Origin: a virus
Taxonomy: Duplodnaviria > Caudoviricetes
Virus record (IMG/VR): IMGVR_UViG_3300031569_000004
Coordinates: 1 to 60,900 of that record
Strand: one strand, 5' to 3'
DNA length: 60,900 bases
The notes beneath the pieces are model-generated. The model was given only the letters and a program-made list of their open reading frames with translations, was not told where the DNA came from and did not search any database. The position numbers were made by a program, and so were the translations under genes. Below are positions 1 through 60,900 of this stretch, in pieces. Each line of letters opens with the position of its first letter. Position 1 is the first letter of the stretch.

Positions 1-1932
1 ATTGAAACTGTAGGATATGCACAAGAAGGTGTATGGGTAGCTGTTAAATCAAGTGCAAACGCAGGTGCATACAGCACTGATGGTAATACATGGGTTGCAA
101 ACGTAATGCCAAACGCTAACTGGTCATCGTTAGCACACGGACTTATTGATGATGGATCAACAGTAGCGTTACAAAGTAGATTTGTTGCAGTAGCTACAGG
201 ATCAGCAATAGCAGCATACTCCGATGATGGTGTTACTTGGGTACAATCGGCACTACCATCAAGCCAAGCATGGTCAGATGTTACTTACGGTGAAGGCAAG
301 TTTATTGCAGTTGCAGCAGGTACAGCAACAGTTGCTATTTCATTAGATGGAGTTGCTTGGGATCTTACAGGTACACTTAATAATACTGGTCATACTAGAA
401 TTACTTACGGTGCAGGTAGATTTGTTGCAACTAAACCAGCTAGTACAGTTGCTGAATATTCAAATGACGGTGTTACTTGGGTAGCTGCAACGCTACCAGC
501 TTCAAGAGCATGGACAGATGTTGCATTTGGTAACGGACACTTTGTAGCAGTTGCTTCTGATAACAACACAGGTGCTATGTCATTAGACGGCGCTACTTGG
601 GTAGCTATGCCAATGGGATCACCAGATTCAACAGCAGTATCAGGCTTACAAAAAGTTAACTACGGTGAAGGATTGTTTGTTGCTACAGCATACTTAGATG
701 GCTTAGACGGCTTTAATGAAGTAGCTACATCACAAGATGGCTTTAACTGGACTTGGAGATCACTAGAAGGTGTATCAGGAGACCAAATTGGTGAAGGTTA
801 TAAAGCAGTAGCATACGGTGTAAGCGAAAGAAAAGGTTACTGGGTAACAATTCCAGTGGTAGCAGGAACTATTGCTTCTAGATCAAGACTTGGTGTAAGA
901 GCAAGAGCACGTTCATATGTTGCACAAAATAAAATTTACTCAGTCAAGATTATTGAGCCGGGCGCAGGATACGATAGCGTTCCAACAATGACTATTGTTG
1001 ACCCAAGTGAAATTTATGCAGCACCATTTATTGTTAGAATTGGTAACGGTGTGTTAGCTAACCCAACGTTCTCAAATAGAGGAACAGGTTATGTTTCATC
1101 ATCCGCAGACTTAGTAGGTGGCGATGGATTTGCAGACTTCTTCCAAAGCGGATCGTATATTGCTGTAAGACAACTTTCAAGCATTCCTGTAACAGGATCA
1201 AACGTTGTGTTTGGACATTTACCAAATGAAACATTCAAATTGGTTAATATCATTACACAGCTTGGAACAAATCCAGGAGCGTTTACATGTTTCTTACAAG
1301 TTAGTCCACAGATGAAATTAATTAATGTTCCGGCACACGGAACTAGTGTAACAACTAGAATTAAGTACTCACAGGTGCGCTTAACAGGACACGACTTCCT
1401 AGACATTGGTACAGGTAACTTTACTGAAACCAATTATCCAGGACTTCCACTACAAGATCCAATTCAAGCTAACGAAACCAGGGAAACTAGCGGAGGTAGA
1501 GTATTCTACACTGCAACTGACCAAGATGGTAACTTTAGAGTTGGTGGATTGTTTGCAGTTGAACAGTCAACTGGTGTTGCAACATTGAATGCTGATGCGT
1601 TTAACATTGCAGGACTACAAGAACTATCACTTGGTGAAGTTACACTAGGTGGAGGATCTGCTTCAATTGAAGAATTTAGTACAGACCCATTCTTCACAGC
1701 AGATAGTGACAGTGTTGTACCGACACAGCGAGCCATTAAGGCTTACATTAGTTCACAAATTGGTGGCGGTGGTGCATCGCTTAATGTAAATAGTGTTACA
1801 GCAGGTTCAATATATATTGCTGGAACACAGATAACTACAACTACACAAGCAGCGATTCTTGTTAATGCTAACATGAATTTCAAAGGTGGAGTCAGAGGTT
1901 TGCCAATTGCATGGCATTACTTCTTAAACTAG
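1..1932 (+). CDS. Large virion structural/tail-fibre protein, 5'-truncated by window
   Basis: Frame 1 is open from base 1 to the stop at 1932; repeated SxDGxTW (BNR/propeller-like) units; C-terminal GHDFLDIGTG...GGRVFYTATDQDGNFRVG segment typical of T4-like aquatic phage structural proteins. Confidence 0.75.
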   Translation: METVGYAQEGVWVAVKSSANAGAYSTDGNTWVANVMPNANWSSLAHGLIDDGSTVALQSRFVAVATGSAIAAYSDDGVTWVQSALPSSQAWSDVTYGEGKFIAVAAGTATVAISLDGVAWDLTGTLNNTGHTRITYGAGRFVATKPASTVAEYSNDGVTWVAATLPASRAWTDVAFGNGHFVAVASDNNTGAMSLDGATWVAMPMGSPDSTAVSGLQKVNYGEGLFVATAYLDGLDGFNEVATSQDGFNWTWRSLEGVSGDQIGEGYKAVAYGVSERKGYWVTIPVVAGTIASRSRLGVRARARSYVAQNKIYSVKIIEPGAGYDSVPTMTIVDPSEIYAAPFIVRIGNGVLANPTFSNRGTGYVSSSADLVGGDGFADFFQSGSYIAVRQLSSIPVTGSNVVFGHLPNETFKLVNIITQLGTNPGAFTCFLQVSPQMKLINVPAHGTSVTTRIKYSQVRLTGHDFLDIGTGNFTETNYPGLPLQDPIQANETRETSGGRVFYTATDQDGNFRVGGLFAVEQSTGVATLNADAFNIAGLQELSLGEVTLGGGSASIEEFSTDPFFTADSDSVVPTQRAIKAYISSQIGGGGASLNVNSVTAGSIYIAGTQITTTTQAAILVNANMNFKGGVRGLPIAWHYFLN

Positions 1933-1960
1933 AAATAGATAAAAACGGAGATAAAATAAA

Positions 1961-2281
1961 ATGGCAACAGGAATATTAGGCGTAGCAGATTTAGCAGCAG
2001 CTACAGATACCAGTGTATACACAACGCCCGCTGATACTTTTAGTGTAGTTTCAGTAAGTTTGTGTAACAGAGGTGGAAGTGCTGCCCAAGTAAGGATAGC
2101 AGTAAGCTCATCCGGCACACCAAACGATGCGGATTATTTAGAATTTGATTCACAAATTTCTGCAAACGGTGTTGTAGAAAGAACAGGTATAGTACTAGAT
2201 GCAGGAAAGATAGTTGTTGTAAGATCAAATGCAGTCAACGTATCAGCAGTATGCATGGGTATTGAAACCTCAACAGCTTAA
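1961..2281 (+). CDS. Small virion structural protein
   Basis: GGAG RBS upstream; beta-rich 106 aa; in structural operon. Confidence 0.6.
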   Translation: MATGILGVADLAAATDTSVYTTPADTFSVVSVSLCNRGGSAAQVRIAVSSSGTPNDADYLEFDSQISANGVVERTGIVLDAGKIVVVRSNAVNVSAVCMGIETSTA

Positions 2282-2292
2282 GGAGAGTAATT

Positions 2293-2745
2293 ATGGGAAG
2301 AATTGTAGGAAGTGGAATTAACGATCAGCCACAATTGCTGAGTGGAACAACCGCTGTTCGTCCTGCTAGTGCAAATGCTGGAGTTTTGTATTATAATACA
2401 TCTAAAAATATTTTAGAAATTTATAATGCTGCTCAGTGGCATGTGGTAGGAGAGTTACCAAGAGTTGTTACAACTACATCACTGGCAGCATTATCGAATA
2501 CGTTCTATATTGTTAATTCAGCTGGAGGGCCGGTTACAATTACTTTACCAGCAAGTCCAGTTGAAGGTGATACAGTAAAGTTTCAAGATTATTCAGGAAC
2601 TTTTGGTACTAACAATTTAACAGTAGCAAACAACGGCAACAAGATTATGCGCACAACAGACAATATGACTGTTAGTACTAATGGCGCATCATTTACATTG
2701 GAATACACTGATGCAGCCAGCGGCTGGTTAATGGCAGTAATTTAA
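2293..2745 (+). CDS. Baseplate/fibre-connector-like protein (T4 gp9/gp10 N-terminal-like module)
   Basis: VTITLPASPVEGDTVKFQDYSGTFGTNNLTV motif; AAGGAG RBS. Confidence 0.6.
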   Translation: MGRIVGSGINDQPQLLSGTTAVRPASANAGVLYYNTSKNILEIYNAAQWHVVGELPRVVTTTSLAALSNTFYIVNSAGGPVTITLPASPVEGDTVKFQDYSGTFGTNNLTVANNGNKIMRTTDNMTVSTNGASFTLEYTDAASGWLMAVI

Positions 2746-2761
2746 TAGGAGTTAACAAGAA

Positions 2762-3613
2762 ATGGCGTTTGATTATCAAACTTTAAAGAAAGTCACAGGT
2801 TCTGCTATTGTAGACGGGACTTTAGGATCAGTCGACTTAGCAAACACAACTGTAACAGACACAAGTATTGCTACAGGTGCTGTTGGCTCAGATGAGATGG
2901 CATCAGGCTCCGTTAATCTTGCTTCTGCTAAAGTTACAGGCGCATTAGCTGTAGCTAGAGGTGGAACAGCACTTACAAGTGGCAGTGGTGGTTATAGAGC
3001 ACTTAGAAGTAATGGTTCTGCGTTAACAACTGACTTACACGGTGTTGCAAGTATGAATGTTTATACTGGAAGTACAACGTGGAGCAGACCTACTGGCGTT
3101 AGATATATTAGAGTACAAGTACAAGGTGCAGGTGGCGGCGGATCAGGCCACGGAGAAGGTGGCGGCGCAGGTGGATATTCTGAAAAGTATATCGACGTAA
3201 CCGGAATTGGGTCAGTAACAGTTACTATTGGCGGTGGTGGCGGTGGCACATATTATTCAAGTGCAGGTGGTAACGGAAATGCTTCAAGTTTTGGTCCATA
3301 TTTAAGCGCAAGTGCAGGACACGGAGCAAATAGACAAAACCAACATAGTGGTGGTGTTAGCGGTAACGGCTCAGGTGGTAACTTAAATATTCACCAAGGT
3401 GGCGGATATGGTCATCATGCTTACAGTGCCCAAAGTACAGCAAATACATATTTTGGCGGAGGCGCACCAGGAAATCACCCGCAAGGCGGACACTTTGCCC
3501 ACAATCACCAAAATCACTGTACTCAAGGTACAGGTGGTGCAGGATCACACTTCCACGGACACAGAGGTTCAGATGGAAGACCTGGATTGATTATTGTAAC
3601 GAATTATTACTAA
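2762..3613 (+). CDS. Gly/His-rich tail-fibre tip/adhesin-like protein, paralogue 1
   Basis: N-terminal fibre-type repeats; TWSRPTGVRYIRVQVQGAGGGG start of a glycine-rich domain; 15 His; AGGAG RBS. Confidence 0.65.
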   Translation: MAFDYQTLKKVTGSAIVDGTLGSVDLANTTVTDTSIATGAVGSDEMASGSVNLASAKVTGALAVARGGTALTSGSGGYRALRSNGSALTTDLHGVASMNVYTGSTTWSRPTGVRYIRVQVQGAGGGGSGHGEGGGAGGYSEKYIDVTGIGSVTVTIGGGGGGTYYSSAGGNGNASSFGPYLSASAGHGANRQNQHSGGVSGNGSGGNLNIHQGGGYGHHAYSAQSTANTYFGGGAPGNHPQGGHFAHNHQNHCTQGTGGAGSHFHGHRGSDGRPGLIIVTNYY

Positions 3614-3627
3614 GGAGAGTATAGAAT

Positions 3628-4485
3628 ATGGCGTTTAACTATCAGACATTAAAGAGACTCACTAATACATCCTTAGATGGGGCAACTGTTGCTGCCGCAG
3701 ATTTAGGAACAAACTCAGTAACCAATGCTAAATTAGCAAACGGTTCAGTAACAGCAACTAAAATGGCAGCTGGTGCTGTTAATCTTGGATCTAGTACAGT
3801 AACAGGTACATTACCTTTTGCTAAAGGTGGAACAAGTAACACAGCAGCTGGAGGCGCATATCAAGCACTTACAACAAACTCAGCTAACAACGCTTTAACT
3901 TTTGCAGCAACAGGTATTAGAGGAATGAGTGTTTATACAAGTACAGGTACTTGGAGCAGACCAACTGGCGTTAGATACATTATGGTGCAAGTACAAGGTG
4001 GTGGCGGCGGTGGTTCAGGCCACGGAGAAAGTGGTGCAGCTGGCGGATACTCAGAAAGAATTTTAGATGTAACTGGAATTAGTTCAGTAACTTGTACTAT
4101 TGCTGGTGGAGGCGGTGGTACATACTACTCCAATGCTGGAGGCAATGGTAACGGATCAAGTTTTGGCCCATATCTTAGTGCATCGGGCGGCCATGGAGCA
4201 AACAGACATAATCAACACAACGGTGGCCTTGCAGGAGTTGGAAGCGGTGGCGACTTAAACATATACGGCGGTTGCGGTGGAAGTCACGAGCAACGTTCAT
4301 CGGGAATGGGTGGCGCAAGTTTCTTTGGCGGCCCTGGACCAGCAGGACATCCACAAGGTGGACACTTTGCTCACAATCACCAAGGACACTCATCTCCAGG
4401 TACAGGCGGTACATCAGGATACTTTAGTGGACATAGAGGTGCTGACGGCAGACCCGGGTTAATCATTGTAACGGAGTTCTATTAA
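3628..4485 (+). CDS. Gly/His-rich tail-fibre tip/adhesin-like protein, paralogue 2
   Basis: Same architecture; VTNAKLANGSVTATKMA repeats; HPQGGHFAHNHQGH motif; 11 His. Confidence 0.65.
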   Translation: MAFNYQTLKRLTNTSLDGATVAAADLGTNSVTNAKLANGSVTATKMAAGAVNLGSSTVTGTLPFAKGGTSNTAAGGAYQALTTNSANNALTFAATGIRGMSVYTSTGTWSRPTGVRYIMVQVQGGGGGGSGHGESGAAGGYSERILDVTGISSVTCTIAGGGGGTYYSNAGGNGNGSSFGPYLSASGGHGANRHNQHNGGLAGVGSGGDLNIYGGCGGSHEQRSSGMGGASFFGGPGPAGHPQGGHFAHNHQGHSSPGTGGTSGYFSGHRGADGRPGLIIVTEFY

Positions 4486-4487
4486 AA

Positions 4488-5342
4488 ATGGCATTTAATT
4501 ATCAAATACTAAAAGGTTACACAGGCGAATCGTTTGTTGATGCAACTATTACAGGTACAAAAATTGTAGCAGGAAGTGTTGCCGCAGATGAAATAGCAAG
4601 TGGAGCAGTAGACGCAAACAAATTAGCAGACGGCGCAGTTGCACTAGGTGGCAGTGTTGTTACTGGTTCAGCACCTGTTAGCGCAGGTGGTACAGGATTA
4701 ACAAGTGTTGGTGCAGTAAATACCATTCTATCAACAAACTCAGCAGGTAATGCACTAGAATATAGATATGAAGGGTTTTCAGGAATTCAAGTATTTACAG
4801 GAAACGGCACATGGAACAGACCAAGTGGCGTTAGATATATTAGAGTTAAATTAGTTGGTGGTGGTGGTGGAGCTTCTGGACACGGAGAAAGCGGTGGCGC
4901 AGGTGGCTACTCAGAAAGAATTATGGATGTCACAGGTATTGGCTCAGTAGGTATTACTGTTGGTGGTGGTGGTGGTGGCACATATTATTCAGGTGCAGGT
5001 GGTAACGGAAATAGCACTAGTTTTGGACCGTATATGTCTGCAAGTGCAGGACACGGCGCCAATAGACAAAATCAACACTCGGGTGGTGTTAGTGGTAACG
5101 GCTCAGGTGGTAACTTAAATATTCACCAAGGTGGCGGCGGTGCTCATCACCACTCGTTTGGTCCGGGAGGATCTACATATTTTGGAGGTGCTGCACCGTC
5201 AGGACATCCACAAGGTGGACACTTTGCGCATAACCATCAAGGCCACAGCGCACCAGGAACAGGCGGCACAGGCGGGTATTTCCATGGACATAGAGGTTCA
5301 GATGGAAGACCTGGTATTGTAGTCGTTGAAGAATATAAATAA
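4488..5342 (+). CDS. Gly/His-rich tail-fibre tip/adhesin-like protein, paralogue 3
   Basis: Same architecture; HPQGGHFAHNHQGH motif; 14 His. Confidence 0.65.
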   Translation: MAFNYQILKGYTGESFVDATITGTKIVAGSVAADEIASGAVDANKLADGAVALGGSVVTGSAPVSAGGTGLTSVGAVNTILSTNSAGNALEYRYEGFSGIQVFTGNGTWNRPSGVRYIRVKLVGGGGGASGHGESGGAGGYSERIMDVTGIGSVGITVGGGGGGTYYSGAGGNGNSTSFGPYMSASAGHGANRQNQHSGGVSGNGSGGNLNIHQGGGGAHHHSFGPGGSTYFGGAAPSGHPQGGHFAHNHQGHSAPGTGGTGGYFHGHRGSDGRPGIVVVEEYK

Positions 5343-5363
5343 AGGACAACAGGAGTATATATT

Positions 5364-5864
5364 ATGAAAAAAGCACTAATTGGTTATCAAGGTTGGGTAC
5401 AAGATATTAGAAACCCAGGCGAAGAGTTTGAAATCTATAACGGACCAGATGCAAAAATGCAGTGGATTGATGCACCAGACGAAATTACATTAGACTGGAC
5501 ATTAGAATGGTCACCACAGAATCAAAGAATGATTTGGGTTGAAAGAGATGGCCCATATACACAAGATTCAGAAGCACGTAGAGTTGCTTATGGAGAAGTT
5601 GGCGAACAACTTGATATGTTATATCACGAAATACAAGAAAGTGGTACAATTTCAGCAAGTGGTCCTTGGGCTTCGCATATTGCTACAGTTAAAACAATGA
5701 TTCCATCACCTCCAGCGCCAATTCTTATTACAGAAGAAGAAGCAATGGTTAGACGTAATACAATGGAACCAGGTAATGATAGTCCTGTTAATTCAAGCAC
5801 AGAAGATATGCCGTGCTGGAAAAGATACGAAGGTTGGACTGATCGTTCAAACGAAGTAGTTTAA
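5364..5864 (+). CDS. Fibre-associated protein (possible fibre assembly chaperone)
   Basis: RRVAYGEVGEQLDMLYHEI...W..HI..VK resembles a motif common in small proteins next to phage fibre genes; AGGAG RBS; TATAAATA at 5334-5341. Confidence 0.45.
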   Translation: MKKALIGYQGWVQDIRNPGEEFEIYNGPDAKMQWIDAPDEITLDWTLEWSPQNQRMIWVERDGPYTQDSEARRVAYGEVGEQLDMLYHEIQESGTISASGPWASHIATVKTMIPSPPAPILITEEEAMVRRNTMEPGNDSPVNSSTEDMPCWKRYEGWTDRSNEVV

Positions 5865-5887
5865 ACTTAGTTACATACTCCAATATT

Positions 5888-5912
5888 AAAGGGCTCTTCG
5901 GAGCCTTTTTTT
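5888..5912 (+). terminator. Rho-independent terminator
   Basis: GGCTC-TTCG-GAGCC stem-loop followed by T7. Confidence 0.9.
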
Positions 5913-5936
5913 ATTTACTCCACTTCAGATTCTAAC

Positions 5937-5942
5937 TAAATA
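5937..5942 (+). promoter_or_regulatory. Putative late promoter for rightward halogenase/oxygenase operon
   Basis: TAAATA box just after a terminator, same box as before structural genes. Confidence 0.6.
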
Positions 5943-5974
5943 ATAGTAGCATATAATACACCAAAGGATTTATA

Positions 5975-7588
5975 ATGAAAATTAAAACAGTAACAATCGT
6001 AGGCGGCGGTTCATCAGGATGGATGACAGCAGCAGCACTAGCTAAATGTTGCCCACATTTAGATATAACTCTAATTGAATCCAAGTCTATTGGCACAGTT
6101 GGCGTTGGTGAAAGTACCCTCGGGCATATCAACAGATACATGCGTTTACTTGATCTTAAAGACGAAGATTGGATGGCAGCATGTAATGCTACATATAAAA
6201 ATTCAATTCAATTTACAAACTTTAGAGAAGGCAACGGTGAAGTATTTCAATACCCGTTTAGTGACGGACTTGATATGACTGATAAGCCTAGTGGGGCAGA
6301 CAACTGGAAACAACTAGCTGCATTACGTCCTGAAGAATACGGTCCTGAAGAATATGCTAGATTTTTCTGTACAGGTAACACGCTACTAGCAGAGCATAAC
6401 AAGCAAACTAAAAATGAAAATGGCGTATTAAGAAACTTTGATTATGATAACGATACTGCATATCATATGGATGCACAGTTGTTTGGACAATACCTAAAAG
6501 ATAACATTGCAATTCCTTTAGGTGTAAAACACATGTACGGAGAAGTACATTCGCACATGAAAGATAATACTAATACATACATTACTCAAATTTTATGTGC
6601 TGACGGAACTATCCTTAAAGCAGACTTGTTTGTTGACTGTACCGGCTTTGCCTCAATTTTATTAGAACAATGGATGGGCTCACATTTTAGAAGTTTTGAA
6701 AACCATTTAGCAAATGACAAGGCTTGGGCATGTAGACTTCCTTATACTAATAGAGAAGAGCAAATGCACAATGTAACTGATTGTTTTGCACTTGGCAACG
6801 GCTGGGTGTGGAATATTCCTTTATGGAATAGAATTGGTACTGGGTATGTGTACTCTAGTAGATTTACTACTCCAGAAGCTGCTAAGGTTGAATTTAGAGA
6901 ACATTTAGCAAAAACACACACTCCTGAAATTGCAGAAGCTGCTGAAATGTTTGAAGTTAAAATTAGACACGGACGTAGACATAGAGCGTGGAAAGGTAAC
7001 GTAGTTGGTGTGGGGTTAAGTTATGGATTTGTTGAACCATTAGAATCAACAGGACTATTAACTACACATGAGAATGTTATTAAGTTGGTCGATCTATTAA
7101 ATCGTAGAGACGGATTTGTATCACGCAGTGAAAAAGAAGGATTTAATTTCTCAGCTGAGTTTGACGTAATTAAGTTTAGAGATTTTGTTTCGCAACATTA
7201 TGCAATGTCGATGCGTGAAGATACTCCGTACTGGCGTTGGTGTACTGAACTTAACGAATATTCTCCAGAGATGCATGCCGATGAAATGCAAAAACATGGC
7301 CAATGGGCTAATATGTTTGGAAACATTATAGGCGCACATAGTTATGAGCCAAATCATGTTGGTAATAACATGATTGCAGCAGGTATGGGATTACGCCCAA
7401 CTGGAACACCGTCACTATTATCTGTTAATAGACAATTAGTACAACTTCAAGAAGAAGTAGGTGCAGTTGATAGAATGTATCAGCAGTATAAAAACTTTGT
7501 TATAGAGCACATTAAAGATCTTCCAACGCATTATCAATTCTTACTAGAAAATATATACGGTGGTAACGATGAGCATAAACTTGATTAA
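5975..7588 (+). CDS. Flavin-dependent (tryptophan halogenase family) halogenase 1
   Basis: GGGSSG FAD motif, VGVGEST, ATYK (catalytic Lys position), GWVWNIP, FVEPLESTG. Confidence 0.92.
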   Translation: MKIKTVTIVGGGSSGWMTAAALAKCCPHLDITLIESKSIGTVGVGESTLGHINRYMRLLDLKDEDWMAACNATYKNSIQFTNFREGNGEVFQYPFSDGLDMTDKPSGADNWKQLAALRPEEYGPEEYARFFCTGNTLLAEHNKQTKNENGVLRNFDYDNDTAYHMDAQLFGQYLKDNIAIPLGVKHMYGEVHSHMKDNTNTYITQILCADGTILKADLFVDCTGFASILLEQWMGSHFRSFENHLANDKAWACRLPYTNREEQMHNVTDCFALGNGWVWNIPLWNRIGTGYVYSSRFTTPEAAKVEFREHLAKTHTPEIAEAAEMFEVKIRHGRRHRAWKGNVVGVGLSYGFVEPLESTGLLTTHENVIKLVDLLNRRDGFVSRSEKEGFNFSAEFDVIKFRDFVSQHYAMSMREDTPYWRWCTELNEYSPEMHADEMQKHGQWANMFGNIIGAHSYEPNHVGNNMIAAGMGLRPTGTPSLLSVNRQLVQLQEEVGAVDRMYQQYKNFVIEHIKDLPTHYQFLLENIYGGNDEHKLD

Positions 7589-8360
7589 GAATATAAAGAA
7601 CTTTTTTAAAAAAAAGAAGTCTTATATTCGATTTTATAGTGTATACCCGGGTGTAATGGATTTGTTTCCCCCTGTAAAGGCATTGTCAATAGTGAGATCA
7701 TTTACTAAAGATGTGCCGCCTCCAGGGATGCTTCCTGTAGCTAAGTGTCCTGGCATACGTAAAATTGCAACTACGGGTTGGATCATTACTGCCCCAGCTG
7801 ATTTTAAAATTAGAACAAACGGTGACGGCGCCTCATTTGAATGGGCAGAACCGATGCAGTTTGGTAAGGGTATGCCGGGTACTGAATCTTATATTGCATC
7901 GCATGACAAAGCTCAAACAATGCCAATATTAGATGATCCATCTGATACGTTACACACTACAATCAAAATCGAAACTCCTTGGAGAATTGAAGCTTCAAAT
8001 GATATGATGCTACTGCAACTACCTGTAACATATAACAACGAATCGAGGTTTACAGCAGCACACGGACTATTAGATCCTATGCAGTCTCATGTAATAAATG
8101 TTCAACTGTTTTGGAAAGTGCTTGAAGGCGAAACGTTGATACGTGCAGGAACACCATTAGCACAATACATTCCTGTGAAAAAACAGGACTTGCTTTATAG
8201 TGCATATGATGCTATAATTGAAGAGCCAACAGAGAATGACCATAAGCGAGAAGCTGCTTATAACTATGCAGCTAATTGCGTAATACTAGAGCACGATCAT
8301 TTAGGTTCAAGATTACAAAGAGCCTCTAAGATTCTAAATAAGTATAAACACAAAGGATGA
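7569..8360 (+). CDS. Hypothetical protein of a type found in phage oxygenase islands (KCPGI...GWIITAP...ETPW...AGTPLAQYIP)
   Basis: Coupled to halogenase; ATG at 7569 preferred to GTG at 7560. Confidence 0.5.
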   Translation: MSINLIKNIKNFFKKKKSYIRFYSVYPGVMDLFPPVKALSIVRSFTKDVPPPGMLPVAKCPGIRKIATTGWIITAPADFKIRTNGDGASFEWAEPMQFGKGMPGTESYIASHDKAQTMPILDDPSDTLHTTIKIETPWRIEASNDMMLLQLPVTYNNESRFTAAHGLLDPMQSHVINVQLFWKVLEGETLIRAGTPLAQYIPVKKQDLLYSAYDAIIEEPTENDHKREAAYNYAANCVILEHDHLGSRLQRASKILNKYKHKG

Positions 8361-8620
8361 CAAATATGGAAAACAATTATATTAAAAAATTAACTGCTGT
8401 TAAGGTACAATTAACAGCTAGTCTTGAAACACAGAATGCCGAACTTGAAAAGTTAGAAAAAGAATTTGCAGATTTAAAACTTAATCCTTACGGTATCACT
8501 TCTATTGATTTTGCAAAACGTCAAGAACTTTCTGTTGATACATTAAAAATGGAAGGAACACTTATGGGTATTGATCTAGCTTTAGAGACCTATGAGGAAG
8601 AGCATGGTAAGTCAGATTAA
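8357..8620 (+). CDS. Small coiled-coil hypothetical protein
   Basis: Heptad-like LETQNAELEKLEKEFADL; overlaps neighbours. Confidence 0.55.
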   Translation: MTNMENNYIKKLTAVKVQLTASLETQNAELEKLEKEFADLKLNPYGITSIDFAKRQELSVDTLKMEGTLMGIDLALETYEEEHGKSD

Positions 8621-9191
8621 TGAAGGAGGAGTACATCTCTTTCCGCCTTATATATGGAAGTATACTTACGACTTTCCTTTAGATACATTACAAAAATCTA
8701 TTGACGAAGTTTTTGATGCTGTTAAGCACAACTCAGCTTTAGAAAAGGGCAATGCTTTATCAACAGTAGCAAACCCCGAATGGCAAAAGCCGCATACATG
8801 GGAAGAACTTGCTGACTTCCAAGGATGGCTAGGTGATAAACTAACAGGCATTAAAGAAGAATTAAATTTTTACAATCGACAATCAGAAGTAATTGGATCT
8901 TGGTTTAATAGACATTATAAATCCGGTTACACTGAAGAACATCATCATAATCATGTAACATTCGTTGCTAGTTGCTATCTAAAATGTCCGCCTAACAGTG
9001 GAAATATTGTATTTAGAAATCCGTTAGAGTACCAGATGTGCAACTTTCCAATAGTTAACGAAACGCAAACATTGAGCGAAGTAGAATGTAAAACAGGAGA
9101 CGTTATTATTTTTCCAGGATGGCTTAAACATCTTGTTACACCTAACAATACAGACCAAGAAAGAATTGTAATGACAATTAATATTAAATGA
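8604..9191 (+). CDS. 2OG-Fe(II) oxygenase (TIGR02466-like)
   Basis: WFN..HHH..ASCYLK..GNIVFRNP..FPGWLKH.V..RIVMTIN; GAGG RBS before ATG 8604. Confidence 0.85.
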   Translation: MVSQINEGGVHLFPPYIWKYTYDFPLDTLQKSIDEVFDAVKHNSALEKGNALSTVANPEWQKPHTWEELADFQGWLGDKLTGIKEELNFYNRQSEVIGSWFNRHYKSGYTEEHHHNHVTFVASCYLKCPPNSGNIVFRNPLEYQMCNFPIVNETQTLSEVECKTGDVIIFPGWLKHLVTPNNTDQERIVMTINIK

Positions 9192-9991
9192 TGGATTTTA
9201 AGATTTGTTACCCTGACGCAAACACTATAGACAAAGTGTTAAAAGTAAAGTCATTAGATGACTTTGCTACAGAATATGTTGACTTGGGTCAAGGCATTGG
9301 GTATTGGATTGCAGACAATCCGTTTTATAATGACGGCTTTGAAATATTTAAAAATTTAGTAAAATGTTTTCCTATTGTTAAAGATAACAGTGCAGAAGGT
9401 AACATGGATCCTAATCCGTTTGATACTATACATTTACCAGACTGGGTATACAAAAACATTTGCTTTTTAATTAGAGATTTTTATCTTAAAAATGTTGAAG
9501 ATACTATGTATGATCCTCAAATACATGAATGGGGAAACATCTATTTTAAAGATAGGGCAAAACCAATTACTTGTTATAGACTTCCGCATGTAGATTATCC
9601 TAAAGGATTAGTTGCTAATTTATGGTTTACTAATCACTCAATTAAAGATTCAAATACAAAATTATACAAATATCACGGAGAAGTAAAAAACTGTGTATAC
9701 GACTTTCAACTTGATACAACACATCCTTTGTTTGAATCATGGAGAGAATTAGCACAGTCACCTAAACGTTCTAACACGTGGTTTAACATGACAGATGATG
9801 AATTGAGTAAATGGGGATTTGAATGTATGGGTGCTGCACCATCAATTGAAGGAAAAATGACTATGTATAAAGCAGACATTAGCCATGCCGCAATTGTTTC
9901 GCCTAGTGTTGATTTTAGATGGAGCCATACATTTGCATTTTCAGATGATTTTGCTCCAGCAATGAGAATGGGAGATATTATACCACAATGA
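9188..9991 (+). CDS. 2OG-Fe(II) oxygenase-like protein
   Basis: LPHVD (HxD), VANLWF strand, distal SHAA His, RWSH. Confidence 0.7.
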   Translation: MMDFKICYPDANTIDKVLKVKSLDDFATEYVDLGQGIGYWIADNPFYNDGFEIFKNLVKCFPIVKDNSAEGNMDPNPFDTIHLPDWVYKNICFLIRDFYLKNVEDTMYDPQIHEWGNIYFKDRAKPITCYRLPHVDYPKGLVANLWFTNHSIKDSNTKLYKYHGEVKNCVYDFQLDTTHPLFESWRELAQSPKRSNTWFNMTDDELSKWGFECMGAAPSIEGKMTMYKADISHAAIVSPSVDFRWSHTFAFSDDFAPAMRMGDIIPQ

Positions 9992-10614
9992 TGCAAATGG
10001 ATTTATACTTTCCAACCCCTGTATGGTGGGAACAAACAGACTTAGACAACACAGAAATGTTAAAGCTATGCTATGAATTACTCGATGCTGATACTGATGG
10101 TAGAAAGTTAAGTAATCAAGGAGGTTGGCAGTCAAAAGATTTTAGACCAGATTTATACGATGTAATGAAACCGTTACATGATAAGATTATGGACCAGGTT
10201 GATAATTGCATACGTGATTACGGATACCATGAAGACTATTGTACACCTTTGATGGAAAACTTTTGGTTTAATATTAATAAGCAAGGCAACACAAATTCAG
10301 TACATATACATGATAACGCTTTTATATCTGGAGTATACTATGTAAAAGCAAGACCCGAGCAAGGTAACATTAATGTTTATAAAAACCATATGCAAGACTT
10401 TATTATTGCATCAGCAGCACCAATGCAGAGTTATACTCCAATTAGTGCATCTTGTATTGCATTTGAACCAGCAGAAAGTAAACTAATAATGTTTCCAGGT
10501 TGGTTGCCACACGGTGTTGACAGAAATACTATTGACGAAGATAGAATAAGTGTATCTTTCAATGTAAAACTAATAAGGACAGATGATGAACGACTTCGGA
10601 CAACGAATACTTAA
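9988..10614 (+). CDS. 2OG-Fe(II) oxygenase (TIGR02466-like)
   Basis: SNQGGWQS, WFNIN..HIH..ISGVYYV..FPGWLPHGV..RISVSFN. Confidence 0.9.
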   Translation: MMQMDLYFPTPVWWEQTDLDNTEMLKLCYELLDADTDGRKLSNQGGWQSKDFRPDLYDVMKPLHDKIMDQVDNCIRDYGYHEDYCTPLMENFWFNINKQGNTNSVHIHDNAFISGVYYVKARPEQGNINVYKNHMQDFIIASAAPMQSYTPISASCIAFEPAESKLIMFPGWLPHGVDRNTIDEDRISVSFNVKLIRTDDERLRTTNT

Positions 10615-11305
10615 CGAAACTAATCTGTTAGTAGATGACAAAGCTCATTACTTTGAAAAGCTACTAGACAATCCTAGTGACCTTGTTACTTGGAATGATA
10701 TAGAACGTTGTGTAAATCAAACAGAGTTGTATAAGTTCGAGTTAATTGATCAAAATAGTACCAAGATAGAAATTCCACAATCTGGTAAAAATTGGATCTA
10801 TGATAAAGCAGTGCAAGACAAACAATTTATTATTGATAGTGTTAACCGAGGACAGGGATTAATTTGTTTAGACTATGGTTTTTACAGTCAAAAAACAATG
10901 GAATTTTTAAGTGTGTTTGAAAACTTGTTTAGTGTACACGCTGCAATACATGTGTACTGCGGTATGAAAGATTCTAAGTCTTTTACAATACATGATGATT
11001 ATCCATGTAACTTTATTATTCAAGCTGAAGGCGAAACACGTTGGAAAGTATATAAAAATAAAATTTCATACTTACATCGAACAGGATTAATGAATAATAA
11101 ACTAAGCGATAAAGATTTAGAAGTTGATATTGATGTAGTATTAAAACCAGGAGATGCATTATACATTCCGTCAAGGCAGTATCATTGTGCATATCCTAAA
11201 GGAAAAAGGATATCGTTAAGTATTCCGTGTTGGCAAAAACTTCCAACAGAACCACGGGAGAATGCAGTAGACAGAAATTATTATAGGATCAACAACAATG
11301 TTTAA
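10583..11305 (+). CDS. JmjC/cupin-4 oxygenase (YcfD/NO66-like fold)
   Basis: SFTIHDDYPCNFIIQAEGETRWKV and LKPGDALYIPSRQYHCA. Confidence 0.8.
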   Translation: MMNDFGQRILNETNLLVDDKAHYFEKLLDNPSDLVTWNDIERCVNQTELYKFELIDQNSTKIEIPQSGKNWIYDKAVQDKQFIIDSVNRGQGLICLDYGFYSQKTMEFLSVFENLFSVHAAIHVYCGMKDSKSFTIHDDYPCNFIIQAEGETRWKVYKNKISYLHRTGLMNNKLSDKDLEVDIDVVLKPGDALYIPSRQYHCAYPKGKRISLSIPCWQKLPTEPRENAVDRNYYRINNNV

Positions 11306-11879
11306 ACCAATTGAAATACCAAATGTAATTGATAGAGAATATCAAAAACAAATACACGATGTAGTAACTGACATAACATTTGATTGGCACTTTATGGAAG
11401 ATACAACATTTGAAAAGAAAGATACTATTAATAAATCTACTCCTTCTTTTGCAAACTTAGTATATCATCCAGATAATAAAGAAAATCCTGGATTAGAGTT
11501 TTTTAAACCGTTGTTAGAAAATACGTGTGCTAAAGCTGGTTTGGAATTAGATACATTGTTACGTATGCGATTAGGATTTTTACTTAATACAAAGTATATG
11601 ATGCCACATGTGAGATATCAATACAATACACCACATGTGGATTTTAATGTAGATCATTATACTGCGTGTTACTATATTAATGAATGCGATGGCGAAACAG
11701 TTATATTTCACGAAACACAAGAATCAGAAAAATATAACGCTATGCATAAAAGTATGCCGGAACAAGGCAAAGTTGTAGTATTCAACGGAAGACATTATCA
11801 TGCAAGTACATGCCCTAAGATGTTTACGAAAAGAATTGTAATGACTATGAACTTTACAGCGAGTAAAATAGATGGATAA
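11298..11879 (+). CDS. 2OG-Fe(II) oxygenase
   Basis: PHVD, YYINECDGETVIF, VVFNGRHYHAS, RIVMTMNF. Confidence 0.85.
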   Translation: MFKPIEIPNVIDREYQKQIHDVVTDITFDWHFMEDTTFEKKDTINKSTPSFANLVYHPDNKENPGLEFFKPLLENTCAKAGLELDTLLRMRLGFLLNTKYMMPHVRYQYNTPHVDFNVDHYTACYYINECDGETVIFHETQESEKYNAMHKSMPEQGKVVVFNGRHYHASTCPKMFTKRIVMTMNFTASKIDG

Positions 11880-12582
11880 AGAGCAATATATTAACGAACT
11901 ATTAGAAAGAGATCAAGTATCATCTTCTCGTATTAGCTCATTAAATCTTAAAGATAGGTTTACATATCCTTATCTTCCAACGATGGTAATTGATAACTTT
12001 TATGAGGAACCTGATCTAGTTCGTGAATATGCTTTAGATTTAGAATTTTATAAAGGAAATAGAGGAAGCTGGCCAGGAGTAAGAACTAAGCTACTTCATG
12101 AGTTTGATCAACAAACATTAGATATATTCGGAAAGAAATTACTAGTGTATCTTAAAGATTATGGATATACAGGGTTTGCCGAATTACAATCAGCATTTCA
12201 TTCTACACCCGAATCGTATACTAGAGGTTGGGTACATGACGACGATCCCAAGTTAAATGTTGCTGGAGTAGTTTATTTAAACAAAGAAGCTGCAATGGGC
12301 ACAGGCACTACTATATACGAAGATAAAAATGATTTTAATAGTAGCAAATACGCTCAAGCATTTATGGAAGATGTACTTGATGTTTCAGCAGAAGAAAAAC
12401 AAAAGTTTAATAAATTACGAGAACAACAAGTAGCAGAATTTAAAAAAACAATAACAATGGAAAGTGTATACAATCGTTGTATTATATTTGATACAAGGAA
12501 TTGGCACAGTCCAGAGAACTTTTATGGCACCACAGTTGAAGATGCAAGACTAACCCAGGTGTTTTTTGCGAGGGCAATATGA
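11872..12582 (+). CDS. 2OG-Fe(II) oxygenase (DUF6445-like)
   Basis: IDNFYEEPD..WPGVRT..WVHDD..AGVVYL..GTGT..YNRCIIFD..WHS..RLTQVFF. Confidence 0.8.
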   Translation: MDKEQYINELLERDQVSSSRISSLNLKDRFTYPYLPTMVIDNFYEEPDLVREYALDLEFYKGNRGSWPGVRTKLLHEFDQQTLDIFGKKLLVYLKDYGYTGFAELQSAFHSTPESYTRGWVHDDDPKLNVAGVVYLNKEAAMGTGTTIYEDKNDFNSSKYAQAFMEDVLDVSAEEKQKFNKLREQQVAEFKKTITMESVYNRCIIFDTRNWHSPENFYGTTVEDARLTQVFFARAI

Positions 12583-13088
12583 TTAAACACATTACACAGC
12601 CTATGAAAGTTATTGACAACTTTTTTGAACAACCTCAATTAGTAGTTAAACATGCTATTAAGCAAGAGTATGTTGATCAAGATAATTCATTGTTTTTAGG
12701 TACACGTTCAACAACTTTAGATATGATTGATATTGATATGTTTGAAGGCTTACTCGGAAAGTTAATTAATCATGTTGTAGGAAAAGACTTGTTTACATTT
12801 TTACATTGTGAATATCAAAAAATAAACAAAGAATCCGTTGATCAAATTAAAGTAATAGGACCTTCGTTTAATATAGCAGGCACTATATTTTTAACAACTG
12901 ATCATATACCCTATAGTGGAATAAAATTTTATGATAGTGTTATGCATAATGAAACTATGTCTGTAGAAAACGTGTTTAATAGATGTGTACTTTGGGATCC
13001 TCGAGTACCTTATAAAATATCAAACTTTACAGACAACACATTAATGCTAACATTTTATGGCACAGCAGTACAGAGGTACCCAGGATGA
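12579..13088 (+). CDS. Degenerate paralogue of the preceding oxygenase lacking iron ligands
   Basis: Keeps IDNFFEQP, GTRS, IAGTIFL, NVFNRCVLWD but has no HxD and Tyr in place of the distal His. Confidence 0.65.
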   Translation: MIKHITQPMKVIDNFFEQPQLVVKHAIKQEYVDQDNSLFLGTRSTTLDMIDIDMFEGLLGKLINHVVGKDLFTFLHCEYQKINKESVDQIKVIGPSFNIAGTIFLTTDHIPYSGIKFYDSVMHNETMSVENVFNRCVLWDPRVPYKISNFTDNTLMLTFYGTAVQRYPG

Positions 13089-13696
13089 ATGACGATATTA
13101 TAGTAATTGACAATGTTATCCCAAAAGATTATTCTGATCATATTAAAAATTTAATGACAGGATGGGAGTTTGGTTGGGTGTTTAATCAAACAATGGTATC
13201 ACCTGATGCAGAACTACAAGGCGAAAGTAATCATGCAGGATTTAATCACTTCTTTTATGAAAACCAACAAGCTGCTAGTCAACACTTTAACTTCTTATAT
13301 CCGCTTGTTTTAAGCGTTACTAGTGCGTCTAAGACGCCGTATAACAGGCTTATACGTATGCGGGCTAACTTGACCCTACCTAATAAAACAAGCACGTTAG
13401 ACCACCATATGCCGCACATAGATAGCTTCTTTGAGCATTGGAATGCAATTTACTATGTCAACGATAGTGACGGTGACACAGTTATCTTTAATGAAACAAA
13501 CGATGATTACGATGCAGGCAAAGATGATATTATGCGTATTCAATCAAATAAGTTTACAGTCAAACAACGCATTGAACCTAAGCAAGGTAGAGTAGTTGTG
13601 TTTCCAGGCAAGTATTATCATAGTAGTAGCTTTGCTAAAGATTCAAATTATAGATGTGTTATTAACATGAATTTAGATAGAGTACAGCTAACATGA
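13085..13696 (+). CDS. 2OG-Fe(II) oxygenase
   Basis: PHID, IYYVNDSDGDTVIF, VVFPGKYYHSS, RCVINMN. Confidence 0.85.
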   Translation: MNDDIIVIDNVIPKDYSDHIKNLMTGWEFGWVFNQTMVSPDAELQGESNHAGFNHFFYENQQAASQHFNFLYPLVLSVTSASKTPYNRLIRMRANLTLPNKTSTLDHHMPHIDSFFEHWNAIYYVNDSDGDTVIFNETNDDYDAGKDDIMRIQSNKFTVKQRIEPKQGRVVVFPGKYYHSSSFAKDSNYRCVINMNLDRVQLT

Positions 13697-14250
13697 GCGA
13701 ATACTACTTACATGAAAGTCAATATATAATTGATAATAAGACTCAGATTTTCGATCATTTAGATAATGCACACAGGAATTTTCATAAACTATTTCCATCT
13801 AGCAACGACTCAACTTGGTCATACAATTTATATAATGTATTTGCATTAACTGCTCCTTCAACAATTTTTCACGGCATCTATAAAGAACTAGGAACATTTG
13901 TTAAAAGTCATTTAGGTAACGAACGCCCATTGTGGATACAAGCGTGGCTGAACTATCATAAGCATGACGAGTGTTTAACACGCCACGGTCATGAATTTGA
14001 TTACCACGGGTACATTAGTATTGACCCAAAGAAAACAAATACTGTTTTTGATAATTGGACAATTGAAAACAAGCCAGGCCAAATATACTTTGGTCCTGGC
14101 AATGCAATGCATGAAGTTCAAGTGTTAGAACCGTATGAAGGATATCGTACAACTATAGGATTTGACGTACACACCATACCAAATAGTCCTTTGTATAGAA
14201 ACTACGAAGAACGTCCGTTTGGAAATATGGGGTTAATGCCATTACTATGA
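13693..14250 (+). CDS. 2OG-Fe(II) oxygenase-like protein
   Basis: AWLNYH..HGH..HGYISI..GQIYFGPGNAMHEV..RTTIGFD. Confidence 0.7.
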   Translation: MSEYYLHESQYIIDNKTQIFDHLDNAHRNFHKLFPSSNDSTWSYNLYNVFALTAPSTIFHGIYKELGTFVKSHLGNERPLWIQAWLNYHKHDECLTRHGHEFDYHGYISIDPKKTNTVFDNWTIENKPGQIYFGPGNAMHEVQVLEPYEGYRTTIGFDVHTIPNSPLYRNYEERPFGNMGLMPLL

Positions 14251-14870
14251 TTGAAGATTATAAAATTATTAAAGGTGCAGTATCAAAAGAACTTTGCGAT
14301 TTTCTAGCATTAGAATATGAAATGATGGAAAAAGTTTGCAACGTATTGTATTCTGGTGCTGACTTGTCTGACCTTTGTGAAAACACTTTTGCAAGATACG
14401 CTCCGTTAATGTTTGAAACATTAATGGTAAAACTAAATCCTTTGGTTGCAAAAGAATGGGGCAGTGAGTTAGTACCAGTATACTCTTATGCTAGAATATA
14501 CTATAAAGGTTCTGAGTTACAAAAACACTTTGATCGTCAAAGTTCAGAAGTATCAGTATCAGTAGCTATATCAAAAGAAGATATTACTTGGCCGTTTTAC
14601 ATTAAAAACAAAGAAGGTACTGTACACGAAATTAATTTAGAGGTTGGTGATATTGTAATTTATAGTGGGCGTAGACACGAACACTGGAGAGATCCATACA
14701 AAGGTAATAAAGTAATTCAAGCATTTTTACAGTATGTCAATCCCACAGGTCCGTATGCACATTTAAAATGGGATACGAAACCTGCACTAGGATTGCCTGC
14801 TGAGTACGTTCGTCAAGAAATAAAAGACGAAGTACAGAGCGTTAAAGATATGCTGGGGTTTAAGCGATAA
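14247..14870 (+). CDS. 2OG-Fe(II) oxygenase
   Basis: YSYARIY..LQKHFDR..EVSVS..GDIVIYSG..HWR..QAFLQY. Confidence 0.8.
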   Translation: MIEDYKIIKGAVSKELCDFLALEYEMMEKVCNVLYSGADLSDLCENTFARYAPLMFETLMVKLNPLVAKEWGSELVPVYSYARIYYKGSELQKHFDRQSSEVSVSVAISKEDITWPFYIKNKEGTVHEINLEVGDIVIYSGRRHEHWRDPYKGNKVIQAFLQYVNPTGPYAHLKWDTKPALGLPAEYVRQEIKDEVQSVKDMLGFKR

Positions 14871-15029
14871 CTAGTCGCTAACTTTTGTAGGCCCAGCAAC
14901 GATTCTAGCTGGTGTGTGACGCTCTTCAAAGATTTTTGATGCTTCTTCTTTGTTTTTTGCTTCACATGTATCTTGAGTAATTGGCGATTTGCCAGCTTCT
15001 ACTCTAATAATCATTTTGTAAGTTGCCAT
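14871..15029 (-). CDS. 52-aa hypothetical protein not in ORF track (MATYKMIIRVEAGKSPITQDTCEAKNKEEASKIFEERHTPARIVAGPTKVSD)
   Basis: Read on minus strand; GGAG RBS (15037-15040), TAAATA box at 15049-15054; fills the gap exactly. Confidence 0.75.
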   Translation of the reverse strand: MATYKMIIRVEAGKSPITQDTCEAKNKEEASKIFEERHTPARIVAGPTKVSD

Positions 15030-15047
15030 AATATAACTCCTATATCT

Positions 15048-16601
15048 TTATTTATCAATATTCTGCACCCATTCGTCGATTGTCCAGAATGGAGCTACAA
15101 GTTCTTTGTAGCGGTTTACGTTAGTATTTAGCACTTGTTTGCCAATATCTAATTTATCTGCAAATGCGTGTGTAAAGTATGTACTATCAAATATATCTAA
15201 TCCTTGGATAACTTGCATCCATGCAGCCGGCGAGTAACCGTTAAAAACTGGCTCAACAGGCGAGTGGCCTTTCCAAAACATTTCCCATTGTTTTAATTTT
15301 TGTTTTAGAGATTCTGGAATACGCTCTTGGTCGTGCATATGACTTAACCAAAAGTCTGTGTCGCTTCGGTTTCCTCTAAAATGTAGTGCAATGAAATCTT
15401 TAATATCGTCATATACAATTGATACTCTATGATTAAATCGTTCTTGGAATGCAGTATGATCCCTTCTATTGGGGTCCCATAAGTCTTGTAATGCAAATAA
15501 ACTTTCACAAATAATCGCAATGCCGTTTGCTTCTAATGGCTCTAAAAACCCACTACTAAGACCAATTGCTATAACATTTTTATTCCAACTTGTATCCATA
15601 ACACTTGGTGTATACGTAAATGATGCAACAGGCTCAATATGATCTCCACATACACTACGTGCTTCTTCTAGTGCTTGATCAGGTGTTAAGTAGTTTGGAT
15701 CAAATATGTATCCGTTTCCTGATCTATGCTGTAAATTAATATTCCAGCGCCATCCGTATTTCATTGCAGTTGCATTGGTAGTTGGTGAATACTTTGGTTC
15801 GTCCCACCACGCAATTACTGACCTATGTGTAAAGTAATTAGAATAATCATGCTCTTTAGTTTTTAGTTTTTTACCAATAAGCAGTCTTGCAAATCCAGAA
15901 CAATCTATAAACCATTCTGCATTAATTTCTCGGTTGTCATCTAACACTAATGATGTTAAGTTACCATTGCTATTTTGTGTTGCATCAACATATGTGCCTT
16001 CTGTTAAATTAATATTACGTTCTAATGCAATAGATTTTAAATATGCTGCTGTTGCTCTACTTTCGTTATGCCACATTGGAATAATAGGCAATTCAGATTT
16101 ACTTGCACCAAACGGAACTTTGTTTTCTTTAATAAAATAATTTGCATAAAACGCATCTGCCAACGGTACATTGTTTCCTAGTAAAGTAGCTTGATACAGA
16201 TCTTTTTGTCTTTCGGCTACCATAATATTTTTTAATTCACCAAGAGATACGTCTTTAACAGTTTTATTAGTGTCAGTCCAACCGTCTAACCAAGGTGCAT
16301 AATCAGTTTGTAAACAATGTATGAACTCACTACCAACACCACTCCAGTCTTTAAAGCTACCACCTAGCTTAGGAGTAGATTTTGTGTGTTTAACAAAGTC
16401 GTCAAAATCAATATCAACATGTTTTAACATTTCAACAAATGTAGTAGTGCCGCTTTCGCCTGCAATGATAGGAGGTTTATTGGGATCTTCTACTACAGTA
16501 ATCTGCATAGATGGAAACTTTTTTCTAACAACTAATGCAGTTAGCCAACCTGCAACGCCGCCGCCAAGTATAACAAGATTAGAGGCTGTATTGGGATTCA
16601 A
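15048..16601 (-). CDS. Flavin-dependent halogenase-family protein 4 (divergent)
   Basis: GGGVAG, AGESGT, STPK, GWRWNIN, FLEPLEANG. Confidence 0.85.
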   Translation of the reverse strand: MNPNTASNLVILGGGVAGWLTALVVRKKFPSMQITVVEDPNKPPIIAGESGTTTFVEMLKHVDIDFDDFVKHTKSTPKLGGSFKDWSGVGSEFIHCLQTDYAPWLDGWTDTNKTVKDVSLGELKNIMVAERQKDLYQATLLGNNVPLADAFYANYFIKENKVPFGASKSELPIIPMWHNESRATAAYLKSIALERNINLTEGTYVDATQNSNGNLTSLVLDDNREINAEWFIDCSGFARLLIGKKLKTKEHDYSNYFTHRSVIAWWDEPKYSPTTNATAMKYGWRWNINLQHRSGNGYIFDPNYLTPDQALEEARSVCGDHIEPVASFTYTPSVMDTSWNKNVIAIGLSSGFLEPLEANGIAIICESLFALQDLWDPNRRDHTAFQERFNHRVSIVYDDIKDFIALHFRGNRSDTDFWLSHMHDQERIPESLKQKLKQWEMFWKGHSPVEPVFNGYSPAAWMQVIQGLDIFDSTYFTHAFADKLDIGKQVLNTNVNRYKELVAPFWTIDEWVQNIDK

Positions 16602-18093
16602 GATATCTCTCCTTTAGTATGTTTAGTGCTTCTCTATGAGTATAAATTGTTCCATGATCAGGACGGTCAGCAGTACCTTCATGAATAACTCTTGAAATCT
16701 GATTGTTGTGTACACTAGCAAAATTAGTGTTCCAAAAAGATTTAATAGATGCATAATCAAACATGTGTAAGCCGTGCATAACTTGTAACCAATTTAAAAA
16801 ACTAAACATTGTCATAGGCTCTGCAAAATAGCTTGGACTTACAAATGTTTGCTTAAAGGTACCAAGAGTATCTTTATTAAAATCAGTTAGTTCAATATTT
16901 TGATTACACCACTTCCAAAACTCGCTGTCGTTTCTTTTAGTAACATAATGAATTTGAATAAAATCAATAATGTTAGTAGCAACTTTATTCATTCTGTTGT
17001 TAAATGTTTTTACTAATGCACTAGATGAATCTTTTCGATAGTATGCAAGTGATCCCACCAACAGAAACGTTTGCTGGATAGTCGATCCAATCGAACTTGC
17101 TTCTAATGGTTCTACAAACATAGCACTAAGACCTAATGACATACAGTTTTTATTCCAAAATTCGTTAACATACCCAGCATTAAATTTTACATCTTTTCCA
17201 ATTTCTAAATTTTTAATACCTAATACGTTTTCGTAGTATTGTGATACTTCGTCATATGCCTGCGTCTTGTTAATAAAGTTATCGCTAAACACATATCCGT
17301 TACCGTATCTATCTTGTGTTGGTATTCTCCAAACCCATCCGCTACTTAATGCAGTTGCTTCTGTCCACGAAGGTATGTCTTCAGTTCTAGCTGTTGGAAA
17401 TGCAATAGCACTATTCATTGGTAATTGATGAGAACAGTCTATCCATTGTTGTCCAAGTTTAGACGAAATTACTCTATTAAAACCACTACAATCTATAAAA
17501 AACTCACTAGTGTGTTTAGTACCTGTAGTATCAAGTAACGATTCTACATTACCTGTATTGTCTAAAATTACATCTTGTATGTCAACATCTAATACTTTAA
17601 TATCTCGATTGTTGCATTCTTTAACAAGAAACTCGTTCAATTTGTGTGTATCAAAATGATACTGTGCTACTGTAGCATGTAATGGTTCAGCATGTAAACT
17701 ATCTTGTGTACGTTTCCATGCAGTGTCTAAAGGGTCCCATTGATCAGCAATCATTTTCATCCACGATACTGGCATTTCATTGCTTGGATCTAATGAACCG
17801 TATGCGTCTGTTAAACTATGAAAATAACTTTTATCATCACCATTCCAGTTAGTAAACTTAATACCAATTTTAAATGTGGCGCCTGTTTCTCTTACAAGCG
17901 TTGGCACATCAATACCGACATGCCCTAAAAAATGTTCCCAGTGTTCAGTTGATCCTTCACCTACACCAATAATTCCAATTTTAGATGAACGCAACAGTGT
18001 AAGGTTAATATGAGGGAAAGATTTTTTAATTATCATTGCAGAAACTAGTCCGCTAGTCCCGCCTCCTAATATTGTTAAAGATTGAATCATCAT
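16579..18093 (-). CDS. Flavin-dependent halogenase-family protein 3
   Basis: GGGTSG, VGEGST, ATFKIGI, GWVWRIP, FVEPLEASS. Confidence 0.9.
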   Translation of the reverse strand: MMIQSLTILGGGTSGLVSAMIIKKSFPHINLTLLRSSKIGIIGVGEGSTEHWEHFLGHVGIDVPTLVRETGATFKIGIKFTNWNGDDKSYFHSLTDAYGSLDPSNEMPVSWMKMIADQWDPLDTAWKRTQDSLHAEPLHATVAQYHFDTHKLNEFLVKECNNRDIKVLDVDIQDVILDNTGNVESLLDTTGTKHTSEFFIDCSGFNRVISSKLGQQWIDCSHQLPMNSAIAFPTARTEDIPSWTEATALSSGWVWRIPTQDRYGNGYVFSDNFINKTQAYDEVSQYYENVLGIKNLEIGKDVKFNAGYVNEFWNKNCMSLGLSAMFVEPLEASSIGSTIQQTFLLVGSLAYYRKDSSSALVKTFNNRMNKVATNIIDFIQIHYVTKRNDSEFWKWCNQNIELTDFNKDTLGTFKQTFVSPSYFAEPMTMFSFLNWLQVMHGLHMFDYASIKSFWNTNFASVHNNQISRVIHEGTADRPDHGTIYTHREALNILKERYLESQYSL

Positions 18094-19583
18094 AGTGAGT
18101 AAGTGATCCCTTTTCCTTTAATACTGTCTACTGCTTGTCTACAAGTAAGCCATGTGCCTCCTGTAGTAGTTTGCGGAAGTTGATCTAATTGTTGTATATC
18201 CTGTGTACGATAATGACTATAACGACTTTCGTACAATTTTTTAATATTTTTTTGATCAAACATTCTTAACCCGTGCATCACTTGAATCCAATTTAAGCAA
18301 TCGTATATTCTAAAACTGCCATGTGTTCCGTCTTCGGGTAACAATACTTGATTAACAAAATTAGTTTTAAACATCTCTATGTTTTCTTTATTAAAGTCTG
18401 TCATAGTAATTTCGTTATTGCACCATTGCCAAAACTTAGTATCATTGCGTTGTGTAAAGTAATGTAACTGAATAAAGTCTAATACATTAGATAAACAATC
18501 GTCAAATGTTTTGTTATATTCTTTAATGGTGCCAGTGTCGTTGCGATCCCAAGTTGCTAAAGAACCTGCTAACGCTCTTGATTGTTGAATAGTAGTTGAA
18601 ATGCTACTTGCTTCTAGCGGCTCAACAAAGTTACTACTAAGCCCAATGCTTACACAATTCTTAATCCAAAACTTATTGACTTTTCCTGATACAAAGTTAA
18701 TTTTTCTACCAATGTTAATTGTATCTGTAAAATGTTTTTGTATTTCGTTAACGGCTTCGTCTTCTGAAATAAATTGATCACTAAACACATATCCATTACC
18801 AAATCTATCTTGTACAGGACTGCGCCAATGCCAACCTGCATCCATTGCCTTAGATAATGTGTAAGGAGGAATTTTTTCTTCGTATGGTGTTTGGAATGCA
18901 ATAGCACTATTCATTGGCAGATACTTAGACCAATCAACCCACTCTGCTCCTAGCTTAGATGCAATAACTCTTTTAAATCCGCTACTGTCAATAAAGAAAT
19001 CTGCATGATGTTTTGCATTAGTTGAGTCAACAACATAATCAACAAATCCGTTTTGATCTAATACAGTATCAACTACTTCGGCATCGATTACTTTAATTCC
19101 AGCTTCAATACACCTCTTTAATAGATATGCATTTAATTTTTCACTATCAAAATGGAACTGATAATAATCTTCAAACGGTGGGCTTAACCATCCTTGCATT
19201 GGCAAGTCCCAATGTAATTCTTCAGTGCTAGTACCATCTGCAATTAAACGCATCAGTGTGTGTGCATCACCAGTATATCCGTCAGTCCATAAATACGGCT
19301 CGGCCAAACTATGATAATAGCTAGTACCATCACCGTGCCAATTTTCAAATTTGATACCAATTTTAATAGTTGCGCCACATTCTTCAAAAAGGTCTTTTAG
19401 CGTTATACCAACTGCTTGTGCAAATCGTTTCCAGTGTTCTGTACTACCTTCACCTACTCCGATTGTGCCAATCTTGTTAGACTTAATAAGTGTAATATCA
19501 ATATTACTAATTGCTGTTTTTTGATATAATGCAGTCATAAGTCCAGCGTTTCCACCACCTAAGACTAGTAAACTTTTTATCAT
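18090..19583 (-). CDS. Flavin-dependent halogenase-family protein 2
   Basis: GGGNAG, VGEGST, ATIKIGI, GWHWRSP, FVEPLEASS. Confidence 0.9.
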   Translation of the reverse strand: MIKSLLVLGGGNAGLMTALYQKTAISNIDITLIKSNKIGTIGVGEGSTEHWKRFAQAVGITLKDLFEECGATIKIGIKFENWHGDGTSYYHSLAEPYLWTDGYTGDAHTLMRLIADGTSTEELHWDLPMQGWLSPPFEDYYQFHFDSEKLNAYLLKRCIEAGIKVIDAEVVDTVLDQNGFVDYVVDSTNAKHHADFFIDSSGFKRVIASKLGAEWVDWSKYLPMNSAIAFQTPYEEKIPPYTLSKAMDAGWHWRSPVQDRFGNGYVFSDQFISEDEAVNEIQKHFTDTINIGRKINFVSGKVNKFWIKNCVSIGLSSNFVEPLEASSISTTIQQSRALAGSLATWDRNDTGTIKEYNKTFDDCLSNVLDFIQLHYFTQRNDTKFWQWCNNEITMTDFNKENIEMFKTNFVNQVLLPEDGTHGSFRIYDCLNWIQVMHGLRMFDQKNIKKLYESRYSHYRTQDIQQLDQLPQTTTGGTWLTCRQAVDSIKGKGITYSL

Positions 19584-20200
19584 ACGCCTTTTTCCTTGTT
19601 ATGCACTTCTATATTTGCAACAGAGTCTGTTGCAAGATTGTAATTAATTGCTCCTGTGGGCATTACATTAAAACTAATAACATATCTGTCTTCGTTTCCA
19701 AAATGCGGTGTTGAACTATGAAACAACCAACTAGGAAATAATACTAACTTCCCAGGAACTGCTTCTATAAAATGGTGCGGAGCGTATTCGTGTCTTAATA
19801 CTTCTAGTTGTGCTTCAGTTCTATGTTTTACTGGATCTTCAAACACAGTAGGGCTTCCGTCAGTTACATAATACACAGCACTAAGAAAACTCATCGAGTG
19901 CCTGTGATAATGTAATCTCATTCCGTCTTGTGGTAATGCTCTATTAAACCAACTACTAGTAATTGCAAATCCTTCGCAATCATATTTTTGATTAATTCTA
20001 ACTTCTTCAATACATTTGTTAATCCAAGAAAATAAAGGTTGCAATCCTTCTTTGTCGTGTAGGTTTCTCATCGAACTTATTGTTTCGCTAGACTTAACGG
20101 CATCTGCATATTTTTCAAGTTCGGGAATTAATAGTTTATTGTCAATCTCGGTATTTTGAAATTCAAACATATCCGTTGGAAATGTAGGAATAATTTTCAT
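19580..20200 (-). CDS. 2OG-Fe(II) oxygenase (TIGR02466-like)
   Basis: SWFN..HRH..LSAVYYV..FEDP..FPSWLFHS..RYVISFN; ATG at 20200 overlaps upstream TAA. Confidence 0.85.
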   Translation of the reverse strand: MKIIPTFPTDMFEFQNTEIDNKLLIPELEKYADAVKSSETISSMRNLHDKEGLQPLFSWINKCIEEVRINQKYDCEGFAITSSWFNRALPQDGMRLHYHRHSMSFLSAVYYVTDGSPTVFEDPVKHRTEAQLEVLRHEYAPHHFIEAVPGKLVLFPSWLFHSSTPHFGNEDRYVISFNVMPTGAINYNLATDSVANIEVHNKEKGV

Positions 20201-20778
20201 TAGTATTCTACCCAACCAGTTAATAAATATTTTTCTCCACTTAGTGGTGGATTACCTCTATGTGTGTGAGTATATCCCGCAGGCCAAACTGCAAGTGTAC
20301 CTTGAACTGCTGGAACTCTTTTTTGTTGATACAACCATTCTGTTTCACCACCTTCTTCAATAGTGTTAAGATACAATCCCCACGCAGCTACTCTACCAGC
20401 TCTTTCTTTGTTATCAGCTTCAAAATGCCAAGTGTGATATCCTTCTCCTGGTAGTGTTTTTTGAATTTTCATATAATACACTCTAGTCGGTGAACAATCT
20501 GTTAACACACTATAATGGGCTGTATATTGTTTCCAACAATCTATAAATCTTTCTAGAAATGTATACACAGCAGGGTTATCAGTTGACAGATTTAATGCCG
20601 GTTGTTCTAAAAGAAACACTGCATTATCTGCTTTGTTGTGTGCAGAATTATCACCTATGGACTGGCGAGAATGCGCCATGCCCAATTTTTGTAATTGTTC
20701 ATAATACTCAATTAATTGAGCACATTCTTCAGGTCTTAGGACCTCTTGCCAAGTGGCGATGTCTTTATCTATGATCAT
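20200..20778 (-). CDS. 2OG-Fe(II) oxygenase, prolyl-4-hydroxylase-like
   Basis: GYHTWHFE, YLNTIEEGGETEW, WPAGYTHTHRGNPP..KYLLTGW; start moved to ATG 20778, 5 nt after a TAAATA box. Confidence 0.88.
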   Translation of the reverse strand: MIIDKDIATWQEVLRPEECAQLIEYYEQLQKLGMAHSRQSIGDNSAHNKADNAVFLLEQPALNLSTDNPAVYTFLERFIDCWKQYTAHYSVLTDCSPTRVYYMKIQKTLPGEGYHTWHFEADNKERAGRVAAWGLYLNTIEEGGETEWLYQQKRVPAVQGTLAVWPAGYTHTHRGNPPLSGEKYLLTGWVEY

Positions 20779-20783
20779 ACGTA

Positions 20784-20833
20784 TATTTATGGTTAGAAAG
20801 TTTAACAGCCTATTAGTCTGATTCAGATAAATA
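20784..20833. promoter_or_regulatory. Divergent pair of putative late promoters
   Basis: TAAATA on minus (20784-20789) and plus (20828-20833). Confidence 0.65.
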
Positions 20834-20863
20834 CTTTGTAATAACAGTGGAAGAATTGAAAAT

Positions 20864-22426
20864 ATGGCTAATATACCTATCATTAATAATCTTAGAGTAG
20901 TACCAAGAGATGCAGAGTTTCTTGACCGAAAGACTGGTGCCAGGGGTGAGATCTTTTACGATAAAGATAATAACACCATAAGACTATTTGACTCAGAGAT
21001 TGTAGGTGGATTACCACTAGCAAGAGGCGATTTAACTAATATTACTAACTCTGTATTTGCTGCAAAAGCAACAGCAGCAGGAGTTGGCGGTGGCGGTGGC
21101 GGCAGTATTGAAGTAAGTCTAACAGCACCTAGTACACCAACAGAAGGCACAATCTGGTTTAATAGCAATAATGGACTACTGTATGTTTATATCAATGATG
21201 GCGATAGCAATCAATGGGTACAACCTGTATTAGGTTATCCTGCAATTCCTTCAACCCTACAAGATTTAACAAACGTAACTATTACAACACCAAGTACTAA
21301 TCAGGTATTAAAATACAATGGCGCAGCTTGGGTAAATGCCGCAGATGCAGGCGGAATTGCATTAACAGATTTAAGTGTATCCACAGCGGCTGCCGGAACA
21401 TCAGCATTTGCATACAACAATGGCACAGGTGTATTTACATTTACTCCACCAGATTTATCAGGTTATTTAACAAGTATACCAGCACAATCATTCACAAGTT
21501 TGACAGGCAAGCCTACTACAATATCAGGTTATGGTATTACAGATGCTGCAACATCAGCACAAGGTACTAAAGCAGATAGTGCATTACAAAATTTAACAGC
21601 AACATCAATTACAACACTATCTGATGTTGCATCAAGTTCACCGAGTCCTAACCAAGTACTTAAATGGGACGGATCACAATGGTCACCTGCCGCAGACGCT
21701 GTTGGTAGCGGATCAGCTGCCGCAACTATTAGCGGAGCAACTCAAGCAAATCCGGTAGTAGTTACATCAGCTTCTGCACACGGTTTCTATGAAGGACAGC
21801 CAGTAACTATTACTGGTGTTGTTGGCATGACGCAGCTTAATGGTAACGAATACTACGTAAACATTGCAACTTCAACATCGTTTGCTTTATACTCTGATAG
21901 TGCGTTATCAACAACTGTAAACGGTACAGGCTTTGGTGCATGGTCATCAGGTGGTACAGCAACAGGCGGAGCAGTTGCAGCTGAAGTAGGTAACTTTGTA
22001 TTCACAGGTTCAAACATTGACACAGGTGATAGTTCATCTATAAGTGTTACTCCACTTGTTACAATGCAAAGTGATTTAACTGTTGAAAACGATTTAACTG
22101 TAAACAATTTGCTTACAGCAGCACAGTTTTCAGTAACAGACTTTACAACAACTAATCATACAACACAGAATTTAACAGTAAATGATACATTATCAGTAAA
22201 AACTATCGCACAGACCGATACTGGCACACCTCAGATTACAAGTAGTTCAACACTAGTTTTAGATACACAAGACGGTGTAAGAGTTACCGGTGCTCCATTT
22301 AGACTGCCTAGCTTTACAACAACACAGAAAAATGCACTAACACCTGCAAACGGTGATATGGTATATGACACTACGTTGAACAAAGCACAGGTATACGAAA
22401 ATGGTGCTTGGGCGAGCTTGGTATAG
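20864..22426 (+). CDS. Tail fibre / virion structural protein
   Basis: TAPSTPTEGTIWFNS, LQDLTNV..NQVLKYNGAAW repeats, ATQANPVVVTSASAHG (E1-FCCH-like) module. Confidence 0.75.
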   Translation: MANIPIINNLRVVPRDAEFLDRKTGARGEIFYDKDNNTIRLFDSEIVGGLPLARGDLTNITNSVFAAKATAAGVGGGGGGSIEVSLTAPSTPTEGTIWFNSNNGLLYVYINDGDSNQWVQPVLGYPAIPSTLQDLTNVTITTPSTNQVLKYNGAAWVNAADAGGIALTDLSVSTAAAGTSAFAYNNGTGVFTFTPPDLSGYLTSIPAQSFTSLTGKPTTISGYGITDAATSAQGTKADSALQNLTATSITTLSDVASSSPSPNQVLKWDGSQWSPAADAVGSGSAAATISGATQANPVVVTSASAHGFYEGQPVTITGVVGMTQLNGNEYYVNIATSTSFALYSDSALSTTVNGTGFGAWSSGGTATGGAVAAEVGNFVFTGSNIDTGDSSSISVTPLVTMQSDLTVENDLTVNNLLTAAQFSVTDFTTTNHTTQNLTVNDTLSVKTIAQTDTGTPQITSSSTLVLDTQDGVRVTGAPFRLPSFTTTQKNALTPANGDMVYDTTLNKAQVYENGAWASLV

Positions 22427-22435
22427 GTATAAAGC

Positions 22436-24964
22436 ATGGCTGACAGAGAATATATTGTTACAGTAAACCCCGGAGTTGATCTTGCTGCACTTGATGCAGA
22501 GATGGTTTCAGCACTAGGTTCAGATACAATTCCAACAAGAAAAGTTACAATTGCAAATCCTCGTGAAGCTTCTAGAGTATCAACTCACTTCATGTTATCA
22601 GACGCAGAAGCAGAAAATTTAAGAAACGATGCTAGAGTTTTAGCTGTTGAAATTCCTGTTGAAGAACGTGACGATGTTCAAATAAGTTTGCGAGCTTCAC
22701 AAGCAGGAACATTTTTTAGAGGTTCTGGTAGTGGTGGTAATATTGACAATTGGGGATTACAGCGTTGTATAAGTGAAACAGAAAATTATGGTAACGGTGC
22801 CACTCCCGGCGAACAAACAATTACACAAATAGTAAACCCTTACACCTATCCGTTAGATGGCCAAGGAGTTGACGTTGTAATACAAGATAGCGGAATTGAA
22901 GGTGGCCACCCTGAATGGGAAACATTAAATTTTGTAGCACCAGATCATTATGCCGCAGGTCCGTTAGTTACAGATAGTACTAATGGCGCTGTGTTTGATA
23001 GAAGTATTAATGTACACGGACTTAAAATTGTAGTTGCAGGAGCAGTAGGCGGAGCAACAACTGTACATAGCGAGTTTGCAAAAAAAGTTGCAAGAACAGT
23101 TGAGCTATTACTAACTCCACGTAAAACAACAAACACCGAAAAACAAAAAAAACTTATTGAAAACCTAAGAGGCGATACAGGTACGTGGCATGCAGGAACT
23201 CCAGCAGCACAACGAGTTGGGTTCGGCGGTGGTGCTAGTTACTCACCTAATTGGTTAACTGACGGTGGCATTGGTAGTTATAGCGGTTATCAAGGGTTTC
23301 TAGATAGCCATGCTGTTAACGATATGGTTTGGTATTTAAATTCAAGTGGCACGCCGGGTACTGGCAACAACGATATATCAGAAGTAATAGAACATGTGTT
23401 TCATACAATACATCAGTATGGGCTCGAAGCTAGAGAATTAAAAATGTATCCAGACTATGATGCAGACTGGGCAACAGGACCAATGTTCCTTGCAATGAAA
23501 GAAGCAGAAGATAACAGTATATGGGATGCAAGTGGTTATGCACCTAACTGGAAAACAGATGCCGATACATTTCCTGTAGCAGTAAAAGAATACTTATATC
23601 TACTAAACTTTGCAATGTTTGAATATACAAGTTTATGGGACGGTGGCAGTCTAGCTCCTGAATGGGCTGACTCTGCACGTACTCCAGCAGGCGTACAAGC
23701 TAATAACCCGTTAGGTTATGGATTGTTTAACACACATATTAAAGATGTAATTGAAAAAATTGACATTGATGTTTTACAAAGTATTTTCCCAGACGGCGAT
23801 ACAGGAAATCCATTTGTAGCAGGATCGTCAGGATATGTTTCAAATACATCAAGTTCAAGACTACAGCAGATTGACTGGTACAAAGAAAGTACTGTATCAG
23901 GAACACAGGATACAATTTTTTATACAGACTTGCACGGACACGGTACACATGTTACAGGAACAGTAGCAGGTAAAACCTTTGGTTGGGCAAAAGGTGCAAG
24001 AATATATGCACAGAAGTTAGGAGCGTTGGAAGGCTCAACAGATCCTAATAATGGTATTAGTATTACAAATTCATTTGATTGTATTAGACTATGGCACAGC
24101 AAAAAACCCATTGATCCAATTACAAAAGTTAAAAGACCAACCATTGTTAACATGAGTTGGGGATACGGAACTAATATTCCTAATACAGAAACTCCAGCAT
24201 CTGGAAACTACCGAGGAGCAGCATGGACTTACGGTGTTGACTACGCTAATGCTAACCAGGTATGGGCAAACGTAGGTGTTGTACCTTTTGTAGGAACAAG
24301 ATGGAAAATTCCTGTCCAAGTAGCATACGTTGATGCTGAAGTTGCAGATATGGTTGCAGATGGTATACATATTTGTATTGCAGCAGGTAATGATTATTAT
24401 AAAGTTGATGTTCTTGGCGGAGACGATTACAATAATACTGTTACATTTACTGGATACGGAACATACAATTATCATAGACCCCCATCGCCATATGCAACTG
24501 GGGTATTTAATGTTGGAAATATCGATAGCAGAATTTTAAACAATTTAGATGTAACTAAGCCAGACAGCATGAAAGGCCCTGCTGTAACTATATGGGCACC
24601 CGGAACAAATATTATTAGTGCATGTTCAAACGTATCAGAAATTGGCGGACCATCAGTATATAAATTAAACAGCAGTTGGGGACAACAATCTATTAGTGGT
24701 ACAAGTATGGCAAGTCCGCAAGTATGTGGTGTAGGAGCATTAAACTTACAAGTAGATCCTACATTAACACCTGCACAACTTAAACAAAAGTTAGAAGGAA
24801 ACGCACCTGCAGTAATGTTTACAACAAGCTCAAGCACTGATTACAATCAATATACCACTAGTATTATGGGATCAGCAGGTAAAATTTTATACAACAAATA
24901 CAACTCAAGTCAACCATTTGCAACAAGCGGTGGCGTTACTATAACTAATTTGCGTATAGTATAA
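22436..24964 (+). CDS. S8 subtilisin-like serine protease with large inserted domain
   Basis: Triad motifs VDVVIQDSG, HGTHVTGTVAG, GTSMASPQV; AAGN oxyanion motif; N-terminal propeptide-like region. Confidence 0.9.
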   Translation: MADREYIVTVNPGVDLAALDAEMVSALGSDTIPTRKVTIANPREASRVSTHFMLSDAEAENLRNDARVLAVEIPVEERDDVQISLRASQAGTFFRGSGSGGNIDNWGLQRCISETENYGNGATPGEQTITQIVNPYTYPLDGQGVDVVIQDSGIEGGHPEWETLNFVAPDHYAAGPLVTDSTNGAVFDRSINVHGLKIVVAGAVGGATTVHSEFAKKVARTVELLLTPRKTTNTEKQKKLIENLRGDTGTWHAGTPAAQRVGFGGGASYSPNWLTDGGIGSYSGYQGFLDSHAVNDMVWYLNSSGTPGTGNNDISEVIEHVFHTIHQYGLEARELKMYPDYDADWATGPMFLAMKEAEDNSIWDASGYAPNWKTDADTFPVAVKEYLYLLNFAMFEYTSLWDGGSLAPEWADSARTPAGVQANNPLGYGLFNTHIKDVIEKIDIDVLQSIFPDGDTGNPFVAGSSGYVSNTSSSRLQQIDWYKESTVSGTQDTIFYTDLHGHGTHVTGTVAGKTFGWAKGARIYAQKLGALEGSTDPNNGISITNSFDCIRLWHSKKPIDPITKVKRPTIVNMSWGYGTNIPNTETPASGNYRGAAWTYGVDYANANQVWANVGVVPFVGTRWKIPVQVAYVDAEVADMVADGIHICIAAGNDYYKVDVLGGDDYNNTVTFTGYGTYNYHRPPSPYATGVFNVGNIDSRILNNLDVTKPDSMKGPAVTIWAPGTNIISACSNVSEIGGPSVYKLNSSWGQQSISGTSMASPQVCGVGALNLQVDPTLTPAQLKQKLEGNAPAVMFTTSSSTDYNQYTTSIMGSAGKILYNKYNSSQPFATSGGVTITNLRIV

Positions 24965-24967
24965 ATA
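24960..24967 (+). promoter_or_regulatory. T4-type late promoter
   Basis: Exact TATAAATA upstream of GAGGA RBS. Confidence 0.7.
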
Positions 24968-24986
24968 CAGTAGAGGAACAAATATT

Positions 24987-25805
24987 ATGGCATTAGCATT
25001 TCCAAACAGTCCTTCAGTAGGAGCTCAGTATTCAAGCGGTGGCGTTACATGGCAATGGGACGGTACGACTTGGAACATCGTTATCTCTGGTGGCGGAGGC
25101 GGTGCTTCGAGCATGTCGTTTGCTACTATATCAGTTGCAGGACAAGACAATGTTTTAGCAGATAGTACATCAGATACACTAACCTTAGTTGCTGCTTCTG
25201 GTATGACTATTACTACAGATGCTGCAACAGACACAGTTACTTTTGCATCATCGGGTGGAGGAGGCGGAGGAATATCATTAACAGATTTAAGTGTAACAAC
25301 TGCGTCTGCTTCAGGAGCTGGTAGTTTAGCTTATAATGATGGCACAGGTGTATTTACATTTACTCCTGCTGCAAGTGTAGCATCTACATTTGCATCACTA
25401 TCAGATGTAGCTAGTTCAGGAACAACAATAGCTGATGTGTATTTGCCTGCAATTACTAAATTAGTGGTTACTAATATAGGTACATCGGCATACTTGTTTG
25501 ATCAATATGCTGATAATAACGCTACAATATATGCTATAAGCGGAACAACTATTGCATTTAGAATTACCTCAGGCGCCAGTCATCCTTTCCAAATTCAAAA
25601 CGCAATTGGTACAGCATATAATACTGGACTAGTACACGTATCAGATAGTGGCACTGTTACAACAGGTGCTGCTGCTAACGGAGCAACTAGCGGAGTGTTG
25701 TATTGGAAAGTTCCATCTAGTTTATCAGGCGGGTATAGATATCAGTGTACTAATCATGCTGCTATGGTAGGATCGATTTTTATTAAATCTATAGCAGCTA
25801 TTTAA
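24987..25805 (+). CDS. Virion structural protein with C-terminal cupredoxin-like module
   Basis: FPNSPSVG..WQWDGTTW N-terminus; SHPF and YQCTNHAAMVG (H..CxxHxxM). Confidence 0.65.
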   Translation: MALAFPNSPSVGAQYSSGGVTWQWDGTTWNIVISGGGGGASSMSFATISVAGQDNVLADSTSDTLTLVAASGMTITTDAATDTVTFASSGGGGGGISLTDLSVTTASASGAGSLAYNDGTGVFTFTPAASVASTFASLSDVASSGTTIADVYLPAITKLVVTNIGTSAYLFDQYADNNATIYAISGTTIAFRITSGASHPFQIQNAIGTAYNTGLVHVSDSGTVTTGAAANGATSGVLYWKVPSSLSGGYRYQCTNHAAMVGSIFIKSIAAI

Positions 25806-26065
25806 ACTCTAAGTTCTTTAAGTTTCTTATCAAGTGTTTTTCTAATAACAGCAATGTCTTGCCTAGCTTCAGGTGCTCTGTCAGCACTAGTGGCTTCAAA
25901 CGCTAATTGACTATGAAGCTCATCTACTTTTTTAACTGTAGTAATTAACTTCTGTAATAAATTATTGCACGAAACAGCAGCTTCGGTATTAGATATTTGG
26001 TCAATTCTTTCTTGAAATTTTTGTACTTCATTTAGAAAGACCGGTGCTTCAGATAATGTTAGCAT
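25802..26065 (-). CDS. Hypothetical helical protein
   Basis: Overlaps upstream gene; converges on structural operon. Confidence 0.55.
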   Translation of the reverse strand: MLTLSEAPVFLNEVQKFQERIDQISNTEAAVSCNNLLQKLITTVKKVDELHSQLAFEATSADRAPEARQDIAVIRKTLDKKLKELRV

Positions 26066-26438
26066 CTTTGTTTAACTCCAAAATAGTTTCTATCTTTGTT
26101 CTAATTAGACTATTATTTAATGTATTCCGTAACCCGGTATGTAGGTTCTTGGGTAGGTAATTTAAATCACTCCAGCAAAACGTAGCAGTATTGATTGTTA
26201 AAAATTCGTGATCAACTAAACACATATATGTTCCGTATTCAAACCCTTTGTCTTGGCTAAGATATAACTCAATAGGTACAATCTTACCTTTAGCAAACTT
26301 ACCTTGTAACTCTGTACTATCGTCAATTACTGAAGTTTTCTTTGCAAAGGTTGGTACGGTCCACTTCTCGTTTTCTAATATAAGAAGTATACGTTGGGTG
26401 TCTAATGAAAGATATAATAAGCCTGCTCGTTTCTGCAT
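26049..26438 (-). CDS. Nudix-fold-like protein without a Nudix box
   Basis: RAGLLYL..RILLIL..W, IVPIELY..FEYGTY..W...LPKNLHTGL; no GX5EX7REUXEE; TAAGTA-N5-ATG. Confidence 0.45.
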   Translation of the reverse strand: MQKRAGLLYLSLDTQRILLILENEKWTVPTFAKKTSVIDDSTELQGKFAKGKIVPIELYLSQDKGFEYGTYMCLVDHEFLTINTATFCWSDLNYLPKNLHTGLRNTLNNSLIRTKIETILELNKDANII

Positions 26439-26446
26439 AACGATAC

Positions 26447-27937
26447 TTAGCTAGGGTTGGGGTCTATTCTCCAGAATCCTGATGAATATTCTCCCTCGAA
26501 AGATTTTAACCATTCAGTTCCTGTCCACTTGTATTGAATACCTGTTTTTAAATTTTGGAAGTATGTTGGAGCAACAAGTGTGTTTGGATCTTTTAGTGTA
26601 ATCCAATCTGTACCATTCCACTCAATAATAGAGTTTGCTACAATAATAGGATCATTACCAGTTGTGCCTTTCCATGCATCAGCTCCGTCATACGCTTCGT
26701 TGTACGGAGTTTCACGATAACTTTGTCCAACATTTTCACTATCGTTAACGTCATCTAGAACAAGGTATCTTGTACCTAACGGAATAGCACTATGACTTCC
26801 CCAGGTTGTAATTGGATTAAACTTATATGGATCAATAATTGCATCAACTGTAGATTTTGCAGCAACGCCGTTAACTGTAGATGCGATGCTTGTATTAGTT
26901 GGAATTGTATCTTGATCAAATGTTACAAGTAGTACTTTTGGATTTGACGGATTAATAGCAAATGAACCAACCATTTCAAATCCGGTGGGCTGCATAAAGT
27001 ATATTCGAGATCCAGCTTTGTATCCGCCTAGTTTATCTATAACAGCAGTCCAATCAATTTCGGTAGTTTTACTTTTTATTTCTTTTTGTAATCCTAACGA
27101 ATTAACAGCTTCATCATTATCTATAATAGTTAACTCGTAATCGTATGCTTGATTATTATTTGCTTTAAACAATAATACTCCATAACGTGCATTAGCGTAT
27201 ATTGATGCTTGTGCTGATGATGCATCATAAATTAAATCACTTAAATTTGTTACATCGCCGGATTCTGTAAAGATGTTTGCAATAACACTTCTTACAATAC
27301 CAAGTTTTTTAACTTTAGTAGGAGGAGAAATATAAATTGGCATTGTAAAATCTAGTGAGCAAATATCAACATCACTATCAACACCAACAGGAATAGCACG
27401 TGAACTAAAATTAGTAGATACTAAATCAACTACACTTAAACTTGTCCAATCAATGTAGTTGTCTGTAGCTTGAATAGCTAATGACGGATTAAATAATACT
27501 AACATTTGTTCTAACAGTTGTAATTTTTGATCTGTATTTGAAGTCCAAATATCTGCTTTCATGTTTAACATAAATGGAGTTGGTAAAAGTCTTTCTACAG
27601 TATAGGCATTACCTTGCGCTCCTGTATACTGAGCTACGTTATTTTCATCAAAAGAAAAATCTCTTTCTCTAACACTTAGTTTACTAACAAATGTTGGATC
27701 AGATAATCTAGTCTTGTCCATTTCCATGCCTGTAATGTAACAAGCTATTCTTGGAACTGTTGGCAATTTGTTTTCAGAGTTTTCTCTAATTAATGCTGCA
27801 ACTTGTCTTGAAAGGTCTCCGTACATAACTGGCACTGTTTGCTCAGACTTATCGCCTGCTTGATATTTAAAACCAATAAAGATTCTCATAAACTGAGTTA
27901 CGTATCTTCTTATTTGGCCGTCATAAAAGAAATCCAT
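26447..27937 (-). CDS. Tail completion / sheath stabiliser (T4 gp15-like) with C-terminal extension
   Basis: FFYDGQIRRYVTQF, VPVMYG, LPTVPRIA, QLLEQMLVLFNP. Confidence 0.75.
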   Translation of the reverse strand: MDFFYDGQIRRYVTQFMRIFIGFKYQAGDKSEQTVPVMYGDLSRQVAALIRENSENKLPTVPRIACYITGMEMDKTRLSDPTFVSKLSVRERDFSFDENNVAQYTGAQGNAYTVERLLPTPFMLNMKADIWTSNTDQKLQLLEQMLVLFNPSLAIQATDNYIDWTSLSVVDLVSTNFSSRAIPVGVDSDVDICSLDFTMPIYISPPTKVKKLGIVRSVIANIFTESGDVTNLSDLIYDASSAQASIYANARYGVLLFKANNNQAYDYELTIIDNDEAVNSLGLQKEIKSKTTEIDWTAVIDKLGGYKAGSRIYFMQPTGFEMVGSFAINPSNPKVLLVTFDQDTIPTNTSIASTVNGVAAKSTVDAIIDPYKFNPITTWGSHSAIPLGTRYLVLDDVNDSENVGQSYRETPYNEAYDGADAWKGTTGNDPIIVANSIIEWNGTDWITLKDPNTLVAPTYFQNLKTGIQYKWTGTEWLKSFEGEYSSGFWRIDPNPS

Positions 27938-29316
27938 TATTCGTCTGCCTCAGGTCTAAGAGCTTTACTCAAGCTCTGTTTTTCTGCTACTTGTTTTCCG
28001 CCAATGCTATTAACTGTAGTATTGTTGATAAACGAATCCTTGCCTTTGTTAGTTGCAGCATCCTTACCAGCAAAGTCAGCACCAACAGCTACATCGCTTG
28101 GCCCTAAATTACTCATTGTTGTTCTTACATCATCCTCAGTTTTTCTCCAACGTACTCCGTCGAATCTAAACAAACGTGTAGGTTTGTAATCTGTACGTAA
28201 GTGGAATTGTCCTTCCATAGGATTTAGAGGAAATGCAATACCTTGTGTAAACGGCGCACCGTTTTCAGGTAATCCATCGCCAATAATATAACCCGGATAC
28301 GCATTACCATCTGGTGTTTGGTATACTGTATCAGCGGTTATTGCCATGTAAATTTCGTTGCCTTGATCATCTAATAGTGTATTACCAGCAGTATCAGTAG
28401 ACGGAATTAATAAGTCATTGCTATCAGCTGTGACTAATTCTGTATTTCCTTTAATGTCTTGCTGCATGGTATAGAACTTAGTAGTGTCATAGCCTGATTG
28501 CGGAACATCAGCTTCTGCTTGATTAAGAACTGCTTGAGTAATCTGCATTTCTTTTTCATACGTACTCATAATATCTTTGAGTGTATCTGCAAGTTTGTAA
28601 TGTGTTTCATTTGGTGGTTGAATGTTTGTACATTCTGCAAGTACTGTATACTTTTCACCGTTTGGTGCAATAACAATATCACCTGGAAAGTAAGTTGACT
28701 CTGCGTTCCACGTACCTTTTAAACTTTCAACATCTGCAATACCATCGAGTATTTGTTTAAACTCTTGTGAGTCAACAAGTGGTTTACATTTTGCACGATA
28801 TAAGTGTGGATACCATGTATTTGAAAATCCTTCAGCTGCTCTGTTTACATCTTCAACAACGTAAAAACGTTTTAGAGCGTAGTTAAGATCGTTAAGAGCA
28901 TGTTCGTCATCTAAATGAGGAAGCTCAATAACATCTCCTGATAATAATTTTCTTCCTAGTTTCTCAACAGTATCGTTAATATGAAATGTTACAAACACTG
29001 TATCGTTTTGTAAAAATAAACCAAATTGGCTTAAATTAAAATCAATATCTTGTACATTGTATACACCACGCAATCTATAAATGTCTGGATCGTATTTTCG
29101 ATCTCTGTTTTCTAAGAACAGCATGTCCTGAATATTTGTAGGATCATCTTGACTGTATACTGGTGTAGACGGTGTGTTTTCCTGTGAGGTACCCGGTCCT
29201 ATGTACTTGTGTAGAAGCACGTCGGTTCCACCCACTTGGAACATCTCCCAAACGGTTCTATCTTGAAATTTGTAATCGTTGCCCTTTTCGGGTCTATATA
29301 AACTAAGTCTTGGCAT
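27937..29316 (-). CDS. Neck/head-closure protein (T4 gp14-like)
   Basis: FNLSQFGLFL..GDVIELPHL..FYVVEDV; adjacent to gp13- and gp15-like genes. Confidence 0.6.
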   Translation of the reverse strand: MPRLSLYRPEKGNDYKFQDRTVWEMFQVGGTDVLLHKYIGPGTSQENTPSTPVYSQDDPTNIQDMLFLENRDRKYDPDIYRLRGVYNVQDIDFNLSQFGLFLQNDTVFVTFHINDTVEKLGRKLLSGDVIELPHLDDEHALNDLNYALKRFYVVEDVNRAAEGFSNTWYPHLYRAKCKPLVDSQEFKQILDGIADVESLKGTWNAESTYFPGDIVIAPNGEKYTVLAECTNIQPPNETHYKLADTLKDIMSTYEKEMQITQAVLNQAEADVPQSGYDTTKFYTMQQDIKGNTELVTADSNDLLIPSTDTAGNTLLDDQGNEIYMAITADTVYQTPDGNAYPGYIIGDGLPENGAPFTQGIAFPLNPMEGQFHLRTDYKPTRLFRFDGVRWRKTEDDVRTTMSNLGPSDVAVGADFAGKDAATNKGKDSFINNTTVNSIGGKQVAEKQSLSKALRPEADE

Positions 29317-29324
29317 GGTATAAC

Positions 29325-29356
29325 TATTTACCTAATCTATCTCCAACGGATAAATA
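29325..29356. promoter_or_regulatory. Divergent pair of putative late promoters
   Basis: TAAATA minus 29325-29330 and plus 29351-29356 within a 45 bp intergenic region. Confidence 0.7.
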
Positions 29357-29361
29357 CTTAT

Positions 29362-30120
29362 ATGAGCCAAATAGAAACTGCAAAACAAGAAGTTTTTGAT
29401 TACTGTAAAGCCATGCTAGGTGACGGTATGATTGATGTTGAATTAGATCCTGTTCATTACGAAACAGGACTAAAAAGAGCATTGGGTGTTTTTCGTCAAC
29501 GTAGTGATAATGCTGTAGAAGAAAGCTATATTACTCTTGCACTTGAAAAAGATCAAAACGATTATATATTGCCACATGAGATACAGCAAGTAAGACAGAT
29601 ATTCAGAAGAAGTGTAGGAAGTCGAACAGGTAACGGATCCGGCGGAACAGTGTTTGAACCGTTCAACCTTGCTTATACTAATACATATTTGCTAAGTTCA
29701 ACTAACATGGGCGGACTTGCAACTTATGAATTATTTGCACAATACCAAGAACTAGTTGGTAAGATGTTTGGATCGTTTATTAACTTTACTTGGAACCCTC
29801 AAAGTAAAAAATTAACTATTATGCAGAGACCAAGAGGATCTGAACAAGTACTTCTTTGGGCGTATAATGAAAAGCCAGATCATATTATTTTAGCAGATGT
29901 GTATGCAGGACAGTGGATTAAAGATTACACATTAGCTAATTGTAAAATTATGCTAGGACAAGCAAGAGAGAAATTTGCAAGTATTGCAGGGCCACAAGGC
30001 GGAACAGCACTTAACGGACCATCCATGAAAGCAGAAGGATTGGCAGATTTAGAAAGATTAACGCAAGAGCTTATTACATTAGTTCCGGGCGGATCTGGTT
30101 ACAGTTGGATTATTGGATAA
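29362..30120 (+). CDS. Neck protein (T4 gp13-like)
   Basis: LGDGMIDVEL, WIKDYTLA..K..LG..REKF..IAGPQGGTALNG. Confidence 0.8.
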   Translation: MSQIETAKQEVFDYCKAMLGDGMIDVELDPVHYETGLKRALGVFRQRSDNAVEESYITLALEKDQNDYILPHEIQQVRQIFRRSVGSRTGNGSGGTVFEPFNLAYTNTYLLSSTNMGGLATYELFAQYQELVGKMFGSFINFTWNPQSKKLTIMQRPRGSEQVLLWAYNEKPDHIILADVYAGQWIKDYTLANCKIMLGQAREKFASIAGPQGGTALNGPSMKAEGLADLERLTQELITLVPGGSGYSWIIG

Positions 30121-30422
30121 TGAAAGCATCTGAATTTATGTGGGAAGACGAAGAACTATACGATGCTATGGTTTGGGGCAGAGGAAAAGCAACTGCAAGA
30201 GGCGGATCGGTTAAAATGAAGTTCCGTTGTCCGTCGGGTCCAAGAAAAAGTAGACAAGTTTCACATCCAGCTAAATGTTGGGATCATCCTAACGTAGCAC
30301 AAGCACAGCGTATGAAAACTACTAGAGCTAAAACTAGTGTGCAACAAGCTCGACGTCAGAGCAGAACCAAAAATATCAATACAGCTACTAAATTGGTAAG
30401 ACGCTTAAACAAATTTAAATAA
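30120..30422 (+). CDS. Small basic hypothetical protein
   Basis: ATG overlaps upstream TAA; Arg/Lys-rich; FRCPSGPRKSRQVSHPAKC. Confidence 0.6.
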   Translation: MKASEFMWEDEELYDAMVWGRGKATARGGSVKMKFRCPSGPRKSRQVSHPAKCWDHPNVAQAQRMKTTRAKTSVQQARRQSRTKNINTATKLVRRLNKFK

Positions 30423-30428
30423 AATCTC

Positions 30429-30457
30429 TTGACAATTAGTTTATAACCTAGTATAAT
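30429..30457 (+). promoter_or_regulatory. Consensus sigma70 (early) promoter
   Basis: TTGACA-17 bp-TATAAT. Confidence 0.9.
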
Positions 30458-30486
30458 GAATACATTACATTAGGAGTAAACAATTT

Positions 30487-31107
30487 ATGATTATAGGCGT
30501 ATGCGGTTTTATTGGTAGTGGCAAAGATACTGTTGCAGATTACCTTGTAAATTTCCATGAGTTTAGACGAGAAAGTTTTGCTAATACACTTAAAGATGCA
30601 GTGTCGGCTGTATTTGGCTGGGACCGTACACTAGTTGAAGGGCGTACAAAAGAAGCACGTGAATGGCGAGAGCAAGTAGATCCTTGGTGGGCAGAACGAC
30701 TAGGTATGCCAACATTAACTCCTAGATGGGTACTTCAATATTGGGGTACAGAAGTATGTCGTAAGTCTTTTCATGATGATATTTGGATTGCAAGTTTAGA
30801 AAATAAGCTACGTAGCAGCAAAGATGATGTTATTGTTAGTGATGTACGATTTCCTAATGAAGTTACTGCTATTAAAAATCAAGGCGGTAAAATTGTTTGG
30901 GTACAGCGTGGTAGATTGCCTGAGTGGTACGACAGTGCTGTTCAAGCAAACAAAGGATCAAATCTCCATATAAACGAAATGAAAATTAATAAGATACATG
31001 CTAGTGAATGGGCATGGGTAGGAACAGAGTTTGATCATATTATTGAAAACGATACATCAATAGACGATTTGTACTCAATTATTAAAAAGTTAATAGTCAG
31101 CAGTTAA
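30487..31107 (+). CDS. Deoxynucleoside monophosphate kinase (T4 gp1-like)
   Basis: GFIGSGKDT P-loop, FANTLK, TPRWVLQYWGTE, SDVRFPNE, HASE. Confidence 0.92.
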   Translation: MIIGVCGFIGSGKDTVADYLVNFHEFRRESFANTLKDAVSAVFGWDRTLVEGRTKEAREWREQVDPWWAERLGMPTLTPRWVLQYWGTEVCRKSFHDDIWIASLENKLRSSKDDVIVSDVRFPNEVTAIKNQGGKIVWVQRGRLPEWYDSAVQANKGSNLHINEMKINKIHASEWAWVGTEFDHIIENDTSIDDLYSIIKKLIVSS

Positions 31108-31425
31108 GTCGCCCTGTTTCCATTTTATACCTTCTTTAGTCAAAACACTAATACAGTTTGCACATACAGTTTTTAGATTACTGTGTCTGCAATTATTTAA
31201 ATCACCGTCAATGTGTAGAACTCTAAACACTTCTTGATGCGGTGATTTAAATCCGCATTTGTCACATTCAAGTTTCTTTTTATATCCTGCACGAGCCCAA
31301 CGAGGCACGCCAGCGTACAGCCCTTTGTTGTTGCACACTTCACACAACGATCTATAATAGGTTGTGTTTCCTTTTTTATAATTTACAGCACGTGGCCGTA
31401 TTCCGCACTTACATTGTGGTCTCAT
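31090..31425 (-). CDS. Zn-binding HNH-like small protein
   Basis: CxC, CEVC, CDKCG, HIDGDLNN..NLKTVCANC; TAAATA-N5-ATG. Confidence 0.7.
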   Translation of the reverse strand: MRPQCKCGIRPRAVNYKKGNTTYYRSLCEVCNNKGLYAGVPRWARAGYKKKLECDKCGFKSPHQEVFRVLHIDGDLNNCRHSNLKTVCANCISVLTKEGIKWKQGDLTADY

Positions 31426-31430
31426 AATAG

Positions 31431-31498
31431 TATTTACACCTTTTCTGCCCCTTTTAAGTGGTATTAAACCCAGTGATTTTTAAAATATATACTAAATA
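31431..31498. promoter_or_regulatory. Divergent pair of putative late promoters
   Basis: TAAATA minus 31431-31436 and plus 31493-31498. Confidence 0.65.
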
Positions 31499-31556
31499 CA
31501 ATTGCAACAAGTTTACGTAATAGACTGATACAAAATATTACCAGGAGATAATAAAG

Positions 31557-34500
31557 ATGGCACTAACATCACCAGGCGTAGAAGTAACAGTAATAGATGA
31601 GAGTATGTATACCCCGGCTGAGCCAGGAACAACTCCGCTAATTGTTATTTCATCATCGCAAGATAAATTAAATGCAGCAGGCACGGCAACAGCCGCAGGC
31701 ACGCTGAAAGCTAACGCAGGTAAAGCATATAAAGTTACCTCGCAGAAAGAATTAGTTGATCTATTTGGAGTTCCAAACTTCAAGAAGACAGCGAGCAACA
31801 CACCAATACACGGAAGCGAACTAAACGAATACGGCTTACTAGCTGGATACAGTTTACTAGGCGTATCAAACGCAGCTTTTGTTGTTAGGGCTGATGTTGA
31901 CTTAGACGAATTAGAAGGCTCAACAACTGCTCCGGGAGCGAATCCAGCAGACGGCAAGTGGTGGATTAATACAGGATCAAGTGCATACGGCATCCAGGAA
32001 TGGAACGGTGCTGCTGTTACTACAACAGGCGGCCAGAAGTTTGCAGCTAAAACACCAATTGTATTAACAGACGACGATGCTTCAAAAATTAGTAATGGTG
32101 CACCAACTGCTTCAGTAGGAGCAATTGGCAACTACGCTATTGTATTCGAAACTGTTAAAGGTAGCGGATCATATGTAGCTTCAAAAGAAAACGCAACAGT
32201 TTGGTACAAGTCCGCAGGTAACGGTTCAACCGTAGCACAGGGACTTTGGGTTAAAGTAGGAAGCAACGATTGGACAGCTAGCCATCCAACAATCGTTGGT
32301 AGTACTTACAGTGTATCAGCTGCTAGTAGTGAAACATTTACTATTAACGGGACAAACTTTAGCATTACAGGTACTTTAGATGACTTGGTAGCATCAATTA
32401 ACGGATCTATCAGTGAAACACAAGGTATTGTTGCTAGAAACGTAAGCGGTAGACTTTATCTTTACTCAGACGGAACACTAGATGACGGCATTGGCGATTC
32501 AGCTAAAACAAATGCTATTGAAATTGGTGACGGCCTAAGTGGAGTAACAGTTAACTTTACAAATTTAGGTATTGCAAAATCTACATACTACGGACCAGCT
32601 TTACAAATTTCATCGCACACAAATGTACCTGAGTTTAAAACAGACGACACAAACTCACGTCCATCAGGAAGTGTTTGGATTAAAACAACTGAGCCTAACA
32701 GTGGCGCACGTTGGAGAGCAGCTAAGTGGAATGCATCAACTCTAGCATGGGTTTCATACAATGCTCCAATATATGCTAACAACGGATCTTCAATCTTTGC
32801 TTTAGATAGAGCAGGCGGCGGTGTTAACATTCCAGTTGATAGTTTATATGTACAATCAAACGCAACAGAAAATAGTGGATACGATACAACTCCTATTGAT
32901 GCTGCATTTAAAGTACTACGTAGAGCAAATACAGGAAACACAACTATTACATCAGCAGCAGTAACAGCATCAACGTTTACTGCAGGATCAAACACATTTA
33001 CAATTGCTGAAGGAATTAAAACTTCTGCAACATTAAATGCTGGTGTTACAGTTACATTTACAGCAGCAGCAAATGCAAACGATGCAGCTTTGGTAGCAGG
33101 TGCTATTAACAGTGCAGGCTTTACAAATATTGAAGCTTCAGTTAACTCTGCAAACCAAATTCAAATTTTCCACAAACTTGGTGGAGACTTTAGAATTACA
33201 GACGGAACTAATACTCCGATTGCAAGTTCATATACTGCATTTAATATTAACACAGGATTAGGATCAGCTAACTTCTACGCAGCACCAACAGGCGCAGCTG
33301 AAGACTTTATTGCTTCTAACTGGAAACCACTAGCAGCTGATAGTTTTTCAGCAACTAGCACAGCACCATTAGCTGAACCAGCAGACGGACAACTTTGGTA
33401 TAACCCAGAGTTTAGTGACGTTGACTTAATGATTCACAATGGTACAACATGGGTTGGTTATCAAAATTACAGCTCAGGGTATGCTAATTGTTCACCAGCT
33501 GGACCAATTGTTTCTGCAACAAAACCACTTGCAGCAACAGGACAAAGCGACGGAACAGCACTTGTAGATGGTGATATTTGGATTTCAACAGCTAGTTTAG
33601 AAGACTTTCCAACAATTTACCGTTGGAACGGAAATACACTAGCATGGGTACTTGTTGATAAAACAGACCAAACTACAGAAAATGGTGTACTATTTGGAGA
33701 TGCACGTTATGGACTAGCAGGTGCTACTGGTAACACAGCAGCAACTATTTTAGACTTGTTAACTAATAACTATGTAGATCCAGATGCTCCAGATCCAGCA
33801 CTATATCCAAAAGGTATGTTGCTATGGAACTTACGTAGAAGTGGCGGAAACGTTAAGAAATACAACAACAACTACGTTGATCTAACTGCTGACAATACAC
33901 GCTTTGGTGACGAAGCAATGTCAGGCTATGCTACAGACAGATGGTCTACACAATCAGGCAACCAAGAAGATGGTAGCGGATCATTTGGTAGACATGCACA
34001 GCGTATGGTAGTTGTACAAGCACTTAAATCTGTAATTGACACAAGCTCAGAAATTAGAGACGAAGAAACAAGAAACTTTAACTTAATTTCATGCCCAGGC
34101 TATACAGAAACAATGAGCAACCTAGTTAATCTTAATATTGACAGAGGCTTAACAGCGTTTGTTATTGGTGACACACCATTAAGACTAGCAAGTGATGCAA
34201 CTTCATTGTTAACATACGGTTCAAATAGTAACTTAGTTACTGATAACAGTGACGATGGACTTGTAACTTATGATGAATACTTAGGTGCGTTTTATCCAAA
34301 TGGATTTACAACTGACTTAGGTGGTTCCAACGCTGTTGTTCCAGCTTCACACATGATGATGAGAACAATTGCACTAAGTGATCAAGTATCGTTTCCATGG
34401 TTTGCTCCAGCAGGAACAAGACGTGGTGGAATTAGCAACGCTACATCAGTAGGATACATTGATGCAGCAACAGGTGAATTCCAAACTGTAGCACTTAACG

Positions 34501-34922
34501 AAGGACAAAGAGATACACTTTACGGATTGAAAATTAATCCAATTACATTCTTTAATGGTGTAGGACTTGTTAACTACGGACAGAAAACTAGAGCTAGAAA
34601 TGCTTCTGCACTAGATAGAATTAATGTAGCACGTTTAGTTGTTTACTTACGTAGCCAACTTAACAAACTTGCAAGACCGTATATCTTTGAGCCAAACGAT
34701 AAAATAACAAGAGACGAGATCAAACAAGCAGTTGAATCTTTACTACTTGAATTGGTAGGTCTAAGAGCTCTATACGACTTTGCAGTTGTATGTGATGAAT
34801 CCAATAATACGCCGTCAAGAGTAGATAGGAATGAACTTTATGTTGATATTGCTATTGAACCTATTAAGGCAATTGAATTTATTTACATTCCGTTGCGTGT
34901 CAAGAACACAGGAGAAATATAA
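31557..34922 (+). CDS. Contractile tail sheath protein (T4 gp18-like), enlarged
   Basis: SPGVEVTVIDES N-terminus; PWFAPAGTRRG, INPI, DRINVARL, FEPND, IEFIYI C-terminus. Confidence 0.95.
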   Translation: MALTSPGVEVTVIDESMYTPAEPGTTPLIVISSSQDKLNAAGTATAAGTLKANAGKAYKVTSQKELVDLFGVPNFKKTASNTPIHGSELNEYGLLAGYSLLGVSNAAFVVRADVDLDELEGSTTAPGANPADGKWWINTGSSAYGIQEWNGAAVTTTGGQKFAAKTPIVLTDDDASKISNGAPTASVGAIGNYAIVFETVKGSGSYVASKENATVWYKSAGNGSTVAQGLWVKVGSNDWTASHPTIVGSTYSVSAASSETFTINGTNFSITGTLDDLVASINGSISETQGIVARNVSGRLYLYSDGTLDDGIGDSAKTNAIEIGDGLSGVTVNFTNLGIAKSTYYGPALQISSHTNVPEFKTDDTNSRPSGSVWIKTTEPNSGARWRAAKWNASTLAWVSYNAPIYANNGSSIFALDRAGGGVNIPVDSLYVQSNATENSGYDTTPIDAAFKVLRRANTGNTTITSAAVTASTFTAGSNTFTIAEGIKTSATLNAGVTVTFTAAANANDAALVAGAINSAGFTNIEASVNSANQIQIFHKLGGDFRITDGTNTPIASSYTAFNINTGLGSANFYAAPTGAAEDFIASNWKPLAADSFSATSTAPLAEPADGQLWYNPEFSDVDLMIHNGTTWVGYQNYSSGYANCSPAGPIVSATKPLAATGQSDGTALVDGDIWISTASLEDFPTIYRWNGNTLAWVLVDKTDQTTENGVLFGDARYGLAGATGNTAATILDLLTNNYVDPDAPDPALYPKGMLLWNLRRSGGNVKKYNNNYVDLTADNTRFGDEAMSGYATDRWSTQSGNQEDGSGSFGRHAQRMVVVQALKSVIDTSSEIRDEETRNFNLISCPGYTETMSNLVNLNIDRGLTAFVIGDTPLRLASDATSLLTYGSNSNLVTDNSDDGLVTYDEYLGAFYPNGFTTDLGGSNAVVPASHMMMRTIALSDQVSFPWFAPAGTRRGGISNATSVGYIDAATGEFQTVALNEGQRDTLYGLKINPITFFNGVGLVNYGQKTRARNASALDRINVARLVVYLRSQLNKLARPYIFEPNDKITRDEIKQAVESLLLELVGLRALYDFAVVCDESNNTPSRVDRNELYVDIAIEPIKAIEFIYIPLRVKNTGEI

Positions 34923-35563
34923 TGCCAATTACATCACTTAACAACTTTGGAGTACCAACAGACGCAGGAAACCAAGTACTGTTGATGCCAAAACTAAAAT
35001 ATCGCTTTAGGGTGACACTTTTAGGGTTTGGTGTTAGTGCAGCTACTGAATTGACAAAACAAGTTGTAGATGTTTCTAGACCTAAAGTAGGCTTTGAAGA
35101 AATGCCACTAGAAGTTTACAACTCACGTGTGTATCTAGCAGGTAAGTATACCTTTGAAACTCTTTCATTGAACTTACGTGACGATGCAAGTGGGTTTGTA
35201 CAGAAACTAGTCGGACAGCAGGTACAGAAACAGTTTGACTTTGTCGAACAAGCATCTGCAAGATCAGGTATTGATTACAAATTTACAACTAAAATTGAAG
35301 TACTAGACGGTGGTAACGGTGCTAGTGAAGGCGGAGTTAACGTATTAGAAACATCAAACATGTATGGTTGTTTCCTAACTAACGTAGACTACGGCGATGC
35401 AAACTACGGTACTAACGAAGCAATGCAAGTAGCATTAACTATACGCTTTGACAACATGGTACAATGGGGCGCAGGTGAAACAGGCGTTGGCACAGGAATT
35501 GGTGCTGCGGTTGGTAGAACACTTGGTGAAACTACTACTGGTGCAGGTGGCGGCCAAGGCTAA
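34922..35563 (+). CDS. Tail tube protein (T4 gp19-like)
   Basis: Follows sheath; PKLKYRFRV, YLAGK..ETLSLNLRDD, MYGCF..YG..Y..VALTIRFD. Confidence 0.85.
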   Translation: MPITSLNNFGVPTDAGNQVLLMPKLKYRFRVTLLGFGVSAATELTKQVVDVSRPKVGFEEMPLEVYNSRVYLAGKYTFETLSLNLRDDASGFVQKLVGQQVQKQFDFVEQASARSGIDYKFTTKIEVLDGGNGASEGGVNVLETSNMYGCFLTNVDYGDANYGTNEAMQVALTIRFDNMVQWGAGETGVGTGIGAAVGRTLGETTTGAGGGQG

Positions 35564-35588
35564 AACTTCAACAGTTACAACAATATTT

Positions 35589-35618
35589 AAAGCCCGGAAA
35601 ATAAACCGGGCTTTTTTT
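35589..35618 (+). terminator. Rho-independent terminator
   Basis: AAAGCCCGG/CCGGGCTTT stem plus T-tract. Confidence 0.88.
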
Positions 35619-35634
35619 ATGGCTAAATAATAGT

Positions 35635-36708
35635 ATGGCAAACAAATTTACTAGATTCTTATCAGATTTTGCAACCGGCTTAACTCAGCCTAAAGGTATC
35701 ATGGGTAACTACACTCATGCTACACGATTGTTTATTGACGATACTATGCGTCTTGCGCCTAGGACTAAATTTAACTATTATGTTAGATTTGAATTTGATC
35801 CTACTGCACTAAAGTCAGGTAGCTTTAAACAAAAACATACAGAAGAAACCGGACTACTTGTAAAAAATGTAGGGCTTCCTAAGTTTAGTTTTGATACTGA
35901 AACAATAAATCAATACAACAAAAAACATAATGTATATAAAAAAATAACTTATGATCCAGTGAGCTTTTCAATGCACGACGATAATCAAGGTGTTATTAGT
36001 GCTATGTGGGCATTGTATTATGGATACTATGTTGCAGATAGAAGTTTGCCAACAGGCGCTTTTGATGCAGACCGTTATCGAAGCAAAGAAACAAACAACT
36101 ATGCATATGGTTTTGATAATAACTCAAGTGTAGACTTTTTTAAAAGTGTAACTATCTACACAATGGGCCGTAGACGTTTTATTGGATACACATTAATTAA
36201 TCCTAAAATTACAAAATGGGATCACGGTGAGATGGATTATGCTGAAGGTAGTGAGCCTGCAGCAAGTTCAATGACACTACAATATGAAGCAGTACAATAT
36301 ACAGCAGGTACAGTTTCACAAGGATCACCTAAAGGATTTACTAATCTACACTACGATACCCAATCATCTCCACTAGGAGTTGCAGGTGGTGGAACAGGAT
36401 TACTATCGGGCGAAGGTGGTGTGCTTGATGGATTAGAATCAATTTTTGGAGCTCTTGGCAACGGATCGGCATTTAGTAGTCCACAAGGATTCTTAGGAAC
36501 AGCCATTGCCGCAGTTAATACATATAAAAATATTAGAGGCTTGTCAAAAGACGGACTTAAAAGTGAAGCTCTTAATATTTTAACTAGCCCTGCAGGTATA
36601 AATCAAATTTCAAATACAATTAGTGGAATTGCTGGAACTATATTTCCTAAGAACGATGCAAAGAATAAAACAACAGTAGCGAGAAAACGCGGCGACATAG
36701 GAACATAA
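35635..36708 (+). CDS. Tube-fold baseplate/tail-tube initiator protein
   Basis: LPKFSFDTETINQYN..ITYDPVSFSMHDD..LINPKIT..LQYE tube-like pattern; TAAATA-N5-ATG. Confidence 0.6.
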   Translation: MANKFTRFLSDFATGLTQPKGIMGNYTHATRLFIDDTMRLAPRTKFNYYVRFEFDPTALKSGSFKQKHTEETGLLVKNVGLPKFSFDTETINQYNKKHNVYKKITYDPVSFSMHDDNQGVISAMWALYYGYYVADRSLPTGAFDADRYRSKETNNYAYGFDNNSSVDFFKSVTIYTMGRRRFIGYTLINPKITKWDHGEMDYAEGSEPAASSMTLQYEAVQYTAGTVSQGSPKGFTNLHYDTQSSPLGVAGGGTGLLSGEGGVLDGLESIFGALGNGSAFSSPQGFLGTAIAAVNTYKNIRGLSKDGLKSEALNILTSPAGINQISNTISGIAGTIFPKNDAKNKTTVARKRGDIGT

Positions 36709-36709
36709 C

Positions 36710-37075
36710 ATGCCTACTAATTTACCACCAAAGCAAATACAAGATAGTGCAGCACGTACAAGGTTATACTTTGATGTTTACGGTACTACTCCACTAGAAT
36801 ATAATGCAGTTGATTATGATACTGCTATTGGATTCTTTAAAGAAAAAGGATTTGAAGATTCGGCAGCACAAGTTGTTGCAACTACTCTACTAAAACAAGC
36901 CAAGTTAGAAAACATTAGTATCTCAAAAGTACTTGATGGTATTGCAGGGCTTGACTCACTAAAGATCAGTGCGTTAGTCGGAGAAGTACTTAATAACAAT
37001 AGGCCGGCAACATCTACATTAGGATATCGACAGCCAGTAGAGGATACTACAAAACAGCGCAATGTGAGTCCATAA
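36710..37075 (+). CDS. Hypothetical protein (morphogenesis operon)
   Basis: Tightly packed ORF; LNNNR..TSTLGY C-terminus. Confidence 0.6.
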   Translation: MPTNLPPKQIQDSAARTRLYFDVYGTTPLEYNAVDYDTAIGFFKEKGFEDSAAQVVATTLLKQAKLENISISKVLDGIAGLDSLKISALVGEVLNNNRPATSTLGYRQPVEDTTKQRNVSP

Positions 37076-37076
37076 T

Positions 37077-37517
37077 ATGGCTAAGTTTGCTCAAGGCCGT
37101 TTTGAAATGAAAAACAAAGAAAAGTATGTTGGGACTAAACTTCCAATGGCTCGTTCAAGTTGGGAAACTGTGTTTATGAGGATGTTAGATGAACATCCAG
37201 GTGTTGCTAAGTGGGCAAGTGAAGCAATACAAATACCTTATAGAAATCCACTAACGGGAAAACCTACTATATATGTGCCGGACTTTTTTATTCAATATGC
37301 AGATAAGAACGGAAAGCAACATGCAGAAGTAATAGAAGTAAAACCAAAAAATCAATCAGTACGTGAAAATGTTGGCAAAAGTAGATACAATCAAGAACAG
37401 TATATTTTAAATTTAGCCAAATGGGAAGCTGCTGTAGCATGGTGTAAACAAAAGAAACTACGTTTTAGAGTAGTAACCGAAGAAGATATTTTTCACCAAG
37501 GCACCAAGAGAAGATAA
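37077..37517 (+). CDS. Head completion nuclease (T4 gp4-like, TnsA-like PD-(D/E)xK)
   Basis: RSSWE, WASE..IPY, YVPDF, IEVKP, NLAKWEAA, FRVVTE. Confidence 0.9.
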   Translation: MAKFAQGRFEMKNKEKYVGTKLPMARSSWETVFMRMLDEHPGVAKWASEAIQIPYRNPLTGKPTIYVPDFFIQYADKNGKQHAEVIEVKPKNQSVRENVGKSRYNQEQYILNLAKWEAAVAWCKQKKLRFRVVTEEDIFHQGTKRR

Positions 37518-37525
37518 GTACTTAC

Positions 37526-38029
37526 ATGACTAAGAAATTAGAAGAACTATTTAACCTAGAAGAACAGCAGGAAGAGGAAGCCGAAGTGAGTGAAACTCCG
37601 GAGATAAAAGCAATTGACGCTGATGAAATGCACAATGAAATTGCAAGTGTTAATGATAGCTATGCTGCGATTAACAACATTACTAAAGAACTTCCTCAGA
37701 TATCCGAATTAAATACACTAGACGAAAATGATTTGGATAAACTTGCAGCTAAAGCTGAACAAGCATACGATGATCTAATGGATCTTGGTATGAATGTAGA
37801 AGTACGATACAGTGGACGTATTTTTGAAGTTGCTGGAGGCATGCTAAAAAATGCCGTAGATGCTAAGTCTGCTAAGATTGATAAAAAACTTAAAGCAGTA
37901 GATCTTCAGCTTAGAAAACTTAAAATGGATAAAGATGACCCAGAAGATCCTCATAACATTGTTAATGGGCAAGGGTATGTTATGTTAGATCGCAACGAAC
38001 TAATGAAGAAATTAAGCGGAAAGGAATAA
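37526..38029 (+). CDS. Hypothetical protein, possible terminase small subunit
   Basis: Helical acidic N-half, RIFEVAGGMLK core, DRNELMKKL tail; near TerL. Confidence 0.4.
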   Translation: MTKKLEELFNLEEQQEEEAEVSETPEIKAIDADEMHNEIASVNDSYAAINNITKELPQISELNTLDENDLDKLAAKAEQAYDDLMDLGMNVEVRYSGRIFEVAGGMLKNAVDAKSAKIDKKLKAVDLQLRKLKMDKDDPEDPHNIVNGQGYVMLDRNELMKKLSGKE

Positions 38030-38037
38030 ATACTAAT

Positions 38038-38616
38038 ATGAAAACGTTCAGAGAATATTTAACAGAGAGCAAAAAAATCTACAGTTTTAATGTAAAACTA
38101 GCAGGCGACTGTCCTGAAGATTTTTGTGAAAACCTTAAGTCTAGACTTGCTTCTAGGCAGGTAGTAACTTGTGAAGAAACAAATAAAACACCAGTACAAG
38201 AAGTTCCGTTAGACTTTCCAGAGTTAAAGAACGTTGAAGTACATATTTTTAATTTAGTTACTGAGTATCCATGTACACCACAGGAAATTGAAAAAGAATT
38301 AACTGAGATGGGATGTAGTCCGGAAGTTTGCAAAGTAAGAAACAGTGCAAGTCCTTCGGAAGAGTATCAAATTAACAGTGATCCTAAAACAGGCGCATTG
38401 TTACATGATAACGAATACAAAGAAGCAGGCAAAATTAAAAATAAAGATTATTTTGGAGATGATTTTAATAAATCATTCCTAAAGGATTTAGCTAAAACAG
38501 CTAAAGCACGTAAAAAAGAATTAGGACACGATAAACTTAAAGCAGATGTATTTGCTGACGTGCCTAAAATTAAAACAGACAAAGCGGGCATAAAAAGTCC
38601 GGTAGGGAGTAACTAA
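38038..38616 (+). CDS. Putative internal head protein
   Basis: N-terminus MKTFREYLTE resembles the T4 capsid-targeting sequence MKTYQEFIAE; TAAATA-N5-ATG. Confidence 0.5.
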   Translation: MKTFREYLTESKKIYSFNVKLAGDCPEDFCENLKSRLASRQVVTCEETNKTPVQEVPLDFPELKNVEVHIFNLVTEYPCTPQEIEKELTEMGCSPEVCKVRNSASPSEEYQINSDPKTGALLHDNEYKEAGKIKNKDYFGDDFNKSFLKDLAKTAKARKKELGHDKLKADVFADVPKIKTDKAGIKSPVGSN

Positions 38617-39329
38617 TGGATTTTAATCAACTTATGCAGAGAATGCGTGAACTTGACACGCCGGTAACTGAAATGCCAGTTATGCCACAAGCAACGCCAA
38701 TGTCGATGCCAACACCGGAACCAAAAGACAAAGCACGTATGAATGTTAATATTAGTGCTGAAGGTGATGCTATTGAAGATATCTTAAAACTTATGACTAA
38801 AGTTAATCCAGATATGATCAACCAACCAAAACCGCCAATGCCAATGCCTATTCCACACATGGACATAGATGGCGACGGTGATATGGATGCAATGCCTATG
38901 CCTAAGCCAATTAACAAATTGCTTCCAGACTTTGACGATGATAATGATGACATGCCAGGTGGTGAAATAGACATAGATATGGACAAAGATGACCATGATG
39001 CAGATCACGATGTTATCAAAGGTCTAGACAAAGATGACGATGGTGATCACGACATGGACGATCACGATAAAGAAACAGATTCAGAAGATGAAGATGAAGA
39101 TGAAAAAGAAAAAGAAGAAGCATATGCTAATGAGCCTGATGAAGACCACAGAGACATTGACTATATGCAAAACAAATTAGCAGGCGGAATGAACCGTCCT
39201 AAAGATACACATGCTAAAGTATCCGATGGTGATAATCCAATGCGTAAAGTTAAAGAAGGCGAGGATTTAAGAGCGCAAATCAAAGCTGAACTAGCACAAC
39301 GTTTAGCAGAAGCTAAGGGAGCAAAATAA
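38616..39329 (+). CDS. Low-complexity Met/Pro/Asp-rich protein
   Basis: PMPMP tracts, DIDGDGD and DKDDDGD motifs. Confidence 0.6.
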   Translation: MDFNQLMQRMRELDTPVTEMPVMPQATPMSMPTPEPKDKARMNVNISAEGDAIEDILKLMTKVNPDMINQPKPPMPMPIPHMDIDGDGDMDAMPMPKPINKLLPDFDDDNDDMPGGEIDIDMDKDDHDADHDVIKGLDKDDDGDHDMDDHDKETDSEDEDEDEKEKEEAYANEPDEDHRDIDYMQNKLAGGMNRPKDTHAKVSDGDNPMRKVKEGEDLRAQIKAELAQRLAEAKGAK

Positions 39330-39763
39330 TGGCAGATTTAACTCAATCTACAATCGGCGGCGGAAGTGCAATTCTAGTTGCTGCAAACAGAAAATATTAT
39401 ACAGACATGACAGCAACTCATTACAACGGTAACAAAGCACTAACATGTTTTGAAGTCGCATGTGGGGCAGCAATACACCAACAAACAGAAAGCGGCGAAG
39501 CAATTGAAAGCATTATGCGTATTATTGAAAAATATGCAACTGTTGTTATTCGTGGTGCAGCATACGGTTCAAACCAAAAATTTGCTGTTTTTATTGAACA
39601 GCCAAATGATTCGTTGGACTATGATGGTGCAGGTGCAGAAACAATCGTAGAACAAATTGAAGATGAAATTATTGCACTAACTGACTTATCAGGTGCTACA
39701 CCAGCACAAATTGACTTTACTGGCGTAACTTGTACAGTAAAACCTACACTTGAATTAGCATAA
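39329..39763 (+). CDS. Hypothetical protein (likely virion)
   Basis: GGAG RBS, TAATG coupling, ends before terminator. Confidence 0.6.
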   Translation: MADLTQSTIGGGSAILVAANRKYYTDMTATHYNGNKALTCFEVACGAAIHQQTESGEAIESIMRIIEKYATVVIRGAAYGSNQKFAVFIEQPNDSLDYDGAGAETIVEQIEDEIIALTDLSGATPAQIDFTGVTCTVKPTLELA

Positions 39764-39782
39764 GACTCCTACTACTAAAATC

Positions 39783-39809
39783 AATAGCACCTCCGGGTGC
39801 TATTTTTTT
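39783..39809 (+). terminator. Rho-independent terminator
   Basis: AATAGCACC-TCCG-GGTGCTATT plus T-tract. Confidence 0.88.
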
Positions 39810-39823
39810 GGGTAAATAATAGT

Positions 39824-41413
39824 ATGGCAAAATCACTTGACGGTGTGCAAATTAAGAAAGCGCACCAAAATGTAAAATACACAATAGAAGAAGTAAAGCA
39901 TCTAGAAGCATGTATGGATCCTATTACAGGTCCATTATATTTTTGCGAAAACTTTCTTAAGATTCAACATCCTGTTAGAGGATCGTTAAAGTTTGAACCT
40001 TACGGATTTCAAAGAGAACTAATTCAAGCATACGCTGAAAACAGATATTGTGTTGCTATGTTACCTAGACAGATGGGTAAAACAACATGTGCATCTGGTT
40101 ATCTATTATGGTATACACAGTTTGTTCCTGAGGCACAAGTCCTTATTGCTGCACACAAGTACACAGGTGCGCAAGATATTATGAACAGATATAGATTTGG
40201 GTACGAAAATTTACCTGACTTTATTCGTGCTGGAATATACACATACAACAGAAACACAATTGAATACGATAACGGAAGTAGAATACAAGCAACAACTACT
40301 ACAGAAGATTCTGGACGTGGTAAATCACTTTCATTAATTTACTGTGATGAGTTTGCGTTTGTGCAACCTCCTGAAAAAGCCAAAGAGTTTTGGACTGCAC
40401 TGTCACCTACACTTTCAACAGGTGGTAAAGCTATTGTTACAAGTACACCAAACTCAGATGAAGATCAGTTTGCTATGATTTGGGCTGAAGCTAATAAAAA
40501 ATTCGATGATCACGGTAATGACTTAACAGTAGGAACTAACGGATTCTTTCCTTACTTTGCACCGTGGACTGAACATCCAGACAGAGATGAAGCATGGGCA
40601 GCACAAGAGAAAGCAAAGATTGGAGAAGAACGTTTCCGTCGTGAGTTTGATTGTGAATTCTTAATCTTTGATGAAACACTTATCAACAGTGTTAAACTTA
40701 TAGAACTGGAAGGCAAAGAACCTATAGTAAACATGGGGCAAACACGCTGGTACAAAAAGATTGATCCAAAAGCAACATTCCTTATAAGTATGGATCCAAG
40801 TTTAGGTACAGGTGGCGACTACGGTGCTATTCAAATATTTGAAATGCCGTCAATGACACAAGTTGGAGAGTGGAGACACAACCTAACTCCTATACAACAG
40901 CAGGTAAGAGTACTTAGAGAAATTTTACAATACATTCATGAACAGTGTGAAGAAAAAGGCAGTCCAAACCCAACTATCTATTATAGTGTTGAGAACAATA
41001 CAATTGGTGAAGCAGCACTAGTAGTTATTTCTGACATTGGAGAGGAAAACTTTAGAGGGTTATTCCTAAGCGAACCAATTAGAAAAGGGCATGTAAGACG
41101 CTATAGAAAAGGCTTTAATACAACACATAAAACAAAGATTACTGCGTGTAGTAGCTTTAAAAACTTACTAGAAAAAGGTAAAATGACGGTATACAGTAAA
41201 CCGTTAATATCAGAACTTAAGACATTTGTAGCACACGGAGTTGGGTACGGTGCTAAAACAGGTGAACACGATGACCTTGTGTCCGCAGTACTTTTAATTG
41301 TACGCATGGCAAATGTGTTATCTGACTGGGATCCTAAGATATACGAAAAAATGACCGAAAGAATGACCGAAGATCAGTTCCCAATGCCGATCTTCATTAG
41401 CACAGGATATTGA
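39824..41413 (+). CDS. Terminase large subunit (T4 gp17-like)
   Basis: PRQMGKTT Walker A, YCDEFAF Walker B, TSTPN, FRREFDCEF, MDPSLG..D, HDDLV; start moved to ATG 39824. Confidence 0.95.
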   Translation: MAKSLDGVQIKKAHQNVKYTIEEVKHLEACMDPITGPLYFCENFLKIQHPVRGSLKFEPYGFQRELIQAYAENRYCVAMLPRQMGKTTCASGYLLWYTQFVPEAQVLIAAHKYTGAQDIMNRYRFGYENLPDFIRAGIYTYNRNTIEYDNGSRIQATTTTEDSGRGKSLSLIYCDEFAFVQPPEKAKEFWTALSPTLSTGGKAIVTSTPNSDEDQFAMIWAEANKKFDDHGNDLTVGTNGFFPYFAPWTEHPDRDEAWAAQEKAKIGEERFRREFDCEFLIFDETLINSVKLIELEGKEPIVNMGQTRWYKKIDPKATFLISMDPSLGTGGDYGAIQIFEMPSMTQVGEWRHNLTPIQQQVRVLREILQYIHEQCEEKGSPNPTIYYSVENNTIGEAALVVISDIGEENFRGLFLSEPIRKGHVRRYRKGFNTTHKTKITACSSFKNLLEKGKMTVYSKPLISELKTFVAHGVGYGAKTGEHDDLVSAVLLIVRMANVLSDWDPKIYEKMTERMTEDQFPMPIFISTGY

Positions 41414-41424
41414 TAAATAGTTAT

Positions 41425-43938
41425 ATGGATGCAACGAATAACATAGCAACTGATCTATTCTACAAAATTAGAAGTAGATTTAAAGGTTTAAAATTAGGCG
41501 ATGATGCTGGGTCAATTACAATTAATCCAGAAGACGCTCGCTTCTTTGATTTTGATTACAACGAAGGTGATAAAAACATCGGGCATGTAAGTATTAGTTT
41601 GGCAGAACCAAACTCAATGAAGGTATACTTTTCAAATGGTATTACTGAAGGTATGGATGGTGATCAAAAAGATAACTGGTTTGGCTTCCTAAAAGAATTA
41701 AGAAAATTTAGTAAAAGACGAATGTTAGCATTTGATACAAGAGACATTTCTAAAGACAATTTAGATCAAAGAGATTATGCGTTTTTAAGTCAGCACACAT
41801 CACCAAAAGCTGATAATAATACAATAGTAAAACCAGTCGGAGAGAGTACAATGAATGAGAGTAACCTATACGGTACTAAAAAACAAAGTTTCCAAAAATT
41901 GGAAGATACAAGATTAATCATTAAGCACAGTAAGACACTTGCTGATGATACAGAGCAAAAACCCGGCGACAGGTCAAGAAATATTGGAGCGTTGTTTGTT
42001 GAAAACTCACAAGGCGAAAGATTTAAATATCCCTTTATTCACTTAGCTGGCGCTAGAGCAATGCAAAGACACGTTGCAAATGGCGGTGCTCCATATGATG
42101 AAATTGGTGAAAGCATTATTAAAATGAGTGAAGAAATTGCTCAACTAAAAAGTTTCACAGGCTATGTTGTACGTAACGACTTAATGAACTCCGACACTAA
42201 TTCTGTTGTTGAACGTAGCAAAGGCCAACTTGATGCTTTAAGAGAACGAGTTGCTAAAATAGCTAAACAAGCACACTACGAAAATTATATATCTGAATTC
42301 CAAGCACCAGAAGCATTTGATGTTCCGGACGAAGTTATGGAACAGTTTAAAGATCAATTTACTGTACGCAATTTTAAAGAAGATTTAGCATCAGTATTTC
42401 CAGTACTATACAGGTTAATGAAAGAAGATGAAATTATAGGCTATGACGACATAGTCGAAATGTCAGGCAGTGAAGAATCAAACTACCATTGTAAAGATTG
42501 TGGAGACACAATGCACAAACCTACTTCTGATTGCTCACATGATTCACATGATGAAAAAGGCAGTCATTGGATTGATGACAACGGTAATGGTATTAACGAT
42601 GTAGATGAATCATCCGATCCGATGGCAGCATTTGAAGCTTGGGCGATGGGTTTAGGTGAAGATTCGCCAATTCAATCAGGCAGCGACGAAGAAATTAAAG
42701 AAGCAGTGTCTAGTTTAAGTGAACTAGTTAACTCAGAGTTTCCAGCAGGCATGGGCGGAATTAACGCTATTGAAAGTTTAAAAGGTATTATCCAAGATGG
42801 TACATTGTTTAATGAGATTAAAGAACAGGCTAAACAAGATCCAAACGCAGATTGTCGTCCATTAATTAAAGCATGGGTTCAAGAGAATGCACCAGAAGTA
42901 TTAGAAGACCTAGACTTTGGTGACATGGTAGACGAACCAGCCATGGAAGATGCATTTGATAAGGCAGATAGAATTACAGATCCAGAAGAACTTAATTTAT
43001 ATGGTCCAGAAGACATAGAAAATAATAGTAAACTGAGTGCAGAAGAACTTAAAGACGAGCTAGAAGGCTCTATCTATCATTTAATGGATAAAGCCAGTGA
43101 TGATTTTACTGACAATGATCATATTGTAGATGAATTGGGAGACCACTTTGCCAACATGCATCTTAAAGCCGACGATAAAACATTAAGTTGTTATTCAGCA
43201 ATAAGAGATTTGATAGATGCAGATCCATCAGACGTTTATGAAACAGGTAAGAAATGTCTTAAAATATTAGGCGCTCAAGAACATGAAGATAATATTCGTG
43301 GCAACAAAGGACCAAGAGGCCGTCCAGCCGCAGATGCTTATGCTGGTGGAATGGAATCACAACAAGAAGGGTTTATGCCAGAAGAGATAGAAGGCAAAAC
43401 TGATTTTGAATTTACTGGCGATGACGGCGAAGTAGGTCCGGGTATATTATACTATAAAGCAAAAATTGAACAAACAGAAGAAGGTGGCTACAAAGCAATT
43501 ATTGATCCTAAAAGTTTAAGAGGCGAAGCAGATCCAATGGATGCCCCTAATGCTAAAGTTGATGACGATATGGCAACATATGTTATCCAACCAGGTGAGA
43601 TTGATCACGAAGGCGCATTAGATGTTGCTCAAATGGATGCTGATGAACGAATTGAAAATGCTGACACAAACGAAGGCAACGGACACAAAGAACAGGAATC
43701 TAAAAATAAGTTAAACGTAACAGAAGTAGCTAACTTTATCCTGTCAATGTATGACAGACAAGCTGGTACATTCCCTAAAGGCCCAGAAGGTGTTGCTACT
43801 ATGGTAGGCAAGAAGTTTGGTGAACAAGCAGAAATGGTTGCTCGCAAAATGGTAGAACGTATGGCACCTGCACAAGAACACGGTGCAGAAGAACTTGCTG
43901 AGTTAGAAAGAATCAAAACTCTTTCAGGCGCTTACTAA
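41425..43938 (+). CDS. Large acidic hypothetical protein
   Basis: Long ORF; GERFKYPF.HL.GARAM.RHV core; Cys/His insert; LERIKTLSG C-terminus; TAAATA-N5-ATG at 41425. Confidence 0.7.
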   Translation: MDATNNIATDLFYKIRSRFKGLKLGDDAGSITINPEDARFFDFDYNEGDKNIGHVSISLAEPNSMKVYFSNGITEGMDGDQKDNWFGFLKELRKFSKRRMLAFDTRDISKDNLDQRDYAFLSQHTSPKADNNTIVKPVGESTMNESNLYGTKKQSFQKLEDTRLIIKHSKTLADDTEQKPGDRSRNIGALFVENSQGERFKYPFIHLAGARAMQRHVANGGAPYDEIGESIIKMSEEIAQLKSFTGYVVRNDLMNSDTNSVVERSKGQLDALRERVAKIAKQAHYENYISEFQAPEAFDVPDEVMEQFKDQFTVRNFKEDLASVFPVLYRLMKEDEIIGYDDIVEMSGSEESNYHCKDCGDTMHKPTSDCSHDSHDEKGSHWIDDNGNGINDVDESSDPMAAFEAWAMGLGEDSPIQSGSDEEIKEAVSSLSELVNSEFPAGMGGINAIESLKGIIQDGTLFNEIKEQAKQDPNADCRPLIKAWVQENAPEVLEDLDFGDMVDEPAMEDAFDKADRITDPEELNLYGPEDIENNSKLSAEELKDELEGSIYHLMDKASDDFTDNDHIVDELGDHFANMHLKADDKTLSCYSAIRDLIDADPSDVYETGKKCLKILGAQEHEDNIRGNKGPRGRPAADAYAGGMESQQEGFMPEEIEGKTDFEFTGDDGEVGPGILYYKAKIEQTEEGGYKAIIDPKSLRGEADPMDAPNAKVDDDMATYVIQPGEIDHEGALDVAQMDADERIENADTNEGNGHKEQESKNKLNVTEVANFILSMYDRQAGTFPKGPEGVATMVGKKFGEQAEMVARKMVERMAPAQEHGAEELAELERIKTLSGAY

Positions 43939-43973
43939 AAGACGTAAATAACACTTATAAAAATGGAGAAATT

Positions 43974-44159
43974 ATGATTAATTTTATTAAGAAGATATTT
44001 GGTATGGATACTGCACCTGTTGTAGTAGAAGAAGCAAAAGTAATCGAACCTGTAATTACTGAAGTTAAAAAAGCTACTGCTAAAAAAGCTACTGCTAAAA
44101 AAGCTACTGCTAAAAAAACTACTGCTAAAAAGCCTGCCGCTAAGAAAACTAAGAAGTAA
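43974..44159 (+). CDS. Small protein with histone H1/AlgP-like Lys-Ala tail
   Basis: GGAG RBS; KKATA x3, KKTTA, KKPAA; terminator follows. Confidence 0.75.
   Translation: MINFIKKIFGMDTAPVVVEEAKVIEPVITEVKKATAKKATAKKATAKKTTAKKPAAKKTKK
44067..44141 (+). repeat. 15-bp tandem repeat AAAAAAGCTACTGCT (3 perfect + 2 degenerate)
   Basis: Read directly; encodes the KKATA repeats. Confidence 0.95.
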
Positions 44160-44178
44160 CTGAGCTAGGCTCAAAACT

Positions 44179-44214
44179 AAAAAGGGTTGCTTTACAGTAG
44201 AGCAACCTTTTTTT
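44179..44214 (+). terminator. Rho-independent terminator, possibly bidirectional
   Basis: A-tract, GGTTGCT/AGCAACC stem, T7. Confidence 0.88.
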
Positions 44215-44229
44215 ATGACTAAATATTAC

Positions 44230-44276
44230 ACGTTCATCCTATCAAGGACGGAAGTAGCATAACGCGAAGGAACGCA
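44230..44276 (+). ncRNA. glnA-type (class I) glutamine riboswitch
   Basis: P1 CGTTC/GAACG, P2 TCCT/AGGA, junction CGGAAGTA, short P3, GAAGGAACGC; matches the glnA motif as recalled; TAAATA box at 44220-44225. Confidence 0.82.
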
Positions 44277-44300
44277 CCTAACTTTAAAAAGGAGGGTGTT

Positions 44301-44405
44301 ATGGAACTATGGAACCAATATTGCTGGAAGATAGCAGTTCGAGACCATAGACGTAAGCAGATATTAAAACGCTTATGGCTACGTTCAATCAACATATACA
44401 TTTAA
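44301..44405 (+). CDS. 34-aa basic peptide downstream of riboswitch (MELWNQYCWKIAVRDHRRKQILKRLWLRSINIYI)
   Basis: AAGGAGG RBS right after the aptamer; open frame to TAA 44403-44405. Confidence 0.7.
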   Translation: MELWNQYCWKIAVRDHRRKQILKRLWLRSINIYI

Positions 44406-44489
44406 TGATTTTACGTATGACTTCTGCTCTAAAATATGTTTAAATACTAGTGCAGTACAATTTTTAAACTTAATTAAGGAGTACAAGTT

Positions 44490-44561
44490 ATGTGGACAAA
44501 ACCAGAATACACAGAAATGCGTTTTGGGTTTGAAGTAACAATGTATGTATTAAACAAGTAA
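44490..44561 (+). CDS. pqqA: Pyrroloquinoline quinone precursor peptide PqqA (MWTKPEYTEMRFGFEVTMYVLNK)
   Basis: 23 aa; W-x-K-P...R-x-G-F-E-V-T-M-Y with the Glu-X3-Tyr pair; AAGGAG RBS 44476-44481; TAAATA 44441-44446; terminator after. Confidence 0.95.
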   Translation: MWTKPEYTEMRFGFEVTMYVLNK

Positions 44562-44574
44562 CAATGCAGTAATT

Positions 44575-44604
44575 AGGAAGGAGGCTTTTGTCTCCTTTCT
44601 TTTT
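44575..44604 (+). terminator. Terminator after pqqA
   Basis: AGGAAGGAGGC-TTTT-GTCTCCTTTCT stem with G-U pairs plus T-tract. Confidence 0.7.
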
Positions 44605-44638
44605 GGCTAAACTGATTCACTTTTGTACAAATTAACTG

Positions 44639-44667
44639 TTGACAAGATAAATATATGAGTGCATAAT
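44639..44667 (+). promoter_or_regulatory. sigma70 promoter for ssb operon with embedded late box
   Basis: TTGACA-17 bp-CATAAT; TAAATA at 44648-44653 in the spacer. Confidence 0.7.
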
Positions 44668-44732
44668 AGTATATGTGCATTAAGGCATAAACAAAGTAAG
44701 ATAACCATAAAGGCTATAGGAGGCATTATAAA

Positions 44733-45740
44733 ATGGCATCACTCGCAGAAATCCGCGCTAAACTTCAAGAAGGCGCAAACAAAGCATCCGGTGGAAACAC
44801 TGGCGGCGACAACGCAATTTACCCACATTGGAATATGGCAGAAGGCAAAGAATCGGTATTACGATTCCTACCTGACGCTGACAATTCTAACACGTTCTTT
44901 TGGGCAGAACGTGCTATGATTAAACTTCCGTTTGCTGGAGTAAAAGGCGAATCTGACTCACGTCAGGTTATTGTACAAGTTCCGTGTATGGAAATGTACA
45001 ACGATGGTACACCGTGTCCGATCTTAACAGAAGTTCGTCCATGGTTCAAAGACAAATCATTAGAAGATATGGGACGTAAGTATTGGAAAAAACGTTCATA
45101 TGTATTCCAAGGTTTTGTAGTTGAAGACCCGTTAAACGAAGACAAGGCTCCGGAAAACCCAATCCGTAGATTTATTATTGGACCACAGATCTTCCAGATC
45201 ATTAAAGGTGCATTAATGGATCCTGAGTTAGAAGAACTGCCAACAGACTATATGCGTGGCGTTGACTTTAGAATTAAGAAAACTTCTAAAGGTGGCTATG
45301 CAGACTATTCTACATCAAACTGGTCACGTAAAGAACGTGCATTAGAAGATGTTGAAAAGGCAGCTATTGATACACACGGGTTGTTTAACATGTCAGATTT
45401 CCTTCCAAAGAAACCAGGCGAAGTTGAACTGAAGGTAATGAAAGAGATGTTTGAAGCGTCAGTAGACGGTGAAGCATACGATATGGATCGTTGGGGTCAA
45501 TACTTTAAGCCAGCTGGCATGAGTCAGAACACTGGTGATCCTAACAAAAAATATACACCACCTACAGCATCAACACCTGCGCCAGCGGCGGCACCTGCTC
45601 CAGTAGCAGCGGCAGCACCTGCTCCAACACCAACACCAGAGGCAGCACCTGCAACAGCAGAAGCGGCACCTGCAGATGACGGTGCTAATAGAGCGCAAGA
45701 TATTCTTGCAATGATTAGAAGCAGAAACGGCAACAGCTAA
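44733..45740 (+). CDS. Single-stranded DNA-binding protein (T4 gp32-like)
   Basis: LRFLPD, PC..Y...CP, YWKKRSY, DFRIKK..GGYADYSTS, Ala/Pro linker; AGGAGG RBS. Confidence 0.88.
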   Translation: MASLAEIRAKLQEGANKASGGNTGGDNAIYPHWNMAEGKESVLRFLPDADNSNTFFWAERAMIKLPFAGVKGESDSRQVIVQVPCMEMYNDGTPCPILTEVRPWFKDKSLEDMGRKYWKKRSYVFQGFVVEDPLNEDKAPENPIRRFIIGPQIFQIIKGALMDPELEELPTDYMRGVDFRIKKTSKGGYADYSTSNWSRKERALEDVEKAAIDTHGLFNMSDFLPKKPGEVELKVMKEMFEASVDGEAYDMDRWGQYFKPAGMSQNTGDPNKKYTPPTASTPAPAAAPAPVAAAAPAPTPTPEAAPATAEAAPADDGANRAQDILAMIRSRNGNS

Positions 45741-45811
45741 TTTAATACGTGCGGGATATTTACATTCGACTATCCCGCACTATTACTTTAATCTAACGAG
45801 AGGAAATATAT

Positions 45812-46888
45812 ATGGCGAAAGCATTTGACGTAAGTAAATTTAGAAAGACAATTACTAAGAGCATTTCTGGTCTTGGCATTGGCTTTAACGACCCAACTGA
45901 TTGGGTTAGCACAGGCAACTTTGCACTGAACTATCTTGTTAGTGGAGACTTTAATAAAGGAGTTCCGCTAGGTAAAGTAACAGTGTTTGCCGGAGAATCG
46001 GGTAGTGGTAAGAGTTATTTTTGTTCAGCAAACATTGTAAAGTCTGCTCAAGAACAAGGTATCTTTGTAGTACTAATTGATTCAGAAAACGCACTTGACG
46101 AAGCATGGTTACATGCATTAGGTGTAGACACTTCAGAAGAAGCACTTCTTAAACTAAACATGTCCATGATTGATGATGTTGCTAAAACAGTATCTGAGTT
46201 CATGAAAGAATACAAAGAAATGCCAGAAGAAGAACGTCCTAAAGTGTTAATTGTAATTGATAGCTTAGGTATGTTACTAACACCTACTGATGTTGATCAA
46301 TTTCAAGCTGGTAATATGAAAGGTGATATGGGTCGTAAGCCTAAGGCATTGACTTCACTTGTTCGTAACACCGTTAACATGATTGGTAGTTACAATGTAG
46401 GTATGGTGTGTACTAACCACACTTATGCATCACAAGACATGTTTGACCCTGATGATAAGATCAGTGGCGGACAAGGGTTTGTATATGCATCTAGTATTGT
46501 AGTTGCTATGAAGAAACTTAAACTTAAAGAAGACGAAGACGGAAATAAAACTACTACTGTACAAGGTATTAGAGCAGCGTGTAAAGTAATGAAAACACGT
46601 TACGCAAAACCGTTTGAAAGTGTTCAAGTTAAGATTCCGTATGAAACAGGTATGAATCCTTATTCAGGACTTGTTGAGTTGTTTGAAGCAAAAGGTCTTC
46701 TTAAGAAATCAGGTAATAGACTTGAGTATACTAGCCCACTAACAGGCGAAGTTATGCTAGAGTATCGTAAGCAATGGGTTGGAGAAAAACTTGATGTGGT
46801 TATGAATGATATTATAAATACACCTGTACAGGTTGAACCAATTGTAGATAACGTTGAGTTTGAGCTGGAAGAACAACCAACTGAATAA
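45812..46888 (+). CDS. uvsX: RecA-like recombinase UvsX
   Basis: GESGSGKS Walker A, IDSENA, IVIDSLG, NHTY, SGGQG. Confidence 0.92.
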   Translation: MAKAFDVSKFRKTITKSISGLGIGFNDPTDWVSTGNFALNYLVSGDFNKGVPLGKVTVFAGESGSGKSYFCSANIVKSAQEQGIFVVLIDSENALDEAWLHALGVDTSEEALLKLNMSMIDDVAKTVSEFMKEYKEMPEEERPKVLIVIDSLGMLLTPTDVDQFQAGNMKGDMGRKPKALTSLVRNTVNMIGSYNVGMVCTNHTYASQDMFDPDDKISGGQGFVYASSIVVAMKKLKLKEDEDGNKTTTVQGIRAACKVMKTRYAKPFESVQVKIPYETGMNPYSGLVELFEAKGLLKKSGNRLEYTSPLTGEVMLEYRKQWVGEKLDVVMNDIINTPVQVEPIVDNVEFELEEQPTE

Positions 46889-46903
46889 TGGAGATTATAG
46901 CTT

Positions 46904-47152
46904 ATGGGATCTGACCTAATTGCTGATATTTGGAACGCTGTATCAGAACATATACCTGATAAAGATAAACAGGAAGTAGCAAAAACTTTTATTACTACTC
47001 TTGTAGATCATGGAGTATCTGAAGTTACTATCAACGAGCTTTTTGGCGTTGATACATTTTTAGATACTGCTATCGAGTATGCCACTGACGAAGACGACAG
47101 TGAAGCATATGATGAAGATGTTGAAGATGCAGTTTGGGATGACGAGGATTAA
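46904..47152 (+). CDS. Small acidic hypothetical protein
   Basis: GGAG RBS; between uvsX and uvsY; Asp/Glu-rich tail. Confidence 0.65.
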   Translation: MGSDLIADIWNAVSEHIPDKDKQEVAKTFITTLVDHGVSEVTINELFGVDTFLDTAIEYATDEDDSEAYDEDVEDAVWDDED

Positions 47153-47608
47153 ATGAATTGGTACGATAGAGTTTCTAAAGATATTTCGAACATTCCTGCC
47201 GCAGTGCAGTACTATGAGGGTGAAATTCTTTTAGCAAAAAAAGAAACAAACGTTCATGGTAGTATTGAGCAGGCGGCAGCTAGAATGCCAGGCATTGTAG
47301 AAACTAGATTCGGCCAGTTACAAGAGATCGAAGCAATACTCGAATACTTAAATATCGAACTTCGCCGTTTACGAAGTCAACATTTTAGAAAATATGTTGA
47401 AAACTATCAGCGTCAACTTAGCTCACGAGATGCTGATAAATTTGTAGACGGCGAAGCCGATGTTGTTGATTTTGAGAAAATTATCAACGATTTTGCACTA
47501 TTACGCAATAAGTGGCTAGGCATTATTAAAGGCTTAGACATTAAACAATGGCAACTTTCAAACATTGTTAAGCTCAGAACAGCTGGGCTAGATGACGCAT
47601 CCATATAA
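47153..47608 (+). CDS. uvsY: Recombination mediator UvsY-like
   Basis: Helical; KYVENY..LSSRD..KFVDGE..IIKGLD.K.WQLSNIVKLR. Confidence 0.75.
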   Translation: MNWYDRVSKDISNIPAAVQYYEGEILLAKKETNVHGSIEQAAARMPGIVETRFGQLQEIEAILEYLNIELRRLRSQHFRKYVENYQRQLSSRDADKFVDGEADVVDFEKIINDFALLRNKWLGIIKGLDIKQWQLSNIVKLRTAGLDDASI

Positions 47609-47630
47609 TTTTACTGAGATAAACTGCGCA

Positions 47631-47638
47631 TATAAATA
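47631..47638 (+). promoter_or_regulatory. T4-type late promoter heading the glycosylation cluster
   Basis: Exact TATAAATA, 5 nt before ATG 47644. Confidence 0.8.
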
Positions 47639-47643
47639 CTAGT

Positions 47644-48426
47644 ATGAAAAGAATCGTACTAGTCACAGGCGGATTTGATCCGCTACACTCCGGGCATATT
47701 GCCTATTTCAAAGCAGCTAAAGAACTTGGAAACGAGTTATGGGTTGGCGTTAACAGCGACGAGTGGTTAACAAACAAAAAGGGTATGCCGTTTATGCCCG
47801 TTCAAGAAAGAATTGCTATTATTAAAGAACTTGCTGTAGTAGACAATGTTATTACATTTAAAGATGATGAGGAAGGATCTGCATGTGGTGCGATAGACGT
47901 AGCACTTAGAACATCTGAAACAATGCATGACAGAATAGTGTTTGCTAATGGCGGCGACAGAGGTGAAGGCAATTCACCAGAAGTAGAAAAATTTTCCAAC
48001 AACGATAGAGTAGAATTTGAATTTGGCGTTGGTGGGACAGACAAAAAGAATTCAAGCAGTTGGATTTTAGGAGAATGGAAAACACCTAAAACAACACGCA
48101 AATGGGGTTGGTATAGAGTACTAGATCATCAACCAGAAAATAATTTTAAAATTAAAGAACTAGTAATTGAGCCAGGTGCATCTCTTTCTGATCAAAGACA
48201 TTTTAAAAGATCAGAACATTGGTATGTACTAAAAGGCAAAGTTAAAATAGATACTCAATGGAATGACATTAGTAATAGTGTAGAACTTTTACCCTTGCAA
48301 CGAGGGTATGATATTGCAGTAGGCACTTGGCACAAAGCAAGTAACCCCACAAACGAATTAACACATATACTAGAAGTTCAATATGGTGAATCTTGTATCG
48401 AAGAGGATATTGAAAGACGTGACTGA
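47644..48426 (+). CDS. Cytidylyltransferase-family nucleotidyltransferase fused to type II mannose-6-phosphate isomerase-like cupin
   Basis: GGFDPLHSGH, FANGGDR, KKNSSSWI; RKWGWY..LSDQRH.KRSEHW..WH..ILEVQYG..EEDIER. Confidence 0.85.
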   Translation: MKRIVLVTGGFDPLHSGHIAYFKAAKELGNELWVGVNSDEWLTNKKGMPFMPVQERIAIIKELAVVDNVITFKDDEEGSACGAIDVALRTSETMHDRIVFANGGDRGEGNSPEVEKFSNNDRVEFEFGVGGTDKKNSSSWILGEWKTPKTTRKWGWYRVLDHQPENNFKIKELVIEPGASLSDQRHFKRSEHWYVLKGKVKIDTQWNDISNSVELLPLQRGYDIAVGTWHKASNPTNELTHILEVQYGESCIEEDIERRD

Positions 48427-49228
48427 TTGGATCTTCATAAGCAAGGGAAATAAAGATCCCTACATCAATCGTTTTGCTAGAGGTTGCAATTCAAGTGTGG
48501 TAGATTCTAATACCTTTGATTATGACGACTCGGAAAATCCAATTGTGCTACGTGGTATCTTAAAAAAGAAATGGATGCATCGTTGTATGGAAGATGCTAG
48601 AGACTTTTACTATATGGACACTGGATATTTTGGTAATGAAATTACTAAAAGCAATCCTAATGGTTGGAAGTTTTGGCATAGAATTGTTAAAAACAATTTG
48701 CAACACAACAAAATTATTGAACGCCCATCGGCAAGATTTGAAGGATTTGGCAAGAAGTTTGTACCGTGGAATAAAAAAGGAAAGAAGATTCTTATTGCTG
48801 CGCCTGATGAAAAACCGATGAAATTTTACGATACTGATTTAGATACATGGTTATCTGAAACAGTTGAAACTATAAAGCAATACACTGATAGACCTATAGA
48901 AATTAGACAACGATCTAAACAACGTGCAGATAGAATGGTGAGTAATACGCTTGAACAAGCATTAGCTGATGATGTATTTGCATTAGTTACATTTAATTCT
49001 AATGCAGCAGTTGAGTCTGTTTTCCAAGGAATACCAGTATTTACACTAGCACCTGTTAGTGCAGCACTACCTGTTGGATCAAACGATTTAACAAAAATTG
49101 AAACACCGCATTACCCAACTCAAGACGTACTTTGGGCATGGGGATGTCATTTAGCACACGGTCAGTTTCACGATAGTGAATTAAGGACTGGCAAAGCTAA
49201 AGCATATTTGGAGGAAACATGGACTTAA
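48419..49228 (+). CDS. Capsule-synthesis-like (KpsS/KpsC-type) glycosyltransferase-like protein A
   Basis: YYMDTGYF, LVTFNSNAAVESVFQGIPVF, LAHGQF..E...G.A; GTG 48419 probable start. Confidence 0.55.
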   Translation: MTDWIFISKGNKDPYINRFARGCNSSVVDSNTFDYDDSENPIVLRGILKKKWMHRCMEDARDFYYMDTGYFGNEITKSNPNGWKFWHRIVKNNLQHNKIIERPSARFEGFGKKFVPWNKKGKKILIAAPDEKPMKFYDTDLDTWLSETVETIKQYTDRPIEIRQRSKQRADRMVSNTLEQALADDVFALVTFNSNAAVESVFQGIPVFTLAPVSAALPVGSNDLTKIETPHYPTQDVLWAWGCHLAHGQFHDSELRTGKAKAYLEETWT

Positions 49229-49905
49229 AAGTATTCGTAGGATACGACACTAAAGAAGATATAGCTTATCAAGTTTGTAAGCACAGCATTGAACGTCATA
49301 GCCCTACAGCAATAGTTAAACCACTAAAACAGTCTGAACTTAGAAGTCAAGGCTGGTATACAAGAGGCAACGATAAACTAGCAAGTACTGAGTTTACTTT
49401 TACTCGCTTCCTAGTACCAGAGCTTAGTAACTTTAATGGCTGGGCAGTATTTATGGATTGTGATATGTTGCTTACTACAGATATTAAAGAACTGTTTGAT
49501 CAAGCAGACGACAAGTATGCTATTATGTGTGTACATCACGACTATGCACCTAAAGAAGGCATTAAAATGGACGGACAGAAACAAACAGTGTATCCACGTA
49601 AAAACTGGTCAAGTGTTATGTTGTTTAATTGCGGCCATCCTGCTAACAAAGCATTGACTATGGATTTAGTTAACGAACCAGAAATTAACGGTGCATACTT
49701 GCATCGCTTTAGTTGGTTAGCAAGTGATGACTTAATTGGTGAAATCTCGCCCGAATGGAATTGGTTAGTAGGACACTACCAAGAGCCAACAGACGGCACA
49801 CCAAAACTAATACATTACACGGAAGGTGGCCCGTGGTTTGAAAACTATCGTACATGCGAATACCATAAAGAGTGGAAAGCTGAATTACAGGACATGATGA
49901 GATAA
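49219..49905 (+). CDS. GT-A (GT8-like) glycosyltransferase
   Basis: STEFTFTRFLVP, FMDCD (DxD), YPRKNWSS, HYTEGGPW. Confidence 0.85.
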   Translation: MDLKVFVGYDTKEDIAYQVCKHSIERHSPTAIVKPLKQSELRSQGWYTRGNDKLASTEFTFTRFLVPELSNFNGWAVFMDCDMLLTTDIKELFDQADDKYAIMCVHHDYAPKEGIKMDGQKQTVYPRKNWSSVMLFNCGHPANKALTMDLVNEPEINGAYLHRFSWLASDDLIGEISPEWNWLVGHYQEPTDGTPKLIHYTEGGPWFENYRTCEYHKEWKAELQDMMR

Positions 49906-50681
49906 TGACACTAAGCCCTGAAGAAATCTTAGTTAAGGGATCTGGAGACAAACTAACAGTTGAGTCTTCTAACTTATCCAAACCTATGGTTATTAGAGGT
50001 GTAATTAAAAAACAACATGCTGACAACTGTGTAAAAAATAATAGAGACTATTGGTACATTGACACAGGTTACTTTGGTAATTTTCCTAGTACAGGAAATA
50101 AAAAAGGCAATAAGAAGTGGCACAGGATTGTTAAAAATGAAAATCAACTATCTACGTTTAGACCAAATTTGCCACAAGATAGATGGAACAATCTTGTTAA
50201 AGATGATCCAAGAATTCAATGGTCAGGCTGGAAGAATCACGATAAAAAGATTCTATTAGTAATGCCTAATCCTAAAGCATGTGCATGGTATAATGTTGAC
50301 TATAACAAATGGGTCAAACAAACTACAAAACAGATTAAACAACATATTGATTTACCAATTGAAGTAAGAATTAAAGGTTCACGTACAGCACGTAACTTTG
50401 AATACTCAATTTACGATGCTTTTAATTCTGGAGTGTATGCTACAGTAACAATGAATAGCATGGCTGCACTTGAATCTGTTCTATACGGTATTCCAGCATT
50501 TGTTACATCGCCTTGCGCAGCTACACCTTTAGCGTCAACGGACCTAAGTCAGCTTAGTAGTCCTTACTATCCTGAATTGGATAAAATACAACAGCACTGT
50601 CATAGCCTTGCGTATGGACAGTTTACATTTGATGAAGTTGAGTCTGGTGCTGCATACAACTTAGTGGAGAAATACAGCTAA
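49905..50681 (+). CDS. Capsule-synthesis-like glycosyltransferase-like protein B
   Basis: WYIDTGYF, TMNSMAALESVLYGIPAF, LAYGQFT..E...G.A; paralogue of A. Confidence 0.55.
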   Translation: MTLSPEEILVKGSGDKLTVESSNLSKPMVIRGVIKKQHADNCVKNNRDYWYIDTGYFGNFPSTGNKKGNKKWHRIVKNENQLSTFRPNLPQDRWNNLVKDDPRIQWSGWKNHDKKILLVMPNPKACAWYNVDYNKWVKQTTKQIKQHIDLPIEVRIKGSRTARNFEYSIYDAFNSGVYATVTMNSMAALESVLYGIPAFVTSPCAATPLASTDLSQLSSPYYPELDKIQQHCHSLAYGQFTFDEVESGAAYNLVEKYS

Positions 50682-51787
50682 TGAAATTGCTGATGAACGA
50701 TAAAGAAATTGCAAACTTTTTACTGTCGTTAGTGCCAGTGCCTGAAGAGTTATTCAAATTTAATATGCAAGACAGATACTGTGCAACTTATATTCAAGAC
50801 CATCTTAGTAAAAAAGCTAAATGGAAAGAACCAAATCGCAAACTGGAACCAGATGAAAAGAAGAAATTTAGAGATAAACTTCTTAAAGCTGTACGCAGAG
50901 ATTTAGATGAATGGGTTGATGTAGTTAACAAAAACAAAGGCGGAATACGTGATAACTATTTTCACGCAATACATAATAACATTGAATATTTTATTGATGC
51001 ATTTGGCATCGACGAAATCTTTGCAAAATATAAAGTTGCTGAATATAAAAACTTTGTAAAAGGTACTGGCGCACATCTTGGTGCCGGTGCAAACAACGAA
51101 TTTATTAGAAGAAAAGAGTTTACTTCGTTTACTGATGATTGTCTAATTAGAAACACAGTTGGTAATGAAGATCTGCTTGTTACAAAAATTGATAACAACT
51201 ATCCTTTTTGGTTTATTGATAGCGGTTATACAAACTTCCTCGAATCAAATAAAAAATGGCATAGACTAGTGCGTAGTCATTTACACTACGGCAAGTCTTT
51301 TGATGCACCTGCAGACAGATTAGGTAATTTTAAAAAGTTTCCTAGACCTTGGAGGAAAGACGGAGAAATTATTTACGTAATTGAACCTGGACCGTTTGCA
51401 GCAAGTATTATGCACGTAGATCTAAAAACTTGGAAGTATGATGTAGCAAAAGAGTTACGTAAGTATACTGACAAGCGCATTAGATTTAGATCTAAGGCAC
51501 CTAAAAAGAAAAGAACTGACCTACATAAAGAATTGTTAAATGACGATTATTACTGCTTAGTAAACATTAATAGTAACGCAGCAACAGAAGCTATATGGGC
51601 CGGAGTTCCAGCTATAGCGCTAGATACACACATAACAAACCCAGTAACACGCAATAAATTATCAGATATTAACAACCTTTATCGTGATAATATTGGATCT
51701 TGGTTATGTATGTTAAGCTATTCTCAATTTACAAAAGAAGAACTACTTAACGGAAAAGCAGCGTCAGTTGTAAAGAGACTTCCATGA
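50681..51787 (+). CDS. Capsule-synthesis-like glycosyltransferase-like protein C
   Basis: WFIDSGY, INSNAATEAIWAGVPAI, LSYSQFT.EE. Confidence 0.55.
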   Translation: MKLLMNDKEIANFLLSLVPVPEELFKFNMQDRYCATYIQDHLSKKAKWKEPNRKLEPDEKKKFRDKLLKAVRRDLDEWVDVVNKNKGGIRDNYFHAIHNNIEYFIDAFGIDEIFAKYKVAEYKNFVKGTGAHLGAGANNEFIRRKEFTSFTDDCLIRNTVGNEDLLVTKIDNNYPFWFIDSGYTNFLESNKKWHRLVRSHLHYGKSFDAPADRLGNFKKFPRPWRKDGEIIYVIEPGPFAASIMHVDLKTWKYDVAKELRKYTDKRIRFRSKAPKKKRTDLHKELLNDDYYCLVNINSNAATEAIWAGVPAIALDTHITNPVTRNKLSDINNLYRDNIGSWLCMLSYSQFTKEELLNGKAASVVKRLP

Positions 51788-52701
51788 CGTTAACAGCAGT
51801 AGCATACTATGCTGGCATTCCGCCACATAATAACAATCCAGAAAAGCCACTAATCTTAGATAACTTTCTAGCAGGTGTTAAGGCATCTGGTGATAATGCT
51901 ATTGACCATCGACAGTTAAGTACAATTCCACATGCTGATGTTGCATTGATACAAGGGTTTGTACACGAACACGGAAAAAATGCACCTCATCTTGTTTTAA
52001 GAAAAAATGCAGTAGAACAACAACAGCAACCAGGTAAACGATCTTTAATAGTTGACAGTAATTTATTTTTAGCATACGATCAAGGAAATACAAATCGTTA
52101 TTTACGATATAGTTACGATGGAGTATTTCCCACTACAGGATTTTATTTTGATACAGATGTTGATCCTACTCGCTGGCAAAAAATTAGTAGCAGATTAAAT
52201 ATTCAAATGAAACCTTGGAGAACTGAAGGTAATCATATTCTAGTATGTTTGCAACGCAACGGCGGTTGGAGTATGCGTGGGTATAATAGTGTACAATGGG
52301 CGAACGATACTATTGCAACTATTAGAAACATAACTGATAGACCAATATTAGTTAGAGGACATCCAGGCGATAAAAAGACAAGATACTTTCCGCAACATAA
52401 AGATGTATTTGTAAGCAATTCACCTAGTATTCTACAAGATTTAAAGAACGCATGGGCAACTGTGCTATATAATAGTAGTCCTAGTGTTATTAGTGCAATT
52501 GAAGGAGTTCCGGTATTCTTAACTGATCCTAGTCCAGAACACAGTCAGAGTCACGAAGTAGCAAATACAAAAATTAAAAGATTAAATGATCCAAAACTTT
52601 TTGATAGGCAGGAATGGATAGAAAAGTTGGCAATGTGCCATTGGAACTTTCAAGAACTAGCCTCAGGAGAGGCATGGAAACACTTTAGGAGATACATATG
52701 A
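51784..52701 (+). CDS. Capsule-synthesis-like glycosyltransferase-like protein D
   Basis: ILVCLQ, RPILVRGHP, YNSSPSVISAIEGVPVF. Confidence 0.6.
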   Translation: MTLTAVAYYAGIPPHNNNPEKPLILDNFLAGVKASGDNAIDHRQLSTIPHADVALIQGFVHEHGKNAPHLVLRKNAVEQQQQPGKRSLIVDSNLFLAYDQGNTNRYLRYSYDGVFPTTGFYFDTDVDPTRWQKISSRLNIQMKPWRTEGNHILVCLQRNGGWSMRGYNSVQWANDTIATIRNITDRPILVRGHPGDKKTRYFPQHKDVFVSNSPSILQDLKNAWATVLYNSSPSVISAIEGVPVFLTDPSPEHSQSHEVANTKIKRLNDPKLFDRQEWIEKLAMCHWNFQELASGEAWKHFRRYI

Positions 52702-53444
52702 TTAAATTAGACAATGGATGGCATATGCCAGACAACGAAGTAAAGATGACTAGACATATTCAAGAAGATACTGATATGTATAATCCTAATTACGAAAGAA
52801 AAATTAGAGATGCTATTTTAGCAGCCATTCCGATCAAAGGAATATTTGTTGATGTTGGTGCTAACGTAGGACTTTGGTCAATGGATATGAAAAAACATTT
52901 TAGAAAAGTAGTTTCTTATGAGCCTAGTGAAAGAGTTCACGAATGCCTAGTAAAAAACTTAGGTGAGTATGATACCATTAACATTAGACGTAAAGCATTA
53001 GGCGATAAAGCTGTAACTGTACAGTTTCATGACGGGATTAAAAACTGCGGTGATAGTAAAATTGCAATGTGGGAGTCTGATGCGTTTTATTATGTTGATG
53101 TTGTAAAATTAGACGATGAAGGTATCAAGAATATTTCATTAATTAAAATTGATGTGCAAGGATACGAATTACCGGCAGTTTTAGGAATGGAAAAAGTTAT
53201 TGAAGAGCAGCAACCGTGGGTAGCATTTGAAATTAATAATGATGTTGACGTTATTTGTAAGTTTTTAGAAGATAGAGGTTACGACCAAATATACATGAAG
53301 TCAAAAAGAGTGTTAATTTATGCACCAAAAACAGGACCTATGGCGCCAGCAAGTAAATTTATGGGTAGATACTTAGGACCAGGACCTTATGAAAAATTAA
53401 GTGGTAAAAGTGGTAAAGTAATTCCGTTGCAACAAGGAAGATAG
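52698..53444 (+). CDS. FkbM-family SAM methyltransferase
   Basis: VDVGANVG, YEP, IKIDVQGYE..V..G. Confidence 0.88.
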   Translation: MIKLDNGWHMPDNEVKMTRHIQEDTDMYNPNYERKIRDAILAAIPIKGIFVDVGANVGLWSMDMKKHFRKVVSYEPSERVHECLVKNLGEYDTINIRRKALGDKAVTVQFHDGIKNCGDSKIAMWESDAFYYVDVVKLDDEGIKNISLIKIDVQGYELPAVLGMEKVIEEQQPWVAFEINNDVDVICKFLEDRGYDQIYMKSKRVLIYAPKTGPMAPASKFMGRYLGPGPYEKLSGKSGKVIPLQQGR

Positions 53445-53445
53445 T

Positions 53446-53865
53446 GTGAACAAGGCTGCGAAACGTATTCAAAAATGTGCTTTTAAAAGACCGTTTGTTG
53501 ATTGCTTAGTAATCGGCACAGGCATGGGTGCATTTGACGAATTATTTGATTTATTTGACACTGTTTTTGTATATGACAAAGGAGCACCTAGAGTAAGACG
53601 ATCTAATGTAGTATACAAAGCAAAATTAAAAGATTGCTCACTGTCAACAATCACTACTGTGTTTATAGATAGAGAATTAGTAAAAGTTTTAGACCACTTA
53701 GGCGCTATTTTAGCAAACCCTTCACCTGATGTATTCATAGCAGGAGAAGAGCCTATTGATAGAAACCAAAGTGCCAATTTGTATAGGCACAAATATAATT
53801 GTAAAATGACAACAGGAACATTTCATGTTTGGACCTGTATGAAAAACGGAGAATTTTTCCAATGA
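53446..53865 (+). CDS. Hypothetical protein (possible degenerate methyltransferase fold)
   Basis: LVIGTGMG; packed in operon. Confidence 0.45.
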   Translation: MNKAAKRIQKCAFKRPFVDCLVIGTGMGAFDELFDLFDTVFVYDKGAPRVRRSNVVYKAKLKDCSLSTITTVFIDRELVKVLDHLGAILANPSPDVFIAGEEPIDRNQSANLYRHKYNCKMTTGTFHVWTCMKNGEFFQ

Positions 53866-54674
53866 CAATAAGTGTAGTAACAACATTCCACGCAAAAGGC
53901 TTACAACAGTACGGACAACGTATGATTGATAGTTTTATTGATAATTGGCCTTCAGAAATTAAGTTGCATGTATACGCAGAAGATTGTAACCCTAAAATTA
54001 AGGATCATAGCAGAATTGAATTGTATGATCTACATTCGAGTGTGCCAGAGCTAGTTGCATTTAAACAAAGATGGAAAGATGTGCCTAAAGCAAACGGTGA
54101 TGTAAGTGGTGACCCTATTCGTAGTAGAAGACGTGACTCGGGTAAAGGATTTAAATGGGACGCAATTCGTTTTGCACACAAAGTATACAGTATTTTTCAC
54201 TGTGCTACTATATGCGATACTGAAAGACTTATGTGGATGGATGCAGACACTTTTTGCCACAGTCCGATATCCTATAGTCGAGTAAACGATCTTGCTCCAC
54301 CACACAAAGATATTTGTTTTCTTGGAAGAAAAGGTAAGTTTTCAGAATGTGGACTATATTCAATGACGCTAGGTAACAAGCAAACAACACGCTTTATGAG
54401 AGAATTTAAAAGGGTATACGAAGAAGCAGAAAACAATGGTATCTTTCAAATGGAAGAGTGGCATGATAGTTATGTATTTGATGTAGTTCGATCAAGAGTA
54501 CCTATGAACGAGTGGAATTGGGCCGAAGGCCTAGTTACTGGTGAAGGCCACCCGCTTATTAATTCGATGTGGGGAGCATATCTTGATCATCTCAAAGGTG
54601 GACGTAAACAATTAGGTAAAAGTAAACGCACAGATTTACTTGTGCCTAGAACTGAAGCATACTGGAATCAGTAA
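53862..54674 (+). CDS. GT-A glycosyltransferase-like protein
   Basis: VVTTF, DAIRFAHKVY, WMDAD (DxD), ECG, EWHDS..FD, HLKG; ATGA overlap start. Confidence 0.75.
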   Translation: MTISVVTTFHAKGLQQYGQRMIDSFIDNWPSEIKLHVYAEDCNPKIKDHSRIELYDLHSSVPELVAFKQRWKDVPKANGDVSGDPIRSRRRDSGKGFKWDAIRFAHKVYSIFHCATICDTERLMWMDADTFCHSPISYSRVNDLAPPHKDICFLGRKGKFSECGLYSMTLGNKQTTRFMREFKRVYEEAENNGIFQMEEWHDSYVFDVVRSRVPMNEWNWAEGLVTGEGHPLINSMWGAYLDHLKGGRKQLGKSKRTDLLVPRTEAYWNQ

Positions 54675-55537
54675 TGTGGATGTCTATGAAGTTTAGGATA
54701 TGGAGGGAGTATGGCGCACTTAATAGTAAACCTATTTTTGATGCTTTTGAACACAGCATTATATCTAGTGGGCACAGTGTTGTTAACGATGATACTAGTG
54801 CCGACGTTAATGTTATTTGGAGTGTTTTGTTTAATGGTAGAATGGGGCCTAATCAAACTATCTGGAATCAGTCCAAACCCACCATCGTCCTTGAGGTAGG
54901 TGGTATCAAACGAGGCACTACATGGAAGGTAGGAGTAAATGGGATTAATAGAGATGCTTACTTTGGGCCCAATAATAATAACAGTGATCGCCATCGTTTA
55001 CTCGGTTTATCGTTAAAGCCTTGGAGTACTGACGGAGAATTTATTCTCATAGCAGGACAGCACGATAAAAGTTTACAATGGAAAAACATGGTACCAATGA
55101 GCAGTTGGGTCATGGATACTATTGATACTATTCGAACACATAGTGACCGCCCTATACTATTCCGACCACATCCTAGATGCCCGTTACATTCCATAGAACA
55201 TCAGTTTAAAAACGTATATAGGCAAAACCCAATACAACTGCCAAATAGTTACGATGACTTTGACCTAGATTTTAACCGCATATACGCTACTGTAAGCTGG
55301 AGTAGTAACCCGGGTATACATAGTGTCATAGATGGCGTTCCAGCGTTTGTAGGGCCCAGCTCGTTAGCGTATGACGTGGCTAATACCGACTTATCTCAAA
55401 TAAACAATCCGCTAATGCCAGATAGACAGCAATGGCTTAACGATTATGCACACACTGAATGGACAGTTACTGAAATTGCAGACGGACTTCCATTAACACA
55501 ATTAGAAAATTACCTAGAAACTAAAATTACTTCTTGA
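54674..55537 (+). CDS. Capsule-synthesis-like glycosyltransferase-like protein E
   Basis: ILIAGQH..S, RPILFRPHP, WSSNPGIHSVIDGVPAF; start may be 54686. Confidence 0.6.
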   Translation: MWMSMKFRIWREYGALNSKPIFDAFEHSIISSGHSVVNDDTSADVNVIWSVLFNGRMGPNQTIWNQSKPTIVLEVGGIKRGTTWKVGVNGINRDAYFGPNNNNSDRHRLLGLSLKPWSTDGEFILIAGQHDKSLQWKNMVPMSSWVMDTIDTIRTHSDRPILFRPHPRCPLHSIEHQFKNVYRQNPIQLPNSYDDFDLDFNRIYATVSWSSNPGIHSVIDGVPAFVGPSSLAYDVANTDLSQINNPLMPDRQQWLNDYAHTEWTVTEIADGLPLTQLENYLETKITS

Positions 55538-55562
55538 TTTATATCGTTAACTGTTGTATAAT
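55534..55562 (+). promoter_or_regulatory. sigma70-type promoter, probably leaderless
   Basis: TTGATT-17 bp-TATAAT, ATG 6 nt downstream at 55569. Confidence 0.65.
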
Positions 55563-55568
55563 AGTATT

Positions 55569-56765
55569 ATGAGACAGCATAGTTATACAGAAGATTTATT
55601 CATCGATTTTGTCGAAACAGTCGAAAGAGAATTCTATTCATTGCAGTATCAAGATAGATCTGCAGCGCATAGTTTTCACACGGCTCTTGTTGACGGCAGA
55701 CATCTAACAGAAAAACAAGCACAGTATGTTTTAAAGATTCTTTTCAAATACAGAAAAACAGTTGGGAAAGAACTTGACTATGCTAATCATATGGAGATGC
55801 CTCAATGGAAACATCCGTTTAGACAAATAGACAATTCAAAGAAAGTATGGATTGAAACAGTAGGCAAAACACCAGCCATTGTACTTAAATTTCCATTCGG
55901 TTTCAAACAAGAGTTTGATGACTTTATTAAAGAAATTAGATACAACACAGATTATAAAAAGAATCAGTGGGATGCTGAACGTAAGGTAAGACTGCTAGGC
56001 TTTTATGATTACAACGTACTCTTATTAAAAGAATTTTTAGTAAACGCAGGATTTGAACTATCTTTAGAGTTTCATGATGCTGTTGATAGAGTTGAAGAAA
56101 TATTTCAAGACCAAACCGAATATGTTAAACGTTGTAAAATTGTAGAAGGTAGTGTTGAACTAGTTAATCCTAGTGAAAGTGCAGAAATATATTTTAGAAG
56201 AAACAAAACTACAAGTTTAGACAACAACTTAATTTTAGCTAAATCTTTAGGTCATACACTTCATCAAAAGACTGGCAAACTTAGTATTGCTAAGAAAATT
56301 GCTTCGACTCCGTCAAATGCATTTTGGATTAAAGATCTAGCTGAGTTTATAAAATTAGGGTATTTGGTAAATGGTAGAATTGGCATTATTTTAGATCGTA
56401 CTAGCCAAGCAGGAACATGGTTAGAAGACTTGTTAGAAACTATTGCTATTAATAATTTTAACAAATCTGATTTTAGAGTTTGTTTTAGAGCCGGAAAACA
56501 TGATGATCCAAAATTTAACAATTGGGTAAGAGATAACGGCTTAGGCGGTAAGATTGATGGTGCTAAGTTCTTAATCTTCAATCAAAAACCTCCAAAGTGG
56601 TTGTATAAGGATGAAAACGATGTTATAATACTAGCAAGTAATCAGTTGTTTGCACCTACTAACACTATGGCAAGACATCTGTTTAAAAACCATAACTGTG
56701 TAGTGTATGTTGGCGACATACAACCTACAAGAGACCAACGTGAGGAAGACCTAATTGAATTGTAA
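55569..56765 (+). CDS. Hypothetical protein upstream of uvsW
   Basis: Long ORF; start moved to ATG after the promoter. Confidence 0.7.
   Translation: MRQHSYTEDLFIDFVETVEREFYSLQYQDRSAAHSFHTALVDGRHLTEKQAQYVLKILFKYRKTVGKELDYANHMEMPQWKHPFRQIDNSKKVWIETVGKTPAIVLKFPFGFKQEFDDFIKEIRYNTDYKKNQWDAERKVRLLGFYDYNVLLLKEFLVNAGFELSLEFHDAVDRVEEIFQDQTEYVKRCKIVEGSVELVNPSESAEIYFRRNKTTSLDNNLILAKSLGHTLHQKTGKLSIAKKIASTPSNAFWIKDLAEFIKLGYLVNGRIGIILDRTSQAGTWLEDLLETIAINNFNKSDFRVCFRAGKHDDPKFNNWVRDNGLGGKIDGAKFLIFNQKPPKWLYKDENDVIILASNQLFAPTNTMARHLFKNHNCVVYVGDIQPTRDQREEDLIEL
56601..56629 (+). promoter_or_regulatory. Internal sigma70-type promoter for uvsW
   Basis: TTGTAT-17 bp-TATAAT with TGn extended -10. Confidence 0.45.
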
Positions 56766-58206
56766 ACTTATTATCAAAGACGAGGTGAACATTAAAGTAG
56801 ATGGTCTTGCCATTGAGACACGAAGAAAGATTGCTAACAAGTTAAAATATGACTTGCCGTATGCTAGGCACATGCCTGCATATAAGTTAGGCCGCTGGGA
56901 CGGTACTATGACTTTCTTTGGAATTGGCGGAACAGGGTTCCTTGCACACTTAGATATTATTATTCCTACTATTACCGGTGACGGATATGAAATTGAAGTA
57001 ATAGATCATCGTACTGCTCCAGAGTTAACGTTTACACCTATTACAGAAAACTATTGGGCCGATCAAGGAAAAGTATGGCCTAAAGGACATCAGTTAGAAG
57101 GACAGCCTATTGTACTTAGAGATTATCAATATGATGTTGTTAACCAGTTCTTAGAAAATCCACAAAGTTTACAAGAAGTAGCAACCGGAGCAGGTAAAAC
57201 TATTACTACTGCTACACTGAGTCACTTGTGCGAACCTTATGGACGTAGTATTGTAATTGTTCCTAACAAAAGTCTTGTTGTGCAAACAGAAGAAGATTAT
57301 CTTAATTTAGGACTTGATGTAGGTGTATACTTTGGTGATAGAAAAGAGCTAGGAAAGACACACACTATCTGTACATGGCAAAGTCTTAATGTATTAGATA
57401 AAAAAGGCAAATACAATGACGCACTAACATTAGCAGAATTCTTAGAAGGCGTTAATACAATTATTATTGACGAAGTGCATCAAGCAAAAGCAGATGTTCT
57501 TAAAAAACTGCTTACAGTAAATTTAAAAAATGCTCCAATTCGTTGGGGACTAACTGGAACTGTACCTAAAGAACCTTGGGAATTTCAAGGCATACTTGCA
57601 GGCATTGGTCCAGTAATTAACAATGTTTCGGCACACGATTTACAAGAGAAAGGTGTACTTGCAAAGTTAGATATACAAATTTTACAAACAAAAAATATTG
57701 AGGAATTTAGAAACTATCAAGAAGAATATACTTGGTTGGTAACAGATCCTAATAGAATATCTTGGATATCTTCTAAAGTGAAAGAATTTTCACTAACTGG
57801 TAATACATTAGTATTAGTAAACAGAATTGATACAGGTAAAAAAATTATAGAACATATACCTGAAGCAGTTTTTGTTGCTGGCGAAATGAAATTAGCTGAT
57901 AGGAAAGATGAGTATGATGAAATTAAAACAAGTGATGGCAAAATTATCATTGCTACCTATGGCGTGGCTGCTGTCGGGATTAATATCCCTCGCATATTTA
58001 ATCTGGTGCTTATTGAACCTGGCAAAAGTTTTGTTAGGGTAATTCAAAGTATTGGACGTGGGGTACGTATTGCTGAAGACAAGGACTTTGTACAAATATG
58101 GGATATTACATCAACGTGTAAATATGCAAAACGCCATTTAACTGAACGCAAGAAGTTTTATAGAGATGCAAAATATCCGTTTCATATTACAAAGGTAGAT
58201 CAATAA
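56755..58206 (+). CDS. uvsW: SF2 DNA helicase UvsW-like
   Basis: LRDYQ, ATGAGKT, DEVH, GLTGT, GINIP, QSIGRG.R; TTG start with GAGG RBS. Confidence 0.9.
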   Translation: MNCKLIIKDEVNIKVDGLAIETRRKIANKLKYDLPYARHMPAYKLGRWDGTMTFFGIGGTGFLAHLDIIIPTITGDGYEIEVIDHRTAPELTFTPITENYWADQGKVWPKGHQLEGQPIVLRDYQYDVVNQFLENPQSLQEVATGAGKTITTATLSHLCEPYGRSIVIVPNKSLVVQTEEDYLNLGLDVGVYFGDRKELGKTHTICTWQSLNVLDKKGKYNDALTLAEFLEGVNTIIIDEVHQAKADVLKKLLTVNLKNAPIRWGLTGTVPKEPWEFQGILAGIGPVINNVSAHDLQEKGVLAKLDIQILQTKNIEEFRNYQEEYTWLVTDPNRISWISSKVKEFSLTGNTLVLVNRIDTGKKIIEHIPEAVFVAGEMKLADRKDEYDEIKTSDGKIIIATYGVAAVGINIPRIFNLVLIEPGKSFVRVIQSIGRGVRIAEDKDFVQIWDITSTCKYAKRHLTERKKFYRDAKYPFHITKVDQ

Positions 58207-58221
58207 GAAGATAAAAAATAC

Positions 58222-58250
58222 TTGACTTAGATGGATTAATCTGTTATAAT
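58222..58250 (+). promoter_or_regulatory. sigma70 promoter
   Basis: TTGACT-17 bp-TATAAT with TGn extended -10. Confidence 0.8.
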
Positions 58251-58318
58251 ACAGTATAAAGTATCTAGTAAAAAACTATAAAAGTGATACAGTTGCGTAT
58301 TACTATAACGGAGAATAA

Positions 58319-58828
58319 ATGAGTAGAATATTAACATTGGAAAACAAGGCGTTTAATCTAAACGAACTGCCGGACGAAGTCGAAGAAGATGCAAGATTTA
58401 GTGTACTAGATAATTCGGATGCAAGTTATCCTGATTTCTACTTTATGCCTTTGATATTTCTTGAGTCTTTTAACAGCCCAGCTATCTTAATGAATATTGG
58501 TGGATATGAAATACAGATGCCACTAGATTGGTGTATGCTTGTTGGAGATAGTGACTGCGGAACAGACCCTGAGGTATTGCCGTTAACTTCAATTAATGAA
58601 CGTGGATTTGAAGCATTTGTTATAAACCCTATTAAAGGTTACAGATCAGAATTTGCAGCAGTAGAGATTATTAACATCTATCAAGATGTTCGTTGGTACT
58701 TTCCTAAGATGAAAAATGGACAACTGCTAAGTGTGCCATTACATGATGGGCATAATCCATTGTGTGCATATTTTGTTAAAGAAATTAGCAGGCAGTCAGA
58801 ACAGGTCGAATTGGCTAACCTACTCTGA
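58319..58828 (+). CDS. Hypothetical protein
   Basis: GGAG RBS; PLIFLESF..MPLDW..WYFPK. Confidence 0.7.
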   Translation: MSRILTLENKAFNLNELPDEVEEDARFSVLDNSDASYPDFYFMPLIFLESFNSPAILMNIGGYEIQMPLDWCMLVGDSDCGTDPEVLPLTSINERGFEAFVINPIKGYRSEFAAVEIINIYQDVRWYFPKMKNGQLLSVPLHDGHNPLCAYFVKEISRQSEQVELANLL

Positions 58829-58868
58829 TAATTAAGTTAGTACATTATAAAATGTTTTTAGGAGAATT

Positions 58869-59228
58869 ATGATGAGCATAAAAGCAGGTAAAATTTGGGG
58901 TTCTACAGAATTAATTCACGCTAATGGCGTACTTGAGTTCCACCGAATTGAATATAAAGCTGGATTTAAATGCAGCGAACACGAACATGAATTTAAATGG
59001 AATGGCTTCTTTGTAGAGTCAGGAAAGATGATTGTACGTGTATGGCAAGAAGATCAAGAAGGATTAGTAGATGAAACTATTCTTGAAGCAGGAGACTTTA
59101 CACAAGTTAAGCCTGGTAAGATACATCAGTTTGAAGGTGTAGAAGATGGTGTTGCATTTGAGTTGTATTGGGCAGAGTTCAATCACAATGATATTAAACG
59201 TAGGTCTGTAGGTTCTTCTGTAAAATGA
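58869..59228 (+). CDS. Cupin-domain protein
   Basis: CSEHEH..F.VESG..L.AGD..VKPG.IHQF. Confidence 0.8.
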   Translation: MMSIKAGKIWGSTELIHANGVLEFHRIEYKAGFKCSEHEHEFKWNGFFVESGKMIVRVWQEDQEGLVDETILEAGDFTQVKPGKIHQFEGVEDGVAFELYWAEFNHNDIKRRSVGSSVK

Positions 59229-59974
59229 AATTAGGTGTTGTATCGACATTTAGCGATAAAGGTTATCATGAATACGGTAAGCATTTCGTAGAGAGCTGTA
59301 GACGATTTCTTGATCCTAATATAACAGTTTACATTTATGTAGATAATATTGTAATTGAAAACCCGCCAGCAAATTTTGTTATTAGAAAATTAGAACCTTC
59401 AGTACCAGAGCTTACAGAATTTAAAAAACGTAATGCTCATAGAGTACCGGGTAAATTTATATATGACGGTGTAAGATTTAGTCACAAAAGTTATTGTATA
59501 TGGCATTGTGCAAACAACGCTGATGTTGATACGTTATGTTGGATTGACAGCGATGCTGAAATATTCAACCGTATTACTAAAGAATATCTTAAATCATTTT
59601 TGCCAGACGGATTATTTGTAAGTTATTTAGGAAGACCGCATTATACAGAAACAGGGTTCCTTGCGTTTGATTTAACGCACAAGCACTCTAAAGAATTTTT
59701 TGATGTGTGGAAAGAGTATTATACAAACGATACCATCTACGACCTAGCAGGACAATTAGATTGTCATGCGTTTGACGCTGCAAGAGAAAGACTTGAACAA
59801 GAAGGAAAGATACACAATTTTGATATTGCTGGTGTACGTTTCCCAGGGTTAGGTAAAAATCATTTTAATGCAGCACTTGAAAATCACATTATACACTACA
59901 AAGGTGATCGCAAATTAAAGAGAGACGAGCAATTAGCTCGTGCATTGAAACGAATGAACAAAGGTAAAAACTAA
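59225..59974 (+). CDS. GT-A glycosyltransferase-like protein (paralogue of 53862-54674)
   Basis: RFSHKSY, WIDSD, ETGF, DCHAFD, HYKG. Confidence 0.75.
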   Translation: MKLGVVSTFSDKGYHEYGKHFVESCRRFLDPNITVYIYVDNIVIENPPANFVIRKLEPSVPELTEFKKRNAHRVPGKFIYDGVRFSHKSYCIWHCANNADVDTLCWIDSDAEIFNRITKEYLKSFLPDGLFVSYLGRPHYTETGFLAFDLTHKHSKEFFDVWKEYYTNDTIYDLAGQLDCHAFDAARERLEQEGKIHNFDIAGVRFPGLGKNHFNAALENHIIHYKGDRKLKRDEQLARALKRMNKGKN

Positions 59975-59975
59975 G

Positions 59976-60191
59976 ATGAGTGTTAAAGGAATCAACGGAC
60001 TGAAGCATAAAAAAGAAGCAGAATTTATTCTTCAGATAACTCGTACAGCAACAATTAGAGAAGAAAAAACTTTTGTTGTTGATATGTACGAAGGTAAAGA
60101 TTTAATTGAAAGTCGTAAGTTGCCCGGATATAGTAAAGCGTATGCAGAAAGCTGTGCTGAGAACTGGGAAAATGGTGTTATTGAAAAATGA
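59976..60191 (+). CDS. Hypothetical protein
   Basis: Packed ORF; YAESCAENW. Confidence 0.5.
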   Translation: MSVKGINGLKHKKEAEFILQITRTATIREEKTFVVDMYEGKDLIESRKLPGYSKAYAESCAENWENGVIEK

Positions 60192-60900
60192 AAGTAGTAC
60201 TAACAGGTCATAAAGGGTTTATTGGTAGTCACTATCATGATTACATTAAAGGTTCCAATGACGTTACTACATACGATTTAGCATCAGGACAAGACTTGTG
60301 TAATTTAGAGATAGTTTCTCAAACACCAGATGCTGATGTTGTAGTGCATATGGCTGCAACAAACGGAACTAGATTATTCTACGAAACGCCTACAGAAGTT
60401 GCATTTAATAATACAATTCCTACATTTAACTTAATCCAACGCTACATTAACACCAACGCAAAGTTTGTGTTTACTAGCACATGCGAAATTTTTAATGGAG
60501 CAATTGACAACGGTTATTACGATGTTCCAACAGACGAAAATGTTCCAGTAATGTTTAACGACATTATAAATCCACGCTGGAGTTATAGTATTCCTAAAGC
60601 ACTAGGTGAAAACTTAGTAGCTAACTCAGGACTTAAATGGTTAGTCATACGTTACTTTAATATATATGGTCCGCGACAAAAGGATCATTTTATTAGTGAA
60701 TTTGTAGAACGTGTAGCAAAAGGCGAGTATTATATCAAAGGTGACGACACTCGTAGTTTTTGTTATATAGACGATGCTGTTAAGTTAACACACGAACTTA
60801 TTGAAAACCACGACAATCAGATTATCAACGTTGGTAGACAAGAAGAAAATAGTATCAGTGATGTAGCTAGAATTATTATGGACATTATGGGAGTTGACCC
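60188..60900 (+). CDS. NAD-dependent sugar epimerase/dehydratase, 3'-truncated, not in ORF track
   Basis: MKVVLTGHKGFIGS, VHMAA, FTST, YSIPK (YxxxK), RYFNIYGP, RSFCYIDD. Confidence 0.9.
   Translation, partial: MKVVLTGHKGFIGSHYHDYIKGSNDVTTYDLASGQDLCNLEIVSQTPDADVVVHMAATNGTRLFYETPTEVAFNNTIPTFNLIQRYINTNAKFVFTSTCEIFNGAIDNGYYDVPTDENVPVMFNDIINPRWSYSIPKALGENLVANSGLKWLVIRYFNIYGPRQKDHFISEFVERVAKGEYYIKGDDTRSFCYIDDAVKLTHELIENHDNQIINVGRQEENSISDVARIIMDIMGVD

What the first reader, a model, noticed from the sequence alone, without database searches (positions are those of the whole stretch)
5937..20789. Late-expressed island of 4 halogenases and 12 oxygenase-fold genes between fibre genes: candidate virion protein-modification system
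Seen: two convergent, translationally coupled operons (5975-14870 plus; 20778-14871 minus) with 4 flavin-dependent halogenase-family and 12 2OG-Fe(II)/JmjC-fold genes, each operon headed by the TAAATA box used for structural genes, no sigma70 promoter noticed, fibre genes on both sides, and no scaffold-building enzyme, transporter or flavin reductase in the window. Known: T4-like cyanophages carry such enzyme families with mostly unknown substrates; 2OG oxygenases make beta-hydroxy-His/Asp, which are Fe(III) ligands in siderophores. Inference: with only tailoring enzymes, the substrate is probably a phage protein, most simply the adjacent His-rich tips, giving a halogenated/hydroxylated, possibly siderophore-mimicking receptor-binding protein.
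Basis: partly seen in the sequence, partly recalled or inferred. Interest (0 to 1): 0.88.

Follow-up and report, generated by a model that had tools for sequence, protein, structure and literature searches.

The report
Halogenase-oxygenase cassette beside phage fibre tips
A marine phage carries sixteen halogenating and oxidising enzyme genes that travel together with its receptor-binding fibre-tip genes and sit behind late-type promoters, so they may chemically decorate the virus particle, but their real substrate is still unknown.

Summary
The island 5975-20778 has 4 intact flavin-dependent halogenases and 12 cupin/DSBH-fold genes: 11 of 2OG type including one JmjC, and 1 His-rich cupin. It also has a dUTPase-fold protein and two small ORFs. 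The genes form two convergent operons with overlapping junctions, each headed by TAAATA.

It is not a new kind of locus. HAL1 is the orthologue of VirX1, the Syn10 iodinating halogenase. The order tips, p166, halogenase(s), gp43-like, gp44-like, oxygenases recurs in Syn9, Syn10, S-CREM1, P-TIM40 and Sf-FP1.

New here:
- Every tip-bearing locus examined has the halogenase directly downstream (53 of 53 IMG/VR loci; 8 of 8 cultured phages).
- The block is 49-73% identical to Syn9 or S-CREM1, while TerL and UvsX are only 31-35%. The backbone resembles PA5oct/Phosso jumbo phages, so the tips and enzymes moved as one module.
- The TAAATA box before the halogenase is conserved in 43 of 70 distinct relatives.

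These results support late expression and a functional link to the tips. Modification of the tips remains inference (about 0.35), and nothing supports siderophore mimicry. Rivals are small-molecule, glycan and nucleotide substrates. The question can be tested in cultured Syn9.

The parts
2762..5342 (+). Three paralogous Gly/His-rich fibre-tip genes (2762-3613, 3628-4485, 4488-5342); the upstream end of the mobile module
   Evidence: PF21722 Gly_rich_2. The paralogues are 61-62% identical to each other. AF2 model pLDDT 76; best Foldseek match is the cyanophage Pam3 fibre 7ypx_A at E 2.5e-7, then the Bxb1 tail tip and the ALK glycine-rich domain. Four His are invariant and four more are at least 90% conserved in 61 sequences.
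5364..5864 (+). p166 (Syn9 gp40 family), always between the tips and the halogenase; function unknown, possibly a fibre chaperone or adaptor (inference)
   Evidence: phrog_1787. Present upstream of HAL1 in 42 of 61 loci. TAAATA at -28.
5888..5942 (+). Terminator-like hairpin (5888-5909 plus a T run), then the TAAATA box (5937-5942) heading the plus operon
   Evidence: The same hairpin-plus-box arrangement is seen in relatives.
5975..7588 (+). HAL1, a flavin-dependent halogenase and the orthologue of VirX1
   Evidence: PF04820 at E 3.7e-103. PDB 6qgm VirX1 at E 2.8e-195 over residues 2-530. 53.7% identical to the Syn10 and Syn9 genes.
7560..8360 (+). u266 (Syn9 gp43 family): dUTPase-fold beta-barrel with N- and C-terminal helices. 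It follows HAL1 with an overlap; the likely start is the ATG at 7569
   Evidence: AF2 pLDDT 91. Foldseek best hit is dUTPase 3ecy at E 2e-4, TMt 0.75. The VIA top 11 are all dUTPases, Z 9.7-7.8. Directly downstream of HAL1 in 41 of 74 loci. The atlas holds this protein from residue 4 on, read as M.
8357..8620 (+). s87 (Syn9 gp44 family): small protein with an invariant KLNPYG.T.IDF..RQE core
   Evidence: 14 of 14 sequences, including Syn9 and S-CREM1. No Pfam, PHROG or NCBIfam hit.
8592..14870 (+). Ten overlapping oxygenase-fold genes: 8592-9191 (PF13759), 9188-9991 (DUF6445-like), 9988-10614 (PF13759), 10583-11305 (JmjC_2), 11298-11879, 11872-12582 (DUF6445), 12579-13088 (DUF6445-like, possibly degenerate), 13085-13696, 13693-14250 (cupin, HxH..H), 14247-14870 (HxD..H..R)
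   Evidence: The paralogues are at most 29% identical to each other.
14871..15029 (-). s52: 52-aa ORF with a strong Shine-Dalgarno site and its own TAAATA at -25; the last gene of the minus operon
   Evidence: Seven distinct orthologues at 36-98% identity.
15048..19583 (-). HAL2 (15048-16601), HAL3 (16579-18093) and HAL4 (18090-19583): three further flavin-dependent halogenases of PrnA-like clades
   Evidence: PF04820 at E 3.9e-88, 1.1e-95 and 4.4e-105. Pairwise identity is 25-29%, except HAL3/HAL4 at 46%. Best phage match for HAL4 is the S-SCSM2R PrnA at 38%.
19580..20778 (-). Two 2OG oxygenases heading the minus operon: 19580-20215 (PF13759) and 20200-20778 (PF13640, P4H-like)
   Evidence: The start at 20778 is chosen because the family matches begin at residue 42 of the longer ORF and TAAATA lies 11 nt upstream.
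20784..20833 (.). Divergent late-type promoter region: TAAATA on the minus strand at 20784-20789 (for the island) and on the plus strand at 20828-20833 (for fibre gene 20864)
20864..25805 (+). Right flank: fibre-like gene 20864-22426, S8 subtilase 22436-24964, baseplate-fibre connector 24987-25805

Best explanation
Shown: the island is an intact accessory cassette behind late-type promoters. It holds one VirX1-type and three PrnA-like flavin-dependent halogenases, eleven 2OG/JmjC-type oxygenases, one cupin, a dUTPase-fold protein and two small proteins.

Shown: together with the Gly/His-rich fibre-tip genes and p166 just upstream, it forms one conserved module that has moved horizontally. The same module is Syn9 gp38-gp49 and the VirX1 neighbourhood of Syn10.

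Inferred: the enzymes are made in the infected cell at the same time as the virion parts. They use host FADH2, 2-oxoglutarate, Fe(II), O2 and seawater halide. Their targets are side chains of a phage-made macromolecule, which they hydroxylate and halogenate (Br or I more likely than Cl, by analogy with VirX1). The best candidate is the receptor-binding tip proteins encoded next door; the second is the small conserved protein s87. This would tune adsorption or particle stability.

The many old, diverged paralogues would then each serve a different residue or site.
For: - Intact catalytic motifs in the four halogenases, and HxD/E...H in most oxygenases.
- HAL1 is the VirX1 orthologue. By the review PMC8407142 (passages read), VirX1 is a trimer with a large, open active site that accepts bulky substrates; its natural substrate is unknown.
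- Late-type control in the window: TAAATA heads both operons and is otherwise found before neck, tube and fibre genes, while the early-type dNMP kinase gene has a perfect TTGACA-17-TATAAT.
- Late-type control in relatives: the box is kept in 43 of 70 distinct relatives, against 3.7% expected, and lies before Syn9 gp40.
- Linkage: a tip lies within 3.5 kb upstream of HAL1 in 43 of 61 loci, and HAL1 lies downstream of the tips in 53 of 53. The same holds in 8 of 8 cultured phages with a tip hit and in Sf-FP1.
- Minimal versions keep tips, p166, one oxygenase and HAL1 (L040, L042).
- The module is 49-73% identical to Syn9 or S-CREM1. TerL is 33-35% and UvsX 31-33% identical, and the backbone is nearest to PA5oct/Phosso. 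So the tips and enzymes transferred together.
- Two oxygenases belong to families whose characterised members are protein hydroxylases. The JmjC gene is nearest NO66/MINA53 at E 1.4e-8. The other is PF13640, P4H-type (the family's function is recalled).
- No scaffold-building enzyme was found in the island.
Against: - There is no direct evidence of any modified residue.
- The linkage may only reflect a hyperplastic insertion site in the fibre region.
- 18 of 61 HAL1-like loci lack a tip nearby.
- In S-B64 a VirX1-like gene sits in the replication module.
- In HTVC008M the HAL4-like halogenase lies between the terminase genes, and in S-SCSM2R among small non-structural genes.
- VirX1 halogenates free small molecules in vitro.
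- The cellular relatives of the halogenases sit in TonB-receptor and glycan-utilisation loci with Cupin_8 or DUF6445 partners and no fibre proteins.
- u266 has a nucleotide-hydrolase fold.
- The Gly-rich fibre fold also occurs in the solved virions of Pam3 and Bxb1. No Pseudanabaena or Mycobacterium phage appears in the first-word organism tallies of the halogenase hits; whether those genomes are in the collection was not checked.
- Late timing is inferred from motifs, not measured.
Confidence: 0.35

Rival explanations
1. Small-molecule tailoring, the usual auxiliary-metabolic-gene reading. The enzymes act on free host metabolites (indoles, aromatic amino acids, pigments, quinones) late in infection. 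They lie in the fibre region only because that region tolerates insertions.
For: - VirX1 halogenates many free aromatic substrates in vitro.
- Genome papers treat prnA and the 2OG genes as metabolic genes (Sullivan 2010 PMC3037559, passages; S-CREM1 paper PMC9964418, passages).
- Halogenases occur at other genome positions in S-B64, S-SCSM2R and HTVC008M.
Against: - Sixteen tailoring enzymes with no scaffold-building enzyme or exporter.
- Late-type promoters shared with structural genes.
- Gene order is kept with the tips after transfer between lineages.
Confidence: 0.28
2. Glycan or envelope chemistry, like the bacterial relatives. The enzymes act on a carbohydrate-linked or outer-membrane substrate. 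Candidates are host surface glycans or a glycan made by the phage's own late sugar operon.
For: - The nearest cellular halogenases lie beside TonB-dependent receptors in 17 of 34 loci examined with Pfam. Those loci also hold glycoside hydrolases and sugar transporters.
- Cupin_8 occurs in 4 and DUF6445 in 1 of those 34 loci. By tblastn, Cupin_8 is found in 23 of 80 loci.
- The window has a late operon with a cytidylyltransferase-cupin fusion, a GT8 glycosyltransferase and an FkbM methyltransferase.
Against: - Flavin-dependent halogenases are known for electron-rich aromatic substrates, not sugars (recalled).
- The function of the bacterial loci is itself unknown; two literature searches found nothing useful.
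- The sugar operon is 27 kb away and was not checked for linkage to the island in relatives.
Confidence: 0.12
3. RiPP-like or cofactor-like pathway. The small conserved protein s87 (invariant NPYG loop), or s52, is the substrate that is hydroxylated and halogenated.
For: - s87 sits inside the operon. Its core KLNPYG.T.IDF..RQE is invariant in 14 of 14 sequences across lineages, while its flanks vary.
- s52 has its own box and a strong ribosome-binding site.
- Peptide-acting flavin halogenases exist (recalled).
Against: - No leader/core architecture, peptidase or recognition-element domain was found.
- s87 is absent from many HAL1 loci.
- The core is too conserved for a typical diversifying RiPP.
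Confidence: 0.08
4. Nucleotide or DNA-base modification. The dUTPase-fold protein presents a pyrimidine or deazapurine nucleotide that the halogenase and oxygenases modify.
For: - u266 has a dUTPase fold.
- It keeps an invariant D81 and a nearly invariant D172, at what look like dUTPase motifs I and III (motifs recalled).
- VirX1's best reported substrate is 6-azaindole.
- In S-B64 the halogenase lies among replication genes.
Against: - Late-type promoter and structural-module position.
- None of the oxygenases matched AlkB or TET/JBP-type families at the thresholds used.
- u266 has C-terminal helices where dUTPases carry motif V (motif recalled).
- dUTPase folds are also used as non-enzymatic viral proteins (rows 12 and 13).
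Confidence: 0.05

Closest known systems
VirX1 (cyanophage Syn10 flavin-dependent halogenase, PDB 6qgm) and its gene neighbourhood; Syn9 gp38-gp49
   Same: HAL1 aligns over its full length with VirX1 at E 2.8e-195 and is 53.7% identical to the Syn10/Syn9 gene. The gene order tips, gp40-like, halogenase(s), gp43-like, gp44-like, 2OG genes is the same.
   Different: The window has one halogenase at this position, where Syn9 and Syn10 have two. It adds a second, convergent operon with three more halogenases, and it carries 12 oxygenase-fold genes. The backbone is of another lineage: TerL is 33-35% identical to the cyanophages and 51.7% to PA5oct. The cassette has not been treated as a system in the papers I could search.
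Tryptophan halogenases PrnA, RebH and Thal
   Same: Same Pfam family, with the FAD motif, lysine and glutamate motifs.
   Different: Only about 25-35% alike. No tryptophan pathway genes are nearby. VirX1 does not prefer chloride.
JmjC ribosomal-protein hydroxylases NO66, MINA53 and YcfD
   Same: 10583-11305 matches JmjC_2 (64 bits) and NO66 at E 1.4e-8 over residues 100-203. HxD...H is present.
   Different: It is only 240 aa, and the match covers the catalytic core alone. The dimerisation and winged-helix domains of that family (recalled) were not matched.
Halogenase plus Cupin_8/DUF6445 genes in bacterial TonB-dependent-receptor and glycan-utilisation loci
   Same: The same three Pfam families occur side by side.
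   Different: Identity to HAL1 is at most 38%. Only 1 of 80 loci has a tblastn-detectable island oxygenase homologue. These loci have no fibre genes, and their function is unknown.
His-bound iron in the T4 gp37 needle, and the Ferrojan Horse hypothesis
   Same: The tips are His-rich with HxH motifs, 0-4 per tip with a median of 2. The hypothesis that fibre iron mimics siderophores is in print (bioRxiv 10.1101/674382, abstract seen in the listing).
   Different: The tips have a Gly-rich fold like the Pam3 fibre, not the gp37 needle. No metal or siderophore-like chemistry was tested here. The T4 details are recalled.

Membership tests
Flavin-dependent halogenase (PF04820) | Family profile match above the curated cut-off | tested here: met
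   All four genes score 296-353 bits against a cut-off of 21.
Flavin-dependent halogenase (PF04820) | GxGxxG FAD-binding motif, catalytic Lys and the FxEPLE glutamates | tested here: met
   G10-G12, G15, K75, E354 and E357 are invariant in the four paralogues and in 38 HAL1 orthologues. The roles of these residues are recalled or taken from the review.
Flavin-dependent halogenase (PF04820) | WxWxIP motif | tested here: inconclusive
   Intact in HAL1 and HAL3. HAL2 reads WxWxIN and HAL4 reads WxWxSP.
Flavin-dependent halogenase (PF04820) | Halogenating activity and halide preference | not testable with these tools
   Inferred for HAL1 only, from its orthology to VirX1.
2OG-Fe(II) oxygenase superfamily | Profile match above the curated cut-off | tested here: met
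   Seven genes pass (8592, 9988, 10583, 11872, 13085, 19580, 20200). 9188 and 11298 are seen only by PHROGs, and 12579 by PHROGs plus a sub-threshold Pfam hit (19.4 against 24).
2OG-Fe(II) oxygenase superfamily | HxD/E...H iron triad | tested here: inconclusive
   An HxD/E...H pattern was found in 9188, 9988, 10583, 11298, 11872, 12579, 13085, 14247 and 20200 (invariant in 14247). It matches the expected spacing and context in 10583, 11298, 11872, 13085, 14247 and 20200. In 9988 and 12579 its register is doubtful. 8592 and 19580 show none; the three PF13759 genes carry an HxH-type stretch instead.
JmjC ribosomal oxygenases (NO66/MINA53/YcfD) | JmjC core together with dimerisation and winged-helix domains | tested here: not met
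   The core matches over residues 100-203 only, and the protein is 240 aa against 442-489 aa chains. It may work like a JmjC hydroxylase, but it is not filed as a member.
Trimeric dUTPase (u266) | dUTPase beta-barrel fold | tested here: met
   Foldseek E 2e-4 with TMt 0.75. The VIA top 11 are all dUTPases, Z 9.7-7.8.
Trimeric dUTPase (u266) | Five catalytic motifs, including the C-terminal motif V | tested here: inconclusive
   No Pfam or NCBIfam dUTPase hit. Asp residues at motif I-like and III-like positions are conserved. The C-terminus is helical. The motifs are recalled, and no residue-level structural alignment was available.
T4-type late promoter | TATAAATA about 10 nt before the transcript start, upstream of late genes | tested here: inconclusive
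   The full octamer is not enriched (4 found, 8.6 expected) and is absent at the island heads. The hexamer TAAATA is strongly placed before structural genes and both operons. No transcript 5' ends were available.
Natural-product or RiPP gene cluster | Scaffold-building enzyme, or a precursor peptide with a recognition or processing enzyme | tested here: not met
   No NRPS, PKS, cyclase, peptidase or transporter in the island by Pfam, PHROGs or NCBIfam. s87 and s52 are only candidates.
Phage fibre protein with a Gly-rich domain (PF21722), for the tips | Family match and similarity to a solved virion fibre | tested here: met
   PF21722 at 28-41.6 bits against a cut-off of 24.3. Pam3 fibre 7ypx_A at E 2.5e-7. 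No PDB match by sequence.

The most novel reading that the evidence does not exclude
The receptor-binding tip proteins of these phages are post-translationally halogenated (bromo- or iodo-Tyr, Trp or His) and multiply hydroxylated by a portable late cassette. The cassette travels with the tip genes between unrelated phage lineages. This would be the first halogenated viral structural protein and would give VirX1 its natural substrate.
Probability: 0.25. Interest if true: 0.9.

Novelty: new variant of a known kind. Interest (0 to 1): 0.6.

Why it matters
Cyanophage halogenases and the many 2OG oxygenases have been listed in genome papers since 2005-2010 without a substrate. VirX1 is used as a biocatalyst, yet its natural role is unknown.

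This work shows that the VirX1 clade sits in a conserved block behind late-type promoters. The block is welded to the adhesin genes and moves with them between phage lineages. That turns an open question into a concrete one. Open-modification proteomics and halogen analysis of virions from Syn9, Syn10, S-CREM1 or P-TIM40 would answer it.

If the tips are modified, host recognition in abundant marine phages would depend on oxidative and halogen chemistry. That chemistry would tie recognition to oxygen, iron, 2-oxoglutarate and halide supply.

Tried and rejected
- Complex prediction on HAL1 (A7) with u266 (A3): no answer, score 0.00 against a mark of 0.32. It says nothing either way.
- Megablast of the island against phage records: no match.
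- Profile of the tips against PDB sequences: no hit.
With the single protein it found no relative. So I could not learn whether u266 (some of whose Atlas cluster members carry DUF6065) has cellular contexts.
- Papers: Doron 2016 (Syn9 transcriptome) and Gkotsi 2019 (VirX1) are not held. Two cyanophage transcriptome papers mention none of the search terms. So no published timing data were seen. The supplements of Sullivan 2010 (virion proteomics tables) were not opened and may bear on whether any cassette protein is in virions.
- Searches for the bacterial TonB-receptor and halogenase association gave only incidental mentions.
- Metatranscriptome contigs from 4 runs of 3 studies cover 25-28 of 30 bins of 2000-21900. 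They show presence in RNA libraries only. They give no strand, no ends and no timing, and DNA carry-over is not excluded.
- Rejected idea: that u266 is a flavin reductase or an oxygenase. Its fold is dUTPase-like.
- Rejected idea: that the exact T4 octamer is the promoter. It is not enriched.
- Rejected idea: that the halogenases are recent duplicates. They are 25-46% identical.

Full report
**What is there.** The window is the whole 60.9-kb contig. It comes from a T4-superfamily myovirus with sheath, tube, terminase, gp32, UvsX/Y and helicase genes. Between fibre genes lie two convergent operons, 5975-14870 on the plus strand and 20778-14871 on the minus strand. All junctions overlap by 4-32 nt, except an 18-nt gap before the last small ORF.

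Four ORFs are flavin-dependent halogenases: PF04820 at E 3.9e-88 to 4.4e-105, with the FAD motif, lysine and glutamates invariant. Twelve ORFs have a cupin/DSBH fold.
- Seven pass Pfam cut-offs: three PF13759/TIGR02466, one JmjC_2, one DUF6445, one more PF13759 hit just above its cut-off (13085), and one PF13640.
- Three are recognised by PHROGs or a sub-threshold Pfam hit.
- 14247-14870 has an invariant HxD...H..R in 30 sequences.
- 13693-14250 is a cupin with HxH..H and GPGxxxH.

The three remaining ORFs are not oxygenases.
- 7560-8360 folds with pLDDT 91 into a dUTPase-like barrel.
- 8357-8620 (87 aa) has an invariant KLNPYG.T.IDF..RQE core.
- 14871-15029 is a conserved 52-aa ORF.

The paralogues are old. 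The halogenases are 25-29% identical to each other, except HAL3/HAL4 at 46%, and the oxygenases are at most 29% identical.

**Promoters.** TAAATA occurs 63 times in the window on both strands. Fifteen of 68 gene starts have it within 70 nt, against about 2.3 expected. Six have TAAATA-N5-ATG exactly, against 0.035 expected. These six include neck, tube-like and virion-protein genes and the head of the minus operon. HAL1 has the box 38 nt upstream, after a terminator-like hairpin.

The dNMP kinase gene instead has a perfect TTGACA-17-TATAAT. Sigma70-like sites in the island are at chance level, 70 against 68.1. The full T4 octamer is not enriched.

In relatives, the region before the first gene after p166 keeps a hairpin plus TAAATA in 43 of 70 distinct sequences, where 3.7% is expected. 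All of these belong to the clade with HAL1 at least 54% identical. More distant relatives lack it there. In Syn9 the box lies 26-32 nt before gp34, gp35, gp38 and gp40. Late expression is therefore well supported as an inference, but it has not been measured.

**It is a known cassette.** HAL1 matches VirX1 (PDB 6qgm, cyanophage Syn10) at E 2.8e-195 over its whole length, and is 53.7% identical to the Syn10/Syn9 gene. By the review PMC8407142 (passages read), VirX1 is a trimeric halogenase that prefers iodide, has a large open site and has no known natural substrate.

The order tips, small protein, halogenase(s), gp43-like, gp44-like, several 2OG genes is annotated in these phages:
- Syn9 gp38-gp49
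- Syn10
- S-CREM1
- P-TIM40
- Sf-FP1

Genome papers list prnA and 2OG genes as metabolic or DNA-repair genes (PMC3037559 and PMC9964418, passages). In my searches I found no paper that treats the block as one system or links it to the tips.

**Linkage.**
- Of 78 IMG/VR loci fetched with the halogenase alignment, 61 have at least 3 kb upstream. Forty-three of these have a tip gene within 3.5 kb and 42 have p166. The 18 without a tip all have HAL1 identity of 37-46%.
- u266 follows HAL1 directly in 41 of 74 loci.
- Of the loci fetched with the tip alignment (the best 80 of 129, all at least 57% identical, so not independent of the first set), 53 of 53 with enough downstream sequence have HAL1 within 2.5 kb.
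- In the phage-record collection the tip hits 17 records of 8 phages. Each has a VirX1-clade halogenase within about 3.5 kb.
- Reduced versions keep only tips, p166, one oxygenase and HAL1 before the neck module (L040, L042).
- Exceptions: in S-B64 a 38%-identical halogenase follows the SbcCD genes (S-H35's annotation suggests the same). HAL4-like genes in HTVC008M and S-SCSM2R lie elsewhere.

**The module moved as a block.** TerL is nearest the Pseudomonas jumbo phage PA5oct group (51.7%) and Sinorhizobium phage Phosso. The 1121-aa sheath matches over its full length only Phosso, at 39%. Against Syn9, S-CREM1 and P-TIM40, TerL is 33-35% and UvsX 31-33% identical.

Against Syn9 or S-CREM1 the module genes are far closer (local tblastn):

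| Gene | Identity to Syn9 or S-CREM1 |
|---|---|
| tips | 52-73% |
| p166 | 49-50% |
| HAL1 | 54-57% |
| u266 | 49% |
| s87 | 51-61% |
| JmjC | 49-60% |

No Pseudomonas or Sinorhizobium phage appears among the halogenase hits. So the tips and enzymes were exchanged together between lineages. This is the strongest argument for a shared function. It also suggests a cyanobacterial host, which is an inference. Related contigs reach 265-354 kb.

**The tips.** They carry PF21722. Their model (pLDDT 76) is most like the cyanophage Pam3 fibre (E 2.5e-7), then the Bxb1 tail-tip proteins, then the ALK glycine-rich domain. They are 3.9-5.3% His, against 0-1.5% in the other fibre, neck, sheath and tube proteins tabulated. 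Four His are invariant, four more are at least 90% conserved, and three Tyr are invariant in 61 sequences. The His-rich stretch is the least confident part of the model.

**Cellular relatives.** The nearest bacterial halogenases are at most 38% identical. In 17 of 34 loci examined with Pfam they lie next to TonB-dependent receptors, among glycoside hydrolases and sugar transporters. Cupin_8 occurs in 4 of these loci and DUF6445 in 1. By tblastn, a TBDR is found in 37 of 57 long loci and Cupin_8 in 23 of 80. Only 1 of 80 has a detectable island oxygenase homologue. The same family trio therefore recurs in bacteria, in a context of unknown function.

**Mechanism.** I commit to the following reading at about 0.35. 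The cassette is made late, alongside the virion parts. It modifies a phage-made macromolecule, most likely the adjacent tips, by hydroxylation and by bromination or iodination. Shown are the gene content, the intact motifs, promoter-box conservation, the linkage and the block transfer. Inferred are the timing, the substrate and the chemistry.

The rivals are:

| Rival substrate | Confidence |
|---|---|
| free small molecules | 0.28 |
| glycan or envelope | 0.12 |
| s87 as a peptide substrate | 0.08 |
| nucleotide or DNA base | 0.05 |

Siderophore mimicry has no support beyond the existence of the Ferrojan Horse hypothesis (listing).

**Verdict.** The locus is an expanded variant of a sequenced but uncharacterised cassette, and the idea can be tested in cultured phages.

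Noticed in passing
window gene starts at 20778(-), 29362(+), 31425(-), 35635(+), 38038(+), 47644(+); also 29316(-): Six genes have TAAATA exactly 5 nt before the ATG, and one has it 8 nt before. If TAAATA is the late -10 element, these late mRNAs would be leaderless or nearly so. The same spacing is seen before inserted oxygenase genes in L021, L056, L151 and L152.
   Followed up: partly
window 31557-34922 and 39797-41413: The backbone is not cyanomyovirus-like. TerL is nearest the PA5oct-group jumbo phages (51.7%). The 1121-aa sheath matches over its full length only Sinorhizobium phage Phosso. Related IMG/VR contigs reach 265-354 kb.
   Followed up: partly
window 47644-56765 and 60188-60898: A second operon headed by TAAATA-N5-ATG. 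It holds a cytidylyltransferase fused to a mannose-6-P-isomerase-type cupin, a GT8 glycosyltransferase, an FkbM methyltransferase and many ORFs without a family. An NAD epimerase/dehydratase follows further on. It may glycosylate virion or host structures.
   Followed up: no
window 8357-8620: An 87-aa protein (Syn9 gp44 family) whose core KLNPYG.T.IDF..RQE is invariant in 14 of 14 sequences across phage lineages, while its helical flanks vary.
   Followed up: partly
window 30440-30486: A perfect sigma70 promoter, TTGACA-17-TATAAT, before the dNMP kinase gene. It contrasts with the TAAATA boxes of the structural genes.
   Followed up: no
window 22436-24964: An 842-aa protein with a C-terminal S8 subtilase domain sits between a fibre-like gene and the baseplate-fibre connector.
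   Followed up: no
L163, L222 and other genome loci L156-L235: In bacteria the nearest halogenase relatives sit beside TonB-dependent receptors in glycan-utilisation loci, with Cupin_8/JmjC or DUF6445 partners. This recurring association has no function that I could find in print.
   Followed up: partly
L084 10757-10851 (Syn9): The tip-like reading frame of Syn9 gp39 seems to run on to about 10851, beyond the annotated end at 10757. Its C-terminus (GRPGLVVITHYL) resembles the window's tips.
   Followed up: no
window 58869-59228: A small Cupin_2 protein (a PHROG named cysteine dioxygenase) lies outside the island.
   Followed up: no
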